The notes under the pieces: generated by a model | What the model saw: the letters and a program-made list of their open reading frames with translations, nothing else | Databases searched by the model: none | Told to the model about the DNA's origin: nothing | Translations under genes and position numbers: made by a program | Origin: an uncultured delta proteobacterium | Lineage (GTDB): Bacteria > Myxococcota_A > UBA9160 > SZUA-336 | DNA: 64,000 nucleotides | NCBI GenBank assembly: GCA_963704165.1 | Contig: CAVPHD010000004.1 | Location: 512,001 to 576,000, forward strand | Direction of reading: 5' to 3' | Shown: in pieces, positions 1-64,000 of the stretch | Layout of the letters: every line of letters starts with the position of its first letter | Position numbering within the stretch: position 1 is the first letter of the stretch

Positions 1-30
1 CGGCGACCATCACCGGGGCGTGAGAGGGGT

Positions 31-465
31 TCACCGCGTCGCGCCGCGCAGGTAGCGCGAGTTCTCGGCCTCGTGCTCCTGGGTGCTTTCGATCTCCGCC
101 TGGTAACGCACGCGATCCCAGATCTCGACGCGGTCGGTGAGTCCCAGGAACGTGATCTCGCGGTCGATCCGAACCAGGCGCCGCAGCGTCGGTGGAATCA
201 GGATGCGTCCGGCTCGATCGACACTGCATGGCGTCGCGTGTCCGATGATCAAGCGTTCGAGCGCCTCGGCTGCGTCGTTCAGCACGTCGTCCGACAGCCG
301 CTGTCGGATCTTGTCGAACTTCTCGGCCGGGTAGATCGCGAGACAGCGCGATCGTGCGGTGAGCCAGGGTGGCTGGCTTCCGCGCGTCAAAAGGTCGCGG
401 AAGTCCTTGGGAAGGCTGGTGCGCCCCTTCTCATCGAGAACGTGCTCGTGGCACCCCCAGAACAT
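31..465 (-). CDS. mraZ: Division/cell wall cluster transcriptional repressor MraZ
   Basis: Two MraZ repeats (LDEKGRTSLP, VDRAGRILIP) and EIWD; ATG at 465 (MFWG) fits the family N-terminus. Confidence 0.93.
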   Translation of the reverse strand: MFWGCHEHVLDEKGRTSLPKDFRDLLTRGSQPPWLTARSRCLAIYPAEKFDKIRQRLSDDVLNDAAEALERLIIGHATPCSVDRAGRILIPPTLRRLVRIDREITFLGLTDRVEIWDRVRYQAEIESTQEHEAENSRYLRGATR

Positions 466-491
466 TCTTCCACCGGCCCCCGCACGCACCG

Positions 492-564
492 GTGGGAAGG
501 GGGTTCCAAGGACCCGGCACTCCCCCCCTGAACAGCACCTTGGGTCCTTGGAACCCTATCCCAC
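492..564 (-). other. Long hairpin in the mraZ 5' leader
   Basis: Perfect 15-bp inverted repeat 501-515/542-556, extended by 492-497/559-564 and an inner helix with G-U pairs. Confidence 0.6.
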
Positions 565-602
565 TGCGTCCCACCATACAGCCACTTCATCCCAGCGGTC
601 AA
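560..602 (-). promoter_or_regulatory. mraZ/dcw promoter with MraZ-type GTGGG direct repeats
   Basis: Minus strand TTGACC-N18-TATGGT overlapped by CTGGG/GTGGC/GTGGG/GTGGG at 10-11 bp spacing (595-591, 585-581, 574-570, 564-560). Confidence 0.75.
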
Positions 603-724
603 CACTTTTTCACGAAAAAACCGAAAGAAATCCGGTCTCTGCGGGCGATCTCGCCAAGTGCGGCTGGAGCCCCTGCCGGTTGAGGTGAGTCGAGTCACAG
701 CCGCAATATCTGGGGCCTCGGGAG

Positions 725-1777
725 TCACGCTTGAACGCGCCGCGCGAGGGTCGGCCAGAAGCCGGCGTGCGCCTCGCGAAGAAATCCGACGAGCTCCTTC
801 CCGTGCTCGCTCGCGGATTCGAAGTCGTGTGTCGCCGGCGCGGGGCTCGCCAGCACGCGGACGGTCTCGGCGACCGAATCGGCGAGCGCATCGAGGTCGT
901 ACCCGCCCTCGAGTGCCAGGACGATGCGCCCACCGCAAGTCTCGTCCGCGATCGCACACAGGCGCTCCGTCAAGCGACCGAACCCGCGCGTCGTCACGCG
1001 CATCGCACCGAGCGGATCGCGTTCGTGCGCATCGAACCCGGCCGAGACCAGGATGATCTCGGGCTCGAACGCGAGCAGGGTCGGCGTCAACACCTGATCG
1101 AAGAGCGGTCCGTACTCCGCGTCCCCACAAGCCTCGGGCAGCGGGAGGTTGAGGGTCGCGCCGAGGCCGTCCCCTTGTCCGTGCTCGTCGAGCGCTCCGG
1201 TCCCCGGATAGAAGGGAAACTGGTGCAGCGACGCGAAGAGCACGTCGCGATCCGACTCGAAGGCGTGCTGCGTGCCGTTGCCGTGGTGTACGTCCCAATC
1301 GACGATCGCGATCCTTTCGATGCCGGTCTGCGCGAGCAGCGCGCGCGCGGCGATCGCGATGTTGTTCAGCAGGCAGAAGCCCATCGGCGCGTCGTGCTCC
1401 GCGTGGTGGCCGGGCGGGCGAAGCGCCGCAAAGGCCCGGGTGGCCTCGCCGCGAGCGACGCGGAGCGAAGCCTCGACGAGCGATCCGGCTGCGAGTCGCG
1501 CGATTTCGACCGAGCGCGGCGAGCAGTAGGTGTCGGGATCGAGTCGGCGCGTCTGGCCCACACACGAATCGAGCGCGTCGAGGTAGCCGCGCTCGTGAAC
1601 TTCGAGCACCTCCTCGTCGGTCGCCGCTCGCGGCTCGAGCGTGCGGATCGAGTCGCCAAGCGTTTCGAGCGCGCGATCGACGGCGACGAGCCGCTCCGGG
1701 CGTTCGGGATGCGCGCGAGCGGGCACGTGTTCGCGAAAACGGGGATCACGGACGACGAGCGGTCGGGGGTCACGCAT
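725..1777 (-). CDS. Histone deacetylase family protein (Zn-dependent amidohydrolase)
   Basis: RPPGHHA, DWDVHHGNGTQ, SAGFD and EGGY motifs. Confidence 0.93.
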   Translation of the reverse strand: MRDPRPLVVRDPRFREHVPARAHPERPERLVAVDRALETLGDSIRTLEPRAATDEEVLEVHERGYLDALDSCVGQTRRLDPDTYCSPRSVEIARLAAGSLVEASLRVARGEATRAFAALRPPGHHAEHDAPMGFCLLNNIAIAARALLAQTGIERIAIVDWDVHHGNGTQHAFESDRDVLFASLHQFPFYPGTGALDEHGQGDGLGATLNLPLPEACGDAEYGPLFDQVLTPTLLAFEPEIILVSAGFDAHERDPLGAMRVTTRGFGRLTERLCAIADETCGGRIVLALEGGYDLDALADSVAETVRVLASPAPATHDFESASEHGKELVGFLREAHAGFWPTLARRVQA

Positions 1778-1834
1778 CGAAATCGATCATAGCGGTGATT
1801 GACACCCTCTCACCCATGACCGATACAGGCCATC

Positions 1835-2833
1835 GTGAGCGCGAGACGAGCGCCCCGCAGCGTCGAGCCGCGGCCGACGGTCGCGATCACGGGCCTCGGT
1901 ACCTTCACGGGTGCGCACATTGCAGAGCGGCTACTCGAGCAGGATCCGCCCGTGCGGGTCGTCGGCCTCGACCTGCGCCAGCCGAGGCGTCTCGAGGGAC
2001 GCGTGCGGTTCCACCGCGTCGATCTGACCGAGCCGACCGCCGACAGCATCGTCGCCGAGATCCTCGAGAAGGAGCGCTGCGAGACGATCCTGCACGCGGC
2101 CTTCTTCACCGATCCCCATCCGGACGTCGAGTACTCCCACGAACTCGAGGTGGTCGGGTCGCTGCACGTGATGAACGCCGCGGCCGCTTCGGGAGTGAGG
2201 AAGCTCGTCGTCACCAGCACCGCGCAGGTCTACGGACCGCACCCGGACAACCCGAACTTCCTGACGGAAGAACACCCGCTTCGACCGCCCCGCGGCGCAC
2301 ATTCGCTCCGCGACCGGGCGGAGGTCGAGGGACTGCTCCGCATCTTCGCGCAACGCCACCGTTCGCTCGTCGTGACGTCGCTTCGGCCCTGCTGGATCGT
2401 CGGTCCGAGCTATGCATCGGCGGTCACGCGAAGGCTCGAGGTCGGTCGCGTGCTCACGCTGCTCGGCTACGACCCGCTGCTGCAGTTCCTGCACGAATCC
2501 GACTGGCTCGATGCCGTCGAGCTCGCACTCGAACGTGATGCGCCCGGCGCCTTCAACCTCGCCGCGGACGGCGTGCTGCCGCTCTCGACGCTGCTGCGAC
2601 TGGCGGGAAAGCGCGCCTTGCCGCTCCCGCATCCGTTGCTCCATCGAATCACCTACCTCGAGTCGATCGCGCGAACCGGAGATCCGCCCGCGGCCTTCTT
2701 CGACTACCTGCGCTTCCTCTGGATCGTCGATACCGCCCGCGCTCGCTTTGAGCTCGGCTTCGATCCCGTCTACACGACGAAGGAGGCGTGGATGAGCTTC
2801 GTCGTCGAGCGCAAGCTCCGGGGCTACCGGTGA
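1835..2833 (+). CDS. NAD-dependent epimerase/dehydratase family protein (atypical SDR)
   Basis: N-terminal ITGLGTFTG, HAAF, STAQVYG, QFLHESD; no clear YxxxK. Confidence 0.85.
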   Translation: MSARRAPRSVEPRPTVAITGLGTFTGAHIAERLLEQDPPVRVVGLDLRQPRRLEGRVRFHRVDLTEPTADSIVAEILEKERCETILHAAFFTDPHPDVEYSHELEVVGSLHVMNAAAASGVRKLVVTSTAQVYGPHPDNPNFLTEEHPLRPPRGAHSLRDRAEVEGLLRIFAQRHRSLVVTSLRPCWIVGPSYASAVTRRLEVGRVLTLLGYDPLLQFLHESDWLDAVELALERDAPGAFNLAADGVLPLSTLLRLAGKRALPLPHPLLHRITYLESIARTGDPPAAFFDYLRFLWIVDTARARFELGFDPVYTTKEAWMSFVVERKLRGYR

Positions 2834-3909
2834 GCCCGCCGGGCGCATCCGACGAGAGCGAGCGCGCTCGGCTCGAGCTTCTCGACGAGCTGCGCGCATC
2901 GGTGCGCTCGCTGCGCTTCGAGCTCGACCATCGGTTCGGCATCCGCGATGGCGGTCCGCCCGAGAGCGAAGCTGCGATCGACGACCCGGAGATCGAGGAC
3001 CCGCCGGCCGAGTCCGGTAGCGGCTTCTTCGAGGGGCTCGCCCGCCAGCTTCGCGGGCGCCTCGAGGACATCGACATCGTGAAGCTCTACGAGGCGCTGC
3101 GCGAACGCGTCTCGATCCCGGGCGCGGCGGACGTGTCCGCCGAAGTCGACGAGCTCGGGCTCGATGCGCAGTACCTGACGCGCGCGCGACGCTGGCTCGA
3201 CTGGCTCTTCGACTCGTGGTGGCGCGTGCAGGTCACGGGAATCGAGCTGATCCCGGACGCGAGCCGCGTGCTCTTCGTCGCCAACTCGTCGGGGATCCTG
3301 CCGTGGGATGGCCTGATGGTCGCGCACGCGGTCGAGCGTCTGCACCCCTCCGGCCGGCGTCCCCGTCCGCTCGTCGCGGACTGGCTCGCGACGCTGCCTT
3401 TCTCTCAATCGAGGCTGGCGCGTCTGGGCGCGGTTCGAGCCTGCACCGAGAACGCCGAGCGGCTTCTGCTCGCCGATCAATGGGTGATCGCGTTTCCGGA
3501 GGGACAGAAGGGCGCGCTCAAACCGTTTCGCGATCGCTACCGACTGCGGCGCTTCGCGCGCGGCGGCTTCGTGCCGCTCGCCGCGCGCCTGCGCGCCGCG
3601 ATCGTCCCCGTCGCCGTCGTCGGAGCCGAGGAGCTCTACCCGATCCTGTTCGAACCGCGACTGCTTCGACGGCTGTTGGGCGTTCCCGTTCCGATCACCC
3701 CCACGTTCCCACTCCTGGGTCCGCTCGGAGTCATTCCGCTTCCGAGTCACTGGCGGATCCGTTTTGGCGAGCCCATCTGGTTCGACGACGATTCGCGGGA
3801 GCGCGTCTCGGATCCCCTCTACGTGAATCGCACCCGCGAGCAGGTGCGCGGAGCCGTTCAAGCCCTGCTTGAAGAAGAGCTGCCACGTCGCCGATCCATA
3901 TTCTCCTGA
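2830..3909 (+). CDS. Lysophospholipid acyltransferase (PlsC-like) family protein; catalytic His apparently replaced
   Basis: VANSSGILPWDG, FPEG, RGGFV, IVPVAVVGAEE; GTG start overlaps the upstream stop (GTGA). Confidence 0.85.
   Translation: MSPPGASDESERARLELLDELRASVRSLRFELDHRFGIRDGGPPESEAAIDDPEIEDPPAESGSGFFEGLARQLRGRLEDIDIVKLYEALRERVSIPGAADVSAEVDELGLDAQYLTRARRWLDWLFDSWWRVQVTGIELIPDASRVLFVANSSGILPWDGLMVAHAVERLHPSGRRPRPLVADWLATLPFSQSRLARLGAVRACTENAERLLLADQWVIAFPEGQKGALKPFRDRYRLRRFARGGFVPLAARLRAAIVPVAVVGAEELYPILFEPRLLRRLLGVPVPITPTFPLLGPLGVIPLPSHWRIRFGEPIWFDDDSRERVSDPLYVNRTREQVRGAVQALLEEELPRRRSIFS
3870..3897 (+). promoter_or_regulatory. Putative sigma28-type promoter of the S8 peptidase gene
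   Basis: TGAAG-N15-GCCGATCC, 28 nt before ATG 3926. Confidence 0.4.
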
Positions 3910-3925
3910 TGCGAGATCGTTCCTG

Positions 3926-5488
3926 ATGGCATCGGCGGCCGCGGACTCCTTGCCGGACGAACGGTCGCTTCACGTCTCGCGCGGTACGGGAGCGGCGTGC
4001 GTTCTGGCGCTCATCCTCGCCGTGACGCTCGAGGCGTCCGCACAGGGCGGAGGAGAACGCATCGCGCTGAAGCTGCGCGATGGAAGCCAGGCATCGCTCG
4101 AACGCGGTCAGCTCGTCGCGCGGGGGGCCGATCTGACCGAGCTGCACCGAGTACTGGCGGAGTTCGACCTCCGTCCGGGCGCGTTGTCCCCCACCTTCGT
4201 GCGAAGTCCGGCGGCTCTGCGAGCCGAGCACGCGCTCGCCGAGCGCAGGGGCGGACGCCGGCTCGGTGAGCTCGCGCTCTTCTTCAACCTCGAAGTCGCG
4301 CCGGGAACCGACGTGGCCGCATTCGTCGCCGCGCTCCGCGCGCTCCCCGAGGTCGAGAGCGCCGACCCCTGGCCGAAGCCCGCACCACCGCCGTTCGACC
4401 TCGATCCACCCACGCCCGACTACTCCGCGCTGCAGACGTTCAAGGCGGCTGCGCCCGTCGGCATCGGCGCCGCCGGCTTCGTCGGAATCACGGGCGCGGA
4501 CGGCTACGGGACACGCTTCGTCGATGTCGAGTACGAGTGGCGCCTCGACCACGAGGATCTCGAGCTTGCCGCGAGTACGGTGGTCCCGGTTGGAACCGCG
4601 GTGAATCCGTTTCCCGACGACGGCAGTCACGGAAATGCGGTGCTCGGCCTGTTGTCCGCGCGCGCGAACGGGTACGGCGTCACCGGGCTCGTGCCGGCGT
4701 CGCAGGTCCGTGTCGCCGCCGCGCAGACGGCGGAGCACGGCTGGGACGTCGGGCGCGCGATCGAGCAGGCGATCGTGGCCTTCGGCCCGACCGTGGGCCC
4801 CGGTGACCTGATCCTGATCGAGCAGCAGATGTACGTCTGCGGTTTCGATGGCTCCGGCGGGGGCCAGACGGGCGCGGGTCCAGTCGAGGGATATCCGGCC
4901 TGGCGTGCCGCGATCGCGACCGCCACGGCGCTCGGTGTCATCGTCGTCGAGGCGGCGGGCAACGGCGGTGTCGATCTCGACGCGCCGAGCTGCAACGGCG
5001 TCTTCGATCGCGGGCTCGGAGATACCGGTGCGATCGTGGTCGGTGCGGGATCGGCTTCGTCGCGCGCGCCGCTCGCCTATGCGTCCTACGGCAGCCGCGT
5101 CGACGTTCAGGGAGTCGCGGAGGGCATCGTGACGCTCGGCGGGGGCTCGCTCTTCGGCGGCGGCGACCCGTTGCAGAAGTATCAGTCGAACTTCGGGGGC
5201 TCTTCGTCCGCCGCTGCGATCGTGGCCGGCGTCGCGCTCGCGGTGCAAGGCCTGCGACGGGCGGGCGGCCACGCGCCGCTCGACCCGTTCGCACTTCGCG
5301 ACCTGCTCGTGCAGACCGGCACGCCGCAGGCGCCCGATCCGCGTCAGATCGGGCCGCTGCCGGATCTCGGTCAGGCCTACGCCATCGGTGTACCGGCGCT
5401 GTTGATCCGGACGCTGCCCTACTGGGCGGCGCTCGCGCTGTGTGGGCTGCTGCTCGCCGCCGTCGCGATCCGGATGCGCGCGCGCTAG
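3926..5488 (+). CDS. Secreted S8 (subtilisin-like) serine peptidase with C-terminal sorting/anchor segment
   Basis: Signal-like stretch ending ASA; VDVE, SHGNAV, AAGNG, GGSSSAAAIVAG; C-terminal TM plus basic tail; start uncertain (3926 or 3950). Confidence 0.85.
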   Translation: MASAAADSLPDERSLHVSRGTGAACVLALILAVTLEASAQGGGERIALKLRDGSQASLERGQLVARGADLTELHRVLAEFDLRPGALSPTFVRSPAALRAEHALAERRGGRRLGELALFFNLEVAPGTDVAAFVAALRALPEVESADPWPKPAPPPFDLDPPTPDYSALQTFKAAAPVGIGAAGFVGITGADGYGTRFVDVEYEWRLDHEDLELAASTVVPVGTAVNPFPDDGSHGNAVLGLLSARANGYGVTGLVPASQVRVAAAQTAEHGWDVGRAIEQAIVAFGPTVGPGDLILIEQQMYVCGFDGSGGGQTGAGPVEGYPAWRAAIATATALGVIVVEAAGNGGVDLDAPSCNGVFDRGLGDTGAIVVGAGSASSRAPLAYASYGSRVDVQGVAEGIVTLGGGSLFGGGDPLQKYQSNFGGSSSAAAIVAGVALAVQGLRRAGGHAPLDPFALRDLLVQTGTPQAPDPRQIGPLPDLGQAYAIGVPALLIRTLPYWAALALCGLLLAAVAIRMRAR

Positions 5489-6036
5489 AGGGAGCGCTCG
5501 CGCGGACGATCCACGGTCGCGAGTCGGGCCTCGAAGCTCTCGAGCGCGGTCGCGAGCCGTTCGAGGTTCTTGTTCAGCGCCTCGAGGTCGCCGCGCGTCG
5601 GCAGATCGGCCACGTGCAGCACGTGCTCGACCGCGGCGTGGACCGTTCGCGTGATCTCGGACGGGTCGAACGGTGCGCCGTCGCCAGGAGTACGAATCCA
5701 GCGTCGCATGTTGTCGCGCATCTCGTTCAGGTTGGTCTCGACGTCCCCTACACCGCGCCGCACCAGGCTGTAGAGGGCGTCTCCACCGCGTTGGATCAGC
5801 TCGGTGAGAAGCGTGCCGGAGACTGCAGAGTCGCGGTCTCCGCGATTCCCCCGCTGATCATCCACCAGGATCTGCGACAGCACGATCGGCGTGATCTCCT
5901 CGCCGGTCTCGTTGTCGATCACGCAGATGTCGTGACCCTCGCGCACGAGCTCGGAGATCCCTTTCAACGTGATGTACCGGCTCGACTCCGTGTTGTAGAG
6001 CTTCCGGTTCGCGTAGCGCTTGATCAGGATCGCCAT
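5485..6036 (-). CDS. Polyhydroxyalkanoate synthesis regulator (PhaR-type DNA-binding domain) with phasin-like C-terminus
   Basis: IKRYANRKLYNTESSRYITL...IDNETGEEIT...LSQI; C-terminal LPTRGDLEALNKNLERL. Confidence 0.88.
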   Translation of the reverse strand: MAILIKRYANRKLYNTESSRYITLKGISELVREGHDICVIDNETGEEITPIVLSQILVDDQRGNRGDRDSAVSGTLLTELIQRGGDALYSLVRRGVGDVETNLNEMRDNMRRWIRTPGDGAPFDPSEITRTVHAAVEHVLHVADLPTRGDLEALNKNLERLATALESFEARLATVDRPRERSL

Positions 6037-6341
6037 CGGTCGCGAGTATCCCACCGCACCTTGGGTCGGTCAAACCCTTCGCGCTCGCGCTTCCGTCGCG
6101 TGTGGACGCTCGGCGCGATCGCATCGGAGAGCGCGGCGAAGATCTCGCGCACGCGCTCGGCGGCCGGATCGTGGGCGGCGCGCTCCGCCCAGCGCTTCTC
6201 TTCCGCGCGAAGTGCGGCGCGCACGCGCTCGAGGGAAGGCGCGCTTCCGCCGAGCACGCTGGCCCCGGAAGCGAGCGCGAGAGCGAGCTCTTGCGCGGAG
6301 CGCACGAGATGCTCGAGCGCGCGTTGACCGGGGTCAGGCAT
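6024..6341 (-). CDS. Hypothetical helical protein in the ArsA-phaR operon
   Basis: Fills the gap between the second arsA-like gene and phaR, overlapping both. Confidence 0.6.
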   Translation of the reverse strand: MPDPGQRALEHLVRSAQELALALASGASVLGGSAPSLERVRAALRAEEKRWAERAAHDPAAERVREIFAALSDAIAPSVHTRRKREREGFDRPKVRWDTRDRWRS

Positions 6342-7512
6342 CGGCCTTCGGCGCGAAGATCAGACTCCCGATGCGCGCGAGCGCCTCGAGCTCGTGAACG
6401 TCCTCGCTGAAGAGCGGCACCACGCGCACGGCATCGGCCTCGAGCGGCAGTGCCTTCTCGAGCCGTGCCCGCACCGCGAGGTCGCGACGCGCGAGCGCGG
6501 CCTGCGCCCGCGTCGACGCGACCAACGCGCGCGCGCTGCTCGCGGAGTCGAGTTCGGGCGCGGCCGCGTCGATCGCGCCCGTCAGCCACGAGATCGCGCG
6601 CTCCACTTCCTGAACGTCGTCGGCGGGAGGATCGCCGGCGCCGGGCCAGGTGTGCACGCGATTCAAGACCAGTCCGGCGAGCTGGATCCCTTCCTCTTGC
6701 AGACGCCGCCAGAAGGATTCCGCGCTCTTCGCCTGTTGGAGATCGGGCCCCGCCACCAGCACGAAGCCGCAGATCGGGTCGCGAAGCAGACCGGCGACCT
6801 CGCGCGCGCGCTCGGAGAAGCCGCCGAGCATCTCCTCGAAGGCGAGCAGGAACTCGGAGATCGACGTCAGGAACTCGAGTCCGGTGATCCGCTCGAGACC
6901 GCGCATCATCAGCTCCGACCCGGAGCGGAAGAGGCGAAAGCTGGCCCGTCCGACGACCGCGGCGGGGTGGAGGAGCACCGTCAGGAACTGGCTCTCGAGA
7001 AATCCGGCGAGCCGGCGCGGCGCGTCCAGGAAGTCGAGCGCGTGGGAGGCGGGGGGCGTGTCGAGCACGATCAGATCGTACTCCCCGTCGGCGTGGATCT
7101 GGCGCAGCTTTTCCATCGCCGAGTACTCGCGGCTCCCGCCGAGCGCGTCGGTCAGGTTTCGATAGATCGGATTCGAGTAGATCCGCGCGCGCGCGTCCGG
7201 ATCGGAGGCGAAGCGCTCGACGAGCTCGTCGAACGTGCGCTTGGTGTCGAGCATGAGTGCGGCGAGCTTGCCGTCGCCCGTCACACCCGCTTCGCGCAGT
7301 CGGTCGCGCGGAACCTCGCGGGGAACGTGGTCGAGCGCGCCGGTTCCCAGCGCGTCCGCGAGCCGTCGCGCGGGATCGATCGTCATCACGAGCACGGACT
7401 TCCCGGCGCGCGCGCCGGCGAGGCCCAGCGCTGCGGCGATGGTGGTCTTGCCGACGCCTCCGGTGCCGACGGTGACGAGAACGCGACAGTCGAGCCAGCG
7501 TTCGGGTTTCAC
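6334..7512 (-). CDS. ArsA/Get3-family ATPase, subunit lacking the signature lysine
   Basis: GTGGVGKTT, TIDPARRLA, DTPP, LDFLDAP; GTG start overlaps upstream TGA. Confidence 0.9.
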   Translation of the reverse strand: MKPERWLDCRVLVTVGTGGVGKTTIAAALGLAGARAGKSVLVMTIDPARRLADALGTGALDHVPREVPRDRLREAGVTGDGKLAALMLDTKRTFDELVERFASDPDARARIYSNPIYRNLTDALGGSREYSAMEKLRQIHADGEYDLIVLDTPPASHALDFLDAPRRLAGFLESQFLTVLLHPAAVVGRASFRLFRSGSELMMRGLERITGLEFLTSISEFLLAFEEMLGGFSERAREVAGLLRDPICGFVLVAGPDLQQAKSAESFWRRLQEEGIQLAGLVLNRVHTWPGAGDPPADDVQEVERAISWLTGAIDAAAPELDSASSARALVASTRAQAALARRDLAVRARLEKALPLEADAVRVVPLFSEDVHELEALARIGSLIFAPKADA

Positions 7513-8510
7513 TTCGAGACCTCGGCTCGCGACTGCGCGAGCGCCGCTCCGAGATGATCGGCGAGCGCGGCGACGCCGGATGGACCATCCACGCCCTGAT
7601 CGAGCCAGGGCAGAACGACCGGAGCGACGCCGAACTCGCCTTCGAGTCGGGCGAGGAACCCCGCCTGCATGCGCGTGCGAGAGAGCCGATGTCGCACGGA
7701 GGCACAGAGCGCGACGGGCTCCACGAGCGGAGACGGGGCGCTCGCGGCGTCGAGGGACGCGACGACCTCCAGCACGCGCTCGGCGTCGGGCAGCGCGAGC
7801 GGGGGCTCGACTCCGTTCGCGATCACCGGACCGAGCGCGAGCCCGAGCTCGCGAATCCGCGCGCGCAGCTCGAGCGTCTCGTTCACCGGTAGCTCCTCGA
7901 GCAGGCTGACGATCAGGACCGCCGTTCGAGCGGGGTCCGTGAGCAGCGCTTGAACCAGATCGGTGTTCCGGCGAAGCGGGCCGATCCGCACGGTGTCGAG
8001 GATCACCGTCGGGGTCGAGAGCAGGGAGAGCCCATGGCCGGTCGCGGGTGCGTCGATCACGATCAGCGGCCAGAGCGCTGATCCCTTCGAATCCTCGAGC
8101 GAGACCAGGTGCCAGAGCTTTCCCAGCGTGATCAGCTCGCGCCAGCCGGGCGCCGCCTCGAGAAAGCGTTGGAAGCCCGCGTTCCCGACGATCGCCCGCG
8201 CCAGGGCGCGCACGCGGATCTGCAGCTCCAGGTATTCGAGCAGGGCCTCCTCGGGAAGGATCCGAAGCGTGAACAGATTGGGCGCAGCCCGGACCGGATC
8301 GCGCCGCGGGTTCGCACTTGCGAGAGGCCGGTTCTCGCAGAGCAGATCCGGCAGCACCGACGTGTGGCCGAGCTCGACGACGAGCGTTTTGACGCCGGCG
8401 TCCGAGGCGAGTCGGCCGAGCGCCGCGGCGACGCTCGTCTTGCCGGTGCCACCCTTGCCGGTGACGAGCAAGAGGCGCCGCGCGAGCAGTTGCTTCGTCA
8501 GTTCCGACAT
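7509..8510 (-). CDS. ArsA/Get3-family ATPase, subunit lacking the switch-I DPA motif
   Basis: GKGGTGKTS, APGWREL, DAPATGH, EELPVNET. Confidence 0.9.
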   Translation of the reverse strand: MSELTKQLLARRLLLVTGKGGTGKTSVAAALGRLASDAGVKTLVVELGHTSVLPDLLCENRPLASANPRRDPVRAAPNLFTLRILPEEALLEYLELQIRVRALARAIVGNAGFQRFLEAAPGWRELITLGKLWHLVSLEDSKGSALWPLIVIDAPATGHGLSLLSTPTVILDTVRIGPLRRNTDLVQALLTDPARTAVLIVSLLEELPVNETLELRARIRELGLALGPVIANGVEPPLALPDAERVLEVVASLDAASAPSPLVEPVALCASVRHRLSRTRMQAGFLARLEGEFGVAPVVLPWLDQGVDGPSGVAALADHLGAALAQSRAEVSK

Positions 8511-8519
8511 CGGCGCACC

Positions 8520-8547
8520 TCAAGCGGAGCGACGCTCGCGCCGACCG
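8520..8547 (+). promoter_or_regulatory. Putative sigma28-type promoter of the zinc-ribbon protein gene
   Basis: TCAAG-N15-GCCGACCG in a 54-nt intergenic gap, 17 nt before ATG 8565. Confidence 0.55.
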
Positions 8548-8564
8548 GGGAGTGGGGCCCATGA

Positions 8565-10016
8565 ATGACCGTTGAGTGCGAGAAATGCCAGACGCGCTTC
8601 CACGTCGCCGATGCCCGCATTCCCGCCAAGGGTGCGCGCGTCCGCTGCTCGCGTTGCCACCATCGGTTCCACATCACCCTGTCTTCCGCCGCGCCCGGGC
8701 AGTCGACCGCCGCAGCCAAGGATAACGCGGCCGAGGAGATCCTCGGCGGCGAGGCCGCGCGCGAAGAAGACCAGCTCGACAATCCGGAGTTCATCTTCGA
8801 TCGGCCGGAGGGTGACCACGGAAGGACCGGTTCCGTTCGTACCGACCTCGCCGACTCGGGACGCCAACAGCCGCATCTCGCCGAGCCGCCGGAACCCGCG
8901 ACGCCGCCCGCACCTCGGGAGGAGCGCGTCGTTTCGAGCGGAGGGGTGACCGCGCAGCAGATGCTCGACGAGGGTGTTCCGGATCTACCGACGGGCCGCA
9001 TCGACGTTCTCGGCTCGCTCGGCGAGACCGACAGCCTGATCGGCAGCCCGGACGAACCGAATGTCTCGACCGCGAGCACGGAGCTCGATGACGCGTTCAC
9101 CGAGTCGAGCGAATCGCTCGCGGTCGTTCCGCCCGCTCGCCCGGCCTCCGCCGAGATCGCCGCGATCGCGGCGGAGCTCGGCGAGGACGAGGACAGCTCC
9201 TTCGCCGATTGGGATCCGCTCTCGACGCCCGCATCCACGCCGGCCGCGGGGATGGTCGAAGCGCCGGCGCCGGCGCCGACACCGGCGACGAAGACGGTTC
9301 TCGACTCGATCCAACCCAAGCCCGCAGCTCGACCCAAGCGGCGTGCGTTGGCCGAGGCCCCGACCTTCGATCCCGAAGCGGTGAGTCCCATCCGTCTGAT
9401 TCTGCGGGTCGCCGCCGTGATCGTCGGCTTGGCGCTCCTGGGTGCCGCCGGCCGCATACTCTGGCTCCAGCGCGGCGGCGATTCATCGGCGCCCGAGGTC
9501 GTGCAGGCGGCGGGCTGGATCGCGGCGGATCTCGAGACCTTCGTCGCGCGAAACGCGGACGGCGAGCGCGTGGTCGTCGTGCGGGGAAACCTGTTCCCGG
9601 AGGGCTCGGCCCCGCCTCCCCGGGTCGAGGTACGACTGCTCGGCGCAGATGGTGAGGCGCTCGTGGTCTCCCCGAGGACCTGGCTCGAGCGGATCGACGA
9701 CGCCGAGATCGCGCCTGAGCGACTCGAACTCCGACTGGCGCAGGCGGGTGGCGACATCGCCGGCATGGGCCAGATGGTCACAGGCTTCACGGCGGTGATT
9801 CCCGATCCGCCGCCGGGCATCCACCGCGTCGAGGTTTCGCTGAGAGCGCCCGAGCGAACCCCGGCCGGTACGGCCACGGCCGACGTTCCAGCGGCGCCGC
9901 CCGCCGACGAGCCCGCGGCCGCCCCAGCGACCGAGACCGCGTCGCCGAGTCCTGCGGCGTCCTCGGGCCTCCCGGAGTCGGACGCGGTCGTTCCCGCTGC
10001 ACCCGCGCCGGAGTAG
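8565..10016 (+). CDS. MJ0042-type zinc-ribbon membrane protein with DUF3426-like extracytoplasmic domain
   Basis: CEKC...CSRC N-terminus, long acidic/Pro-rich linker, one TM helix, beta-rich C-domain. Confidence 0.82.
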   Translation: MTVECEKCQTRFHVADARIPAKGARVRCSRCHHRFHITLSSAAPGQSTAAAKDNAAEEILGGEAAREEDQLDNPEFIFDRPEGDHGRTGSVRTDLADSGRQQPHLAEPPEPATPPAPREERVVSSGGVTAQQMLDEGVPDLPTGRIDVLGSLGETDSLIGSPDEPNVSTASTELDDAFTESSESLAVVPPARPASAEIAAIAAELGEDEDSSFADWDPLSTPASTPAAGMVEAPAPAPTPATKTVLDSIQPKPAARPKRRALAEAPTFDPEAVSPIRLILRVAAVIVGLALLGAAGRILWLQRGGDSSAPEVVQAAGWIAADLETFVARNADGERVVVVRGNLFPEGSAPPPRVEVRLLGADGEALVVSPRTWLERIDDAEIAPERLELRLAQAGGDIAGMGQMVTGFTAVIPDPPPGIHRVEVSLRAPERTPAGTATADVPAAPPADEPAAAPATETASPSPAASSGLPESDAVVPAAPAPE

Positions 10017-10024
10017 CCTCGAGG

Positions 10025-10213
10025 CTACTCGTTCTTCTCGTCGTCACCGTTCTTGGGCGTGACGTCGATCGCGGTCGGCTCCTTCAGCGCGCCCCGGAAG
10101 TTCTTGATGCCCTCGCCGAGGCCCTTTCCGATCTGCGGCAGACGGCTCGCCCCGAAGATCACGATCACGATCGCGAGGAGGATCAGGAGCTCGGTTGCGC
10201 CAATGCCGAACAT
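10025..10213 (-). CDS. tatA: Twin-arginine translocase TatA/TatE subunit
   Basis: TM helix, FG hinge, [17 protein letters not shown] amphipathic helix. Confidence 0.95.
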
Positions 10214-10275
10214 GACCGGAGGTTCGGCGACGGCCGAGTTGAAGTCAACCGGTCGACCCGGAACACTGCACGCAC

Positions 10276-11628
10276 ATGAAGTCTGCGATCTTCAAGGCCT
10301 ACGACATCCGCGGTCTCGTTCCCGAGGAGCTCGACGCGCCCGCCGCGCTCGCGATCGGCCGCGCGCTCGCGCGAAAGCTCGGCCCGGGCACCGTCGCGGT
10401 CGGCTTCGACATGCGCACCAGCGCCGCCACGCTTCACGAGGCGTTCGTCGCCGGACTTCGCGGTGAGGGGGCCGACGTCGTCGACATCGGACGCGTCGCG
10501 ACGCCGATCCTGAATTTCGCAACGGCGAAGCTGCGAACCGTCGGCGGCGCGATGATCACGGCTTCGCACAATCCCGGCGCTTACAACGGGTTCAAGCTCT
10601 GCGGTCCGAATGCCGCGCCGATCGGGATCGAGTCGGGACTTCGCGAGGTCCGGGACGTCGCACTCGGTCTCCACGGGCAACCGGCGCCGGCCCCGCGCGG
10701 AACGCTGCGCCGCGAGGACGTGAAGCCGCGCTACTACGAGATGCTGCTCGAGCTGTTTCCATCGCGGCCGCGACTGCGCGCCGTGATCGATGCCGGAAAC
10801 GGGATCGCGGGCGAAGCCTTCTCGGGCCTGCTCGACCGGCTGCCGCTCGACGCGAAGCGCTTGTACTTCGAACCCGACGGGACCTTTCCCAACCACGAAG
10901 CCGACCCGCTCAAGCTCGAGAACCTCGCGGACTTGCGAGAAGCGGTACTCGCCGAGCGCGCGGACCTCGGCATCGCGTTCGACGGCGACGGCGACCGGGC
11001 GGTCTTCGTCGATGAGACCGGAGAGCCGATCCCCGCGGACCTTCTGACCGCGCTCTTCTGTGAAGTCATCCTCGAGCGCGGGCTGCTCGGCGCGGGAGCG
11101 GGCGCCTCGATGCTCTACGACCTGCGCTCGAGCCGGATCGTGCCCGAGACGCTTCGCGCGCGCGGCGCGGTGCCGATCCGCAGCCGCGTCGGCCACGCCT
11201 TCATGAAGGCCGTGATGCGCGAGCGCGGCGCCTGTTTCGGCGGCGAGCTCTCGGGCCACTACTACTTCCGGTTTCCCGCGGGATACATCGGCGACGATGG
11301 CGCGGCCGCGGTGATGCTCCTGCTCGAGGCGCTCGCGACGCGCAAGCAAAAGCTCTCGACGCTGTGGCGGCCGTATCGACGATACCGGCAGAGCGGCGAG
11401 ATCAATCGGCGCGTCGCTGACGTTCCCGCGACGCTCGCGCGCGTTCGTGCTGCGCACGCGGCGGGTGAAGCCGACGAGCTCGACGGGCTCACCGTCAACT
11501 ATCCCGACTGGTGGTTCAATCTGCGCCCGTCGAACACCGAGCCTCTTCTGCGCCTGAACCTCGAGGCCGCGAGCGACGCCGAGGTCGCCGCGAAGCGCGA
11601 CGCCCTGCTCGCGCTGATCGAAGGCTGA
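10276..11628 (+). CDS. Phosphomannomutase/phosphoglucomutase
   Basis: [34 protein letters not shown]. Confidence 0.95.
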
Positions 11629-11683
11629 GATCGCGCGCCGGGGTTTCCTCGCCGGGCCGGACGTCCTCCGGCGCGGCTTCGCA

Positions 11684-12436
11684 TTGCTGCGCGGCGAACC
11701 TTCGCTCTGGCCCTGGGCCGCGCTTCCCCTCTTGTTGAACCTGACGGCGTTCGGGCTGGCGATCTGGGCGTTCGTCGCGAACCTCGACGGGATCGCGGCG
11801 CCGCTCGAGCGCGCGCTCGACCCCGGCGAGCCGGCGGAAGTCTGGGGTTGGATCTGGGCCGGGCCGCTGCTCGTGCTCGCGTTCCTGGCGCGATGGTTTC
11901 TGCTCGCGGTGCTCGGCGTCGCGATCTACTTCCTGTTCACGGTTCTCGGCGGCGTCGTCGCGGCCCCATTTCTCGACGTGCTCTCCGAACGGGTCGAGCA
12001 GATCGTGACGGGTGCGTCTCCGCGCGCGGACTCCACGCTCGCGGATTTCGTTCGCGGCGCGCTCCGCAGCATCGTCGAGGAGGGCAAGCGCGCGGCGTTC
12101 TTCCTGTCGGTGCAGCTCGGGATCCTGCTCTTCGGCCTGATTCCCGGTGTTCAGCCGATCGCCGCTCTCGCGAGTCTCGGCTTCACGTCGCTCTTCCTGC
12201 CACTGGATTACACCGCCTACGCGTTGGATCGGCGCCGAGTCCCGTTCCGGCTGCGGAGGCGATGGATCTTCGGTCACGCGCCCGAGATGCTCGGCTTCGG
12301 TGGTTTCGGAGTCGTGCTCTTCTTCGTGCCCGGCCTCTCGTTCCTCTGCCTGCCGTGGCTCGTGACCTCGGGCACGTTGCTCGCGCTCGACCTCGGCCCG
12401 CCGGACGGGCGAACGGCCGTCACGCCGGGCGAGTGA
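11684..12436 (+). CDS. EI24/CysZ-family membrane protein
   Basis: Multiple TM helices, AAPFLDVLSERVE, LDY...LDRR; start uncertain. Confidence 0.8.
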   Translation: MLRGEPSLWPWAALPLLLNLTAFGLAIWAFVANLDGIAAPLERALDPGEPAEVWGWIWAGPLLVLAFLARWFLLAVLGVAIYFLFTVLGGVVAAPFLDVLSERVEQIVTGASPRADSTLADFVRGALRSIVEEGKRAAFFLSVQLGILLFGLIPGVQPIAALASLGFTSLFLPLDYTAYALDRRRVPFRLRRRWIFGHAPEMLGFGGFGVVLFFVPGLSFLCLPWLVTSGTLLALDLGPPDGRTAVTPGE

Positions 12437-12989
12437 CGCGGTCGGCGATCTTCCGGAACCAGATCGCCTTTGGATTCGCGCTGGCTTCGAACTCGAGCCG
12501 GGCGACCCCGTTCGGGGCCGCGGCGAAGGCGCGTGCGAGCTTGGCGCCCAGACCGACACCGACGAATGTCACCCGCGTCTCGTCGAGCGCCGGGTCGGTG
12601 GCGACGAGCCCGAGCAGTTGCGCGAGGTCGGCCGCGACCTGCGCTTCGATCTCCGGTCGGAGCCGCTTGGCGAGCGCGGTCGTCGTGCCGAGCGCGAGCG
12701 CCGAGAGCTTGTCGCTCTTGCGCGCACCACAGAGCGGCAGGTCGAACGTCACGAGCGCCGCGTGCGCGCACCAGGCCGAAGCGGCGCTTTCGACGAAGGC
12801 GGAGCTCGCGCAGCCATCGGGTCCGGCGAGCAGGATCACCGGGTGGGGACCGCGGCCCGTCGGTCGAACGGTGCACCCGTGCACGCGGTCGCCCCGCGAG
12901 AGCAGACTCCACGCCGTCCTCGCGCCGTCGCGGCGCAGCGCGAGCCCGGGAACGCCCGCGATCGACTTCGACTCGGTCGAGCGGCGCAT
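12420..12989 (-). CDS. Truncated alpha/beta-hydrolase-fold protein lacking the nucleophile serine
   Basis: FDLPLCGAR, DETRVTFVGVGLG (GxSxG position); ATG coupled to upstream stop (TGATG). Confidence 0.65.
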   Translation of the reverse strand: MRRSTESKSIAGVPGLALRRDGARTAWSLLSRGDRVHGCTVRPTGRGPHPVILLAGPDGCASSAFVESAASAWCAHAALVTFDLPLCGARKSDKLSALALGTTTALAKRLRPEIEAQVAADLAQLLGLVATDPALDETRVTFVGVGLGAKLARAFAAAPNGVARLEFEASANPKAIWFRKIADRVTRPA

Positions 12990-13726
12990 CAGGCGGCGAG
13001 CCGCTGGCCGAGCCGCTGACAGAGCGCTCGCAGATCCCGGGCCGTCGCGCTCCCGGCTTCGAGCGCGTGCAGCGATTCGCCCCGGAGCAGCAGGCGATAG
13101 CTCGCGGCGTCGCGGGTGAGCCCGCCGAGGAGCTCGATCTCGACCCCGTACTGGCGGCGCGACGCCGCGGCGAGTCGCCCGATCAGCTCCGCAGCAGCCG
13201 CCGGTGAATCGGAGCCGACGACCAGAGCGAGTACGCGCCGGTTCGTGAGCGCCGGAGCGTACTCGCGCAGGAATCCGAGCGTCTTGCCGAGACCCCAGGG
13301 CGCGAGCTCGACCGGAAGCAGCACCGCGTCGAGGCCGTCGGTGGGGATCCGGCCGAGCATCGCCCCAAGCCGTGCCGGACTCTCGATCGCGATCGCCGGC
13401 ACGTCGTCTGGAACCGCGGCGAGCGCTTCGGCCGGATCCTCGCTGATCTGCCACACGACGCCGGGGACGCGCGGCAGCAGGGGAGACGCAGGGAACGAGC
13501 TGATGACGCACGCGCCGTGGGCCTCGGCGATCATGCCGCCGGCGAGCTCGAGCGCGAGCGAACAGGTCAGGGGCCGATCGGGATCCGCGGGCAGGCCGTA
13601 ACGGGCCGCGCGCGACGCCGAAGCCGAACGGGGGCGCTCGCGTGCATCTGCCGCCTCGCGAGCCTCTCTCTGCTCCTCCTCGGAGATGAAGTAATGAAGG
13701 ACGTCTCCGAGGTTCCTGCGCGCCAA
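12989..13726 (-). CDS. Degenerate MinD/FlhG-like protein without Walker A
   Basis: N-terminal RRNLGDVLHYFIS; C-half resembles FlhG/MinD (IELLGGLTRD...SATARDLRALCQRL); TTG start 14 nt after the parA stop. Confidence 0.6.
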   Translation of the reverse strand: MARRNLGDVLHYFISEEEQREAREAADARERPRSASASRAARYGLPADPDRPLTCSLALELAGGMIAEAHGACVISSFPASPLLPRVPGVVWQISEDPAEALAAVPDDVPAIAIESPARLGAMLGRIPTDGLDAVLLPVELAPWGLGKTLGFLREYAPALTNRRVLALVVGSDSPAAAAELIGRLAAASRRQYGVEIELLGGLTRDAASYRLLLRGESLHALEAGSATARDLRALCQRLGQRLAA

Positions 13727-13740
13727 AGCCGGCTCTCGTG

Positions 13741-14838
13741 CTAGCTGATGATGAGCACCGAGTTTACCCCGCCCGCGGGGCCTTCGACGCGACGGGGATT
13801 GCTCGGGTCCGGCTGCCATTCACCATCGACGAAGTAGCGGTACTGATACACGCCCGGTCCCAGACGCACGACCTTCTCCCAGGTGCCCTTCGGGCCCAGC
13901 CTCGTCTCGACGCCCTGGTCGGGGATCCAGTTGTTGAAGTCGCCCGCGAGCTGGACCTCGCGCACGTTCGGGTTCTTGAACGTGAAGACCACGCCCTTGG
14001 CGGAGGCCGACGCGACCTCGATCGGATCGGGCTGCGGAGCCTTGGGTTTGGCGGGCAGCTGCTCCTCTTCGCGGTCGTACAGGACTTCGAGAGCGAGCGA
14101 CATGTAGTCGACGAATCCGTACGAGCGGCGGTCGAGCTTCGCGATCGGAATCCCGCGCTGCGCCGCTTCGCGCAGGCGCACGTTCGAGCGGATCACCGTG
14201 TCGAAGACGAGGTCCTTGTAGGTCTCGCGGATCTCCGCCAGCGCTCGCTTCGCGAATCGCGTGCGGCCGTCGAAGAGCGTCGGCAGGATGCGGATCTTCA
14301 GCGAGTGGCCGATCCGATCCTCGAGCAGGCCGATCGTCTCGAGCAGCTTGCTCACGCCGTGCATCGAGAAGTAGCTCGTCTCGAGCGGGATGATGACTTC
14401 CTGCGCGGCGCGCAGCGCGTTGAACGTCAGGATCCCGACGTTGGGCGGGCAGTCGATCAGGATGAAGTCGTACTGCTTCTCGAGCTTCGCGATCGCCGCG
14501 GCGAGTCGCTCCGTGCGACCCCTCGCTCCCTCGGCGCCGAGCTTCTGCTCGAGCGCGGAGAGGATCACGCCGGACGGAGCGACGTCGAGGTTCTGCGAGG
14601 CGTTGGTGATCACCTCGTCGAGCTTCGCACCGGCGCCATCCGGTTCCGCCAGCACTTCGTAGAGGTTCTCGTCGACTTCTTCGGGATCGATGCCGAGGCC
14701 GAGCGTGGCGTGCGCCTGCGGATCCATGTCGACCACGAGCACCGCATGACCCTCGGCGGCGAGACATCCCGCGAGACTCACGACGGAGGTGGTCTTGCCG
14801 CAACCACCTTTCTGATTCATGACCGCGATGCAGCGCAT
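13741..14838 (-). CDS. ParA/Soj-family ATPase fused to a C-terminal AMPK-beta/CBM48 glycogen-binding domain
   Basis: NQKGGCGKTT, DMDPQ, IDCPP; C-terminal VQLAGDFNNW...GVYQYRYFVDGEWQPDPSNP...NSVL. Confidence 0.92.
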   Translation of the reverse strand: MRCIAVMNQKGGCGKTTSVVSLAGCLAAEGHAVLVVDMDPQAHATLGLGIDPEEVDENLYEVLAEPDGAGAKLDEVITNASQNLDVAPSGVILSALEQKLGAEGARGRTERLAAAIAKLEKQYDFILIDCPPNVGILTFNALRAAQEVIIPLETSYFSMHGVSKLLETIGLLEDRIGHSLKIRILPTLFDGRTRFAKRALAEIRETYKDLVFDTVIRSNVRLREAAQRGIPIAKLDRRSYGFVDYMSLALEVLYDREEEQLPAKPKAPQPDPIEVASASAKGVVFTFKNPNVREVQLAGDFNNWIPDQGVETRLGPKGTWEKVVRLGPGVYQYRYFVDGEWQPDPSNPRRVEGPAGGVNSVLIIS

Positions 14839-15040
14839 GCCTGTCCCTCCCCTTTACGAGACAGAGATCCGAACGGGGGCGTGCAACGGCAAGCGAATGA
14901 GCGACAACGGAAGGGGCGGCCTAGCATCCCGCGGATCACGCGTGGATGCTCCGCTCGATTCCGACGAGGCAGATCGCAAGATCTCCCTCAACTCTCCACC
15001 CCCATTCGAACCGAACGAAACGTAGCAGCAGGAGAATCCG

Positions 15041-16000
15041 ATGGCCAACTCCGGACAGCCACACCGGACGAGAATCGGGGTGCTCGACCTGGGCTCGAAC
15101 ACCGTCTTGCTGCTCGTAGCCGATGCCGAGGGCAACGTGATCCGCGACACCGCGCGAATCACGCGTCTCGGCCAGGGAGTCTTCACGAGTTCGGCGCTCG
15201 CGCCCGACGCGATCTCGCGCACACGTGCAGCGATCGCGGAGCTATCAGCGCTGGCTCGCGCGGACGGCGTCGAACGCCTGATCGCCGTCGGCACCGAGGC
15301 GCTTCGCTGCGCACGCGACGGCGCAGACTTCCTTGCGGGGCTGGTGAGCGATGGTGTCGTGGATGCTGCGAGCGTTCTCTCCGGTGAGCAGGAAGCCGAG
15401 GTCGCCGTCGAGGCGACGCGGCAGCGGATCGGCGCGCGGGCCGAATCGCTGGCCGTGATCGACGTGGGCGGTGGCAGTACGGAGATCGCCTGGCGCGCGC
15501 GCGCGGATTCGCCGATCGAGGGGGTCTCGCTACCGCTCGGGAGCGTGCGCCTGACCGAGGCGATGCTGCCGCGTCATCCGGTTCCGGAGTCCGATCTCGA
15601 TCTCGTCCGCGCCGAGGTACGGCGCGCGACGGAGCCGCTCGCACGCGCTCTGCCGAGCGGCCTGCCCGTGGGCGCGGCCGTGGTCGCGGTCGCGGGTACC
15701 GCAACCACGCTCGCCGCGCTCGATCTCGGGCTCGAGCCCTATGACGAAGCGCGGATCGAGGGACTCGAGCTCGACGCGGAGACGCTCGCCACGTGGATCG
15801 AGCGGTTGGCACGGCTCGGTGTCGCCGAGCGCAAGCGACTTCCGGGTCTCGAGGCCGGGCGTGCGGACGTCATCGTCGCCGGCCTGCTCGCGCTCGCCGG
15901 CGTTCTCGAGCGACTTCGCGCGCGGCGCTTTGCGGTGTCGGGCCGGGGTGTACGGCACGGCGTCGCGCTCCGCGTGCTCGCTGGCGAGATGGTCATTTGA
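15041..16000 (+). CDS. Ppx/GppA phosphatase family protein (short form)
   Basis: DLGSNT, RLGQG, GTEALR, DVGGGSTE, GSVRLTE, GRADVI. Confidence 0.92.
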   Translation: MANSGQPHRTRIGVLDLGSNTVLLLVADAEGNVIRDTARITRLGQGVFTSSALAPDAISRTRAAIAELSALARADGVERLIAVGTEALRCARDGADFLAGLVSDGVVDAASVLSGEQEAEVAVEATRQRIGARAESLAVIDVGGGSTEIAWRARADSPIEGVSLPLGSVRLTEAMLPRHPVPESDLDLVRAEVRRATEPLARALPSGLPVGAAVVAVAGTATTLAALDLGLEPYDEARIEGLELDAETLATWIERLARLGVAERKRLPGLEAGRADVIVAGLLALAGVLERLRARRFAVSGRGVRHGVALRVLAGEMVI

Positions 16001-16016
16001 TAACGTCCATCGGTCT

Positions 16017-17162
16017 GTGGAACAGACCATCCTCGTCGTCGTCGGTCCGGACGGGCCGCGTCCGTTCATGCGCGGGATCCTGGTGCAATCGCTCGTCTCA
16101 CGCGGCGTGCCATTCGATGTCGCGCTGGAGACCGCGACCGCGATTCGCGACCGCATCGCGGCCAAGCAACAGGTACTCGTCGCCGAGCTCTCGAGCCTCG
16201 TCGACGAGTTGCTCGACGATCGATACGACCTCGACGCGCCCGTCATTGCCGCCATCGCCGAGCCTCCGCGCGTGCTCGAGGAGACGGGATCCGGCAGCCC
16301 GTTCTCGAAGGGGATCCTCGCGGTCTCCCTGATGGGCGCGGGGCTCGAGCCGGATGTCGCGCAGGACGCGGCGCGCGAGATCGAGGCGCGACTTCTTCGC
16401 CAGGGTGTGGCGAACATCGACCGCACGAAGCTCCGCGACCTGGTCGCCGAAACGCTCGAGCGCACGCACGGGGAAGGCCCCGCGAGCCGCTACCGGATCT
16501 GGCGCGCCGCGCGCGACGACGGAAAGCCGAGTCTGGTGCTCCTCGGAGGCGCCACGGGCACGGGCAAGACGTCGATCGCGATCGAGGTCGCGCGACGGCT
16601 CGAGATTCCGCGCGTGATCGGCACCGACTCGATACGTCAGATCATGCGCCTGATGTTCTCTCCGGACCTGATGCCGGAAATCCACTCCTCGACCTTCGAT
16701 GCGCACATCGGAATGCCGCACACGGTCGCGCCCACCGGCGAGCCCGTCGTCGTCGGATTCCGCGAACAGGCACAGAAGATCGCGGTTGGCGTGCACGCGC
16801 TCTTCGATCGAGCCGTCGAGGAGAACACGAGCATGCTGATCGAGGGTGCGAATCTGGTTCCCGGCATGCTCGATCTCGCCCGCTATCGCGAACGCGCCCA
16901 CGTTTCGTTCATCATGACCGGAACGCTCGATCGCGAGGCCTATCGCAGCCGGTTCACTTCTCGCGCTGCCAAGGCGCGCGGCCGTTCGGCCGATCGGTAC
17001 CTGGAGCACTTCGAAGACATCTTGATGATCCAGAACTACCTGCTCGCCGAGGCGGAGCGCCACGAGTTGCCGATCATCGACAATCGGCACTTCGACACCG
17101 CCGTCGTCGCGGTGATCCGATCCGTGATCGCGACCCTGCCGGCCTTGCGACCACAGGCGTAG
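16017..17162 (+). CDS. 2-phosphoglycerate kinase-like P-loop kinase with tandem ATP-cone domains
   Basis: PFMRGILVQSL and PFSKGILAVSL repeats; GGATGTGKT, GTDSIRQIMR, IEGANLVPG. Confidence 0.85.
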   Translation: MEQTILVVVGPDGPRPFMRGILVQSLVSRGVPFDVALETATAIRDRIAAKQQVLVAELSSLVDELLDDRYDLDAPVIAAIAEPPRVLEETGSGSPFSKGILAVSLMGAGLEPDVAQDAAREIEARLLRQGVANIDRTKLRDLVAETLERTHGEGPASRYRIWRAARDDGKPSLVLLGGATGTGKTSIAIEVARRLEIPRVIGTDSIRQIMRLMFSPDLMPEIHSSTFDAHIGMPHTVAPTGEPVVVGFREQAQKIAVGVHALFDRAVEENTSMLIEGANLVPGMLDLARYRERAHVSFIMTGTLDREAYRSRFTSRAAKARGRSADRYLEHFEDILMIQNYLLAEAERHELPIIDNRHFDTAVVAVIRSVIATLPALRPQA

Positions 17163-17173
17163 AAGGAGGAAGC

Positions 17174-18022
17174 GTGCCACGAGTGGGAATGCGGCTCTGG
17201 CTCTGCGCGTTCGCGCTCGCGCTCTCCGCCTGCGGGACGCTCAGCGTCCAGGAGGAGAAGCAGATGGGCGCGCAGGCTCAGGCGCAGCTGCGCAAGCAGC
17301 TCACCTTCGTGCGCGATCCCGTCACGGTGAACTACGTGCGGAAATTCGGCGAGAGCCTCGCGGCGGCGGCACGTCCCTCGCCGTTCGAGTTCCGCTTCTA
17401 CGTGGTCGAGGACGAGACGCTGAACGCCTTCGCGATCCCCGGCGGCGCGATGTACGTGAACACCGGGCTGATCCTGGCCGTGGAGAATTCGGCCGAGCTC
17501 GCGGGCGTGCTCTCGCACGAGATGGGGCACGTCACCGCACGCCACGTCGCGCAGATGGCGAACCGCAGCCGCAACACGGGCTTCGTCGCGAACATCTTCT
17601 ACATGCTGGTCGCGATCCTCACCGGAAATCCGTATCTCGCGAACGCGGGTGGACTCGCGGGCTCCGTCGCGGGTCAGGCGTACATCAACACCTACACACG
17701 CGATGCCGAACGCGAGTCGGACGCGCTCGCGGTCGAGACGATGGTGCACGCGGGGTGGAATCCCGAGGCCCTCGTCACGATGTTCGAGACGCTCAAGAAG
17801 GAGTCCGGCGGCTTCAGCGGTCCGCAGTTCCTCTCGAGTCACCCGGCCACGGACGAGCGCATTCAGAACGTCCAGCGTGACATCGCGAAGTATCCAGGCT
17901 CCGACAAGCTGAGGCTCGACGACGGGAAGCTTCCGATCATCCAGGAACGCCTGCGCCTGATCGTCGGCACCGACCGGGAAAAGCCCGCCGACGACGAAGA
18001 GGGTGAAACGGACGACGAGTAG
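17174..18022 (+). CDS. M48 family metalloprotease, lipoprotein
   Basis: Lipobox LSAC, NAFAIPGG, HEMGH, ERESD, LSSHP. Confidence 0.92.
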   Translation: MPRVGMRLWLCAFALALSACGTLSVQEEKQMGAQAQAQLRKQLTFVRDPVTVNYVRKFGESLAAAARPSPFEFRFYVVEDETLNAFAIPGGAMYVNTGLILAVENSAELAGVLSHEMGHVTARHVAQMANRSRNTGFVANIFYMLVAILTGNPYLANAGGLAGSVAGQAYINTYTRDAERESDALAVETMVHAGWNPEALVTMFETLKKESGGFSGPQFLSSHPATDERIQNVQRDIAKYPGSDKLRLDDGKLPIIQERLRLIVGTDREKPADDEEGETDDE

Positions 18023-18077
18023 TGTTCCGGCGTACAATTGGATCGCTGCACGGGACTGCAGCCGGAGGCGCGAGAGA

Positions 18078-19472
18078 GTGGGACGACCTGGACGGCTCGG
18101 CGAGCTCAAGGCGTCGGGCTACCGATCGCGCAGCGTGCGCGAGGAACTGCGCGCGAACCTGATCGCGCGGATTCGCAAAGGACAGCCGCTCTTCCCGGAC
18201 ATGATCGGGTACGCGACCTCGGTCGTGCCCGCGATCGAGAGCGCGATCCTCGCCGGCCACGACATGATCTATCTCGGCGAGCGCGGGCAGGGCAAGAGCA
18301 AGATGATCCGCAAGCTCGTCGAGCTGCTCGACGACGTCGTACCGATCATCGCGGGCAGCGAGGTCAACGACGATCCGCTCGCGCCGATCAGCCGCTACGG
18401 ACGCGATCGGATCGAGAAGGAAGGCGACGCGACGCCGATCGAATGGATCGAGCGCGAAGCCCGCTACGGCGAGAAGCTCGCCACTCCCGACGTCTCGATC
18501 GCCGACCTGATCGGCGAGATCGACCCGATCCGCGTCGCCGAAGGCCGCTACCTCGCAGACGAATCCACGATCCACTACGGGCTGATTCCGCGCACCAATC
18601 GCGGGGTCTTCTGCATCAACGAGCTGCCCGATCTGGCGGAGAAGGTTCAGGTGGGGCTCTTCAACGTGATGGAGGAGCGCGACTTCCAGGTGAAGGGATT
18701 CAAGGTGCGGCTGCCGCTCGACGTGCTCGTGGTCGCGAGCGCGAATCCCGAGGACTACACGCGACGGGGTCGCATCATCACCCCGCTCAAGGACCGCTAT
18801 CAGGCGCAGATCCGCACGCACTACCCGCCCACGCGCGAGCTCGAGATCGAGGTGATGAAGCAGGAGCGGCGCAAGCCGCTCACCGAGGCCGTGCCGCTTT
18901 GGACACCCGGCTTCCTCGAGCAGATCGTCGCCGAGCTCACCATCCAGGCGCGCCAGAGCGTCGACATCAGCCAGGTTTCCGGCGTGTCGGTGCGCGCTTC
19001 GATCGCGAACTACGAGACGCTGCTCGCCGCCGCGGAACGCCGCGCGCTCAGGCTCGGCGAGGACGAGGCGGTTCCGCGCCTCACCGATCTGCCCGGGCTT
19101 CGCGCATCGATGGGCGGCAAGGTCGAGCTCGAGTACGCCGGCACCGACAAGACCGAGTCCGAGATCCTGGAAAACCTGGTGCGCCGCGCGGTGCTCGAGG
19201 TCTTCACCGAGATGTGTTCCTCGTTCGATCTCGATGCGGTCGTGCGCGCGTTCGACGACGGTTGGAAGGTCGAGGTCGGCGACGAGCTGCCGGCGAGCGA
19301 GTACGCCGAAGGTCTCGACAACATCGCGGGCCTGCGCAAGGCGGTCGAAGAGCTCGGCTGCGGACAGAGCCCGGCGCGGATCGCGGCCGCGGTCGAGTTC
19401 GTCCTCGAGGGCCTGCACCTCGCGAATCGGCTCAATCGCGAGATCTCGGGCGACCGCGTCGTCTACGGATAG
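18078..19472 (+). CDS. Chelatase-I/MoxR-like AAA+ ATPase
   Basis: GERGQGKS, INELPDL, SANPEDYT, PLKDR. Confidence 0.88.
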   Translation: MGRPGRLGELKASGYRSRSVREELRANLIARIRKGQPLFPDMIGYATSVVPAIESAILAGHDMIYLGERGQGKSKMIRKLVELLDDVVPIIAGSEVNDDPLAPISRYGRDRIEKEGDATPIEWIEREARYGEKLATPDVSIADLIGEIDPIRVAEGRYLADESTIHYGLIPRTNRGVFCINELPDLAEKVQVGLFNVMEERDFQVKGFKVRLPLDVLVVASANPEDYTRRGRIITPLKDRYQAQIRTHYPPTRELEIEVMKQERRKPLTEAVPLWTPGFLEQIVAELTIQARQSVDISQVSGVSVRASIANYETLLAAAERRALRLGEDEAVPRLTDLPGLRASMGGKVELEYAGTDKTESEILENLVRRAVLEVFTEMCSSFDLDAVVRAFDDGWKVEVGDELPASEYAEGLDNIAGLRKAVEELGCGQSPARIAAAVEFVLEGLHLANRLNREISGDRVVYG

Positions 19473-19474
19473 CG

Positions 19475-21091
19475 ATGCCGGTGCTGCGCTACAGCCGCTG
19501 GGACGGCACGCAGCGGCCGTTCTCGCTCGCCGCGGAGGCCGCGCTCGACGAGCTGGCGCGCCACCTGATGGAGGGCATGAGCGTCGACGAGGCGCTCTCC
19601 TGGATGCGCTATCAGGGCTTCGAGCTCGCCGGTCAGGACTTCCGCGTGATGGGCGTCGAAGAGCTGCTTCAGCAGCTCCGGCAGAGGGCGCGCGAGCTGA
19701 TGTCCGGCCGGAACATGGATCACGTCTTCGACGAGCGCTGGGCGCGACTGCAGGACGCGCTCGACCGCGAGCAGTCGGCGCTGCGCGGGCGACACGGAGA
19801 TGAGTCGCAGCGCCTGAACGAGTTCCGCGACCGGCGCGAGCCGCTGCCCAGGCGCCTGTCCGAGGCCCTGCGCCGCTTCGAGAGCCACGAGTGGGAGGAC
19901 GGAGACGCCGAGGCCGACTACCGCGAGCTGCTCGAGGAGCAGAACGAGATCCGCGCGCTCGAGGATTTCCAGGCGCGGAACCGTCAGCAGCTCCGCGGCG
20001 GGCAGAGCTTGAGCTTCGAGGAGGCGCTCGAGCTGATGCGGCAGGTCGAGCAGCTCGGTCAGATGGCCCGCAATCTCCTCGAGGGGAATTTCGAGTCGAT
20101 CTCGCTCGACGACCTGCGCGAGCTCGCGGGCGAAGAGGGCGTCGAGTCGCTCCTGATCCTGCGCGACCTGCGCGGACGTCTCGATCAGGCGGGCTACGTT
20201 CGCGACGGTTCGGGCGGGCTCGAGCTCACGCCGCGTGCGATCCGGCGCATCGGCGAGCTCGCGCTCGAGGACATCTACGGTGCGCTCAAGCGCGGCGCGC
20301 CCGGAGCACATGCGACCCTGCACCGCGGCGGTGGCGCGATCACGATCGAACGCAGCCGGCCGTACGTCTTCGGCGAGCCCGCGCACATCAACGCCGTGGC
20401 CACGGTGCGCAACGCGCTGCTTCGCGACCCCGCGCACGCGAGCGTGCCCGTCGCGATCGAACCTCAGGATCTCGAAGTCTGGGACACGGATCAACAGACC
20501 GACACGACGACGGTGCTCCTGCTCGACATGAGCTGGTCGATGTCGTGGTCGGGCCGCTGGCCGGCGGCCAAGCGCGTCGCGATCGCGATGGACCAACTGA
20601 TCCGGACACGGTACCCACGCGACCGATTCTTCACCGTCGGCTTCTACACGCGCGCCCGCGAGCTGCGGATTCCCGAGCTGCCCGAGCTGGTCTGGAACAT
20701 GGAGGACCCGTTCACGAACCTGCAGGACGGGCTTCGCGTCGCGCAGCGCCTGATCGATCGACATCCGTCGGCGAACAAGCAGATCATCGTGATCACCGAC
20801 GGCCAGCCGACCGCCTACTTCGTCGGCGAGGAGCTGCGCGTCGAATGGCCGAGTGGCGTGGGCGGTACGAGTCCGCGCGCGAACAAGGAGACGCTCGGCG
20901 AAGTCTCGCGCGTCACGCGCAAGGGCATCACGATCAACACGTTCATGCTCGACGACGCGCCGGAGCTGATGCACTTCGTCGAGGCGATGACCCGGATCAA
21001 CAAGGGTCGTGCCTTCTACACCACGCCGGGTCAGATCGGCGAGTACGTGATGGTCGACTACCTGTCGCGGAAACGCCGGAAGATCCGCTGA
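19475..21091 (+). CDS. VWA domain-containing protein, partner of the upstream AAA+ ATPase
   Basis: RYSRWDGTQ N-terminus; MIDAS DMSWS, TNL, ITDG. Confidence 0.9.
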   Translation: MPVLRYSRWDGTQRPFSLAAEAALDELARHLMEGMSVDEALSWMRYQGFELAGQDFRVMGVEELLQQLRQRARELMSGRNMDHVFDERWARLQDALDREQSALRGRHGDESQRLNEFRDRREPLPRRLSEALRRFESHEWEDGDAEADYRELLEEQNEIRALEDFQARNRQQLRGGQSLSFEEALELMRQVEQLGQMARNLLEGNFESISLDDLRELAGEEGVESLLILRDLRGRLDQAGYVRDGSGGLELTPRAIRRIGELALEDIYGALKRGAPGAHATLHRGGGAITIERSRPYVFGEPAHINAVATVRNALLRDPAHASVPVAIEPQDLEVWDTDQQTDTTTVLLLDMSWSMSWSGRWPAAKRVAIAMDQLIRTRYPRDRFFTVGFYTRARELRIPELPELVWNMEDPFTNLQDGLRVAQRLIDRHPSANKQIIVITDGQPTAYFVGEELRVEWPSGVGGTSPRANKETLGEVSRVTRKGITINTFMLDDAPELMHFVEAMTRINKGRAFYTTPGQIGEYVMVDYLSRKRRKIR

Positions 21092-22791
21092 TGCCCGCGA
21101 GAACGAGGGGCGGCGCGAACGCGGCGGCCCAGGCACTGCGTGCGGCGCGCAACGTCGGGAGCTGGGCGCGCGACGCGGCGACGCTGCCGACCGCCCTTCG
21201 CGTCCCGCGCGACTGGCTCGCGATCGGTCTCGAGCGCGGCATCGCCGAAGCTCCCTCGACCTTGCCGCGCTTCCTGCAGCAAGGGCGTGCGCGGGTGCCG
21301 TTGCTCGTGCTCGACGAAGCGCTCACCCGCGCCGCCCGCGACGAGCGGGTCCGCGGGGTGATCGTCAAGCTCGGGCAGGCGCCGCTCGGGTTCGCGCGCG
21401 CGGCCGAGCTCGCGCGCGCGTTCGCGCGGCTGCGCGGCGCGGGGAAACGCGTCGTCGTCTGGGCGGCATCGACCGGAAACGCCGGCGCCTGGCTCGGTGG
21501 ACTCGCCGATCGCTTCTGGCTCGCACCCGAAGGCCGTCTCGACCTCGTCGGGCTTCGCGTCGAGAGCGTCTTCCTGCGCCGGGCGTTGGACCGTCTGCGC
21601 GTCCGGCCCGACGTGTTCGCAACCGGAGAGTACAAGTCCGCCGGCGAGATGTTGGAGCGCGACTCACTCTCCGATCCCGCGCGCGAAGCGCTCGAGGCCA
21701 CGGTCGACGATCTGTACGAGGCGCTCATTGCGGGACTCGCCTCCGGCCGCGCCGGCAGCGACGAGCGTGCGCGTGCGTGGGTCGACGCGGGTCCCTATAC
21801 GGCGAACGAGGCGAGGGCGTCCGGCATCGTCGATGACCTGCTCTACGCGGACGAGCTGCCGGCCAGGCTCGCAGCTCTCGAGGACGGGAGTGAAGCCAAG
21901 AGCGAGCCGGTGGGGGATGCGTCGGAGCCGCGTGAGGCGCGGCTGATCTCACTGGGTGCGTACCTGCGCGTCGCGCGAAAGCGCTTCGTCTGGCAGCCGG
22001 TCCGGTCCGGTGGCACGGAGATCGCCGTGGTTCCGCTGCTCGGCGCGATCCGACCGGGCGCAGGCGAGCCCTCCGGATGGGTCGGCGTGTTGCGCTCGCT
22101 GCGTGAGCGCGAGCAGGTTCGAGCGGTGGTGCTGCGCATCGACAGCCCCGGTGGCGATCCGCTCGCCTCCGATCTGCTCTGGCGCGCCGTTCGCTTGCTC
22201 GCGGAGCGGAAGCCCGTGATCGCGAGCCTCGCCGACACGGCGGCGTCGGGCGGGTACTACGTCGCGATGGCGGCGCACGAGATCGTCGCCGATCCGTGCA
22301 GCCTCACCGGCTCGATCGGGGTCGTGCTCGCAGGCCTCGAGATCGACGGCCTGCTGGACTGGATGGGCATCTCGCTCGACGGTGTGCAGCGGGGCAAGCA
22401 CGCGGGCATCCACGACCTCTCGCGCCCGCGCACGCCCGAAGAACGCGCGCTCCTCCACCGCCAGGTCGAAGGCATCTACGCGCGCTTCGTCGGCAAGGTC
22501 GCCGAGTGCCGCGGGAAATCCGAGGTCGAGATCGAAGCCGTCGCCCGGGGCCGAGTCTGGACCGGGCGCCGAGCGCACGATCGCGGGCTGGTCGATTCGC
22601 TCGGCGGGCTCGACGCCGCACTCGTCCGCGCGCGCTCCCGCGCCGGGCTCGAAGGCGACGCGGGGGACGTCTACTACTACACGCCGAACGTCCGACCCTG
22701 GGAACGGTTTCTCACGCGTCGTCCATTCGAGGCGCGCGCACGCGCATTCGCCCCGGAGCTCTGGTGTCCGATCCGCATCCCGTTGCGCTAG
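21091..22791 (+). CDS. sppA: Signal peptide peptidase SppA (S49, two-domain type)
   Basis: EYKSAGE, RIDSPGG, AASGGYY, TGSIGV, GRVWTG. Confidence 0.9.
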   Translation: MPARTRGGANAAAQALRAARNVGSWARDAATLPTALRVPRDWLAIGLERGIAEAPSTLPRFLQQGRARVPLLVLDEALTRAARDERVRGVIVKLGQAPLGFARAAELARAFARLRGAGKRVVVWAASTGNAGAWLGGLADRFWLAPEGRLDLVGLRVESVFLRRALDRLRVRPDVFATGEYKSAGEMLERDSLSDPAREALEATVDDLYEALIAGLASGRAGSDERARAWVDAGPYTANEARASGIVDDLLYADELPARLAALEDGSEAKSEPVGDASEPREARLISLGAYLRVARKRFVWQPVRSGGTEIAVVPLLGAIRPGAGEPSGWVGVLRSLREREQVRAVVLRIDSPGGDPLASDLLWRAVRLLAERKPVIASLADTAASGGYYVAMAAHEIVADPCSLTGSIGVVLAGLEIDGLLDWMGISLDGVQRGKHAGIHDLSRPRTPEERALLHRQVEGIYARFVGKVAECRGKSEVEIEAVARGRVWTGRRAHDRGLVDSLGGLDAALVRARSRAGLEGDAGDVYYYTPNVRPWERFLTRRPFEARARAFAPELWCPIRIPLR

Positions 22792-23381
22792 CGCCGGTCG
22801 TCTCCGCCGAGACGCTGCGCGAGCGGGGCCTGCGCGCGTGTCTCGGCGCGGAGCGGGTCGTGCTCGAGCTCGGATTCGGCCGCGCGGAGCTCTTGCTCGA
22901 CCTCGCCGAGTCGAATCCGAAGCGCGTGTATCTCGGCGTCGAGGTGTCGCGCAAGCGTGTCGAGAAGGCGGGAAAGCGCGCGCAGCGGCGCGAGATCGCG
23001 AACGTCTTCATGATCCACGCGCCGGCCGAGTACGTGCTCGAGCGCGTGCTGCCCGCGGACTCGGTCGAGGAGTGCTGGGTGAACTGCCCGGATCCCTGGC
23101 CGAAGAAGCGCCACTGGCGGCGGCGGCTCGTGCAGGCGCCGCTCATCGAATCGCTCGCACGCATCCTCCGTGCCGACGCGCTCCTGCACGTCGCGACCGA
23201 CCACGAGGGCTATCGCGACTGGATCGCAGAGGTCTTCGCCAACCAGACCGCGTTCGTGAACCTGCACGCACCCGTGCCTTTCGTTTCGATGCAACCGGAT
23301 CGCCGCGAGACCGCCTACGAAGCCGAGTGGCGCGCGGAAGGTCGCACGATCGCGTACTTCGACTATCGTAGATCCAAGTGA
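22764..23381 (+). CDS. trmB: tRNA (guanine-N7)-methyltransferase
   Basis: LELGFGRA, GVEV, PDPWPKKRH, ATD, TAYE; start estimated. Confidence 0.9.
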   Translation: MSDPHPVALAPVVSAETLRERGLRACLGAERVVLELGFGRAELLLDLAESNPKRVYLGVEVSRKRVEKAGKRAQRREIANVFMIHAPAEYVLERVLPADSVEECWVNCPDPWPKKRHWRRRLVQAPLIESLARILRADALLHVATDHEGYRDWIAEVFANQTAFVNLHAPVPFVSMQPDRRETAYEAEWRAEGRTIAYFDYRRSK

Positions 23382-24442
23382 ACTCCCTGCTCGCCCGCAC
23401 CCCCGACGAGCTGCGCGCAGCGTTCGCCGCCGAAGGCGTGCCCGGCTTCCGGGCCGCTCAGGTTTCGAACTGGCTGTACGCGCGACACGTCCGCGACTTC
23501 GAGGCGATGGCCAACCTGCCGCGCGCGCTTCGCGCGTCGCTCGCCGCGACGTGGGATCCGCGGGCGCTCGAGCGACTGGCTTTGCACACGGCGTCGGACG
23601 GCACGCGCAAGCTCGTGCTCGGCACGCGCGACGGCGCGCGTATCGAAGCCGTGCTGATCCCCGAGGGCCGCCGACAGACGCTCTGCGTCTCGTCACAGAT
23701 CGGCTGCAGCCTCGACTGCTCCTTCTGTGCGACCGGCCGCATGGGATTCGGACGGAATCTGCGCGCCGAGGAGATCGTCGATCAGGCGCTCCACGCCAGC
23801 GAAATCCTCGCGGCGGACGGGCACGCGCTGACCCACGTCGTCTTCATGGGCATGGGCGAGCCGCTTCTGAATCTCGCCGCCGTCGTGCAGGCGATCCGCG
23901 TGCTCACGCACGGCGAAGCGTTCGCGCTCTCACCCAAACGCATTACGGTGTCGACCGCGGGTGTCGTGTCGAAGCTGGCCGAGCTCGGCCGGGCTTCGCC
24001 CGTGCGCCTGGCCGTCTCGCTCCACGCCACCACGGACGCGCTTCGCGACGAGCTCGTGCCGCTGAACCGCCGCTTTCCGCTCGCGGCCCTGCTCGAGGCC
24101 TGCGCGGCGTACCCCGTGGCGAAGCGCGACCGCCTCTCGTTCGAGTACGCGCTGCTCGCGGGCGTGAACGACAGCGATGCGGACGCGCGGAGGCTCGCGC
24201 GGATCGCGCTCGACATCCGCGCCAAGCTGAATCTGATCCCGATGAACGAGCACCCCTCGAGTCCGTACCGCCGGCCGACGGAGGCGCGCATCGACGCCTT
24301 TCTCGCCGTCTTGACCGAAGCCGGCGTCCAGGTAACGGTTCGGCGCTCGCGCGGGGACGACATCCTCGCCGCGTGCGGCCAGCTCGGCGCGCTCTCCGAG
24401 TCGCAGGACCGCGCGACAAGCCGAGATGCGGTCGGCCGATAA
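23378..24442 (+). CDS. rlmN: 23S rRNA (adenine-C2)-methyltransferase RlmN
   Basis: CSLDCSFC radical-SAM motif, MGMGEP, AACGQL. Confidence 0.95.
   Translation: MNSLLARTPDELRAAFAAEGVPGFRAAQVSNWLYARHVRDFEAMANLPRALRASLAATWDPRALERLALHTASDGTRKLVLGTRDGARIEAVLIPEGRRQTLCVSSQIGCSLDCSFCATGRMGFGRNLRAEEIVDQALHASEILAADGHALTHVVFMGMGEPLLNLAAVVQAIRVLTHGEAFALSPKRITVSTAGVVSKLAELGRASPVRLAVSLHATTDALRDELVPLNRRFPLAALLEACAAYPVAKRDRLSFEYALLAGVNDSDADARRLARIALDIRAKLNLIPMNEHPSSPYRRPTEARIDAFLAVLTEAGVQVTVRRSRGDDILAACGQLGALSESQDRATSRDAVGR
24416..24442 (+). promoter_or_regulatory. Putative sigma28-type promoter of the metallophosphoesterase gene
   Basis: ACAAG-N14-GCCGATAA (perfect -10), 9 nt before ATG 24452, overlapping the rlmN stop. 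Confidence 0.5.
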
Positions 24443-24451
24443 GACCGTCGA

Positions 24452-25120
24452 ATGCTCTACGCCATCGGCGATATTCACGGCATGCGCGACGAGCTCGCCA
24501 AGCTGATCGAGCTCCTGCCGCTCGAGCCGGGCGACCGGCTGATCTTCATCGGCGATTACGTCGATCGCGGGCCGGACCCGAAGGGCGTCGTCGACTATCT
24601 GATCGAACTCGCACGGCAACGCGAGTGCATCTTCCTGATGGGCAACCACGAGTCGATGTTCCTGTCGTTCATCGGCTGGCAGGGGCCGAACTACTTCGGG
24701 AAAGAGGCCTTCCTGCACAACGGGGGAGAGACGACGCTGGCGAGCTACGGCTACTTCGAGTTCGACGGCAGCTTCGAGCTTCCTCCCGACCATGAACGCT
24801 TCTACCGCGACCTGCGGATCTGGCACCTCGAGGGCGAGTACGCGTTCGTCCACGCGGGACTCTCGAAGTCGGCGCTCGGGCTCTCCGACCCGAAGTACGC
24901 GCTCTCGCGAGAGCGGGTCAAGGATCTGCTCTGGCAGCGCGAGACGGCGGACCTTCCGCACAGCCTCGGCGTGACGACCGTCTACGGCCACACGCCGCTT
25001 CCCGACTTTGGGGTAAGATGGAACGTGCCGTACTCGATCGGGATCGACACGGGCGCGGTCTACGGCGGACCGCTCTCCGCGATCCGGCTGCCCGACGAGA
25101 CGATCTTCCAGACCTCCTGA
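24452..25120 (+). CDS. Metallophosphoesterase (PPP-type Ser/Thr protein phosphatase family)
   Basis: GDIHG, GDYVDRG, GNHE, HAG, GHTP, IDTG. Confidence 0.92.
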
Positions 25121-26262
25121 TGCACTTCACCCCCGAACACGAACAGATCCGCGACACCGTCCGGCGCCTCGCCGAGGAAGAGCTCGCTCCGATCGCGGCT
25201 CGCGTCGATGCGGACGACTGGTTCCCGCGCGACTTCTTCGCGCGCCTCGGGGAGATCGGCGCGCTCGGCGTGCTCGTGCCCGAGGAGTTCGGCGGCAGCA
25301 ACGGCGACTACATCGGCGCGACGCTGATCATGGAGGAGCTCGCGCGTCACAGCGGTTCGGTCGCGCTCTCCTACGGCGCCCACGCGGTCCTGTGCGTCGG
25401 CGCGATCGCCCGCGACGCGACCGACGATCAGAAGCAGCGTGTCCTGCCGAGGCTCTGCACGGGCGAGGCGATCGGCGCCTGGGCGCTCACCGAGCCGGGC
25501 TCCGGCTCCGACGCGCTCGGGATGCGAACGCGCGCCATCCGCGAGGGCGACGTCTACGTCCTGGACGGGAGCAAGACCTTCATCACCAACGGCTCCGAGG
25601 CCGAGACGCTCGTCGTCTACGCGCTCACCGATCCGACCCTCGGGGCGCACGGAGTCTCGACGTTTCTGGTCGATGGAAAGACGCCCGGATTCTCGTGCAG
25701 CCGGAAGCTCGACAAGATGGGCATGCGCGGCAGCCCGACCGCGGAGCTCCGGCTCGACGGCGTGCGCGTTCCCGTCGCCGATCGGCTCGGAGACGAGAAC
25801 CGCGGCGTCGCGATGATGATGCGCGGCCTCGACGTCGAGCGCGCGACGCTCTCGGGGATCTCGGTCGGGCTCGCGCAGGCCGCCCTCGACCACGCGCTTC
25901 GCTACGCGCGCGAGCGCGAGCAGTTCGGGCGGCCGATCGCCGACTTCCAGATGATCCAGAAGATCCTCGCCGACATGTACGTCGAGCTCACCGCCGCGCG
26001 GCTGCTCGTCTACGAAGCTGCGGAGCTGTGCATCCGCCAGAGCGGTGGAGTCTCGAAGCTGGCCTCGGCCGCGAAGCTGTTTTCATCGGAGATCGCCACG
26101 CGCGCGGGTCTCGCCGCGGTTCAGGTCTTCGGCGGCTACGGCTACACGCGCGACTATCCCGTGGAGAGAATCGCGCGCGATGCGAAGCTGATGGAGATCG
26201 GTGCGGGCACGTCCGAGATCCAGCGCACGATCATCGCGCGCGAGCTGATCAAGGGGCGCTAG
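25120..26262 (+). CDS. Acyl-CoA dehydrogenase (isovaleryl-CoA dehydrogenase-like)
   Basis: [38 protein letters not shown]. Confidence 0.92.
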
Positions 26263-26274
26263 GGCGCGCTTCGA

Positions 26275-28218
26275 TCAGCTCGCCTTCTCGACGATCGGGA
26301 TCACGAGCACCACCCCCGGCACGAGCTTCGCGAGATCGACGTCGGGGTTGTAGCGTCGGATCAGCCACGTCGGCACGGCGTACTTCTTGTGCGACAGCAG
26401 CCAGAGCGTTTCCCCCGGTCGCAGCTTGTGCTCGACCGTGGTCGCGACGCGGAAGCTGCCGAAGAAGTCCTCCTCGATTCCCTTGTGGAACTCGAGGCGG
26501 CGCTGAAGGAAGACCTCGGCGGTGACTTTCGCGAAGTCGAGCTTCAGGCTCTGGCCGACCCGGATGGCGCGCCCCCTCTTCAGCTTGTTCAACGCGATCA
26601 GACGCTGTGGGGTGACCTGCAGCCAGTCCGCGAAGTGGCCGAGCGTCTCGCCGGCATCGACGATCACCCGGTCGCCATCGACGCGGAGGAAGTCCGAGCT
26701 GTCGGGCGCCAGCGGTGGAACGGGTGCAGGAGGACTCACGGCGGCGACGAGGGGGGCAGGCGGCGCCTCGGCCGAAGCGCGCGCCGTCGGCTCTGCGGAC
26801 GTCTTGGGCGCAGGCTTCGGCAGCGTCGAGGCCTGCGCCGTCCGCACGACCTCGAAGGCGGGCTTGGATGCGGGAGCCGCGCCCGCGCGATCGGGAAGCT
26901 GGAGCACCTGGCCGGGGTAGATCGTCTTTCGCGCGCCGATGTCGTTCTCGGCCACGAGTGCGGCGACGCTGGTGCGGTGGCGCTGGGCGATCCGGCCGAG
27001 TGAATCGCCACGCCGAACGGTGTAGTAGCGGTTCTCGTGCTGGGTCGCGTGCCGGCTCGCCTTCGGCACGGCGGCGAGCCAGGTCGAAGCGTCCCCGACG
27101 ACGGTGCCCGCGGGGAGCCGAAGCGTGTAGCCTTTCGGGATCCGTTTGTCGGAGCGGAGCACCGGCGGACGCAGGGCCGGGTTCAGCGCCGCGATCGTCT
27201 CGCGCGACACCCCGAGGCCCGCCTCGAGATCGGCGACGTCCGCGTAGAAGGGCAGCACGACGGAATCGACCACGCGCGGTTCGTCGCGAACGAGCGGGCC
27301 GAAGTACGACTCGTAGCTGGGCAGGATCTTTCGCGCGGCGAGGAACTGCGCGTAGAAGTTCCTCGACGCGAATCCGAAGGTGGGGCCGTCGTAGCGCGCG
27401 ACGATCACGTCGATCTTGCTCGTGCCGAGCTTCTTGACCGCGCGGTTCATGCCGGCCGCACCGTGGTTGTAGGCGGTGAGCGCGAGCGGCCAGTTTCCGA
27501 GCACGGAGTAGTTCTCGCGCAGGAGTCGCGCCGCGGCATCGGTCGCGGTCACCGGGTCGAGGCGCTCGTCGACCACGTAATCGACCTTCATGAAGCGTTT
27601 GCCGGTGCTGCGCATGAACTGCCAGACACCCGCGGCGCCGTACTTCGAATACGCGTGCACGTTGAACGACGACTCGACGTGGGGCAGGTACGCCAGATCC
27701 TCGGGCATGCCGCGGTCCCGGAAGTGGGCGCGCATCTCGGCCTCGTATCCGCCGGAGACGATCACGCCCTCGCGGAACTTGTCGCGCTGCCCGAGCTGGA
27801 AGCGCAGGCGCTCTCGCGCCTCGCGGAAGTCGCCGCGTCTGGGCGCGCGGCCGAGCGCTGCCTCGAAGGCGAGCAAGACCTCGCGCTCGCGGTCGTCGCG
27901 CGCCTCGGAGCCGGCGGAAAAGCGATCGAGCGCGGCGCGCCAGCGATCCTTCGAGTTCTCGACGATCGCCTCGCGTCTTCGCGCGTTCCGTTCGCCCTCG
28001 AAGCGCAGCACGTCGTAGACCACGCCGAGATTTCGCGCATCGTGCAGGAAGCCGCCGTCGGTGCTCGATTCCAGATACACCCGCATCCAGAAGGCGACGG
28101 CCGGCCGCAGGCTCTCCGGCTCCGGGAACGGATCGCTCGGAGCCGCCGCTTGCGCGCGCAGACCCGCGCATACGCAAATCAGCGCAACGATGCCGAACAC
28201 GCGCGGGAATCCACTCAC
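26275..28218 (-). CDS. MltD-like lytic transglycosylase with LysM domains
   Basis: Signal peptide from GTG 28218; VESSF, GVWQFM, AYNHG; LysM repeats (YTVRRGDSL, GETL). Confidence 0.9.
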   Translation of the reverse strand: MSGFPRVFGIVALICVCAGLRAQAAAPSDPFPEPESLRPAVAFWMRVYLESSTDGGFLHDARNLGVVYDVLRFEGERNARRREAIVENSKDRWRAALDRFSAGSEARDDREREVLLAFEAALGRAPRRGDFREARERLRFQLGQRDKFREGVIVSGGYEAEMRAHFRDRGMPEDLAYLPHVESSFNVHAYSKYGAAGVWQFMRSTGKRFMKVDYVVDERLDPVTATDAAARLLRENYSVLGNWPLALTAYNHGAAGMNRAVKKLGTSKIDVIVARYDGPTFGFASRNFYAQFLAARKILPSYESYFGPLVRDEPRVVDSVVLPFYADVADLEAGLGVSRETIAALNPALRPPVLRSDKRIPKGYTLRLPAGTVVGDASTWLAAVPKASRHATQHENRYYTVRRGDSLGRIAQRHRTSVAALVAENDIGARKTIYPGQVLQLPDRAGAAPASKPAFEVVRTAQASTLPKPAPKTSAEPTARASAEAPPAPLVAAVSPPAPVPPLAPDSSDFLRVDGDRVIVDAGETLGHFADWLQVTPQRLIALNKLKRGRAIRVGQSLKLDFAKVTAEVFLQRRLEFHKGIEEDFFGSFRVATTVEHKLRPGETLWLLSHKKYAVPTWLIRRYNPDVDLAKLVPGVVLVIPIVEKAS

Positions 28219-28244
28219 GAATCCTACCCCCGACCGACAAGCCC

Positions 28245-28272
28245 TCTTCGTCGCCACGACGAGCACGCTTGA
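28245..28272 (-). promoter_or_regulatory. Putative sigma28-type promoter of the MltD-like gene
   Basis: TCAAG-N15-GACGAAGA, 26 nt before GTG 28218. Confidence 0.45.
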
Positions 28273-28368
28273 GATCTCGCAAGGTAACAGACGCGCCAGA
28301 CGCGGCCGCCCCGGTGGTATGCTCGCCGGTCTCCAGGTGAGTGGTGTGGAGTCGGAGGAGCGTGGCGC

Positions 28369-29511
28369 ATGGGTCCTTTGTCAGGAATCCGGATTCTCGA
28401 GTTCGCAGGCATCGGTCCAGGACCGTTCTGCGCGATGCTGCTCGCGGACATGGGTGCCGAAGTGGTGCGCATCGATCGCGCACAGAACGCCCGCGGCGGC
28501 GATCCGGCGAAGCCGCCCTCCGACCCGCTCCTGCGCGGCCGACGCAACATCGCCCTGGACTTGAAGCAACCTCAGGCGATCGAGGCCGTGCTCCGGCTCG
28601 TCGCAGGTGCGGACGCGCTGATCGAGGGATTTCGTCCCGGCGTGATGGAGCGCCTCGGTCTGGGTCCCGACGTCTGTCTCGCGCGGAATCCGCGCCTCGT
28701 CTACGGCCGCATGACCGGCTGGGGGCAGGACGGCCCGATGGCCCAGGCCGCCGGCCACGACATCAACTACATCGCGCTCGCCGGTGCGCTCGAGCCGATC
28801 GGACGCAGGGGCGAGCCGCCACTTCCGCCGCTGAACCTCGTCGGCGATTTCGGCGGCGGTGGGATGTTGCTCGCGTTCGGTGTGCTCGCGGCTCTTCTCG
28901 AAGCCAGGAGCTCCGGGAAGGGACAGGTGGTCGATGCGGCGATGGTCGATGGCGCTGCGCTGCTGATGTCGATGTTCTGGGGCATGCGGCACTCGGGATT
29001 CTGGAGCGAGGAACGCGGCACGAACCTGCTCGACACCGGCGCGCACTTCTACGAGGTCTACGAGTGTGCCGACGGCAAGTACATCTCGCTCGGCTCGATC
29101 GAGCCGCAGTTCTACGCGGAGCTCCTGAAGCTCTCGGGCCTTGGCGACGAGAAGCTGCCCTCGCAGATGGATCGATCGCAGTGGCCGGCGATGAAGGAAC
29201 GGGTCGCGGCCCTGGTGAAGACCCGCTCGCGCGACGAGTGGTGCCGGATCATGGAGGGCAGCGACGTCTGCTTCGCGCCCGTGCTCGCGATGAGCGAGGC
29301 ACCCGCGCACCCGCACAACGCCGCGCGCGAGACCTTCGTCGAGATCGCCGGCATGACGCAGCCCGCGCCCGCGCCACGCTTCAGCCGCACGAAGCCCGAG
29401 ATCGCTCGGCCGCCCGCTCACGCGGGGCAGCACAGCCTCGAGGTGCTCGCGGGTTGGGGATTCTCGGAGGCCGAGATCCGCGCGCTGCGGGAGTCCAAGG
29501 CGATCGTCTGA
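28369..29511 (+). CDS. CaiB/BaiF family protein (alpha-methylacyl-CoA racemase-like)
   Basis: [34 protein letters not shown]. Confidence 0.93.
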
Positions 29512-29530
29512 TTCGAAAATCGGTCGCGCG

Positions 29531-31063
29531 ATGAGTGAAGCGATCGCAATCGACTCGCGCCAGTACCTCGAGGGGCTGCAGTGCGAGCGGCGACTCTGGC
29601 TCGGATCGCATGCTGCGGAGCGTGGCTCGGACCCGGCTCGCGCGGCGGAACGCGCGGCGCGCAGCCGGACCCGGCGCGAGCTCCGCGAGATCGCGGCCGA
29701 GCTGTTTCCCGGTGCGCGCGAGGTCTCGGAGCCCGACGAGCACCGGGCGATCGCACGCACGCGCGAGCTCCTCGAGAACGTCTCGGTCGGGGTGGTCCGG
29801 TCCGCCGTCTTCGCGGCCGGCTACGCGCGCGCGCGGATCGATTTCGTCGAGCGGCTCGGCGATCGCGGATTCGGACTGCGCTCGGTGCGTGCCGCGCTTC
29901 GCCCGAGCGAGACGGCGCTCGACGAGCTCGCGTTCGGCTACCACGTCGCGCGCGGCTCGGGAATCGAGATCACGTCCGTCGAGCTGATCCTGCTCGACGC
30001 CGAGTACACGCGCGGTCCGCTCGCGCCCGATCCGCGGGCGCTCCTGCACCGCGTCGACGTGACGGGACAGGTCCGGTTCCTGGCCGGTGATCTCGAGGTG
30101 CGTCTCGCGGCGCATCGCGCGGTTCTCGCGCGCGCCGCCGCGCCCGACGTCGAGCCCTCGCCGCACTGCCGAAGGCCGGACACGTGCGAGTTCCTCTCGC
30201 ACTGCACGGCGGACAAGAGACAGGACTGGATCGGCTACCTGCCCGGGCTGCGCCCGAATCCGCTCGCCGAGCTTCGCGCTCGCGGGATCGAGCGGATCTC
30301 GGACCTCTCCGACGACTTCTCCCGCGCACCCGCGCAGCGCAACGCCCGCCACAGCTTGCAGCGCGGAGCCGCGTTCGTCTCGGCCGATCTCGCGCGCAGA
30401 CTCACGGGCTTCGGCCCGCCCGCCGACGGCCTCGACTTCGAGGCGATCCTGCCCGAGATCCCGATCTTCCCGGGCACCCGGCCGTTCGAGGTCGTGCCGT
30501 TCCAGTGGTCGGCGTGTCTCGCATCCGACGGCGCGGAGCTCACGCGCGCGGAGTTCCTCGCCGATGGCAGCGGGGATCCGCGACGGGAGTTCGCCGAGAG
30601 CCTGATCGCCGAAATCGCAGACCGGGAGCTCCCGATCCTGGTCTACTCCGGATTCGAGTCCGAGGTGCTCGCCGCGCTCGCGCGGGTGTTTCCCGATCTC
30701 GCGGACGGGATCGAGCGCATTCGCGCACGGCTCCGCGACCTGCTGCCGGTGGTACGCCGTTCGGTGTACCACCCGGCATTTCTGGGCTCGTTCTCGCTCA
30801 AGCGGGTCGCGCCCGCGCTGTGTTCGGGGTTCACGTTTCAGGATCTGCCGGGGATCGCGGATGGTGGGGCCGCGTCGCGCGGCTGGCTCGCGCTCGCACG
30901 CGGCGAGCTCTCGCCGGAGCGCGGGGTCGAGCTTCTCGCGGAGCTCCGCGAGTACTGCGCCCGCGACGCGCTCGCGGTCGCGAGACTCCTGGCGACGCTG
31001 CGCGAGCTCGACCGGGCGCAGCGTGGGACGACGAGTCCGTCCCCGACTCACTCCGAAAGGTAG
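29531..31063 (+). CDS. DUF2779-type protein: Cys-stapled nuclease-like N-domain plus RNase H-like/DEDD C-domain
   Basis: GLQCERRLWL, HCRRPDTCEFLSHC, LDFE, PFQWS, SFSLKRV, EYCARD. Confidence 0.8.
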   Translation: MSEAIAIDSRQYLEGLQCERRLWLGSHAAERGSDPARAAERAARSRTRRELREIAAELFPGAREVSEPDEHRAIARTRELLENVSVGVVRSAVFAAGYARARIDFVERLGDRGFGLRSVRAALRPSETALDELAFGYHVARGSGIEITSVELILLDAEYTRGPLAPDPRALLHRVDVTGQVRFLAGDLEVRLAAHRAVLARAAAPDVEPSPHCRRPDTCEFLSHCTADKRQDWIGYLPGLRPNPLAELRARGIERISDLSDDFSRAPAQRNARHSLQRGAAFVSADLARRLTGFGPPADGLDFEAILPEIPIFPGTRPFEVVPFQWSACLASDGAELTRAEFLADGSGDPRREFAESLIAEIADRELPILVYSGFESEVLAALARVFPDLADGIERIRARLRDLLPVVRRSVYHPAFLGSFSLKRVAPALCSGFTFQDLPGIADGGAASRGWLALARGELSPERGVELLAELREYCARDALAVARLLATLRELDRAQRGTTSPSPTHSER

Positions 31064-31983
31064 GAGAGCGTCGAGCGAACCCAACGGATTCGCGCCTCGC
31101 GCAGCGACGCCGGGCTGGCCGTCGGGATCTCGACGGTGAATCGCGTGCTGCTCCCGGCGGAGATCCGGCCGACGCTGAACGGGAGCTCACGGCCGGCGAC
31201 CGTCAGCCGGAACTCGGCGCGGGTCTGATCGACGCTCGTTCCGTTGACGAGCCGGCCCTGCACCCGCAGGGCGCCGCTCTGGTCGGAGATCGAGAGACGG
31301 CCGACGTACAGACCGCCGCCGATCGGCTGAAGCGCGGGGTCGTTCAGATCGACCACCGCTCCCTGCTCGGTTCCTCGCGAGGGGGCCCGCGCGATTGCCG
31401 GGGCCTCGACGCGCAGGCCCGCGCTCGACGCCGCAGTCCGCTTGCCGGGCGCTTTGCCTTCGTCGCGTTCCGACACGAGTCGCGAGTTCTCGCCGCGGCG
31501 CAGCTCGAGCAACGCGCCGCTCTCACCGGCGAAGATCGAGCTCGAGCTCGTGCCGTCCGAAGTGCTGAGCGAGAGCGCCGAACCGAGCCCCGAGGTCGCA
31601 AGTCGGATCGTCTGCGTCGGCGCCGTCTTGCCCGAGCCCGCGAAGAGCCCGATCACGGCCTGCCCGGATCCCGCGCTCGCCCCCGCGGGAGCGGCTTCGC
31701 GACCGATGAACACGAGACTTCGCCCCGCGTCGTCCACCACGCGGAGCGAACCGCGAACCGTGAGGTCGTCCACTTCGGTGCTCACGCCGCGCTGCGCCTT
31801 GGTTCCCGGGCTCAGCATGCCCGGTACCGTGACGGTCGCGGCCAGGAACACTGCCGCGATGCAGAGTCCGATCAGCGTCATTCCCAGCGCCGCGACTCCG
31901 GCCCAGAGCCTCCGGTTCCCGCGCTCGAGTGCGGCGAGCCGTGCGGCCACCCACGCGTCCTGGTCGCCCGCGGTCTCCGGCAT
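31048..31983 (-). CDS. Hypothetical membrane-anchored protein
   Basis: RLAALERGNRRL followed by a TM helix and a beta-rich body; continues the upstream operon. Confidence 0.7.
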   Translation of the reverse strand: MPETAGDQDAWVAARLAALERGNRRLWAGVAALGMTLIGLCIAAVFLAATVTVPGMLSPGTKAQRGVSTEVDDLTVRGSLRVVDDAGRSLVFIGREAAPAGASAGSGQAVIGLFAGSGKTAPTQTIRLATSGLGSALSLSTSDGTSSSSIFAGESGALLELRRGENSRLVSERDEGKAPGKRTAASSAGLRVEAPAIARAPSRGTEQGAVVDLNDPALQPIGGGLYVGRLSISDQSGALRVQGRLVNGTSVDQTRAEFRLTVAGRELPFSVGRISAGSSTRFTVEIPTASPASLREARIRWVRSTLSYLSE

Positions 31984-31995
31984 GCAATTCCCCCG

Positions 31996-32610
31996 CTACA
32001 AGTGATCCGTCTGGTTCCAAGCGACGAGTCTGGGCTCCGGCTCGAGCACGAGCTCCGAGAGACCGCAGTTCGACAGGTGGTAGTGCTGCCAGCGCATCGG
32101 ATCGCGATCGAGGATCTGACCGAGCGCGATGCCGAGCGCCGCGCCGTGACTGACCACGACGACCTCGTCGCCGCGATGCGAGCCCGAGATCCGAGCGAGC
32201 GCTGCGGTGACGCGCGCCATCACGGCGTTCGCGGACTCGCCTCCGGGCGGCGCGAAGTCACGGTCGTGGCTTATTCGCGCGAAGAAGCCGTGCACGTTGA
32301 GCAGCGCCTCGTACGAGATCCCCTCGAGCTCGCCGATCCCGTACTCCGCGAGATCCGGCTCGACGATCGCTTCGAGTCCGAGCCGCGCGCCGATCTCGGC
32401 TGCGGTCTGGCGCGTGCGCAAGAGCGGACTCGTGTAGAGCGCGCGCACGCTCGGCCGGGTTCGGGCGAGGTGCTCGCCGGTGCGCCGCGCCTCGAGCTGT
32501 CCATGGTCGGTGAGCGGGCTGTCCGTCGATCCGTGCCAGATCCGCGCGGTGTTCGCCGCGATCTGTCCGTGACGCACGAGCACGAGCTTCGCCGATGTCT
32601 CCGACTCCAT
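31996..32610 (-). CDS. Histidine phosphatase family protein
   Basis: RHG, SPLLRTRQTA, GES, VSHG. Confidence 0.92.
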   Translation of the reverse strand: MESETSAKLVLVRHGQIAANTARIWHGSTDSPLTDHGQLEARRTGEHLARTRPSVRALYTSPLLRTRQTAAEIGARLGLEAIVEPDLAEYGIGELEGISYEALLNVHGFFARISHDRDFAPPGGESANAVMARVTAALARISGSHRGDEVVVVSHGAALGIALGQILDRDPMRWQHYHLSNCGLSELVLEPEPRLVAWNQTDHL

Positions 32611-32630
32611 TCCGATCCGTGCCTCCGAAG

Positions 32631-33971
32631 CTAGCCGCGAATCCAGCTGCCGTGGAAGCCGTGCGGGACGCGGCGCGGCATGTGAATCGTCGCGACCGGT
32701 TTCTTCGCGGGGTCGGTCCCGTCGAGGATCACGAGGTCCGAGGCGTCGCGTGCCTTGTCGTAGACGAAGCCGAGCGCGTACCCTTCGTCCTCGGCAGCCG
32801 AGTCAGTCGACTCCGCGAAGACGAACTCACCGGGCTGGGAGCTCGGCCCGAAATCGTGCATGACGGACGTGCCGCGCTCGAGATCGTATTTCAGCAAGAC
32901 CCCCGCCGAACCGAAGCCAGCCTCCTCGCCGGGTCGCGACGCGACGGCCCAGCCGTAGCGGTTTCGCAGCCCGACCACGCGGTCGTCCACGCGCGGAAAC
33001 GCGTGCGAGACGTCGTCGAGCTGCCGCTCGCTGACCTTGCCCGTCGAGAGATCGAACTCCCATCGGTGCAGATAGGAGGGGGGGAAGTCGTTCATCGACT
33101 CGCGCCACATGTACGCGTGCCGGCCGACGTCGCAGATCACCTTGTTTCCCTCGACCCAGGAATTCATCGGGTGGAAGACGTAGCACGGGTCGATCTCGAA
33201 CCAGCGCACGTCCTTGTCCTGCCCCATGCGCGGCAGGATGCCGATGCGCGCGCCGTAGTCCGGATCCCAGCCGAGAGGGATCTCGCCCTTCATCGCCTTC
33301 TCGATGCTGAAGGTGACGGGCAGATCCATGAAGATCGCGTGATCCCGCGTCACCATGAAGTCGTGCATCATCGTCGGACCGGGCACGGTGATGTCGGCCG
33401 TGTGAACGAGCGCGCCCTTCGAGTCGAGCACGTGATAGACGAGATGAGGCGCGAGATACCCATAGCCGAAGAAGTGAAGCTCGTTCGTGATCGGGCAGAG
33501 TTTCGGATGCGCGGTGAAGGCGGTAGTGAGTCGACCGCCGTAGTCGTCACATCCGAGTGTTTCGAGCTCACTCGACAGCTCGTACGGAAAGTGGCCTTCT
33601 TCGAGCGCGAGGATGCGGCCCGCGTGACCGACCACATGGGTGTTCGCGGCGCTCGCGGTGCGGTCCATCATGGTCGCGGGATCCATCGCGTCGAGATCGC
33701 GCTCGAGCTTGGTCGTGCGCACGTAACGGTTGCGGTACCAGACCGCGCGACCCGCCTCGAGCCGGACGCCGTGAACCATGCCGTCGCCCATGAACCAGTG
33801 GCTCGACACGCCGCTCTTCGGATTCGCACCGTTGCGGACATACAATCCGAGAAGCTCCGGCGGAATCGACCCGGTCACCGGCAGATCGAAGCGGGTCAGC
33901 TCGTCCGCGACCGGTCCGTAGTTGCCGGACAGGTGCCAGGGTTTTTCGTCCTTCGGGATCGCGTTCGCCAT
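32631..33971 (-). CDS. Carotenoid oxygenase (RPE65/CCD) family protein
   Basis: RNGANP, GDGMVHG, four Fe-ligand His (TAHPK, MMHDF, VFHPMN, GFHG). Confidence 0.93.
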   Translation of the reverse strand: MANAIPKDEKPWHLSGNYGPVADELTRFDLPVTGSIPPELLGLYVRNGANPKSGVSSHWFMGDGMVHGVRLEAGRAVWYRNRYVRTTKLERDLDAMDPATMMDRTASAANTHVVGHAGRILALEEGHFPYELSSELETLGCDDYGGRLTTAFTAHPKLCPITNELHFFGYGYLAPHLVYHVLDSKGALVHTADITVPGPTMMHDFMVTRDHAIFMDLPVTFSIEKAMKGEIPLGWDPDYGARIGILPRMGQDKDVRWFEIDPCYVFHPMNSWVEGNKVICDVGRHAYMWRESMNDFPPSYLHRWEFDLSTGKVSERQLDDVSHAFPRVDDRVVGLRNRYGWAVASRPGEEAGFGSAGVLLKYDLERGTSVMHDFGPSSQPGEFVFAESTDSAAEDEGYALGFVYDKARDASDLVILDGTDPAKKPVATIHMPRRVPHGFHGSWIRG

Positions 33972-34005
33972 CGTCGATCTCCCTTCGGTGGTGCCGGAAC
34001 CGAGC

Positions 34006-35309
34006 TTACACGGTTCCGCGCGCTTCGCGGCGTCCTGCGTCGCGCGCGCGCTCGACGTCCCGTTCCAGCGTGCGCGAAGCCAGATAGAAGTGGAGCCCAG
34101 ACCAGATCAGGAGCGTCGAGACGATCATCAGCGCCCAGCGCAACGAGTCCGCACCGTAGCGCGGCTCGAGCGCATCGCTGAGCGCGCCGGTCGCGAGCGG
34201 ACCGAGCGCGAGCCCGATGATGTTGATCACGAACAAGAGCACCGCCGCCGCGGTGGCGCGCATCGTCGGCGTGGCCAGAGACTGCGTGATCGCGAAGGCC
34301 GGTGCCTGGTACATCAGCCCGAGCCCCGTCGGCACCACCAGGAGGATCAGCGCGACCGTCGCGTTCGGGGTCAGATAGATCGCGAGCGAGAACGGCGCCG
34401 CGATCGCCATCGCGATCGCGGGCACGAGCGCCCGACCGCGCACGTCCTTCGCCCCCCAGCCGTCCGCGAAGACGCCGCCGAGGTAGTTCCCGATGCCGCC
34501 GCCGACGCCGATGATCAGCGCGAGCCACGAGCCGACCTCTCCGCTGCTCATCTGATGGGTGCGAATCAGGAACGACGGCACCCAGTTGATCACCGAGTAG
34601 CCGACGAACGCGTACAGACCCGACGCGAACGAGAGGTGGCGGAACGTGCGGTGAGCTCCAGAGGAAGCGGATCACGTCGAGTGCGGACGGTGGCGTGCCC
34701 TCGCTCTGCAATCCCTCGGAGTGTCCGCGCGGCGGCTCGCGAAGCGTGAGGGCGACGATCATCGCGATCAGTACGCCCGGTAGACCGACGACGACGAACG
34801 CCATCCGCCAGCCCAGGCTCTCGTTCAGCCAGCCTCCGGCCAGAAAGCCGACGAGAATTCCGAGGGGCACGCCGAGCGAGAAGATCGCGAGCGCGGTCGC
34901 GCGCCGCTCGGGCGGGAAGTAGTCCGAGATCATCGAGTGCGCGGGCGGGCTGCCGCCGGCCTCGCCGACGCCGACACCGACGCGGAACGCGAGCAGGCTC
35001 GCGAAGCCGACGGCCGAGCCGCAGAGCGCGGTCATGCCACTCCAGAGCGCGAGGCAGATCGCGATCACCCACTTCCGCGAGACGCGATCCGCGAGCCGGG
35101 CGATCGGAACACCGAGCGTGGCGTAGAAGAGTCCGAACGCGGTGCCGGAGAGCAGGCCGAGCTGGGTGTCCGTGAGCTGAGAGGTCCGCCTTGATCGACG
35201 GCAGCAGGATCGCGAGGATCTGACGATCGACGAAGTTCACCACGTACACGACGCAGAGCAGGCCGAGCGCGTAGCGCAGATAGGCGGGCGAGAAGGTCTG
35301 TGTCGTCAC
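34006..35309 (-). CDS. Spinster-like MFS transporter, frameshifted as assembled
   Basis: NFVDRQIL, GVGEAGGSPPAHSMISDYFP and the C-half lie in different frames; indels near 35180 and 34655. Confidence 0.8.
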
Positions 35310-35382
35310 GCGCGCATCGTATCAGCCCGTGAGCTCGATGCGTTTGGAATCGGTCGTCTTCGGGTTCGATCCGCGCGGCGCG

Positions 35383-36194
35383 TCAGACCAGCAGCGCGAG
35401 CTGACGCGACTGCACCAGCAGGATTCCGTCGCGTGTCCAGATCTCGCCGTCCTCCTCGACGTAACCGTCGCGCGCGATATGACTGCGGAACAGACACAGG
35501 TAGTGGTCGTCCGGCCGGGCGTTCGCGGGGATCGCGCCGCGGAAGTGCACGGTCAGGTCGATCGGTCGGCACGCCGCGCAGCGAACGCGCCGCCGATCGA
35601 GTGGCGCTGCGAGATCGCGGGCGGCCAGGCGTCGCTGAAGAGCGCCAGCGCCGGCGCATCGGGAACGATCGGCTCGGCCAGGCGCAGCCAGCCACCGCTG
35701 ATCGCGCGCGAGCGACGTCCCGGGTCCGACGGCTCCGAAGGCGGGCCGCATCTCGAAGCGCTCGTGCATCGGGAGCGCCGGCCCGCCCGTCGGATCGCGC
35801 GCGGGCAGGCTCTCGGGATTCGCGACCTCGGGCATGTGCAGCTCGTGGAACTCGACCGACTCGCGCGAGCGACCGAACGACGCGAGCGCGAGCGCGATCA
35901 GCTCGCCGTTCTGTTCGAGTCGCGCCGAGAGCGCCGTCATCGAGCGGCCGCTCCGCTCCACGCGCACGTGCACGCGCGCCGGGACCTTCGACGGCGGGTG
36001 CGACGTAGTGGATCGTCAGTGAGCGCGGCAGCCGCGTCTCGTCCCCGACCGCGGCCGTCAGACGCGCGCAGCACGATCGAAGCCAGATAGCCGCCGTTCG
36101 CGCCCATCACGATCCACCAGCCGCGATCGATGCGCGCGTCGAAGGCGCCGTCGGCTGCGAGCGCGACGGCGCTGTCCCGTTCGAAGCGGGTCAC
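35383..36194 (-). CDS. Thioesterase family protein (double hot-dog), frameshifted as assembled
   Basis: GANGGYLAS, RSGRSMT, IDLTVHFR, EEDGEIW...QSRQLAL spread over several frames. Confidence 0.75.
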
Positions 36195-37133
36195 GAGTCT
36201 GCGAACGCGGGCAGGACGCGTTCCGCGAAGAGCCGCGCGGGCACGCGCGTGTCGCGACCGAAGAACTCGATCACGAGCAATCCGCAGCCGAGCTTGCGAT
36301 GCCGCTCGATGCCGTCGATCACGCGCTCGGGCGTGCCCCAGATGCCGTGCTCCTCGAGCGCGCCGCCCATGTGGCCGCCGTAGATCTTCTTGGCCTTCTC
36401 GAGCGACTCCTTCGCGCGGGCCTCGGTCTCCTCGATCACGACCACGCACTGCTGCGAGATGCGGATCTCGCCGACGTCGCGCTTCACGTCGTCGCAGCGG
36501 CGCCGCAGCGCCTCGATCTTCGCGCCGAGCTGGGCCTGGAAGACCGCGAGGTTGTTCCAGATGTCGGCGTGCTGCGCGGCGATCCGCAGCAGCACCTTCT
36601 CGCCGGCGCCGCCGATCAGGATCGGCGTGCGGCGCAGCGGCTTCGGCTCGCTCCAGGCGTCCGACACCGAGAAGTGACGGCCCGCGAACGTCACTCGCTC
36701 CTCGCTGAACAGGCGGCGCAGCAGGATCGCGGTCTCCTCGAGCGCCTTCATCCGCTCGCCGAGCGGCGGGAACGGGCTGCCGGTGCCCGTGAATTCGGCC
36801 TCGAACCAGCCCGCGCCGAGGCCGACGATCGCGCGCCCGCCCGAGATGTGGTCGAGCGTGGCGACCTGCTTGGCGAGGATCGCGGGATTTCGGAAGAACG
36901 GCGGCGTGACGAGCGTGCCGAGCTCCACGCGCGAGGTGACGGCCGCGACGGCGGCGAGCTCGGTCCACGCCTCGAAGATCGGCAGGTTCGGCACCGGCAC
37001 GCCGTACACGTGATCGCAGACCCAGGCGGAGTGGAAGCCGAGCTGGATCGAGCTCCTCGGCGACGGCGCGCGCCTCCTGCCAGCTGCGCTTGATCTGCGG
37101 CAGCGTCCCCCCGAACTGCATCGAGCCCGACAT
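36191..37133 (-). CDS. LLM-class flavin-dependent oxidoreductase, frameshifted near 37055
   Basis: WVCDH, RNPAILAKQVATLDHISGGR, GAGW, PILIGG. Confidence 0.85.
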
Positions 37134-37155
37134 CGATTCCTCCTCGCTCGCGATT

Positions 37156-37990
37156 CTACGCGATGACGCGATTTCGTCCCTCGGCCTTGGCGCGGTACAG
37201 GCGTGTGTCGGCCGCCTCCATCAGCTCGGCAGCCGTCTTTCCGTCGGCCGGCGTGCTCGCCACTCCGGCCGAGACCGAAAGCGCCGCGCCCGCGCCGGTC
37301 GGCGAGGGCGACTCGAAGGCCGCGCGCACCTTCTCCGCTACGGCACGTGCGCCGTCTCGGGTCGTCTCGGGCAGCACGAGCACGAACTCGTCGCCGCCGT
37401 ATCGCGCCGCGGTATCGCTCGCGCGCGAGCGCTCGCGGAGCAGCGATGCGATGCGCACCAGGGCGGCGTTTCCGGCCGCGTGACCGAAGCGGTCGTTCCA
37501 CCCCTTCAAGTCGTCGACGTCGAACATGACGACGGCGAGCGCCCGTCCGTAGCGTTGGGCGCGTTCCAGCTCCCGATCCAGCGCCGAGACGATCCGGCCG
37601 TAGTTGGCGAGCCCGGTGAGTGCGTCGCGCTCGGCGCGCAGGAGGGCCTGCTCGTGGTCGCGCGCATTCGCGAGCGCGAGCGCGCCGTGCGTGACGAGAG
37701 CCCGGAGCGCAGACTCGTCGATGCCCGCGCTCGCGAAGACCCGCAAGCCTCCCGATGCGCTCGCCGCGCGCGTTCAGCTCGAGCGGACGGGCGGGCCCGG
37801 CGCTCGTATCGCCCCGGCCGACCTCGCGCGCATCCCTCTCTCCGTAGGAGTCGAGCTCGAGAACCGCGCCGATGGCGCCCGCCACCCGAATCGAAGCGTC
37901 GAGGAGGCGTGCGACGACGTCGGAGACGCGAAGGCTCGAGGACATCTCGCGCAGGGCTTCGAGCAGGGCCTCCGCGCGTCCTTCGTCCAT
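37156..37990 (-). CDS. Diguanylate cyclase (GGDEF) with small GAF-like N-terminus, frameshifted near 37750
   Basis: DALTGLAN, RASD I-site, ARYGGDEF, LYRAK. Confidence 0.85.
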
Positions 37991-38054
37991 TTCGGGATTC
38001 TACGCGCCCGCCGCGCTTTCTCGCGTTCGGCGCGTGTGTCACCCTCCCGCGCCC

Positions 38055-39222
38055 ATGCCCCGCTCCGTCGGCTTCGCCGCGCTCACCGCGTTCGTGCTCA
38101 TGCTCGGAATCGGCGTGCTCTTTCCCGTGCTGCCGTTCCTGACCCGCGAGCTCGGCATCTCCGATGCGCACGCCGGCTGGCTGCTCGCGTCGTATCCGCT
38201 GGCCTCGTTCGTCGCGAGCCCGCTCTGGGGGCGGTTCTCGAGCGCACACGGTCGCAAGCCGGCGCTCGTCGTCGGACTCGTCGGCTACTCGATCGGGTTC
38301 ATTCTCTTCGGCCTCGGCGAGACGCTTCACCCAGCTTCTCGCTGCGCGCGTGCTCGGCGGGCTCGTCTCCGCGGCGGCGCTTCCGGCGCTCTTCGCCTAC
38401 GTCGCCGACGTCACGACTCCAGAGAAGCGCAGCTCCGGAATGGGCGCGCTCGGTGCCGGGCTCGGCCTCGGCGTGACGCTCGGCCCGGTGCTCGGCTGGC
38501 TCACCTACGCCGCCTACGGATTGCGTGCGCCGTACTTCGTGTCGGGTGCGATCGGGCTGGCGAACGCGCTCGTGGTCGCGCGCGCGCTGCCCGAGAGCCT
38601 CGACGCGGCCACGCGCGCGGCTCGCGATCGCGAGGCGACGCCGCGACGTCCGCTCGCGCAGATCGCACGTCCGCTCGCGCCGTTCCTCGTCTGCAGCTTC
38701 CTGACCTCGACCGCGCGCATGGCCGTCGACACGACGTTCGGCTTCTTCGCCCAGAACGCGCTCGGAGCGTCACCGCGCGGTGTCGCCGGCGTGCTCTTCG
38801 TGATGGGCGTGACGTCGGCGCTGGTGCAGGGCGGACTCCTGCGCCGGATCGAGGGACGCATCTCCGACGAGACCCTCTTCGCCGCCGGCTGCGTCGCTGA
38901 TGACCGCGGGCCTCGCCGTGTTCGGCTTCGCGGAAGCTGGACGGGCGTGCTCGCGGGGGGCATCCCGGTCGCGGTCGGCTTCGCGCTGCTCGCTCCGACG
39001 CTGACCGCGTTGATCTCGCGCGCGGCCGAGGACGTGCAGGGAGAGGCGCAGGGGCTGAACGGAAGCGCGACCGCGCTCTCGCGCGTGGTCTCGCCGCTGC
39101 TCTTCACGACGGGTCTCTGGCCGAGCTTCGGCGGGCCGGGGACCTACGGCGTCGCCGCGATTCTCTGCGCGCTCGCGCTCGTCGTCGCGCGGACGAGCTT
39201 CAGAACCCGGGCGGAGGCGTGA
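38055..39222 (+). CDS. MFS transporter (TetA/DHA1-like), frameshifted as assembled
   Basis: PLWGRFS...GRKP, AYVADVT, GPVLG; indels near 38330 and 38900-38930. Confidence 0.8.
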
Positions 39223-40662
39223 AGCCGCCGAGCACCTCCGAGATCCGCTTGCCGAGATCGAGCGTCGTGCGGTCCTCGAGGTAGGGCCCCGCGATCTGCA
39301 AGCCGACGGGCAGGTTCTCGCGCGTGCGACCGGCGGGGACCACCGTCGCGGGCAGCTTGCACATCGTCACCGGCGCGATCCAGCCGAACAGATCGGTGTA
39401 GGGGCGCTTCTCCGCAGTTCACCGTGATCGTGCGGGTCGTGAACGGACCGTCGTGCTGGTGCGGGATCGCCGCGACCTGATTCACCGGCAGGAGCAGCGC
39501 GTCGTAGCCCGCCGAAGAACTCGGCGAAGCGCGCGCGCATCGCCTCGCGCTGCTCGTGGGCTGCGAGCCACTCGTGATGGGTTGCTGCCGTCGTGCGCGC
39601 GGTGAAGATCATCTCGGAGTCGTCGTCGGGAGCCGCGTTCGCGGCGAGCTCGCGCAGGCTCTCGGATCGCGTCGGCGGGGAAGCTCGCGCCCATGACCGG
39701 CATGAGCAGCCGCTGATAGGCTGCGCACCGCCTCGCGCAGGCCGAACGGCGGGCGCGCGCGCTCGTCGATCCTGGCACCGGCGCGGCGCAGCTTCTCGAT
39801 CGCCTCGGCGTGGACCCGCTTCACTTCGGCATCGACGGGGTAGTCGGCGTCGTCGAGCCAGGCCGCGATGCGGTACTCGGAGAGGGTCGCGCGCCGCGGC
39901 TTCGGCAGCTCGAGCCGCCAGCCCTTCGACTCCGGGTCGCTCGCGCCGGCGAGCACGCCGAGCGCGAGCTCGAGATCCTCGACGCAGCGCGCGATCGGCC
40001 CGTGCACGTTCAGATCGGGCTCGGCGAACGATCCGGGCGGAAAGGGAATGTGCCCGCGCTGCGGGATGATCCCGTAGCTCGGCTTGTGCCCGAAGACGCC
40101 GCTCCAGTGCGACGGCACGCGGATCGATCCGCCGATGTCGGAGCCGAGCTCGAGCGCGGTGAAACCCGCGGCGACGGCCGCCGCGGCGCCGCCGGAGGAT
40201 CCGCCGGGCGTGCGCTCGAGGTTCCACGGGTTGCGCGTGGTGGGGAAGAGCTCGTTGTAGCTCTGCCAGTCGCTGGTCATGTACGGCGTGTTGGTCTTGC
40301 CGAAGACGATCGCTCCCGCGCCGCGCAGCCGCGCGACCGCGACCGCATCGCGCGCGGGAACGTGCTCCGCGAGCTCCGGCGCTCCGCAGGTCGTGCGGAT
40401 CCCCTCGGTCTCGAAGCTGTCCTTGATCGTGATCGGAAGCCCGTGCAGCACTCCGACCGCGCGCCCCTGCGCGAGCTCGCGATCGGCCTCGTCCGGCCTG
40501 CGCGCGCGCTCGCTCGGCGTCGACCGTGACGACCGCGTGGATCTTCGGATCGAGCTTCGCGACCCGCGCGAGCGCGCGCTCGAGCAGGTCGCGGCTCTTG
40601 AGCTCGCCGCTGCGCAGGCGCGTACAGAGGTCGGTGGCGGTGCGGAACTCGAGCTCGCTCAT
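39200..40662 (-). CDS. Amidase signature family protein, frameshifted as assembled
   Basis: GLPITIKD, GKTN, PGGSSGG, GSDIGGSIR, LPVGLQI across several frames. Confidence 0.85.
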
Positions 40663-40757
40663 CGAAAATCCCTCGTTGGCCTCGGGCGTCGGGCATCGTA
40701 CCATGCACCCCGTCGGGGCAGAGCGACCGGAGGCAGAGTTGGGCAAGCTCGGAAGCG

Positions 40758-41129
40758 TTGACGCGGAGCATCCGCGTGAAGGTCGCGTCGAAGTACGTGC
40801 CGGAACGATCGCGCCCGATGATGAACGAGTACTTCTTCGCGTACTCGATCCAGATCTCGAACGAGGGTCGCGAGACGGTGCAGCTGATCTCGCGCTTCTG
40901 GCGGATCACGGACGCCGAAGGCCACATCGAGGAGGTGCGTGGGCCTGGCGTGGTCGGTGAACAGCCGGTGCTCGGACCCGGCGACGCGTTCGAGTACACA
41001 TCTGCGTGTCCCCTGGTGACGCCGTTCGGCTCGATGAGCGGCACCTACCAGATGGTGACGGACTCGGGAGAGAGCTTCGATGCGGTGGTGGGGCTCTTCG
41101 AGCTCGCCGAGCCCTACGCGATCAACTAG
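40758..41129 (+). CDS. apaG: ApaG protein
   Basis: QLISRFWRITD, GPGVVGEQP, YTS, GSMSGTY; true start is probably TTG 40739 with one extra G. Confidence 0.92.
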   Translation: MTRSIRVKVASKYVPERSRPMMNEYFFAYSIQISNEGRETVQLISRFWRITDAEGHIEEVRGPGVVGEQPVLGPGDAFEYTSACPLVTPFGSMSGTYQMVTDSGESFDAVVGLFELAEPYAIN

Positions 41130-41173
41130 GCAAGGCGGCGATCCGATCGCCGGATGGAAGGGGAGGAGCGGAA

Positions 41174-43268
41174 TTGACCGATCGCACGGTTCACACGTTC
41201 TGCCGGGTTTGCGAGCCCGCCTGCGGGCTGCTGGCATCGGTGCGTGACGGCCGGCTCGAGTCGCTGCGTCCAGACCCGGAGCATCCGGTGACGCGCGGCT
41301 TCGCGTGCAACAAGGGTCTGGCCGGCGTCGAGATCCACCACGACCCCGACCGACTGAATCATCCGCTGCGCCGTCGCGCGAACGGACGGACTCGAGCGCA
41401 TCTCCTGGGACGACGCGACGTCGGAAATCGCAACGCGACTGCGCGAGATCATCGCCAAGCACGGCCCCGACGCGGTCGCCTCCTACATCGGCAATCCGAG
41501 CGCGTTCAATGCGCAGCTCGGTCCGGCCGCGGGAGCGTTCTTCACCCAGCTCGGTACTCGGCGATCGTTCAGCTCGGGTACACAGGACTGTGCCAACAAG
41601 TTCGCTGGCAGCGAGGCGGTCTTCGGGTCGACCACGATCCACCCGATTCCGGACCTCGAGCACACCGACTTGCTGCTCGTCTTCGGCGCGAACCCGCGCG
41701 TGTCGCACGGCAGCTTCATCTCGATCGCCGACCCGGCGCGCGCCCTCAAGAACGCACGAGGGCGCGGCGCCCGGATCCGCTTCGTGAACCCGCGCGAGAC
41801 CGAGTCGGCCGAGCCGGGAGAGACGATCCTGATCCGTCCCGACACGGACGTGTACTTGATGGCGGCGCTGCTGCACGAGCTCGATCGCATCGGCGCCTTC
41901 GACTCGGCCGTGCTCGACGCGCACGGGGCGAACGTCGCCGGAATGCGCGAGTTCATCGCGCGCCATCCGGCCGAGCGCGCCTCTCGCGTCACGGGCGTTC
42001 CCGCGCAGGCCGTGCGCGAGCTGGCGCGCGAGATCGCAGCTTCGCGGAGCTGTTCGGTGCACCTCTCGACGGGCGTGAACATGGGAAGACAGGGGACGCT
42101 CGGCTACTGGCTCGGGCACATGCTCTCGTTCGCGACCGGCAACCTCGATCGGCGCGGCGGGAACATCCTCTCGGTGGGATTCTACGAGGCCGCGAAGGCC
42201 GGTCGGCGCGGATTCGAGAGCTCCTTCTCCGACACCGAATTCGGTCGGCTGCGGAAGGGCGCACTGCCCGGCAACCTGCTCTCGCACGCGATCCTCGACG
42301 CCGAGAACCCGGTGCGCGCCCTCTTCGTCGTCGCGGGAAATCCGCTGCTCTCGATCGCCGGCGAAGCGCGCCTGCGAGAGGCCTTCGGATCGCTCGACCT
42401 GCTCGTCTGCATCGATCTGTATCCGAACGCGACGGGCGAGTACGCCGACTATTTGCTGCCGTCGACCGACATGTTCGAGCGCGCGGACGTGAACATCACC
42501 GGACTCGGTCTTCAGCACGAGCCGTGGATCCAGTGGAGCGACGCCGTCGTCCCCGCGCAGGCGGAGCGGCGCGAGGAGTGGTGGATCCTCGCGCGGCTCT
42601 CGCAGGCGCTCGGCTTGAAGTCCGCGCTCGACGCGGGCCCCGATCCCGACCTGTGGGGCCGGATCGATCACATGCTGAAGACGCGCGGCCACTCGCTGGC
42701 GGAGCTCCGCGCGACGCCGCACGGCATCGTCTTCGAGCCCCTGACACCGGGGAGCTTCTACGAGAAGCAGATTCAGACGCCCGACCACCGCGTCGATTGC
42801 TGTCCGCCCGCGTTCGCCGACGCGCTCGAACGCGCCGAGCGGATCTTCGTCGAGCTCGAAGGCGAGGGGCTCGCGCGCCTGAAGCTGATCACGCTCCGCG
42901 ACCCGTACATGCACAACAGCTGGTACGCGAACGTCGCGAAGATGAAGCGCGGGAGCCGCGATCGGAACCGGCTTCACGTGAACCCGGAGGACGCGGCCGC
43001 TCGCTCGCTCGCGAACGGCGCGAAGGCGCGGATCTGGAACGAGAACGGCGCGCTCGAGCTCGAGGTCGAATGCGACTCGACGCTGATGCGCGGTGTGGTG
43101 GCGCTGGTCCACGGCTGGGGAAATCAGAGCACGCCGGGCATGCGGCTCGCGGCGCGAACGCCGGGCGTGAACGCGAACGCGCTGCTTCCGATCGGCCCGG
43201 ATTCCTTCGAGCCACTCTCCAGCCAGGCCTTCATGACGGGCATCCCGGTCGAGCTGGCCCCGCTCTAG
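41174..43268 (+). CDS. Molybdopterin-dependent oxidoreductase, frameshifted near 41390
   Basis: CRVCEPAC...CNKG Fe-S motif, GANP, AGNP, HNSW, C-terminal cofactor-binding domain. Confidence 0.88.
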
Positions 43269-43284
43269 CGCGCTCCGAGCGGGC

Positions 43285-43324
43285 TTGCGGCGAAAACTGA
43301 ATACGATCATAATTGATCGCGTTC
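43285..43324 (+). promoter_or_regulatory. Sigma70 promoter with palindromic TetR-type operator
   Basis: TTGCGG-N17-CATAAT overlapped by GAA-ta-CGATCA-taat-TGATCG-cg-TTC (43299-43324). Confidence 0.7.
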
Positions 43325-43336
43325 GGGGAGGTTCGA

Positions 43337-43991
43337 ATGCCTGAAGCCGCGGTCGGCCTGCGGGAGCGGAACAAGCGCGAGAAGCTCGAGCGGATCACCG
43401 CTTCGGCGCGCGAGCTCTTCCGCTCGAAGGGCTTCGACGAGACGACCGCGCGCGAGATCTGCGAACGCGCGCGGATCGGCACGGGCACGCTCTTCCTCTA
43501 CGTTCGCGACAAGCGCGAGCTGCTCTTCCTGTGCTTCGAGGCCGACGCGCGGCGCCTGTTCGCGGAGGGTCGGGCGGAGGCCGTGCGTACCGTCGGCCTC
43601 GTGCCCCAACTGATGTGCCTGTTCCGCCGCTTCATCGGCGTACTACGCCGACGACCCCGCGCTCTCGAAGGCGATCGTTCGCGAGCTCTTCTTCCGACCG
43701 CACGAACCCGAAGGCATCGGCCGGCTCACGCTGGAGTATTCGGATCACGTCGCGGAACTCGTGCTCGGCGCACAGAAGCGCTTCGAGATCCGCAACGACG
43801 TCGAGCCCGAAGCTGCCGCGATGGCCTTCTACGCGCACTACGCGTTCTGGATTCTCGGCTGGCTCGGCAGCGAGATGCTTCGAGTCGAGAGCGTGGAACC
43901 GGGCCTTCGGCGGGCGCTCGAGCTCCAGCTCGAGGGACTCGCCACCGCCCGCCCCGCAGGAACGCGCAAGAGCGCCGGGAAGAGCAGATAG
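43337..43991 (+). CDS. TetR/AcrR family transcriptional regulator, frameshifted near 43640
   Basis: LRERNKREK...GFDETT...GTGTLFLY...DKREL HTH; C-domain continues in another frame to TAG 43991. Confidence 0.88.
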
Positions 43992-44055
43992 GCATCTCTG
44001 GATCTCGACCCGTTCGGAGATCCATCGGTCGCGCGGGCTAGAATGCGCGCGCTCG

Positions 44056-46227
44056 ATGGGGGTCCCGAAGGCGCGCTCTTGGCTCGTGGCCGCGCTCGCG
44101 CTCTGCGTGTGCGCGCTTGCCGCCGTGCGCGCGCAGGCAGACGCATCGATCTCGGCCTCGCGCATCTCGATCCCACCCGTGATCGACGGCCGGCTCGACG
44201 ACGAAGCCTGGCGGTCGGCGGGTCGGAGCGACGCGTTTCGCGAGGTCGACCCGATCGAGGGCGGAGCGCCGAGGCAGCGGACCGAGGTCTGGGTCGCGTA
44301 CGACGACGAAGCGGTCTACGTCGCCGTGCGCTGTCACGACACCGATCCCGGAGGCATCGTCGCGAAGACGCTGCTCCCCGACGTGGACATGCGCTCCGAC
44401 GACCGCGTGAACTTCGTCTTCGACACGTTTCACGACTCGCGCAACGGCTACTTCTTCCAGATCAACCCGGTGAGCGCGCGCTCCGACGCGCTGATCGAGA
44501 ACAACGCGATCTTCCGGCGAGAGTGGGACACGATCTGGTACGGGCAGGCGCGGGTCGACGCCGGCGGATGGAGCGCCGAGATCGCGATTCCGTTCCAGAG
44601 CCTGACGTTCCGGCCCGACGATCCGGTCTGGGGCTTCGAGGTCGAGCGCATCGTGCGCCGCGACAGTCAGAAGATCCGCTGGGCGAATCACTCGCAGAAC
44701 CACTTGATCACCAACGTCGCCGGAATCGGCCGGATCGAAGGGCTCGAGGGTGTGTCGGGAACGGGTCTCGACCTGAAGCCGACGTATCGTGCGGGACTCG
44801 ACCGCAGGTACGACTCCGGCGACGACGACTGGCTCGGACGGCCCGGCCTCGACGTCTTCTACAAGCCGACCTCGTCGATCACCACGGTCGCGACGTTCAA
44901 CACCGACTTCTCGGACACGCCCGAGGATCTGCGCCAGACGAACCTCACGCGTTTTCCGATCTTCACCCCCGAGACGCGTGACTTCTTCCTGCAGGACGCG
45001 GGGATCTTCGACTTCGCCGGCATCATCGACAACGGCCGCCCGTTCTTCTCGCGCCGGATCGGAATCGTTCCGGGTGAGGTCGCTCCGATCGACGCAGGCC
45101 TGAAGGCGACGGGCCGCGTCGGTGAACTGAACTTCGGCGCGCTCTCGGTCATGACCGCCCCCACCGGAGCGTACGACCGCGAGAGCCTGACGGTGGCGCG
45201 CGCGAGCTTGAACTTCCTGGGCGAGTCGTCGGTGGGCACCGTCCTGACGCGCGGCGACCCGACGTCGCGCGACTCGGACACCGTGAGCGGAATCGATCTG
45301 CGCCTGCGCGACTCGGAGTTCCAGGGCTCGAAGATCATCGCGGCGGATTTCTTCGCGCTGCGCGCGGGAACGGGCGCGAAGGAGCACGCGTACGGCGCGC
45401 GACTCGACTACCCGAACGACAAGGTGAATTTCGGGCTCGGCTACCAGTGGTTGGGCGACGAGTACGATCCGCCGCTCGGCTTCGCGCCGCGCGTGGGCGT
45501 GCAGTCCTGGATCGGTCGCTACCGGCAGCGCTGGCGCCCGAGTAACACGATCCTGCGCACGATCGACACCGGCTTCACCGGGTTCATGTTCACCGGGCTC
45601 GACGGAAAACGTCAGTCGACGAGCATCCTGATCACCCCGCTCGACCTCACGAGCAACGACGAGGACCGGGTGTACTTCGGCTACCTGATCCGCGAGGAGA
45701 GACTCGAGGCGCCCTCGACCTTCTTCACCGACTCTCTCGTCCCCGCCGGGGACTACGACTTCCAACGCTGGGTCGTTCACGCGGAGACCTCGCTCGGTCG
45801 CCCGGTCGCGGGAATCTTCGAGCTGATCTGGGGTCCGTTCTACGACGGCACGCTCTACGCCTGGCTCGCGCGCGTCGAGCTCCGGCCGTCCCCGCATCTC
45901 TTCTTCTCGCTCGAGTACCGGCAGAACGACGGCCGTCTCGAGCCGCGGACCGGTCCGGGTGGCGAGCGTTACGACGGGAACTTCACCGACCGGCTCGCGA
46001 TCGCGAATCTCGCCTTCGCGTTCACGGAATCGATCTCGTGGACGAACCTCGTGCAGTACGACAACGCCTCGAAGACGGTCGGCGTCAACAGTCGTCTGCG
46101 CTGGGAGGTCGAGTCGGGGAGGGACCTCTACCTGATCTGGAACAACGGATGGAACGCGGACCACGAGCACGTCCGCCCGCTCGTCACGCAAGCGTTCGTG
46201 AAGATCGCCTGGACGTTCCGCTTCTAG
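44056..46227 (+). CDS. Secreted CBM9-like/DUF5916 protein, probable outer-membrane beta-barrel C-terminus
   Basis: Signal peptide (AQA), PVIDGRLDD, AEIAIPF, NTDFS, ETRDFF, FFSRRIG, terminal WTFRF. Confidence 0.82.
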   Translation: MGVPKARSWLVAALALCVCALAAVRAQADASISASRISIPPVIDGRLDDEAWRSAGRSDAFREVDPIEGGAPRQRTEVWVAYDDEAVYVAVRCHDTDPGGIVAKTLLPDVDMRSDDRVNFVFDTFHDSRNGYFFQINPVSARSDALIENNAIFRREWDTIWYGQARVDAGGWSAEIAIPFQSLTFRPDDPVWGFEVERIVRRDSQKIRWANHSQNHLITNVAGIGRIEGLEGVSGTGLDLKPTYRAGLDRRYDSGDDDWLGRPGLDVFYKPTSSITTVATFNTDFSDTPEDLRQTNLTRFPIFTPETRDFFLQDAGIFDFAGIIDNGRPFFSRRIGIVPGEVAPIDAGLKATGRVGELNFGALSVMTAPTGAYDRESLTVARASLNFLGESSVGTVLTRGDPTSRDSDTVSGIDLRLRDSEFQGSKIIAADFFALRAGTGAKEHAYGARLDYPNDKVNFGLGYQWLGDEYDPPLGFAPRVGVQSWIGRYRQRWRPSNTILRTIDTGFTGFMFTGLDGKRQSTSILITPLDLTSNDEDRVYFGYLIREERLEAPSTFFTDSLVPAGDYDFQRWVVHAETSLGRPVAGIFELIWGPFYDGTLYAWLARVELRPSPHLFFSLEYRQNDGRLEPRTGPGGERYDGNFTDRLAIANLAFAFTESISWTNLVQYDNASKTVGVNSRLRWEVESGRDLYLIWNNGWNADHEHVRPLVTQAFVKIAWTFRF

Positions 46228-46230
46228 CTT

Positions 46231-47904
46231 CTAGTGGATCAGCTGCTTGAAACGCATGCGATGCGGCTGGTCCGCGTCGGTGCCTTTGCGGCGGTGCAGG
46301 TCGGCTTCGTACTCCTGGTAGTTCCCCTCGAAGAACTCGACGTGGCTCTCGCCCTCGAACGCGAGCATGTGGGTCGCGATGCGGTCGAGGAACCAGCGGT
46401 CGTGGGAGATCACGACGACGCAGCCCGCGAAGCCGAGCAACGCTTCTTCGAGCGCGCGCAGGGTGTCGACGTCGAGGTCGTTCGTCGGCTCGTCGAGCAG
46501 GAGCACGTTGCCGCCCTCGCGCAGCGTGCGCGCGAGGTGGAGGCGGTTGCGCTCGCCGCCCGAGAGCATCGAGACGCGCTTCTGCTGGTCGGGCCCCTTG
46601 AATCCGAAGCTCCCCACGTACGCGCGGCTCGGCAGCTCGCGGCTTCCGACCTTCATCTTCTCCTCGCCGCCGCTGATCGCCTCGAAGACCGTCTTCTTCG
46701 GGTCGAGATCGGAGCGCGACTGATCGACGTAGGCGAGCTTCACCGTTTCGCCGAGGCGGATCGCGCCGGAGTCGGGCTTCTCGCTGCCGGTGATCATGCG
46801 GAAGAGCGTCGTCTTGCCGGCGCCGTTTCCGCCGATCACTCCGACGATGCCGCCCGGTGGAAGCTCGAAGGAGAGATCGTCGATCAGGAGCAGATCGCCG
46901 TATCCCTTCGAGAGATGCTCGGCTTCGATCACCACGTCGCCGAGGCGCGGTCCGGGCGGGATCGCGATCTCGACCGTCTCGGGCGCGCGGTTGGCTTCCT
47001 CCGCGCGCAGCTTCTCGAACGCGGAGAGCCGCGCCTTGCTCTTCGCCTGCCGCGCACGCGGCGCCATCTGCACCCACTCGAGTTCGCGCTGCAGCGTCCG
47101 TTGGCGCGCCGTCGAGCGCTTCTCCTCGACCTCGAGGCGCTTCTGCTTCTGCTCGAGCCAGGAGCTGTAGTTGCCCTTGTACGGGATTCCACGGCCGCGA
47201 TCGAGCTCGAGGATCCAGCCGGCGACGTTGTCGAGGAAGTAGCGATCGTGCGTGACGGCGACGACCGTGCCCGGGTACTCGTGCAGGAAGCGCTCGAGCC
47301 AGGCGACCGACTCGGCGTCGAGATGATTGGTCGGCTCGTCGAGCAGGAGCAGGTCGGGCTTCTGGAGCAGGAGCCGGCAGAGCGCGACGCGCCGCCGCTC
47401 GCCACCCGAGAGCGTACGCACTTCGGCGTCACCCGGCGGGACGCGAAGCGCGTCCATCGCGACTTCGAGCGTGCGGTCGAGCTCCCACGCGTTCACCGCC
47501 TCGATCTGGTCCTGGAGCTTCGCCTGCTCCTCGATCAGCGCGTTCATCTCGTCGTCGTCGAGAGGCTCGGAAAAACGCGCGGAGACCTCTTCGAAGCGCT
47601 GGAGCAGGGCGCGTGTCGGGGCGACACCTTCCTCGACGACGCCGAGCACGGTCTTGGACTCGTCGAGGACCGGCTCCTGCGCGAGATAGCCGATGCGAAG
47701 GCCCTCGGCCGGGCGCGCGACGCCGACGAACTCGGGGTCGAGCCCCGCCATGATCTTGAGCAGCGTGCTCTTGCCCGAGCCGTTGTGTCCGAGCACGCCG
47801 ATCTTCGCGCCCGGCAGGAACGAGAGCGAGATCTGATCGAGCAGGATGCGATCGGGCGGGACGACCTTGCGCAGATCCTCCATCACGAAGACGAACTCGG
47901 GCAC
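46231..47904 (-). CDS. ettA: Energy-dependent translational throttle protein EttA (ABC-F)
   Basis: Two ABC domains, [27 protein letters not shown]. Confidence 0.95.
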
Positions 47905-47963
47905 GGGCGACTCCTCGGGTCGGGGCCGCGGAATATAACCGGGGCGCTACTTTTCGCCGAGCG

Positions 47964-49034
47964 TCAGCTGGCCCAGCCGCGCATGCGCGCGGCCTGATCG
48001 CGCAGAAGCTCCGGGCCGCCGAGCAGCTGGCGCGACAGCGCGACGCGCCGGAACCACAGGTGCAGGTCGTACTGCTCTGTGAAGCCGATCCCGCCGTGGA
48101 CCTCCGTCGCCTTGCGCAGGATTTCCGAGGCGACCTCGGAGAGGTGCGCCTTCGTCAGCGTCGCGAGCCGCACCGCCTCTTCGGGATCGTGATCGAAGGC
48201 GTGCGCGCCGTACCACGCGAGCGAGCGGGCGGGTTCGAGCTCGGCGGCGATCTCGGAGAGCATGTGCTTCACCGCCTGGAAGGAGCCGATCACGCGGCCG
48301 AACTGCTTGCGCTCCATGGCGTAGGCGAGGGACAGCTCGAGCGCGCGCGTGCAGCAGCCGAGCGAATCGAAGGCGAGGGCGAGTCGGCCCGCGGCGAGCA
48401 TGCGCGTCGGGTTTTCGAGCACGGCCATCGACTCGACGCCGTGGAAGCGGAGCTCGGCGATCCTCCGCGTGCGATCGACGCTGTCGAGCGGAACGATTTC
48501 GACGCCGCTCGAAGCCGCCGGGACGATCGCGACCCCGCCCGTGCAGTGCACGAGCAGCCGGTCCGCACCGACGGCGTCGAGCGCGAAGAGCGCGCTGCCC
48601 ACGAGGCGCCCGCGCTCGAGTCGGACCCCGGCTCCGTCGCGGGCGGCGTAGCTCTCGGCGAGCGCGACTCCGAAGCGCGTCCGTCCGGCGGCGATCTCGG
48701 GCAGGAGTTCCTTGGCCAGCGGCTCGGAGCCGCCGTCGCGAATCCCGATCGCGGCGACGACGCCGGTGGCGACGAACGTCGCCGGGGCGGCGGCGCGACC
48801 GAGCTCCTCCGCGACCAGCATCGCGTCGAGAAAGGACAGGTCGTTCCCGCCGTGTGCCTCGGGCACGAGCGTTCCGAACACGCCGAGCTCGCAGAGCTGG
48901 GCGTGGAGATTCGCATCGTGCCCGACTGCGGAGTGGGAGACTTCTCTCGCCCGCGTCGTCGGATACGCGTCCTCGAGCAGCCGCCGAACCGTCTCCTGCA
49001 GAAGTCGCTGCTCGTCCGACAATCCGAAGTCCAT
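47964..49034 (-). CDS. Acyl-CoA dehydrogenase family protein (short, beta-subunit-like)
   Basis: MDFGLSDEQ, RKQFGRVIGSFQAVKH, HGGIGFT. Confidence 0.9.
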   Translation of the reverse strand: MDFGLSDEQRLLQETVRRLLEDAYPTTRAREVSHSAVGHDANLHAQLCELGVFGTLVPEAHGGNDLSFLDAMLVAEELGRAAAPATFVATGVVAAIGIRDGGSEPLAKELLPEIAAGRTRFGVALAESYAARDGAGVRLERGRLVGSALFALDAVGADRLLVHCTGGVAIVPAASSGVEIVPLDSVDRTRRIAELRFHGVESMAVLENPTRMLAAGRLALAFDSLGCCTRALELSLAYAMERKQFGRVIGSFQAVKHMLSEIAAELEPARSLAWYGAHAFDHDPEEAVRLATLTKAHLSEVASEILRKATEVHGGIGFTEQYDLHLWFRRVALSRQLLGGPELLRDQAARMRGWAS

Positions 49035-49036
49035 CG

Positions 49037-50230
49037 TCAGGCCGCCTTCGGCTCGCGCGGCAGCCCGAGGCCCCGCTCGCCGATGATGTTTTTCTGGATC
49101 TGCGCGGTGCCGCCGCCGATGATCAAGCCGAGCGAGAACATCCACTGCCACGGCCAGCCGCCGCGCGCGCGTTCGTGCGGGGTTCCGCGGACGAGAGGAC
49201 CGAGCTCGCCGAGCACGTCGAGCGCGAGCGCCGCGATCTGGTGATTCAGCTCGCAGCCGCGAAGCTTCACGATCAGCCCCGCGACACCCGGACTTTCGCC
49301 GCGGAGCCCGCAGGTCAAGAGACGGAGCGCGTGGTACTTCATCGCCAGCACGTTCGCTTCCAGTCGGACCAGGCGATCGCGCAGCACCGGGGATTCGATC
49401 GCGCTCCTCGAGTTGATGGTCTCCTGATTCATCAGGGCCACGAGCGAAGCGAACAACGATTCGGTCTGCGTGGTGCTGCCGAGCATGTTCCGCTCGTGTC
49501 GCAGCGTGGTGTTGCCGATCTTCCAGCCCTCGCCGCGCCTTCCGACCAGCGACGACTTCGGGACCCGCACGTTCGTGAAGAACACCTCGTTGAACTCGGC
49601 GTTCCCCGTCAGCGTGTGCAGAGGTCGCACCTCGATTCCCGGCGTGCTCATCGGGAACACCAGGTAGGAGATGCCTTCGTGCTTTCGCGCCTCGGGCTCG
49701 GTGCGCACCAGCGCGAACATCATCTTCGACTCGCGGGCGGTCGAGGTCCAGATCTTCTGGCCGTTGATCACGAAGTCGTCGCCGTCTTCGACCGCGCGGG
49801 TCTGCAGCGACGCGAGGTCGGAGCCCGAGCCCGGCTCGCTGTACCCCTGACACCAGACCATCTCGCCGCGGATCGTCGGTCCCACGTAGGCGCGCTTCTG
49901 CTCCTCGGAGCCGTGCTCGAGCAACGTCGGTACGAGCATCGAGACGCCCTGATTGCCGATGCCGCGCGAGACTCCGGCGCGGGCGAACTCCTCGTCGATG
50001 ATGATCGACTTCAGCATGTCGGGCTCCGCGCCGTACCCCCCGTACGCCTTGGGAATCGTGCGCCCGGCGTAGCCGTTCTCGATCAAGAGGCGCTGCCACG
50101 CGAGCGTGCTCATGGGCGAGCCGACCGCGCCTCCGATCGCCGCGCTCGGTGCGCCCTCCGCGTGCGCGTCGAGAAACGCGCGTACTTCGGACCGGAACGA
50201 CTCGTACTCGGGTCCGTACTCGAGGTCCAT
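49037..50230 (-). CDS. Acyl-CoA dehydrogenase family protein
   Basis: WCQGYSEPGSGSDLASL, NGQKIWTS, FNEVFF, IGGGTAQIQKNII. Confidence 0.92.
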   Translation of the reverse strand: MDLEYGPEYESFRSEVRAFLDAHAEGAPSAAIGGAVGSPMSTLAWQRLLIENGYAGRTIPKAYGGYGAEPDMLKSIIIDEEFARAGVSRGIGNQGVSMLVPTLLEHGSEEQKRAYVGPTIRGEMVWCQGYSEPGSGSDLASLQTRAVEDGDDFVINGQKIWTSTARESKMMFALVRTEPEARKHEGISYLVFPMSTPGIEVRPLHTLTGNAEFNEVFFTNVRVPKSSLVGRRGEGWKIGNTTLRHERNMLGSTTQTESLFASLVALMNQETINSRSAIESPVLRDRLVRLEANVLAMKYHALRLLTCGLRGESPGVAGLIVKLRGCELNHQIAALALDVLGELGPLVRGTPHERARGGWPWQWMFSLGLIIGGGTAQIQKNIIGERGLGLPREPKAA

Positions 50231-50300
50231 GGGGGCTCCTTCGCGGCCATTATCGTTGCTGGCACCGCGCACTGTCCAACGCCCGCTACACTCGCAGCCG

Positions 50301-51578
50301 ATGGATCCTCTTCTCGGTGCCCTGATCATCGTCGCGTGTCTTCTGTCGTCGGCCTTCTTCTCCGCCAGCGAGACGGCGCTTCTGCGGATGCGTGCGCACG
50401 AGCTCGAGAAGGACATCCGAGAGGCGCGCGGACCCGCCGCGTTCGCGATCCGTGACCTGCTCGGCTCGACCTCGCGGCTGCTCGTGACGATCCTGCTTGC
50501 GAACTCGCTCGTGAACATCCTCGGTCCGAGCGTCGCGACCGCGCTGGCCGTCGAATGGCTGGGCGCTCAGCCCGGGGTCCTGGCCTCGACGGCCGTCATG
50601 ACGGCGCTGATCCTGGTCTTCGGCGAGGTTCTGCCCAAGGCACTCGCGGCCTCCCACCCGCGCCGCGTCTCCCACGCGGTGGCACTGCCCTTGTACCTGC
50701 TCCACAAGATGCTCTGGCCGGCGCACCTGGTTTTCGCGCGGATCATCGAGCCGTTCGTTCGGCGAGTGGCGGGAACCGCCGAGGAGGGGCCGCCGATGAC
50801 CACGGTCGAGGACGTGCTCCGGCTCGCGCGTGCCGCGTCGGCTTCCCAATCCGATGCGCACCCCGACGCACACCCGCTCGAGATCATCGGCTCCGCCGCG
50901 GGTGCCGCGAACATGACCGTGATGGAGATCATGGTGCCGCGCGCCGAAATCGTCGCATTTCCGAACGACATCTCCCCGTCGGACCTGCTCGAGAAGGTGA
51001 TGGAGGAGCGCTACACGCGCGTCCTCATCTACGAGGGCTCGATCGACAAGACGCTCGGGATCGTCCACCTGAAGGATCTGATCAAGCTGCTCTCGTCGGA
51101 AGGCGGGGATCTGGCGTCGATCGTGAAGCCGATCCTCCGCGTACCCGGGCGCAAGCCGATCCTGCGGTTGCTCGCCGACATGCAGCGGAACTTCGTGCAC
51201 CTCGCCGTGGTGAAGGACGAGTTCGGCGTGACCCTCGGTCTGGTCACGCAGGAGGACATCCTCGAGGAGATCGTCGGCGAGATCCGCGACGAGTTCGACC
51301 GCGAGGAGCTGCTCACCATCCGAGAGCTTCCCGACGGAGCCTGCGAGGCGCTCGGCCGGGTCAAGGTCGTCGACTTCAACCGCGAGACGGGTTGGGAGGT
51401 TCCGGCCGAGCGTGGCGACACGCTCGCCGGCCTGGTCTTCCACGAGCTCGGCCGCGCGCCGCGCGAGGGTGACGTCGTGTGCGTGCCCGGCTACGAGTTC
51501 CGCATCGCCGACATTTCGGGCACCCGCATCACGCAGGTGGTCGTGCGACGGAACCCGGACGAGGCCACCGAGCGCTAG
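50301..51578 (+). CDS. CNNM/CorC (HlyC) family protein: DUF21 + CBS pair + CorC domain
   Basis: FFSASETA, FGEVLPK, IMVPR, DEFG...EDILEEIVGEIRDE. Confidence 0.93.
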   Translation: MDPLLGALIIVACLLSSAFFSASETALLRMRAHELEKDIREARGPAAFAIRDLLGSTSRLLVTILLANSLVNILGPSVATALAVEWLGAQPGVLASTAVMTALILVFGEVLPKALAASHPRRVSHAVALPLYLLHKMLWPAHLVFARIIEPFVRRVAGTAEEGPPMTTVEDVLRLARAASASQSDAHPDAHPLEIIGSAAGAANMTVMEIMVPRAEIVAFPNDISPSDLLEKVMEERYTRVLIYEGSIDKTLGIVHLKDLIKLLSSEGGDLASIVKPILRVPGRKPILRLLADMQRNFVHLAVVKDEFGVTLGLVTQEDILEEIVGEIRDEFDREELLTIRELPDGACEALGRVKVVDFNRETGWEVPAERGDTLAGLVFHELGRAPREGDVVCVPGYEFRIADISGTRITQVVVRRNPDEATER

Positions 51579-51814
51579 ACGTCCTCGTCCTCGTCGATCG
51601 GCTTCAGCAGGATCGGCGAGGGCGCGTACTCGGGTCCGTCCTTCCAGCCCGGGATCCGCTCGGCCTCGGCCAGCCACGACCGCGCGATCGATTCCTCGAC
51701 GACGACGCTCGAGTTGTCGAACGACTCGAGCAGGCTTTCCCAGAGCGCGCGGCCGCCGCTCGCCCACCAGAGCCGCGCGGGATTCTCGAAGTCGATGGCC
51801 AGCTTCACGAGCAC
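51575..51814 (-). CDS. Small hypothetical protein
   Basis: 79-aa ORF with natural composition, preceded by TACCCT-N7-GTG. Confidence 0.7.
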   Translation of the reverse strand: MLVKLAIDFENPARLWWASGGRALWESLLESFDNSSVVVEESIARSWLAEAERIPGWKDGPEYAPSPILLKPIDEDEDV

Positions 51815-51854
51815 GGGGCGCAGGGTAGCGGATCGCTCGTTCCGCGCGCCCCGC

Positions 51855-52613
51855 TCAGTTCATCATCGCGGCGCGCATGCGCGAGCGCAGCCGCGAGACC
51901 GCCTTCGAGTGGATCTGGCAGACGCGGGACTCGGTGATCCCGAGGATCTGCCCGATCTCCTTCAGGTTCAGGTCCTCGTAGTAGTAGAGCGAGATCACCA
52001 GGCGCTCCTTCTCGGGCAGCCCGGCGATGCCGTTCGCGAGCGCCTGGGTCAGCTCGCGCTGCTTCAGCTGAGCGAACGGGTCCTCGGCGTTCACGTCCTC
52101 GAGGTTTCCGCTCGGCAGCGGCTGATCGTTGTCGCTCTGTCCGCGCAGGTCGTCGAGATTCACCATCGACACGCCGCGTGTCTGGTTCACCAAGGTGTGG
52201 AAGTCGTCGATCGGGAGGCCGAGGGTTCCCGCGACCTCGTCGTGGGTGGCGGGCCGGCCGAGTCTCTGCTCGACGGAGTTCGTCGCCTGCTCGAGCTGGC
52301 GGCTCTTCTGGCGCACCGAGCGCGGAACCCAGTCGAGCGAGCGAAGCTGGTCGAGGATCGCGCCACGTATGCGGAACTCCGCATAGGTCTTGAACTTGCA
52401 GTCCTTGGTCGGGTCGTACTTGTCGACCGCGTCCATCAGGCCGATCACGCCGGTGTTGTGCAGATCCTCGAGGTCCACGTGGGAGGGCAGCCGCACCGCG
52501 ATCCGGCTCACGATGTAACTGATCAACGAGGTGTGTTCGATCACGATCCGTTCTTTCAGTTCAGGCGGGACCCGCCCATGTCGTGCCCAAGCCTTCCGGA
52601 TCAGAGTCTCCAT
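51855..52613 (-). CDS. fliA: FliA/WhiG family RNA polymerase sigma factor (sigma28)
   Basis: FKTYAEFRIRGAILDQLRSLDWVPRSVR, LYYYEDLNLKEIG, ESRVCQIH; SD-like GGAGAGGG before ATG 52613. Confidence 0.93.
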   Translation of the reverse strand: METLIRKAWARHGRVPPELKERIVIEHTSLISYIVSRIAVRLPSHVDLEDLHNTGVIGLMDAVDKYDPTKDCKFKTYAEFRIRGAILDQLRSLDWVPRSVRQKSRQLEQATNSVEQRLGRPATHDEVAGTLGLPIDDFHTLVNQTRGVSMVNLDDLRGQSDNDQPLPSGNLEDVNAEDPFAQLKQRELTQALANGIAGLPEKERLVISLYYYEDLNLKEIGQILGITESRVCQIHSKAVSRLRSRMRAAMMN

Positions 52614-52694
52614 CCGTTCCCTCTCCTCTACGAGCTTCCGCGAGTTGCTTCGGACCTGCGCGCGCTCGGATGTGCAAGGCGGGTGCCCGGCGCT

Positions 52695-52722
52695 GAATCG
52701 GCTCCGAATGGCTCGCCCTTGA
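52695..52722 (-). promoter_or_regulatory. Putative sigma28 promoter of fliA (autoregulation)
   Basis: TCAAG-N15-GCCGATTC. Confidence 0.65.
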
Positions 52723-52895
52723 GGACCGGCAAGTACCGCGCAGCACACCGGAAGATCCCGAGAATGCACGGGAATTCCGGAGCGTCGGGGTCGGGTACGC
52801 GGCTCGGTGAAGCCCCCCCGGAGCGGGCCCGGCGAGGCCCCGCGCCGTCGGATCCTTGACGCTCGAGCGACCGGGTCGCGTTGGCTTTCCGACGC

Positions 52896-52922
52896 TCAAT
52901 CTCGGCTGCGAAAAGCCGAATT
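52896..52922 (+). promoter_or_regulatory. Putative sigma28 promoter of the PilZ gene
   Basis: TCAAT-N14-GCCGAATT, 7 nt before GTG 52930. Confidence 0.55.
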
Positions 52923-52929
52923 ACGCTGC

Positions 52930-53307
52930 GTGGTCTACGAATCCGACTCTCTTCGACCGCTGCCGACGCGACGGGTCGCGACGCGCTACGTCGTCCGGAT
53001 TGGAGTGATTCTCCACGTCGGGGAGCGGGCGATCGAAGCCGCGATGGTGGACATCTCCGCCAGCGGTGCGCTCGTCGAGTGTGCGCCGCTCGGGATCGCG
53101 CCCGGTGCGAGCATCATGATCGAAATCGAGACCTTCAAGGTCGACCCGCCCATCCGCATGCTCGCGAAGCACGTGCGCGACACCGTCACGGGCTGCGCGC
53201 TGCGGTTCGCCGACGTCGATCCTTTCCTGCGCGTCTTCGTGAAGCTGGTGCACTCGAGTGAGGAATCCGAGGAGGACCCGCTCGAGAAGCTGCTGGCGGA
53301 GTCCTGA
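52930..53307 (+). CDS. Stand-alone PilZ domain protein
   Basis: RVATR (RxxxR) and DISASG (DxSxxG) c-di-GMP motifs. Confidence 0.85.
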   Translation: MVYESDSLRPLPTRRVATRYVVRIGVILHVGERAIEAAMVDISASGALVECAPLGIAPGASIMIEIETFKVDPPIRMLAKHVRDTVTGCALRFADVDPFLRVFVKLVHSSEESEEDPLEKLLAES

Positions 53308-53333
53308 CGCCCGGATTCGCGTAGGATCGCCGT

Positions 53334-54083
53334 GTGGACCTCGGACTCCGCGGCAGGACGGCGATCGTCACGGGCGGCGCCTCGGGCATCGGCCTCGAGA
53401 CGTCGCGCGTGTTGGCGCGCGAGGGCGTGCGGATCGTGATCGCGGATCTCGACCCCGCGCGCATCGCGAGCGCGCGGTCGGAGCTGGAGAAGATCGGCGT
53501 CGAGACGGCGGGCGTGGAGACCGACGTCTGCCGCTACGCGGACTGCGAGCGACTGCTCGGTTCGACGATCGACCGCTTCGGCGACGTCGAGATCCTGGTG
53601 GCGAGCGCCGGAATCAACCGCGAGGACTTCTTCCTGAAGCAGCGGCCCGAGGACTGGCGCGCGCTCCTCGACGTGAATGTGATGGGCGTCCTCCACGTGA
53701 ACCACGTCGTCGGCGCACACATGGTCGAGCGCCGAGCCGGAGCGATCGTGAATCTGGGATCCGAGGCGGGCAAGGTCGGAGAGAAACGCATGGTCGCCTA
53801 CTCGGCGACGAAGGGTGCGGTGATCGCGTTCACGAAGGCCTTCGCCACCGAAGTCGGCCGCGCGAACGTGCGGGTGAACGCGGTCTGCCCCGGCGTGACC
53901 CGAACGCCGATGACGGCGAGCATGAGCGACGAGATCCGCGAGCGGGCGGCACGGCTCTACCCGCTCGGCCGGCTCGGCGAGCCCGCCGACATCGCGTCGA
54001 TGATCGTCTTCCTGGCCAGCGACCAGGCGAGCTGGGTGACGGGGCAGGCCTTCAGCGTCTCGGGCGGGTTCGGCCGCTCCTGA
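53334..54083 (+). CDS. SDR family NAD(P)-dependent oxidoreductase
   Basis: TGGASGIG, YSATK, VNAVCPG. Confidence 0.93.
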   Translation: MDLGLRGRTAIVTGGASGIGLETSRVLAREGVRIVIADLDPARIASARSELEKIGVETAGVETDVCRYADCERLLGSTIDRFGDVEILVASAGINREDFFLKQRPEDWRALLDVNVMGVLHVNHVVGAHMVERRAGAIVNLGSEAGKVGEKRMVAYSATKGAVIAFTKAFATEVGRANVRVNAVCPGVTRTPMTASMSDEIRERAARLYPLGRLGEPADIASMIVFLASDQASWVTGQAFSVSGGFGRS

Positions 54084-54147
54084 GGGCGCAGATCCGGCGC
54101 TCCTGTCCACGAGAGGACGCGGCCCTCGCGCGGTCGAGATCTTCCGC

Positions 54148-54175
54148 TGAACCTCCTCACGCGCTCCGCCGATAC
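54148..54175 (+). promoter_or_regulatory. Putative sigma28-type promoter of the 54196 gene
   Basis: TGAAC-N15-GCCGATAC, 20 nt before ATG. Confidence 0.5.
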
Positions 54176-54195
54176 CAGAGCTACCGAAGCTCACC

Positions 54196-54960
54196 ATGGC
54201 GGAACCAAGCACGGCATTTCCGAGCACGCTTCTGCGACAGCGCTTCGAGCGCGCTCGCAGCCTGCCGATCGCGGCCCAGGTGCGCGAGTGCGTGGACTAC
54301 CTGCAGAACCCCGAGGTTCTGATCGAGGAGTTCATCGACGCCTATACCGCGGTCGAGAGCTGTTGCGATCCCGCGGACCAACGCTTCTCGGTGTGCACGC
54401 CCGCCGACGCCTCGGCCAAGGAGCGCAAGGCGTCCCTCGACCAGCTCTTCGGGAAGGGGATGGTCTCGGTCTTCGACCTGGTGCCCTACGAGTTTCTCTG
54501 CGTCGCGCGCGACGTCTCTTCAGTTTCCCGGAGCCTGGATCTCAAGCGGCCTCGCGCGGACGGGCTCGACTACGTGGGTCGGATCGTCGGTGAAGAACCG
54601 CTCGCGGTGATCGGCGTCGCGGAGTACGGCGAGGAGACCTCGCCGTACGCGCTCTTCCTGCGCTTGATCACGTGCCTGTCGGAGCTCGCGCCGGACGCCC
54701 AGCTGCGCGCGGCCGATGAAGCCATCTTCAAAGGCGGGCTCGGCGCCGAGCCCAAACTCGACCTGCACCTGCTGCTTCGGGAGTCGGAGGACGAGGTCGC
54801 GAGCGGCACGCTGCGGCAGCTGACGCACGATCTCGCCGAGGTCTTCCATGCCGGCGTCGCCGAGGAATGGCAGTTCCCCGACGTGCTTCGGAACATCGTC
54901 TGTCTCGTGCCCGCGACGCCGGGATCCGAGGAGAACCTCTTCGTCGATTGGTGCGTCTGA
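54196..54960 (+). CDS. Hypothetical protein
   Basis: 254-aa ORF with natural composition; no family recognised with confidence. Confidence 0.75.
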   Translation: MAEPSTAFPSTLLRQRFERARSLPIAAQVRECVDYLQNPEVLIEEFIDAYTAVESCCDPADQRFSVCTPADASAKERKASLDQLFGKGMVSVFDLVPYEFLCVARDVSSVSRSLDLKRPRADGLDYVGRIVGEEPLAVIGVAEYGEETSPYALFLRLITCLSELAPDAQLRAADEAIFKGGLGAEPKLDLHLLLRESEDEVASGTLRQLTHDLAEVFHAGVAEEWQFPDVLRNIVCLVPATPGSEENLFVDWCV

Positions 54961-54970
54961 CGCCCTGATC

Positions 54971-55423
54971 TCAGGCGGCCGGAAGCAGCTCGCTCGCGAT
55001 TCGCCTCGCGAGATTCCCGTCGATGTCGGCCTTGTGCGCCTTCATGACCGCACCCATCACGCGCCCGAGGTCCTTGGCACTTTGCGCGCCGGATTCCGCG
55101 ATCGCGGCCTGGACCCAGGCGCGCGTCGTCGCCTCGTCGGCGAGCTTGGGCAGGAAGGTCAGAATCACCTCGAGCTCCGCCTTCTCGGCCGCGGCCTGCT
55201 CCGCTCGGCCCGCCGTCTCGAACGCCTCGATGCTCTCGTGGCGCTGCTTCTCGAGGCGGCGCAAGATCGGCAGGCACTCTTCGTCCGACACGGTCTCCGA
55301 GGCATCTTCCTTCATGCGCACGAGAAACGCCGCCCGAATGCTTCGAAGCGCCTGAAGCTCGAGCTTGCGCTGACCGCGCATCGCGTCTTTCATCTGTGCA
55401 TTCACCTGATCGAAGATCGACAT
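54971..55423 (-). CDS. GatB/YqeY domain-containing protein
   Basis: MKDAMR, KQRHESIEAF, FLPK, DLGRVMG, DG. Confidence 0.92.
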   Translation of the reverse strand: MSIFDQVNAQMKDAMRGQRKLELQALRSIRAAFLVRMKEDASETVSDEECLPILRRLEKQRHESIEAFETAGRAEQAAAEKAELEVILTFLPKLADEATTRAWVQAAIAESGAQSAKDLGRVMGAVMKAHKADIDGNLARRIASELLPAA

Positions 55424-55463
55424 CGGTTCTCCCGTCACTCGCTGCACCGAGGAGTCTGCCACA

Positions 55464-56627
55464 GTGAATTGGATCCGAGCAGGGGCGCTGTGTCTCGTCG
55501 TCATCGGTTGTGCAACAGCGCCCGCGCCATCGCTCGGTCCGGCGGTGTTTCGCGCGCCCGAGTCGGCCGAGGCGCCCGAGCGCTATTCGGCGTGGTTCGC
55601 CGACGAGCGCGACGGCGTCGTCTACTTCGGGCTCTCCGATTTCTGGACTTCGTTCTGGGCGACCGGGGATCCGATGGCCGAGCTTCGCGAGCCCGGCGCA
55701 CATCGGATCGGGCGCTTCGACCTCGCGAGCGAGTCGTTCCTGAAGCCGCTCGTCGCGCGCGAGGCGGGGCCGGACGTGCGCGCATCGGTCTGGGACGTGC
55801 TCGCGCACCCGAACGGCTGGGTCTACTACACGACGTTCTACGAAGAGATGGGTCGCGTGAATCCGGCGACGGGCGCGGTCGAACGCTTCTCGAGCCTCGG
55901 CCGCGGATTGAACGAGCTCGCGCTCGCGGCCGATGGGCGGATCTTCGCGACGCGCTACGGCTCCGGAGTCGAAGACCCCCGAGCTCGATCCGACGGCGCG
56001 CTCGTCGTGCTGTCCCAAGAAGGTGAGAGGCTTCGCGAGATCCGCCTGCACGCGCGCGATGGTGCCGTGACCGCGGCAAAGAGCGTCGCGTGCGATCCGA
56101 GCACCGGGCACGTCTTCGTCAACGCCGACGTGATCCTCGACGACGGGGGTGTGGAGTACGCCCGCTTCGAGCTCGACGCGGAGCTGTCGCTCGTGCACGG
56201 AGCGGTGGGCGATCCCGAGCTGGTCTTCGTCGCGTTCGCCCCCGACGGCCGCGGGGTTCTGATCGAGGACGAAGCCGGGCAGGTCCGCCTCTCGATTCTC
56301 GAGTCGGGGCGCGAGCGCGCCACGGTCGACCTCGGCCCGCGGCTGCCGCACGACTTCGCCCAGGATGTCCACTTCGCGCCCGACGGCACGGCCGCGGTCG
56401 CGTTCTGGTCCGGCCGGATCGAGCTCGTGCGCGAGCACGAGGGCCGTTTCGAGCACGCGCGGCTCGACCTCGACAAGCCCGCCGCGTGCGAGCCGCCCGC
56501 CGGCCGCTCGCTCGTGTACAGCGCGTTCGTCCGTTCGAGTTCCGTGTACGCGACACTGTACTGTGGCGAGACGATTCTGCGCGGGGACCTGCCGTCGGAC
56601 TGGAGGCCGGTCCTGCCCGCGCCCTAG
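55464..56627 (+). CDS. Hypothetical lipoprotein, probable beta-propeller
   Basis: Lipobox VIGC; repeated xAPDG/HPNG blade-like turns. Confidence 0.75.
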   Translation: MNWIRAGALCLVVIGCATAPAPSLGPAVFRAPESAEAPERYSAWFADERDGVVYFGLSDFWTSFWATGDPMAELREPGAHRIGRFDLASESFLKPLVAREAGPDVRASVWDVLAHPNGWVYYTTFYEEMGRVNPATGAVERFSSLGRGLNELALAADGRIFATRYGSGVEDPRARSDGALVVLSQEGERLREIRLHARDGAVTAAKSVACDPSTGHVFVNADVILDDGGVEYARFELDAELSLVHGAVGDPELVFVAFAPDGRGVLIEDEAGQVRLSILESGRERATVDLGPRLPHDFAQDVHFAPDGTAAVAFWSGRIELVREHEGRFEHARLDLDKPAACEPPAGRSLVYSAFVRSSSVYATLYCGETILRGDLPSDWRPVLPAP

Positions 56628-57505
56628 ATCGAGCGGTCGTGCGCCTTCCGCGTCGGGCGCATCAAGCCCTCCTGCGCGACCGAGGCGACGAGCTTGCCAT
56701 CGCGGGTGAAGATCGTGCCGCGCGCGAAGCCACGCGCGCCCGACGCGGCCGGGCTCTCCTGCACGTAGAGCAGCCAGTCGTCGGCGCGAATCGCGTGGTG
56801 GAACCAGATCGCGTGATCGAGGCTCGCCGTCATCACCGGACCGAGCAACCCCGAGCGGCCGTGCGGAAGGACCACCGTGTCGAGCAGCGACATGTCGGAA
56901 GCGTAGGCGACCACGCACTGGTGCAGAAACGGATCCTCGGGAAGCGCCGACGAGGCGCGGAACCAGACCATGTTCCCGCCGCGTCGCGGTCCGCCGCCGA
57001 GGAACGTCGGTGCCTCGACGTGGCGAAGGTCGATGGGGCGATCGTCGCGCACCCAATGGAAGCTGTCCTTCGGCAGCAAGTCGCGGGCCCGTTCGGCGCG
57101 CTCGGCCCAGGTCGGCAGCGACTCGGGCGTCGGCGCGGAGGGGATCTCCAACTGCTGGTGCTCGTAGCCGGTCTCGCCCACTTGAAACGAGACGGACATG
57201 TTGAAGATCGCCTGACCGCGCTGGATCGCGACCACGCATCGCGTGGTGAAGCTCTGGCCGTCGCGGATCCGATCGACGGTGTAGAGCACCGGCACGCGCG
57301 GATCGCCGGGGCGCAGGAAATAGGCGTGCAGCGAGTGGGCTTTGCGGCCGGTCACGGTGCGTCCGGCGGCGGCGAGCGCTTGGGCGGCGACTTGCCCTCC
57401 GAAGAGCCGCTCTCGCTGCCCGCGTTCGTTGCGGCCGCGGTAGATGTTCTGATCGATTTCCTCGAGGTCCAAGAGCTCGAGCAGTCCCTGCAGCGTCTCG
57501 CCCAT
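56624..57505 (-). CDS. tesB: Acyl-CoA thioesterase II
   Basis: FGGQVAAQAL, HSLHAYFLRPG, RDGQSF, YASD, SLDHAIWFH, QEG. Confidence 0.93.
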   Translation of the reverse strand: MGETLQGLLELLDLEEIDQNIYRGRNERGQRERLFGGQVAAQALAAAGRTVTGRKAHSLHAYFLRPGDPRVPVLYTVDRIRDGQSFTTRCVVAIQRGQAIFNMSVSFQVGETGYEHQQLEIPSAPTPESLPTWAERAERARDLLPKDSFHWVRDDRPIDLRHVEAPTFLGGGPRRGGNMVWFRASSALPEDPFLHQCVVAYASDMSLLDTVVLPHGRSGLLGPVMTASLDHAIWFHHAIRADDWLLYVQESPAASGARGFARGTIFTRDGKLVASVAQEGLMRPTRKAHDRSI

Positions 57506-57560
57506 GCCGGATGCTTAGCAGAATGGACCGGCTGCTACACTGCGGGCCGGAGGTCCGGAG

Positions 57561-57995
57561 TTGGAGATCAACGGCATGGCTCACGTCATCCTGACGGTGG
57601 GCGACTTCGCGCGCGCGCGTCCCTTCTACCGCGATCTCCTGGTGTTTCTGGGCCTCAAACCGGTGATCGACTCGCCCGAGTACCTCTACTGCGTCGGTGG
57701 GCGCACCGCGCTCGGAATTCGGCCGGCCGGCGGCGCGCGATCCCCCGAGGCGTTCTCGCAGGAGCGCCCGGGTCTGCACCACTTGTGCTTTCGCGCGCGT
57801 TCGCGCGACGACGTCGACGGAATCCACGAGTTCCTCGTCGCCCGGGGAGCGCGCATCGTGCACCCACCGGAAGCGGGCGCGTTCGCACCCGGCTACTACT
57901 CGGTTCTCTTCGAGGATCCCGAGGGAATCCGACTCGAAGCGAACTTCGTTCCGGGTCGGGGTCTGCTCGAGCCCGGCGCGAAGTTGGGCTTTTGA
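57561..57995 (+). CDS. VOC (glyoxalase) family protein
   Basis: HVILTV, GLHHLCF, YYSVLFEDPEGIRLE. Confidence 0.9.
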   Translation: MEINGMAHVILTVGDFARARPFYRDLLVFLGLKPVIDSPEYLYCVGGRTALGIRPAGGARSPEAFSQERPGLHHLCFRARSRDDVDGIHEFLVARGARIVHPPEAGAFAPGYYSVLFEDPEGIRLEANFVPGRGLLEPGAKLGF

Positions 57996-58342
57996 GCTCC
58001 GAGGACGACATCACGCCGGGCGAGGAGCTCCACCTCGTGCGCAGCGCGCAGCTCGACTGGATTCACGCGCTCGCCGAACGGCTCACCGAGGCCGGCATCC
58101 CTCGCCACGTGAATCCGCTCGGCGAGCGGCGCGCGACCGACAGCACCTGGGGGCTCTACGTGCGGCAACGGGATCTGTCCCGCGCACGTGAGCTCGACCG
58201 CGAAGTCATGCGCGCGGTCATGCCCGACGTTCCGGAGGACTTCGATCCGGAGGCGCTCGACACGAATCGGTGTCCCGCCTGCGGAGATCCCGTGACGGAG
58301 GGTGTCGGCGAGTGCCCGGGCTGCGGCCTCGCTCTGCTCTGA
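57992..58342 (+). CDS. Small protein with DUF2007-like domain and C-terminal zinc ribbon
   Basis: TTG start overlaps upstream TGA; LTEAGIP...LYV...D; CPACG...CPGCG. Confidence 0.75.
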   Translation: MSSEDDITPGEELHLVRSAQLDWIHALAERLTEAGIPRHVNPLGERRATDSTWGLYVRQRDLSRARELDREVMRAVMPDVPEDFDPEALDTNRCPACGDPVTEGVGECPGCGLALL

Positions 58343-58347
58343 GCGCG

Positions 58348-59361
58348 CTACGAGATCTGGAGAGCCGCCATCATCCCGCGCACGCGCTCGTGGAAGTCGT
58401 ACGGGTAGACGAGCTCGAGCGCCGAGACCTCGTCCAGGCGCTTGCGCGCCTCGTCGGGCAGCATCAGGTCGGCCGCGCCGAGGTTGTCCTCGAGCTGCTC
58501 CAGATTGCGTGCGCCGAAGATCGGTGACGTGACTCCGGGCTGACCGGAGGCCCAGGCGAGCGCAACCTGACTCGCGCTCTTGCCGAGAGTGGTCGCCACG
58601 CTCGCGACCGCCTCGGCGATCGCGAGATTGCGCTCCGAGGCGAAGCGCTCGCGCATCGCGGTGTCGACGGCGGCGCGAGAGCCGGCCGGTGCGGCCGTAC
58701 CCCTGCGGATCTTCCCGGTGAGAAGTCCACCGCCCAGCGGGCTCCACGGAATCACACCGATCTCTTCCTCGAGACAGAGAGGAATGTGCTCGCGTTCGAT
58801 CGTCCGACAGACGAGCGAATACTGCGGCTGCAGCGCATCGAAGCGAACGGCGCCGAGCTCGCGGGCGAGCGCGATCGCCTTCATCAGCTGCCACGCCGAG
58901 TAGTTCGAGCAGCCGAGGTAGCGGACCTTGCCGGCGCGCACGCAGGCATCGAGCGCCAGGATCGTCTCGTCGAGCGGGGTGGTCGGATCGAAGGCGTGGA
59001 CCTGGTAGAGGTCGATGTAGTCGGTCCCGAGCCGGCGCAGGCTCGCGTCGACGGCATCGAGCACGTGCTTTCGGGAAACGCCGAGATCGTTCGGTCCGCG
59101 GCCCATCGGTCCAGCGACCTTGGTCGCGAGCACGACCTGCTGGCGCTTGCTCCGGATCGCGCGTCCCGTGATCTCTTCGGAAACGCCGTTCGAGTAGACA
59201 TCGGCGGTGTCGATGAAGTTGCCGCCAGCGTCGAGAAAGCGCGAGACGATCCGAGTCGAGGTCGGCTCGTCGCAGCCCCACTGCTCGTTCCCGAACGTCA
59301 TCGTGCCGAGACACAAGTTCGAGACCTTGAGGCCGGTGCGGCCGAGTCGGCGCAACTTCAT
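58348..59361 (-). CDS. Aldo/keto reductase
   Basis: LGTMTFG, DTADVY, ATK, DLYQVH, WSPLGGG. Confidence 0.95.
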   Translation of the reverse strand: MKLRRLGRTGLKVSNLCLGTMTFGNEQWGCDEPTSTRIVSRFLDAGGNFIDTADVYSNGVSEEITGRAIRSKRQQVVLATKVAGPMGRGPNDLGVSRKHVLDAVDASLRRLGTDYIDLYQVHAFDPTTPLDETILALDACVRAGKVRYLGCSNYSAWQLMKAIALARELGAVRFDALQPQYSLVCRTIEREHIPLCLEEEIGVIPWSPLGGGLLTGKIRRGTAAPAGSRAAVDTAMRERFASERNLAIAEAVASVATTLGKSASQVALAWASGQPGVTSPIFGARNLEQLEDNLGAADLMLPDEARKRLDEVSALELVYPYDFHERVRGMMAALQIS

Positions 59362-59395
59362 CGCGTTCCTCCGTGCGGTCGAACGGGGAACGCTA

Positions 59396-61483
59396 TCACG
59401 TCTCCGCGAGCAGTACGGCGCTCTGATAGGCGTCCAGCGACGCGTACTCGCGAAACGGCAGACCGTGAGCGCCGGCCGGGTCGGGCAGGGGGACGGCTCC
59501 GCTTCGCGCGAGCAGTTCGGCGAGCAACGCGCGCAGCGCGTCGAGGGCGTTCTCCGGTCCGGTCACGAGGTGCCGCGCGCGGAACGCGTCGCTGCGCATT
59601 CGCATCACGTCGATTGCGCCGTCGGGCGCATCCGCCCAGTTCATGGCCAGATCGATCACGACCACTGGATTCGGGCCGAGGCCCGAGATCAGTCCGACGG
59701 CGACCGCCTGCACCTGCGTCCATTCGATCAGGCTCGGCGCTCCTCCCTCGAGCCGAACGCGCACGCCCGTGACGTCGAGCGCCACCGGCAGGACGGGAGT
59801 GGCCTTGATTCGAGCCGAGCTCGGAGGAATCCCGAGGGGTGCAGCGAAGATCGCGGTCGCGGACTCGGCTTCGGGCACGAGCTCGTCGGACGGAGCGGGT
59901 ACCGTGACGTCCGGCACGTCGGGTTCGACACCGAGTTGCGTAGGTTCGATCTCGAAGAGCTCGTCCCGTGGGGGCGTGGGCTCGGGGACAGGCGTTGCGG
60001 AGTCGCCCTCGAGCGAGAGAACGAGCTGCTCGAGTCTCTCGCGTCGCTCTTCGACGAGCTCACCGCTCGCGAGCGCGAGCCGCGCAGCGCGAAGCGCGGT
60101 CGGCGGGTCGAGCTCGGCGCCGAGCTCCGCCGCACGGAAGGCCTGTCCGACGGTGAGGCCCGGATTCGCCGCGTCGAGGGCGGCGCGAAGCGCCCCGATC
60201 GCCGCGTCGCGATGCGCTCCCACGACGAGCTCCGGCACGATTCGCAGCAGCGCGGTCGCGCCGACCGGGACGTTCTGCGCGCTGCGCACGAGTTCTTCCC
60301 AGGTGCCCGCGGCGCTCGCGAGATCTCCCCGGCGCGCGTACACCTCGACCAAGCGACCCGCCGCGCGCGCGCCGTCCGCCTGACTTCCGGCCGCGACGTG
60401 CGCCTGCCAGGACGCCTGCAGCGCATCGGCGTCGTCCGGGCGATCGCGCAGGACGGATTCCGCGAGCTCGATCGCCTCCGCGTGCAGGCTCTGCTCGCGG
60501 GCCGTGATGGCGCGCCGGATGCGCGGATCGAGTCCCGTGCGCGCGCGTGTCACGAGCGAACGTGCCTCGACGCGACCTTCGAGCTTCGAACGCTGCACGG
60601 CCCACGCAAACGCTCCGCCCCACGCGAGGCCCGCGACGTTCGCGGTCCACGAGTTCCCCGCGAAGACCTCCGCGTCGAGAAAGAGCAGCGCGAAGAGGAT
60701 CTGCACCAGCCCTGCGATGGGAGCGAGAATCCAGCCGCGAGTCTCGATCGATGCGGCGCTCGCACGAGTCGTTCGCAGCGCGATGCCACGAACGCGCAAG
60801 CGGCTGACTCCGAACCGGCCGAGAAACGCACCGACCAGGCCGGCGGCGATTCCCGACGCGCCAATCAGCGGGGCGCTCGAGCCAGGGACCGCGAGCACGT
60901 GGGTCAGCGCAGAGACGAGCCCGCTCGAAAAGCCCAGCCCGACGAAGAGCGCGACGCCGAACCGCTGCTCGAGCGCGGGACCGACGAGCGCGACGGGCAG
61001 AAGCGCGAGCACGAGGTGGCTCCATCCCGCGTGCAGGAATGCGTGGGTGAACCAGGCGAGCGGGCGCTTCGCGGTCGCGACCAGTCCGAATCGGCGGAAC
61101 GCGTGCGCCGGGCCCGGCTTCTCGTCGGATCCGAGCAGCGCCAGCCGCGTGAGATGGGCGAGCGCGTTCTGCTCCTCGGCGACGACCTCGGCGTCGATCG
61201 GCCGAATCGTGCCGAGCCTCCGCGATTTCGCGAGGAAGGCTTCGAGGTCCATGCGCTCCGCGGCGTCCGCAGCGGCCTCGAGGATCTTCGCATCCGGCTC
61301 GAGGTAGGGATGCTCGAGCCAGTAGTCCGACGCCTGCTCGAGCTCGACCTGCGCTCCCTCGCCGGTCAGGAACTGCCGAAAGCGCGGCACGAGAAAGCAG
61401 GCGAGACAGACCGCGATGAGCGCGAGTGTCACCCAGGGGACGCGCTCGGCTCGGTCGTTCTCGTCGGCGATATGAACGATCAT
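59396..61483 (-). CDS. Rhomboid-family membrane protein with long TPR-like C-terminal extension, possibly inactive
   Basis: PWVT, FLHAGWSH, LEQRFG, GASG; TM6 reads SWTANVAG. Confidence 0.8.
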   Translation of the reverse strand: MIVHIADENDRAERVPWVTLALIAVCLACFLVPRFRQFLTGEGAQVELEQASDYWLEHPYLEPDAKILEAAADAAERMDLEAFLAKSRRLGTIRPIDAEVVAEEQNALAHLTRLALLGSDEKPGPAHAFRRFGLVATAKRPLAWFTHAFLHAGWSHLVLALLPVALVGPALEQRFGVALFVGLGFSSGLVSALTHVLAVPGSSAPLIGASGIAAGLVGAFLGRFGVSRLRVRGIALRTTRASAASIETRGWILAPIAGLVQILFALLFLDAEVFAGNSWTANVAGLAWGGAFAWAVQRSKLEGRVEARSLVTRARTGLDPRIRRAITAREQSLHAEAIELAESVLRDRPDDADALQASWQAHVAAGSQADGARAAGRLVEVYARRGDLASAAGTWEELVRSAQNVPVGATALLRIVPELVVGAHRDAAIGALRAALDAANPGLTVGQAFRAAELGAELDPPTALRAARLALASGELVEERRERLEQLVLSLEGDSATPVPEPTPPRDELFEIEPTQLGVEPDVPDVTVPAPSDELVPEAESATAIFAAPLGIPPSSARIKATPVLPVALDVTGVRVRLEGGAPSLIEWTQVQAVAVGLISGLGPNPVVVIDLAMNWADAPDGAIDVMRMRSDAFRARHLVTGPENALDALRALLAELLARSGAVPLPDPAGAHGLPFREYASLDAYQSAVLLAET

Positions 61484-61494
61484 CGCGATCGCCC

Positions 61495-61522
61495 GTATCG
61501 TCCGGAGATTGCTGCGCCCTTA
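61495..61522 (-). promoter_or_regulatory. Possible sigma28-type promoter of the rhomboid-like gene
   Basis: TAAGG-N15-GACGATAC, 11 nt before ATG 61483. Confidence 0.35.
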
Positions 61523-61536
61523 CACTCCGGGGTGTT

Positions 61537-63333
61537 CTAGAGCCGGACCGCTCCGGCGACGATGTCACCGTGACGCCGCTCGTCGAGCGGGACGTACGTC
61601 TTCGACGCGTCGTCGCGGACGAGGAGCGGATCGTCGAGCTTGGCCGGGTCCCAGCCCTCGCGCTGCAGCTCGACCTTGCGCAGCTTGAACGTCCCGGTCA
61701 CCTCCGCCTCGAGCTGGAGTCGCAGGAAGACCGGAACGGCGTAGGACGGCAGCGACGACACGACGTGTGCGTAGAAGGCGCGCGGGTCGAAGCTCTTGGG
61801 ATCGGCGAGCACGAGCGCGGCCATCCCGGCCCGGCCGTCTCCACCGGGTACTTCGACGCCGTACACGTTCGCGACCTCGACGCCGGGATAGGCGCTCACC
61901 GCTTCGGCGACTTCCTGGGTGGAGACGTTCTCGCCCTTCCACCGGAACGTGTCCCCGATCCGATCGACGAAGTAGAAGTAGCCCTTTGCATCCTTCTTCA
62001 GCAGGTCGCCCGTGCGGAAGAACGAGTCTCCCTCGGCGAACGCGTTGCGCAGGATCTTGCGCTCGGTCGCCTCCTTCGAGGTGTAGCCCTCGAAGCGCCC
62101 GCGGGTCTCGCCCTTGCGCGTGGGCATGGCGCCGACGAGCTCGCCCACCTCGCCGACCGCGCATTCGACGAGTCGTCCGGAGGAGTCGCGGAGATGCTCG
62201 TCGCGTTCGACGTCGTACCGGACGATGCGGGCGTCCATCAGCAGCTTCGAGGGGATGCGGCCGACGGAACCCACCTTGTTGTCGAGGTTCATCATCGCGA
62301 CGTTGCCCTCGGTCGCGCCGTAGAACTCGACGATGTTGGGAATTCGGAAGCGGTCGCGGAAGTCTTCCCAGATGTCGGGCCGCAAGCCGTTGCCGATGCA
62401 GAACGAGAGCTGGTGTTCGCCATCGCGCGGATCGGCGGGCTGGTTCAAGAGGTAACGGCAGAATTCACCGATGTACTGGAACGACGTCGAGCGCGACTCG
62501 CGCACGTCGCTCCAGAACTCGCGCGCGCTGAACCTGCGCCGGAGCGTGAGCGTCGCGCCCGAGAGCAGGACGCTGCCGACCGCCATCGCACCGCCCGCGG
62601 AGTGGTAGAGCGGCAGCGCGCAGTACATGACGTCGCTCGGTGTGAAACCCGCCAGGCGGCCCGCCGTTCCCGTCGTGAAGAACTTCAGGTGGCTGAAGCG
62701 CGCAGCCTTCGGAAGTCCCGTGGTGCCGGAGGTGTAGATGTAGAAGAGATCGTCACCGGCCACCGCTCCGGCGCGCGCAGACGCGGGAGGGTTCGCGGAC
62801 GGCCGGCCCGCGAGCTCGGCCGCGAGATCGCGCGCGCCCGACGGCCACGCCGTCGCTTCGCTGCCCGGATCGTTCGCGACCCAGACCTGCCACTTCGATG
62901 TGTCGTCCACCGTTGCGAGCAGGGGAAGCAGCTCCGAGCCGACGATCACGTGCTTCGGCTCCGCGGTTTCGATCGCGTGCTCGAGGGCGCGACCCGTGAG
63001 ATTGGTGTTGATGAGCGCGCTGGTGGCGCCGACCTTCGCGAGCCCGGCCCAGGTCTCGAGGAACTCCGGACGATTCTGCATCAAGAGGGCGACGCGATCC
63101 CCCCGGCCGATCCCGTGGGCGAGCGCCCAGTGCGCCACGCGATTGGCGCCGCGGTTGTACTCGTCGAAGGACACGGTGCGGCCTTCGAAGACGACGAACG
63201 GGTGGCGGCCGCGGGCGGCGGCTTGCTCCTCGATCACGTCGGCGATCGTGCGCGGGCTCTCCGGACGCGTGCGAGCGAGTGGCAAGCCGTACTTCGCAAA
63301 GCGGTAGAGCTGGGTGACGCGCTCGAATGCCAT
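61537..63333 (-). CDS. Long-chain acyl-CoA synthetase (FATP-like)
   Basis: YIYTSGTTGLPK, EFYGATEGN, RTGDL, DRIGDTFRWKGENVST. Confidence 0.95.
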   Translation of the reverse strand: MAFERVTQLYRFAKYGLPLARTRPESPRTIADVIEEQAAARGRHPFVVFEGRTVSFDEYNRGANRVAHWALAHGIGRGDRVALLMQNRPEFLETWAGLAKVGATSALINTNLTGRALEHAIETAEPKHVIVGSELLPLLATVDDTSKWQVWVANDPGSEATAWPSGARDLAAELAGRPSANPPASARAGAVAGDDLFYIYTSGTTGLPKAARFSHLKFFTTGTAGRLAGFTPSDVMYCALPLYHSAGGAMAVGSVLLSGATLTLRRRFSAREFWSDVRESRSTSFQYIGEFCRYLLNQPADPRDGEHQLSFCIGNGLRPDIWEDFRDRFRIPNIVEFYGATEGNVAMMNLDNKVGSVGRIPSKLLMDARIVRYDVERDEHLRDSSGRLVECAVGEVGELVGAMPTRKGETRGRFEGYTSKEATERKILRNAFAEGDSFFRTGDLLKKDAKGYFYFVDRIGDTFRWKGENVSTQEVAEAVSAYPGVEVANVYGVEVPGGDGRAGMAALVLADPKSFDPRAFYAHVVSSLPSYAVPVFLRLQLEAEVTGTFKLRKVELQREGWDPAKLDDPLLVRDDASKTYVPLDERRHGDIVAGAVRL

Positions 63334-63408
63334 CTGCCCAGGCTACCACGGCAACCCCGGTTGCGGCCGAACGGATTCGGGGGAACCCTCGCGACATGGA
63401 CGTGCGAG

Positions 63409-64000
63409 GTGGGTGATCTCTCGGAGTTCTCGCTGCCGGTACGGCTCTTCCTCAAGGCCTACCGCTGGCGCGTCGTCGACCCGGTTCCCTGGGCTCCGCT
63501 TCGTGTTCCTCTTGCCCGTGCGCGACTGGCGCTCGTCTCGAGCGCGGGTTTCGTGATGCCGGGTCAAGCGCATTTCGACGATTCGGCGCGCGGCGGCGAT
63601 GCGAGCTACCGCGAGATTCCCTTCGACGCCGATCCCTCCGCGCTCGTCGATACACACCGAAGTGAGTCGTTCGATCACGACGCGATGCGCCGGGATCCGA
63701 ATCTCGCGTTTCCGCTCGAGCGCGTGCGCGAGCTCGCCGGCCGCGGGCGGATCGGCTCGGTGAATCACAGGCACTGGAGCTTCATGGGCAGCATCACCGC
63801 GCCCGGACGCTTCGTCGCGGACACGCTTCCGCGAATGGCGGCGGCCGCGGTCGAGGATGGTGTCGACGTCGCGCTCTTCGTCCCCGTCTGACCCATGTGC
63901 AACCAGGCCGTGTGCCTGGCCGCGGCCGAGTTCGAGCGAAACGGGATCTCGACGGTGAGCCTGGTCCTGCTCCGTCACGTCGCGGAACGCGTGCGACCGC
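63409..64000 (+). CDS. Glycine/sarcosine/betaine/proline reductase B (GrdB/PrdB)-like selenoprotein, 3'-truncated by the window
   Basis: ALVSSAG, GDASYR, DPNLAFPLERV, VPV-UGA-PMC, then an open frame EFERNGISTV...ERVRP to the end. Confidence 0.85.
63903..63919 (+). promoter_or_regulatory. Putative bacterial SECIS element
   Basis: CCAGGC-CGUGU-GCCUGG hairpin starting 11 nt after UGA 63889-63891, G at loop position 2. Confidence 0.7.

Follow-up and report, generated by a model that had tools for sequence, protein, structure and literature searches.

The window (the whole stretch of 64,000 nucleotides analysed here) carries on its minus strand fliA, the gene of a sigma28 factor, and predicted sigma28 promoters stand before fliA itself, before nearby genes and before genes dispersed along the window. 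The features are the following (promoter scores are those of the matrix described below):

3870–3897, plus strand: motif-like string before the S8 peptidase gene (3926–5488); 8.1 bits, not supported as a promoter
8520–8547, plus strand: predicted sigma28 promoter before the gene of a zinc-ribbon protein (8565–10016); 14.5 bits
24416–24442, plus strand: predicted sigma28 promoter (N14) before a metallophosphatase gene (24452–25120); 11.5 bits
28245–28272, minus strand: predicted sigma28 promoter before an MltD-like SLT/LysM gene (26275–28218); 12.2 bits
51575–51814, minus strand: 79-a.a. ORF immediately following fliA, without a known family
51855–52613, minus strand: fliA, sigma28 of the FliA/WhiG family, 252 a.a., single copy in the genome; TIGR02479, 274.1 bits (cut-off 189.6); Pfam sigma70 r2, r3 and r4
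52674–52687, minus strand: predicted sigma54 (-24/-12) promoter before fliA, GGCAC-N5-TTGC
52695–52722, minus strand: predicted sigma28 promoter before fliA itself, TCAAG-N15-GCCGATTC; 21.2 bits
52896–52922, plus strand: predicted sigma28 promoter (N14) before the PilZ gene; 14.7 bits (also in the related locus L037, 14.8 bits)
52930–53307, plus strand: stand-alone PilZ-domain protein; PF07238, 32.4 bits
54148–54175, plus strand: weaker predicted sigma28 promoter before the gene of a 254-a.a. protein (54196–54960); 12.6 bits (13.4 in L037)
61495–61522, minus strand: predicted sigma28 promoter before a rhomboid-domain gene (59396–61483); 17.3 bits

With its start codon set by alignment A2, the sigma factor has a TIGR02479 score above the cut-off, regions 2, 3 and 4 and a length of ∼250 a.a., as is characteristic of the sigma28 family; its closest solved relatives are 6pfv, 6pfj, 9wsf and 6pmi. 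The genome (G000, 84% complete) also has other sigma70-family genes, and in a quick tree the fliA copy of the window sits on a long branch, as a paralog. Derivation of the sigma factor from a flagellar cluster was rejected, as in none of the 16 mapped loci does either paralog have flagellar genes beside it. The 79-a.a. ORF has no Pfam or Atlas match and follows the same fliA paralog in five out of five related loci (L014, L037, L039, L040 and L041), and the 254-a.a. protein has no match in Pfam, NCBIfam or Atlas. Upstream of fliA, the sigma28 site keeps its position (101–105 nt) with a diverged spacer in the congener loci where it is seen, but was not seen at the corresponding place in other genera; it predicts autoregulation. 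The sigma54 pattern is found upstream of fliA in 24 out of 102 distinct loci (antisense: one; inside the gene: none), all of which fall within the family-f1 region of the tree or are near-identical to it. An RpoN-box motif has a single occurrence, on C9.

Upstream regions were scanned with the matrix (c)T(C/A)AAG-N15-NCCGAT against an order-4 Markov background, adopted because an earlier matrix built on single-base frequencies had lost specificity by converging on the frequent word TCGA. At 13 bits or more, 96 upstream sites are found in the window's genome versus ∼15 with wrong spacers, so that ∼15 of the 96 are expected to be false and ∼80 lie over background. In the 100 nt before start codons, the pattern T[ACG]AAG-Nn-G[CA]CGA[TA] has 22 occurrences for n = 15 and 0–7 for each of 23 other spacers (6–29). 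In a held-out test at 13 bits, 82 out of 3643 upstream windows have a sense match, as compared with 28 antisense, four out of 3152 coding windows, a wrong-spacer mean of 15.5 and 41 after block shuffling (a crude control); at 15 bits the numbers are 56 sense, 14 antisense, two coding, 7.5 with wrong spacers and 14.7 shuffled. The enrichment by strand and position is thus present, and also spacer-specific, in held-out data: the motif is genuine and genome-wide, far above chance. The enriched promoter is of the T(A/C)AAG-N15-GCCGAT(AA) type and agrees with the sigma28 family: its consensus matches the FliA box of Bdellovibrio (TTAAG-N16-CCGATA; PMC3627812, in part) and is of the kind known from E. 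coli sigma28.

The five dispersed strings of the original prediction are all present at their positions and strands, at distances of 28, 17, 9, 26 and 11 nt upstream of the called start codons (for 3870, 8520, 24416, 28272 and 61522, respectively), but they are unequal in score, from 17.3 bits at 61522 down to 8.1 at 3870. Four of them hold up as predicted promoters, with boxes kept in congeners and a diverged spacer. The zinc-ribbon site reads TCAAG-N15-NNCGA in five out of five congeners (13.1–15.5 bits; spacer diverged), the metallophosphatase site NCAAG-N14-NCCGATAA in five out of five (11.3–16.0 bits; its final three bases in the window are the stop codon of the rlmN-like ORF upstream), and the MltD-like site scores 15.7–23.0 bits in five out of five; the rhomboid site has 16.6–18.4 bits in three out of five congeners, and 9.0 and 10.5 in the remaining two. 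The fifth, before the S8 peptidase gene, is weak and lies within coding sequence, at the 3' end of the acyltransferase ORF that precedes the gene (2830–3909); the S8 gene is found in two out of five congeners, where the site scores 7.1 and 8.3 bits and the spacer, too, is largely conserved, so the string is probably a coding coincidence. Three further sites had been claimed near fliA without coordinates; we found three (52695–52722, 52896–52922 and 54148–54175) and assume that they are the ones meant.

The best conserved and strongest targets lie mostly outside the window. The predicted regulon centres on type IVa pili (pilB, pilR, pilM-Q and an SgmX-like gene), polarity-like proteins, PilZ/GGDEF/EAL proteins and Ser/Thr signalling; for example, a site of at least 13 bits is present at eight out of 14 PilZ loci, versus 104 out of 3641 genes. 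Only two MglA-like proteins were found, sequence comparison revealed no canonical mglA in this 84% complete genome, and the RomR-like assignment is one of architecture only. Lon is among the predicted targets, and several matches precede metabolic or housekeeping genes (aroA, alaS, rpsQ and an oxidoreductase). Because 25 out of 97 scanned targets have no Pfam match, motility may be too narrow a description of the core of the regulon. A large, dispersed, non-flagellar sigma28-like regulon, as originally proposed, agrees with the ∼80 sites over background. Its description as mostly cell-envelope genes fails: a signal-like or membrane segment is predicted in 35 out of 101 targets versus 1000 out of 3548 (28%) other genes (Fisher p = 0.18; a crude hydrophobicity screen on our own start calls), and the leading targets are the pilus, polarity, c-di-GMP and Ser/Thr genes. 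Of the proposed envelope-remodelling or lifestyle programme, the lifestyle part stands, while envelope is not the main content. Envelope enzymes (MltD/LysM, rhomboid and DUF4124 proteins) are nonetheless a genuine minority of the regulon.

Flagellin and FlhA were found neither in the window's genome nor in any of 11 congeners, and a tblastn search of the genome with relatives' flagellin and neighbouring flagellar proteins gave no match; sigma28 is kept in 25 out of 26 genomes without flagellar genes. A FlgM-like gene (79 residues; 67–101 a.a. among 20 aligned members) has a sigma28 site in 21 out of 21 loci (wrong spacers: 0–2). Its protein scores 29 bits against PF04316 (cut-off 25), whereas TIGR03824 is weak in 20 out of 20 members (21.3 bits for the genome's own copy, cut-off 40.75); the match to FlgM is confined to the C-terminal part, and that to solved FlgM is weak (E = 0.049 and 0.51). 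The gene adjoins fliA in other genera and is retained in 15 out of 17 flagellum-less family members.

The four window sites and that of fliA (in congeners), as well as those of pilB and the FlgM-like gene, keep their boxes upstream of orthologs, and for pilB this conservation extends over the class. A near-consensus site, mostly GTAAAG-N15-[GAT]CCGATAA, stands before pilB in 30 out of 30 loci from seven families of the class (antisense: none; wrong spacers: 0–2), but in only one out of 29 in other Myxococcota classes. The exact pattern likewise occurs 993 times versus 318 for the control in 25 class genomes, and 2013 versus 1905 times in 106 others; sigma28 itself is present in 81 out of 131 phylum genomes, with no enrichment of the pattern outside the class. 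Within the class, the excess is below twofold in seven out of 47 genomes, six of which have sigma28. One incomplete genome (G021, 89% complete) represents a natural loss: no match was found there for sigma28, the FlgM-like gene or pilB, the pattern occurs twice versus 10 times for the control, and other genes lie upstream of nadC, the usual place of the sigma locus. A further genome (G016, 75% complete) has an excess of 24 versus four and no sigma28 found. In both flagellated family members tested, the motif precedes flagellins.

What is observed is the sigma factor, a motif excess that depends on position and spacer, conserved motifs before orthologs and the identities of the targets; from these we infer a circuit. 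We consider it probable that the motif is the promoter of the window's sigma28, which would switch on a piliated, surface-motile state; sigma28 likely runs pilus-based surface motility instead of swimming, because the motif stands before ∼80 chiefly pilus, polarity and signalling genes. Sigma54 with an activator would transcribe fliA. Sigma28 would then transcribe its own gene, pilB-pilT-pilC-pilS, pilR, the accessory genes after pilA and pilM-N-O-P-Q, as well as genes for an SgmX-like TPR protein, RomR-like and MglA-like proteins, an MreB paralog, bactofilin, DivIVA, PilZ/GGDEF/EAL proteins, Ser/Thr kinases, FHA and PP2C proteins and some envelope enzymes. For the major pilin gene pilA, which carries a sigma54-type site but none for sigma28, transcription by sigma54 with PilR would follow. 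The 79-residue FlgM-like protein, which would likewise be made under sigma28, is predicted to bind and dampen it. Flagellar export could not remove this brake, as neither flagellin nor FlhA was found in the genus; another route, most likely proteolysis (with Lon as a candidate), would have to do so.

Other explanations of the sites differ in what they require. Chance matches in GC-rich DNA may account for single strings such as 3870, and the exact pattern has a background of 3–21 per spacer in this genome, but for the motif as a class the held-out excess by spacer, strand and position and the conserved boxes with diverged spacers refute chance, whose probability we regard as negligible. It is highly improbable that another sigma factor or regulator recognizes the boxes, with the sigma28 gene a bystander or relic: the other sigma70-family genes, the long branch of the window's copy and the many sigma28-bearing genomes outside the class without pattern enrichment would fit this, but the motif is of the sigma28-type consensus, precedes the FlgM-like gene at all 21 loci and flagellins in the two flagellated family members tested, and is gone with the sigma factor in G021.

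The remaining alternatives concern what sigma28 controls. Mainly an envelope-remodelling programme, as the original prediction read it, is very unlikely: the MltD/LysM and rhomboid sites are conserved and further sites precede LysM, AMIN-like, porin, LolA-like, AmpG-like, GlmU and DUF4124 genes, yet membrane and exported proteins are not significantly enriched and the best-scoring, class-wide site is that of pilB. A master switch of a predatory or host-seeking stage, as in Bdellovibrio, with pili for contact and hydrolases and kinases as payload, is unlikely. Motif and regulon size are alike (92 out of 140 attack-phase promoters in Bdellovibrio; PMC3627812, in part), and the targets include patatin, aspartyl protease, SLT/LysM, rhomboid and large TPR-kinase proteins; however, hydrolases are few among the 101 targets, exported proteins are not enriched, no life-cycle data were found for the lineage, and Bdellovibrio pilA is described as not FliA-regulated, the FliA-controlled pilins there being type IVb (according to part of PMC5430801). 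Control of a piliated, surface-motile state by sigma28 is thus the reading we prefer, although the pili may serve adhesion or prey contact instead of movement. Tentatively, and with some doubt, the reading may be extended to the class: sigma28 would serve the type IVa pilus and polarity machinery as its dedicated sigma factor, flagellin would have been handed to sigma54 in some families, and the flagellum-less genus would keep the sigma54-sigma28-FlgM circuit intact, with the mini-FlgM a true anti-sigma factor released, independently of flagellar export, by regulated proteolysis or a pilus signal. A checkpoint of flagellar origin would then have been put to use for pili.

As far as our literature searches went, no earlier regulatory map exists for this class of Myxococcota, which is widespread and uncultured; from the present map it can be predicted which class genes without known function work with the pilus. 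The retention of a FlgM-like gene raises the question of how a brake is released once the export gate is gone.

The pil genes of Myxococcus xanthus are arranged as pilB-pilT-pilC-pilS-pilR-pilA, with a sigma54-type site before pilA. The window's genome shares this order and such a site, but pilB of other Myxococcota classes, unlike that of the class here, is without the sigma28 site (present in one out of 29). SigF is said to regulate S-motility genes in M. xanthus (PMC9548883, in part); a phylum-wide wiring that would account for this failed both at pilB and genome-wide. The canonical FliA/SigD-FlgM checkpoint (PMC12871210, in part) resembles the present case in the family of the sigma factor and the type of promoter and, by prediction, in having a FlgM-like gene under sigma28 and a sigma54 site ahead of fliA, but neither flagellin nor FlhA was found in the genus here and its FlgM-like protein matches FlgM in the C-terminal part only. 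The FliA attack-phase regulon of Bdellovibrio bacteriovorus has a near-identical promoter (TTAAG-N16-CCGATA), ∼90 promoters and many non-flagellar targets (PMC3627812 and PMC5430801, both in part), and by sites and target annotations the regulon here is likewise large and mostly non-flagellar; Bdellovibrio, however, is described as keeping flagella under FliA, whereas here no flagellar genes were found and conservation is best at the operons for type IVa assembly. WhiG, a sigma28-family factor, acts on type IV pilus biosynthesis in Rubrobacter and Actinoplanes. In Rubrobacter it also targets c-di-GMP enzymes, and RsiG and c-di-GMP restrain it through Lys57/Gly61/Arg62 (PMC12871210, in part). 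Such control of the window's sigma factor was rejected, as these residues align with Ser32/Ser36/Arg37. The tie of sigma28 to pilB appears to be an independent parallel, in another phylum, to the WhiG-pilus control of Actinomycetota, with a FlgM-like partner gene instead of RsiG control.

The five motif strings of the original prediction lie where it placed them, 9–28 nt upstream of gene starts, and the motif is in excess across the 84% complete, 3.87-Mb genome G000, in which the window spans C4:512001-576000 (3649 genes called with a hexamer model, start positions approximate). A spacer of N15 gives 22 upstream matches, compared with 0–7 for each of 23 other spacers. A weight matrix built on an order-4 background converged on (c)T(C/A)AAG-N15-(G/T/A)CCGAT, and at 13 bits it finds 96 upstream matches (a count that includes training sites) against a wrong-spacer mean of 15.5. 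Trained on six contigs and tested on the other six, it matches at 13 bits 82 of 3643 upstream regions on the sense strand, as compared with 28 antisense, four of 3152 in coding sequence, 15.5 for wrong spacers and 41 for a crude block shuffle, the least favourable control; at 15 bits the counts are 56, 14, 2, 7.5 and 14.7, respectively. Most sites (82 of 101) are mostly intergenic, with a median distance of 43 nt to the start.

Within the window, the sites of the zinc-ribbon, phosphatase (N14) and MltD genes are present in all five congeners compared (G001 and G008–G011), with stable boxes and diverged spacers, and the MltD sites score above the window copy. The rhomboid site has the same pattern of lasting boxes and diverging spacers, but is clear in only three of the five. 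The S8 peptidase site did not hold up as a promoter: we left it out of the count because it scores 8.1 bits, lies within the 3' end of the acyltransferase ORF before it and has a largely conserved spacer in the two congeners (out of five) that have the S8 gene. All of these counts come from closely related genomes and should not be read as separate tests. Elsewhere in the window, a 13.1-bit N16 site (1774–1802, minus strand) precedes a histone-deacetylase-family gene (725–1726), and a PhaR-like regulator and two ArsA-type ATPases, unrelated to the motif, are encoded between the S8 peptidase and zinc-ribbon genes (5485–8510, minus strand).

Sites of at least 13 bits precede 101 genes. Pfam was searched with 97 of these (the remaining four lie in the window and were included in its separate Pfam scan), and NCBIfam with 25 of the 97, 62 neighbours and five window genes. 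The highest score, 25.3 bits, belongs to the site upstream of pilB, whose product exceeds the TIGR02538 cut-off. Predicted sites also precede pilR, genes after pilA, an Ig-domain protein gene, a small HTH gene at the head of pilM-N-O-P-Q and a TPR gene that is SgmX-like, with a weak match to NF052243; other pilus-type targets are two more PilT-like proteins, one MshEN ATPase and GspM. In congener G010 the cluster pilB-pilT-pilC-pilS-pilR-pilA is intact, and its pilA is preceded by a sigma54-type site but by none of the sigma28 type; a similar GG-N10-GC string, missed by the regular expression, was seen by eye upstream of pilA in G000. In the G000 gene calls pilC, pilS, pilR and one mreB are in pieces (L144:4700-9000, i.e. 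G000:C11:84700-89000, and G000:C4:287579-288615), probably through assembly indels; the pil genes are intact in G010.

Both MglA-like GTPases found in G000 have predicted sites; a third, canonical-looking mglA was not found in the 84% complete assembly. The targets also include a RomR-like receiver protein (architecture as in excerpts of PMC6428892), one MreB paralog, one of three bactofilins and DivIVA, and, among signalling proteins, three GGDEF, two EAL, five Ser/Thr kinase, three FHA and one PP2C protein. PilZ loci carry a site in eight of 14 cases (104 of 3641 for all genes). DUF4388, DUF4124 and Lon are further targets; the roughly ten metabolic or housekeeping targets agree with the number of false positives to be expected, and Pfam gave no match for 25 of 97. 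A 124-aa gene after aroB (L143:7711-8085) has no family match. The predicted bias towards cell-envelope genes was not borne out, as exported or membrane proteins make up 35 of 101 targets and 1000 of 3548 other genes (P = 0.18, no enrichment).

A pilB gene was detected in 37 of the 41 class genomes, and all 30 retrieved loci, from all seven families and G000 included, have a site of 18–27 bits, as compared with one of 29 loci from other classes (30 hand-picked genomes, 28 of them chosen for a sigma28 match). Counts of the exact pattern TMAAG-N16-CCGAT and of its N19 control are 993 and 318 in 25 class genomes, 436 and 60 in the 11 congeners, and 2013 and 1905 in 106 other genomes. The ratio is less than twofold in seven of 47 class genomes, among them G021, in which no match for sigma28, the FlgM-like gene (below) or pilB was found; unrelated genes lie upstream of the G021 nadC, inside the contig.

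Flagellin and FlhA were found neither in G000 (84% complete) nor in 11 congeners; they co-occur in an identical 15 of 41 class genomes. Sigma28 is encoded in 39 of the 41, including 25 of 26 without flagellar genes. Five flagellated genomes supplied 12 flagellin loci. Sigma28-type sites precede all four in family f1. The eight in families f5 and f6 comprise seven with a sigma54-type site and none for sigma28 (L268, L269, L270, L273, L274, L278 and L282), although their genomes possess sigma28, and one with a site of 14.8 bits.

The sigma28 gene, two of its neighbours and the FlgM-like gene are as follows.
51855–52613 of the window, minus strand: 252-aa FliA/WhiG-family sigma factor, the sole match above the TIGR02479 cut-off in G000
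51575–51814, minus strand: ORF of 79–81 aa, no known family, downstream of the fliA paralog in five of five related loci inspected; may be co-transcribed with it
54196–54960, plus strand: 254-aa protein with a weak predicted sigma28 site, no match in Pfam, NCBIfam or Atlas; stays near the fliA paralog in loci L037 and L039
C11:119790-120029 of G000 (L145:8060-8299): FlgM-like gene, 79 aa, above the Pfam FlgM cut-off

The nearest public relatives of the window sigma are mostly labelled Myxococcota or Deltaproteobacteria, one of them UBA9160, which suggests that G000 belongs to the UBA9160 class. A predicted site of 21.2 bits precedes fliA itself, and recurs at 101–105 nt in ten other loci (including some genomes fetched twice) with 94–99% protein identity; locus L036 lacks it. 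Across 109 fliA upstream regions at 11 bits, 15 match, with wrong-spacer counts of 0–11. A sigma54-type site lies directly downstream of the self-site, and 24 of 102 distinct loci have such a site before fliA, every one of them within or adjoining family f1. In a quick tree (103 distinct rows after removal of short matches and duplicates; SH-aLRT support only, midpoint rooting and no clade test) the window sigma falls within a paralog group on a long branch, together with the second copies of relatives that have two.

The FlgM-like gene, a putative anti-sigma gene, was found with a single query in 21 of 24 family relatives and none of 16 genomes of other families. It is the only FlgM detected by Pfam in two flagellated family members, and the Pfam search of two genomes from other families found none. 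A predicted site precedes it in all 21 scored loci (one of 22 was lost at the tblastn step). In nine other genera the gene follows a fliA in the same orientation, at a distance of 117–174 nt; in G020 the two genes converge. G000 keeps the ancestral locus (activators, FlgM-like gene, PP2C, RomR-like gene, nadC), and no fliA is found there. We infer that the genus lost its ancestral fliA copy and that the paralog took over.

The sigma family, the motif excess and its conservation, the identity of the targets and the absence of flagellar genes from the genomes searched are shown by the sequence comparisons, and a circuit may be proposed alongside them. Sigma54 would drive fliA transcription, and sigma28 would amplify its own expression and set up the pilus machinery, polarity-like proteins and proteins that read c-di-GMP; PilR and sigma54 would supply pilin. 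The FlgM-like protein would close a negative loop on sigma28, with proteolysis as its likely clearance route; the Pup-proteasome is a candidate for this removal. A complete Pup-proteasome set (proteasome ATPase, Dop, Pup, beta and alpha subunits and a PafA-like ligase; L184:9699-16073, i.e. G000:C5:102650-109024) is encoded directly upstream of the MreB paralog bearing a sigma28 site.

In listings of mostly open-access literature, no report appeared of an FlgM retained without flagella, nor of Myxococcota in which sigma28 controls type IVa pilus operons; the supplementary promoter table for Bdellovibrio might include pilus assembly genes. A search of an M. xanthus review (PMC12288465) gave no match for FliA or SigF. 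According to excerpts of the respective reports, Bdellovibrio FliA has a large non-flagellar regulon with a nearly identical box (PMC3627812, PMC5430801), and the targets of Rubrobacter WhiG include type IV pili and c-di-GMP enzymes (PMC12871210).

Follow-up and report, generated by a model that had tools for sequence, protein, structure and literature searches.

A class-wide ParA–CBM48 fusion and its ATPase-dead neighbor: a candidate nucleoid-positioning module whose cargo is likely not glycogen

In chromosomal ParABS systems, the ATPase Soj/ParA works with the CTPase ParB, and the hydrophobic residues of the pocket that receives ParB have been defined in M. xanthus ParA (PMC12462528). Orphan ParA/MinD pairs, such as McdAB, PomXYZ, ParC/ParP, and PpfA, consist of a nucleoid-type ATPase beside a dedicated partner, and activation by the N-terminus of the partner is the rule in the ParA/MinD family (PMC11407121). 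The glycogen-binding domain of AMPK beta (CBM48; 1z0n, 1z0m) is allosteric, and its L146 and T148 mutants bind glycogen poorly (PMC2642990). The gene set of a ParA-CBM system (clade ConB5) has been catalogued computationally by Li, Burroughs and Aravind, who proposed an immune role for it (bioRxiv 10.64898/2026.10.19.760177). A preliminary description of the DNA studied here stated that no characterized example was known; this holds for experiments in the literature that we searched, which included few subscription papers and yielded no experimental work on ParA with glycogen or a CBM, on any member of the family, or on glycogen in this lineage, but the gene set itself had been described in that preprint. 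In this study, we analyzed a stretch of 64,000 nucleotides (the window) from an uncultured delta proteobacterium (Table 1). We propose, with moderate confidence, that ParA-CBM and the product of the adjacent gene 2 form a housekeeping, nucleoid-binding positioning module of the ParA type, which would have its own activator and whose cargo is likely something other than glycogen.

Table 1. Features of the ParA-CBM locus, with positions in the window
Feature	Positions	Strand	Basis or remarks
ParA-CBM fusion gene, 365 aa	13741..14838	(-)	ORF call, Pfam, and AlphaFold model
ParA/Soj ATPase domain, residues 1-253	14080..14838	(-)	K10, K15, T16, D39, Q41, and D129 intact; basic R192 and R221
Pro/Glu-rich flexible linker, approximately residues 256-282	13993..14073	(-)	Sequence and AlphaFold model
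AMPK-beta-type CBM48 domain	13744..13992	(-)	Pfam and alignment to AMPK beta1
Gene 2, 245 aa, FlhG/FleN/MinD fold without Walker A	12989..13726	(-)	Foldseek, VIA
Gene 2 N-terminal peptide	13682..13726	(-)	In register with ParB's motif for binding ParA (R4, L6, V9, L10)
Gene 3, 189 aa, truncated alpha/beta-hydrolase remnant	12420..12989	(-)	Gly in place of the nucleophile Ser; lacks the C-terminal part

The first reading of the locus, an intact ParA/Soj ATPase joined to an AMPK-type CBM, is borne out, and every motif listed in it (KGGCGKTT, DMDPQ, DCPP, FDGRT, NVRL, AGDFNNW, YRYFVDGEW, and DPSNP) is found in the ORF. The Pfam search matched both parts in one ORF, with AAA_31 at residues 1-182 (E 3e-52) and CbiA at residues 4-232 of the ParA part, and AMPK1_CBM at residues 283-362 (E 1.4e-10, which exceeds the cut-off) and CBM_48 (E 8.6e-5) in the CBM part. 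With 124 of the best 150 representatives at 50% identity being full ParA+CBM fusions, chance does not account for the fusion. The linker ranges from 2 to 357 aa across the family and is disordered in the AlphaFold model (mean pLDDT of the protein, 91.6; <50 at residues 269-279).

The ParA domain has a deviant Walker A motif with the signature Lys, a Walker A' DxD motif, and a Walker B motif, and its catalytic residues are invariant in 81/81 aligned sequences. Soj-type DNA-binding arginines were also kept, as had been claimed: R192 is present in 81/81 sequences, and position 221, which is aligned with R238 of M. xanthus ParA, is R or K in all of them; both residues presumably serve in non-specific DNA binding. 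Among solved structures, 8ray is the best relative (E 1.7e-46), and the model of the domain gave TM-scores of 0.92-0.95 to Soj/ParA chains and 0.92-0.93 to 8ray. ParA-CBM thus resembles the ATPase of chromosomal ParABS in its fold, Walker motifs, basic DNA-binding residues, and hydrophobic ParB pocket, where five of the six residues of the M. xanthus set (PMC12462528) are hydrophobic in our alignment (V134, I136, F139, L171, and I176). However, the acidic residues of the ParB-arginine patch are replaced (E117 by K/R in 81/81 sequences and D110 by V/I/A), a CBM is added, and there is no adjacent gene for a ParB CTPase; as first noted, no ParB lies beside the locus, and the genome has a separate parA-parB pair on contig C1. 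The replacement of D110 and E117 would fit a partner other than chromosomal ParB.

The CBM is similar to 1z0n (E 2e-9), and W304, R334, W341, and N359 are equivalent to W100, K126, W133, and, as numbered from the alignment, N150 of AMPK beta1. Four of the six sugar-contact positions of AMPK are kept, whereas L146 and T148 are replaced by A355 and G357; the residue at the L146 position, Ala in ParA-CBM, is F/Y/L in 39/65 family members. W304, R334, and W341 are invariant in 81/81 sequences, including those of 39 genomes without glycogen markers. Unlike the AMPK domain, this CBM is kept in genomes that lack a detectable glycogen pathway, and its carbohydrate binding is putative.

Gene 2 starts with TTG, a start backed by homologues, 14 nt past the stop of ParA-CBM. 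It matched nothing in Pfam and, in a further difference from ParABS, carries no ParB/CTPase or HTH domain. The top Foldseek matches are FleN/FlhG (E 1.6e-7), MinD-like ATPases that are also its nearest solved folds (Z 17.5 and 17.1; with 4rz2, VIA Z 17.5, rmsd 3.0, 195 aligned), but gene 2 is only 12% identical to them, lacks Walker A, of which a remnant is visible in distant relatives, and has an extra N-terminal peptide. A homologue lies 3' of the fusion in 27/31 class loci, in accordance with the initial view that the ParA is an orphan served by its own partner encoded downstream. This partner is likely gene 2, an ATPase-dead relative that likely activates ParA-CBM. The pair is akin to the orphan ParA/MinD pairs (PMC11407121) in placing an orphan nucleoid-type ATPase beside a dedicated partner, the N-terminal peptide of which is a candidate activator. 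It differs from them in that its partner has a dead FlhG/MinD fold, cargo genes are missing from the immediate neighborhood, and the ligand-binding domain is on the ATPase itself.

The N-terminal peptide, whose ParB register is another likeness to ParABS, is the best-conserved stretch of gene 2 in the homologue alignment. ParB-like LGRGL is present in 10/21 out-of-class partner peptides; against a profile of these 21, the gene 2 peptide scored 3.1 bits, which is not significant alone and was equalled or beaten by 216 of the 37,529 six-frame ORFs of the genome, and the genome's ParB scored -5.1, likewise not significant. Comparing profiles, we saw no homology between the gene 2 alignment and this ParB (probability 0.3%). 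The peptide moves among partner bodies, being found on a nuclease-like protein in L052, L104, L108, L121, and L136, and ParA occurs with a peptide-bearing partner and without a CBM in three class genomes (G019, G064, and G104) and at a Nitrospirota locus (L097). A complex prediction for two ParA-CBM copies and gene 2, with ATP left out and without controls, scored 0.00 and carries no weight here.

The tight coupling of the two downstream genes is as described at the outset, with a TGATG overlap at the gene 2/gene 3 junction following the 14-nt gap. The proposed three-gene operon held only in part: the layout is present, but it is specific to the genome's own family within the class. Gene 3 is a hydrolase remnant without the nucleophile Ser and the C-terminal acid/His region of active alpha/beta hydrolases, and its membership in the module is unsupported. 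The same block in other families of the class holds genes for MerR (17/31 class loci), an inactive REase (nuclease-like; 23/31), and an ECF sigma factor (23/31). The locus studied here is intact without the inactive REase gene, for which an HMM of 35 homologues matched nothing across the 84%-complete genome; no MerR homologue was found in this genome, and its best ECF match is approximately 59 kb from the locus. The window contains no flhF/fleQ context, and a scan of positions 12300-15100 found no promoter or terminator, matching shuffle expectation.

The regulatory neighbors in the class and the FleN/FlhG-like fold of gene 2 would suit a switch. The CBM would sense a small alpha-glucoside or glycan, in the way that AMPK senses glycogen, and control the state of the ATPase, and the partner would signal to transcription (MerR-type HTH, ECF sigma) instead of moving a cargo. 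The invariance of W304, R334, and W341 and the allostery of the AMPK domain (PMC2642990) are consistent with such sensing, as is the similar pN/pS of the CBM with and without glycogen genes (pN 0.122/pS 0.599 and 0.060/0.377, respectively; within family, uncorrected). We nevertheless consider a switch unlikely, given that the MerR and nuclease-like genes were not found in this genome and its ECF match is remote, that three class genomes dispense with the CBM, and that G010 and G011 lack any GH13 enzyme.

The fusion has an orthologue in 143/151 class genomes, in single copy in 142 and as a full-length fusion in 135, whereas none of the 162 genomes of other classes of the phylum has it at E<=1e-62. 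A 2-phosphoglycerate-kinase-like gene is nearby in 30/31 class loci and PMM in 25/31. In a quick tree, the 42/42 class rows fall together in a single clade (SH-aLRT 100) with subgroups that mostly track host families, and the CBM-less G019, G064, and G104 are nested within it. Only this clade and this nesting were taken from the tree, and not its gain/loss counts, for which the fusions L075, L112, L117, and L141 had been labeled CBM-less. ParA-CBM is accordingly a near-universal, single-copy, syntenic gene amid housekeeping genes in this class. Mean pairwise identity in the class is 0.65 for the CBM, 0.70 for ParA, 0.63 for PMM, 0.68 for AAA, and 0.61 for VWA; inside the genome's own family it is 0.91 for the CBM versus 0.87 for ParA. 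In 74/113 close homologues, the conservation of the CBM equals or exceeds that of ParA.

These features bear on the anti-phage system proposed by Li, Burroughs and Aravind (bioRxiv 10.64898/2026.10.19.760177), with the CBM as the sensor of an infection-related carbohydrate and multimers of ParA as the means of containing the invader. Our locus shares with their system a ParA with a C-terminal AMPK1_CBM; gene 2 corresponds to the inactive ParA-like protein of variant 2, the inactive REase of which is common at class loci and missing from this one, and the upstream TM gene of variant 1 matches a cluster at -1 in 20/60 out-of-class loci. The patchy distribution across phyla, the fast divergence of the partners (mean identity 0.43 for gene 2 and 0.37 for the nuclease-like gene, faster than housekeeping neighbors), and the nuclease-like fold that the preprint assigns to one partner in relatives are compatible with immunity; in the databases searched, this fold was supported only by a weak PADLOC match (E 6e-6) of one out-of-class protein. 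However, the rapid CBM divergence on which the preprint bases its proposal fails in this class, where the CBM does not evolve fast and the locus is core and syntenic, and neither the REase-like nor the MerR gene occurs in the family of this genome. PADLOC detected no system among 32 window proteins, with two partial domain matches (a 35-aa P-loop and a methyltransferase-like one). The section of the preprint on this system, in which function is predicted, does not mention a ParB-like peptide or CBM-less loci. The immune reading fits badly in this class, and we judge it very unlikely here.

The positioning or tethering of glycogen granules, with the CBM anchoring them and ParA spacing them on the nucleoid, was the initial proposal. 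It draws on the conserved sugar contacts and on the 70/135 carriers with some glycogen-type marker, 32 of which combine GT5, a CBM48 enzyme, and GlgP; at out-of-class fusion loci, a GH57-cluster gene is nearby in 12/60 and glgB in one (L106). The co-occurrence check showed that the fusion is common without glycogen pathways: 65/135 full-fusion class genomes have no marker (GT5, GlgB/GlgX-type CBM48 enzymes, GH57, or GlgP), and for this reason some cargo other than glycogen granules is likely. Completeness is equal between the marker groups (93.0 vs 92.4), and among the 45 CBM-positive genomes that are >=95% complete, 28 are marker-free. G010, G011, G060, and G112, each in 1-3 contigs, lack GT5, GT3, GlgC, GlgP, GH57, GH77, and CBM48 enzymes. 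GlgE is a GH13 protein and depends on a branching enzyme; no GH13 enzyme matched in G010 or G011. Our genome lacks every marker searched, with GlgC, GH77, and GT3 also missing, but GT5 and GlgP could have been missed at 84% completeness, since 7/8 other genomes of the genus have both. The presence of the fusion is independent of glycogen genes in the class, and selection on the CBM is not relaxed in their absence. Conversely, the CBM was lost and the operon kept in three genomes with GlgB/GlgX-type genes (G019, G064, and G104). In the ratchet logic of ParA/MinD systems, the activator, not the ATPase, must sit on the cargo, and gene 2 carries no CBM. The L146-equivalent Ala also counts against granule positioning, given the weak binding of AMPK L146/T148 mutants (PMC2642990). 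Glycogen granules are thus not supported as cargo in this lineage, and we regard that reading as very improbable.

In the positioning module that we prefer, ATP-bound ParA-CBM dimers would coat the nucleoid, and the N-terminal peptide of gene 2 would dock in the ParB-type pocket and induce hydrolysis and release, with the dead ATPase fold coupling this cycle to the cargo. The CBM may be an optional module for a ligand that is still present in glycogen-free cells, whether a short alpha-glucoside, a different glycan, or the surface of a protein; ligand binding may tune or localize the ATPase. That the Trp pair is invariant remains an argument for a putative carbohydrate ligand, for which the analysis turned up no candidate, and this counts against our explanation, as do the weak profile score of the gene 2 peptide and the faster divergence of gene 2 and the nuclease-like gene than of housekeeping neighbors. 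Of the candidate cargo markers PhaC_N, CheW, OtsA, and FlhA, none tracked the fusion gene: OtsA matched 19/30 genomes, FlhA 3/5, and CheW 25/30, the last being absent in the fusion-bearing G007 and present in the fusion-less G001 and G015. A phaR/phasin-like gene lies approximately 6 kb from the locus. PHA granules, considered as cargo because of this gene, were rejected, as PhaC_N, a model that may miss class III synthases, matched just 4/30 genomes.

Both proposed functions, glycogen positioning and immunity, fail simple genomic tests in this lineage. What remains is a ParA module that spans the class, is highly conserved, and has an invariant sugar pocket. It exists in natural variants: loci that have no CBM, loci that have no nuclease-like gene, and exchanges of the peptide from one partner to another. 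A bolder version, which we think quite unlikely, is a core nucleoid-positioning machine of the whole class, with ParA-CBM and an activator of dead FlhG fold that the charge-swapped pocket would insulate from ParB, and with a sugar pocket that would bind a glycan of the cytoplasm, or a body coated with glycan, produced without known glycogen enzymes; such a body would be a new class of ParA cargo and imply an unrecognized polysaccharide pathway. If the module positions a cargo, the list of ParA/MinD cargos would grow, and a glycan bound by the pocket in cells free of glycogen would point to unknown carbohydrate biology.

The ParA-CBM gene, the first in a row of three, encodes a ParA/Soj ATPase joined to a C-terminal carbohydrate-binding domain (CBM) of the AMPK type, as the preliminary description had recognized. 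In domain searches, AAA_31 matched residues 1-182 (E 3e-52) and AMPK1_CBM matched residues 283-362 (E 1.4e-10) of this one ORF. The AlphaFold model, computed from a 65-sequence alignment, has a mean pLDDT of 91.6 and a disordered linker and matches Soj/ParA chains with TM 0.88-0.95; the nearest solved relatives of the CBM are a pullulanase CBM and AMPK beta subunits. The two downstream genes are tightly coupled to it, also as first described. Judged from its sequence, the locus is a reduced-form member of the ParA-CBM family. It is not a chromosomal ParABS locus; the same genome has a separate parA-parB pair on contig C1. Two further orphan ParA/MinD genes lie on C1, one preceding an acyltransferase gene and the other, FlhG-like, preceding a gene for a DnaJ-HTH protein.

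Coordinates of the ParA-CBM locus, its neighbors, and related loci (positions in the window unless a contig or locus is named)
Feature	Position	Strand	Remark
ParA-CBM fusion ORF	14838-13741	minus	365 aa
Gene 2	13726-12989	minus	start 14 nt downstream of ParA-CBM
Gene 3	12989-12420	minus	overlaps gene 2 by TGATG
Gene 3/CysZ-EI24 overlap	12420-12436		17 nt, convergent
BagA/BagB-like block	5485-8510	minus	
Ppx/GppA gene	15041-16000	plus	
ATP-cone + 2-phosphoglycerate-kinase-like gene	16017-17159	plus	
Further orphan ParA/MinD genes	C1:486970-487797 (L198), C1:476113-477754 (L197)		
ParB-like peptide fused to nuclease-like protein	L052:7556-8083, L104:7101-7916, L108:7106-7711, L121:4175-4921, L136:7115-7642		peptide not on the dead MinD-like protein
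CBM-less ParA versions	L166:1232-2080 (G064), L167 (G019), L168 (G104)		rest of operon intact
Nitrospirota loci	L097:5415-8413, L093		

Gene 2 had no match in Pfam and NCBIfam searches, and its structure model (pLDDT 89.5) has FleN and FlhG as the best fold matches (Foldseek E 1.6e-7; by VIA, Z 17.5 and rmsd 3.0 over 195 residues). Walker A is absent from the protein of the genome under study, and remnants persist in distant relatives. The most conserved portion is an N-terminal peptide, approximately RxLxDVLHYF in the class; a similar peptide, by a loose pattern and with some loci being duplicates, lies directly 3' of the fusion in 96 of the 145 fusion loci examined. Residues R4, L6, V9, and L10 of gene 2 are in register with R13, L15, L18, and I19 of M. 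xanthus ParB (accessible part of PMC12462528), and LGRGL occurs in 10/21 out-of-class partner peptides as well as in ParB of the genome under study. Counting against ParB likeness, the gene 2 peptide of this genome scores only 3.1 bits against a profile of the distant partner peptides. The same peptide is carried by a nuclease-like protein in five loci, so it travels with ParA and not with one partner body. On the ParA-CBM side, five of the six positions of the ParB-binding pocket are hydrophobic and the equivalents of Y81 and E82 are retained, while the D110 position is V, I, or A and the E117 position is K or R in all 81 class sequences. The predicted working mode of ParA-CBM and gene 2 is like that of an orphan ParA positioning pair. 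We give an even chance to a housekeeping role of the module in positioning a cargo, which is likely not glycogen.

Full fusions account for 124 of the best 150 representatives at 50% identity, with linkers of 2-357 aa, and a genome scan returned 80 loci, of which 72 are fusions, labeled Myxococcota, Omnitrophota, Planctomycetota, Gemmatimonadota, Thermodesulfobacteriota, and others; close homologues are labeled Myxococcota. In the class, which we take to be UBA9160, a sample of 151 genomes (150 at least 85% complete plus the genome under study) contains an orthologue in 143, a single copy in 142, and one match across both domains in 135, one of them with an internal stop. In a phylum sample, matches at E<=1e-62 occurred in 34 of 38 further class genomes and in 0/162 genomes of other classes.

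The neighborhood survey upheld the conservation of a downstream gene alongside the fusion and showed synteny of the locus within the class: gene 2 is present in 27 of 31 class loci, together with nuclease-like (23), ECF sigma (23), hydrolase (24), MerR (17), and PMM (25) genes, as counted from custom-script gene calls with some loci cut by contig ends and one duplicate locus removed. The 2-phosphoglycerate-kinase-like gene, of a mainly archaeal family, is present in 30/31 loci, divergent from ParA-CBM or its MerR. Between it and ParA-CBM lies a Ppx/GppA gene, only in the source family (four loci); MerR occupies this slot in other families. The gene block is reduced in the source family: an HMM search of the 84% complete genome found no MerR or nuclease-like homologue, and its best ECF match is ~59 kb from the locus. 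Gene 3 aligns to the alpha/beta hydrolases found after the ECF gene in relatives, with Gly replacing the nucleophile Ser and the C-terminal part missing; it is probably a hydrolase remnant that moved next to gene 2 through loss of intervening genes. Two Nitrospirota loci combine MerR, a ParA without CBM, and a nuclease-like gene, and L097 additionally carries a gene 2 homologue. Elsewhere in the window, a BagA/BagB-like (Get3/ArsA-fold) ATPase pair with a small ORF and a PhaR/phasin-like gene is syntenic with the locus in several class genomes; PhaC_N had no match in the genome under study.

The ParA-CBM system has been described, including a variant that further encodes a ParA and an REase, both inactive, and immunity was inferred from rapid CBM divergence (accessible part of bioRxiv 10.64898/2026.10.19.760177). 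This premise fails in the present class, although other lineages may differ: the CBM averages 0.65 in pairwise identity, compared with 0.70 (ParA), 0.63 (PMM), 0.68 (AAA protein), and 0.61 (VWA protein); the corresponding averages within the source family are 0.91 (CBM) and 0.87 (ParA). The partners diverge faster in the class (0.43 for gene 2 and 0.37 for the nuclease-like protein). PADLOC found no defense system among 32 window proteins, and an immune function appears improbable here. Among the partly accessible sources of our literature search, none reported experiments with the fusion.

Glycogen granules, the cargo first proposed, fit the co-occurrence data poorly. Even with any marker counted leniently, 65 of the 135 full-fusion class genomes have none, and GT5, a CBM48 enzyme, and GlgP occur together in 32. 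No marker was found in 28/45 CBM-positive genomes at least 95% complete; none of those tested was found in G010, G011, G060, and G112 (1-3 contigs each), the first two also yielding no GH13. Matches in the 151-genome sample numbered 49 for GT5, 38 for GlgP, 16 for GH57, and 83 for CBM_48, of which 21 (E>1e-8) were taken, from their score, as the fusion itself. The genome under study gave no match to GT5, GlgP, GH57, GlgC, GH77, or GT3, and its single GH13 has alpha-glucosidase/trehalase-like best NCBIfam matches, all under cut-off; since it is 84% complete and 7/8 other genomes of the genus have GT5 and GlgP, this absence alone is weak. Moreover, the CBM is gone in G019, G064, and G104 despite GlgB/GlgX-type genes, with ParA stopping near residue 280; these genomes nest inside the class clade in a quick tree, so the losses are secondary. 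An alpha-glucan link may exist outside the class, where a GH57-cluster gene is near 12/60 fusion loci (two checked by Pfam), mostly in a block of porin, GH57, membrane protein, and ParA-CBM, and glgB occurs in L106. In L081, L085, L090, L095, and related loci, labeled Omnitrophota/Planctomycetales, the porin is of the alginate-export type and the membrane protein has a single TM and no Pfam match; the block suggests a putative context of glucan export or uptake in those lineages. Overall, granule positioning is quite improbable.

W304, R334, and W341 of the CBM are invariant in 81/81 class sequences. Of these sequences, 39 come from marker-free genomes, in which the pN/pS of the CBM shows no increase (uncorrected, with synonymous sites partly saturated and the genomes related). 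Mutations of L146 and T148 in AMPK lower glycogen binding (accessible part of PMC2642990); these positions are Ala and Gly in ParA-CBM of the genome under study, and the L146 equivalent is F, Y, or L in 39/65 family members. Four long proteins (P0131, P0224, P0225, and P0240) carry 6-16 tandem AMPK-type CBM repeats. That ParA-CBM serves as a sugar-sensing regulatory switch is unlikely. It is a puzzle that the predicted sugar pocket is invariant even where no glycogen pathway could be detected in the genome, and the natural CBM-less ParA loci of G064, G019, and G104 are useful experimental controls.
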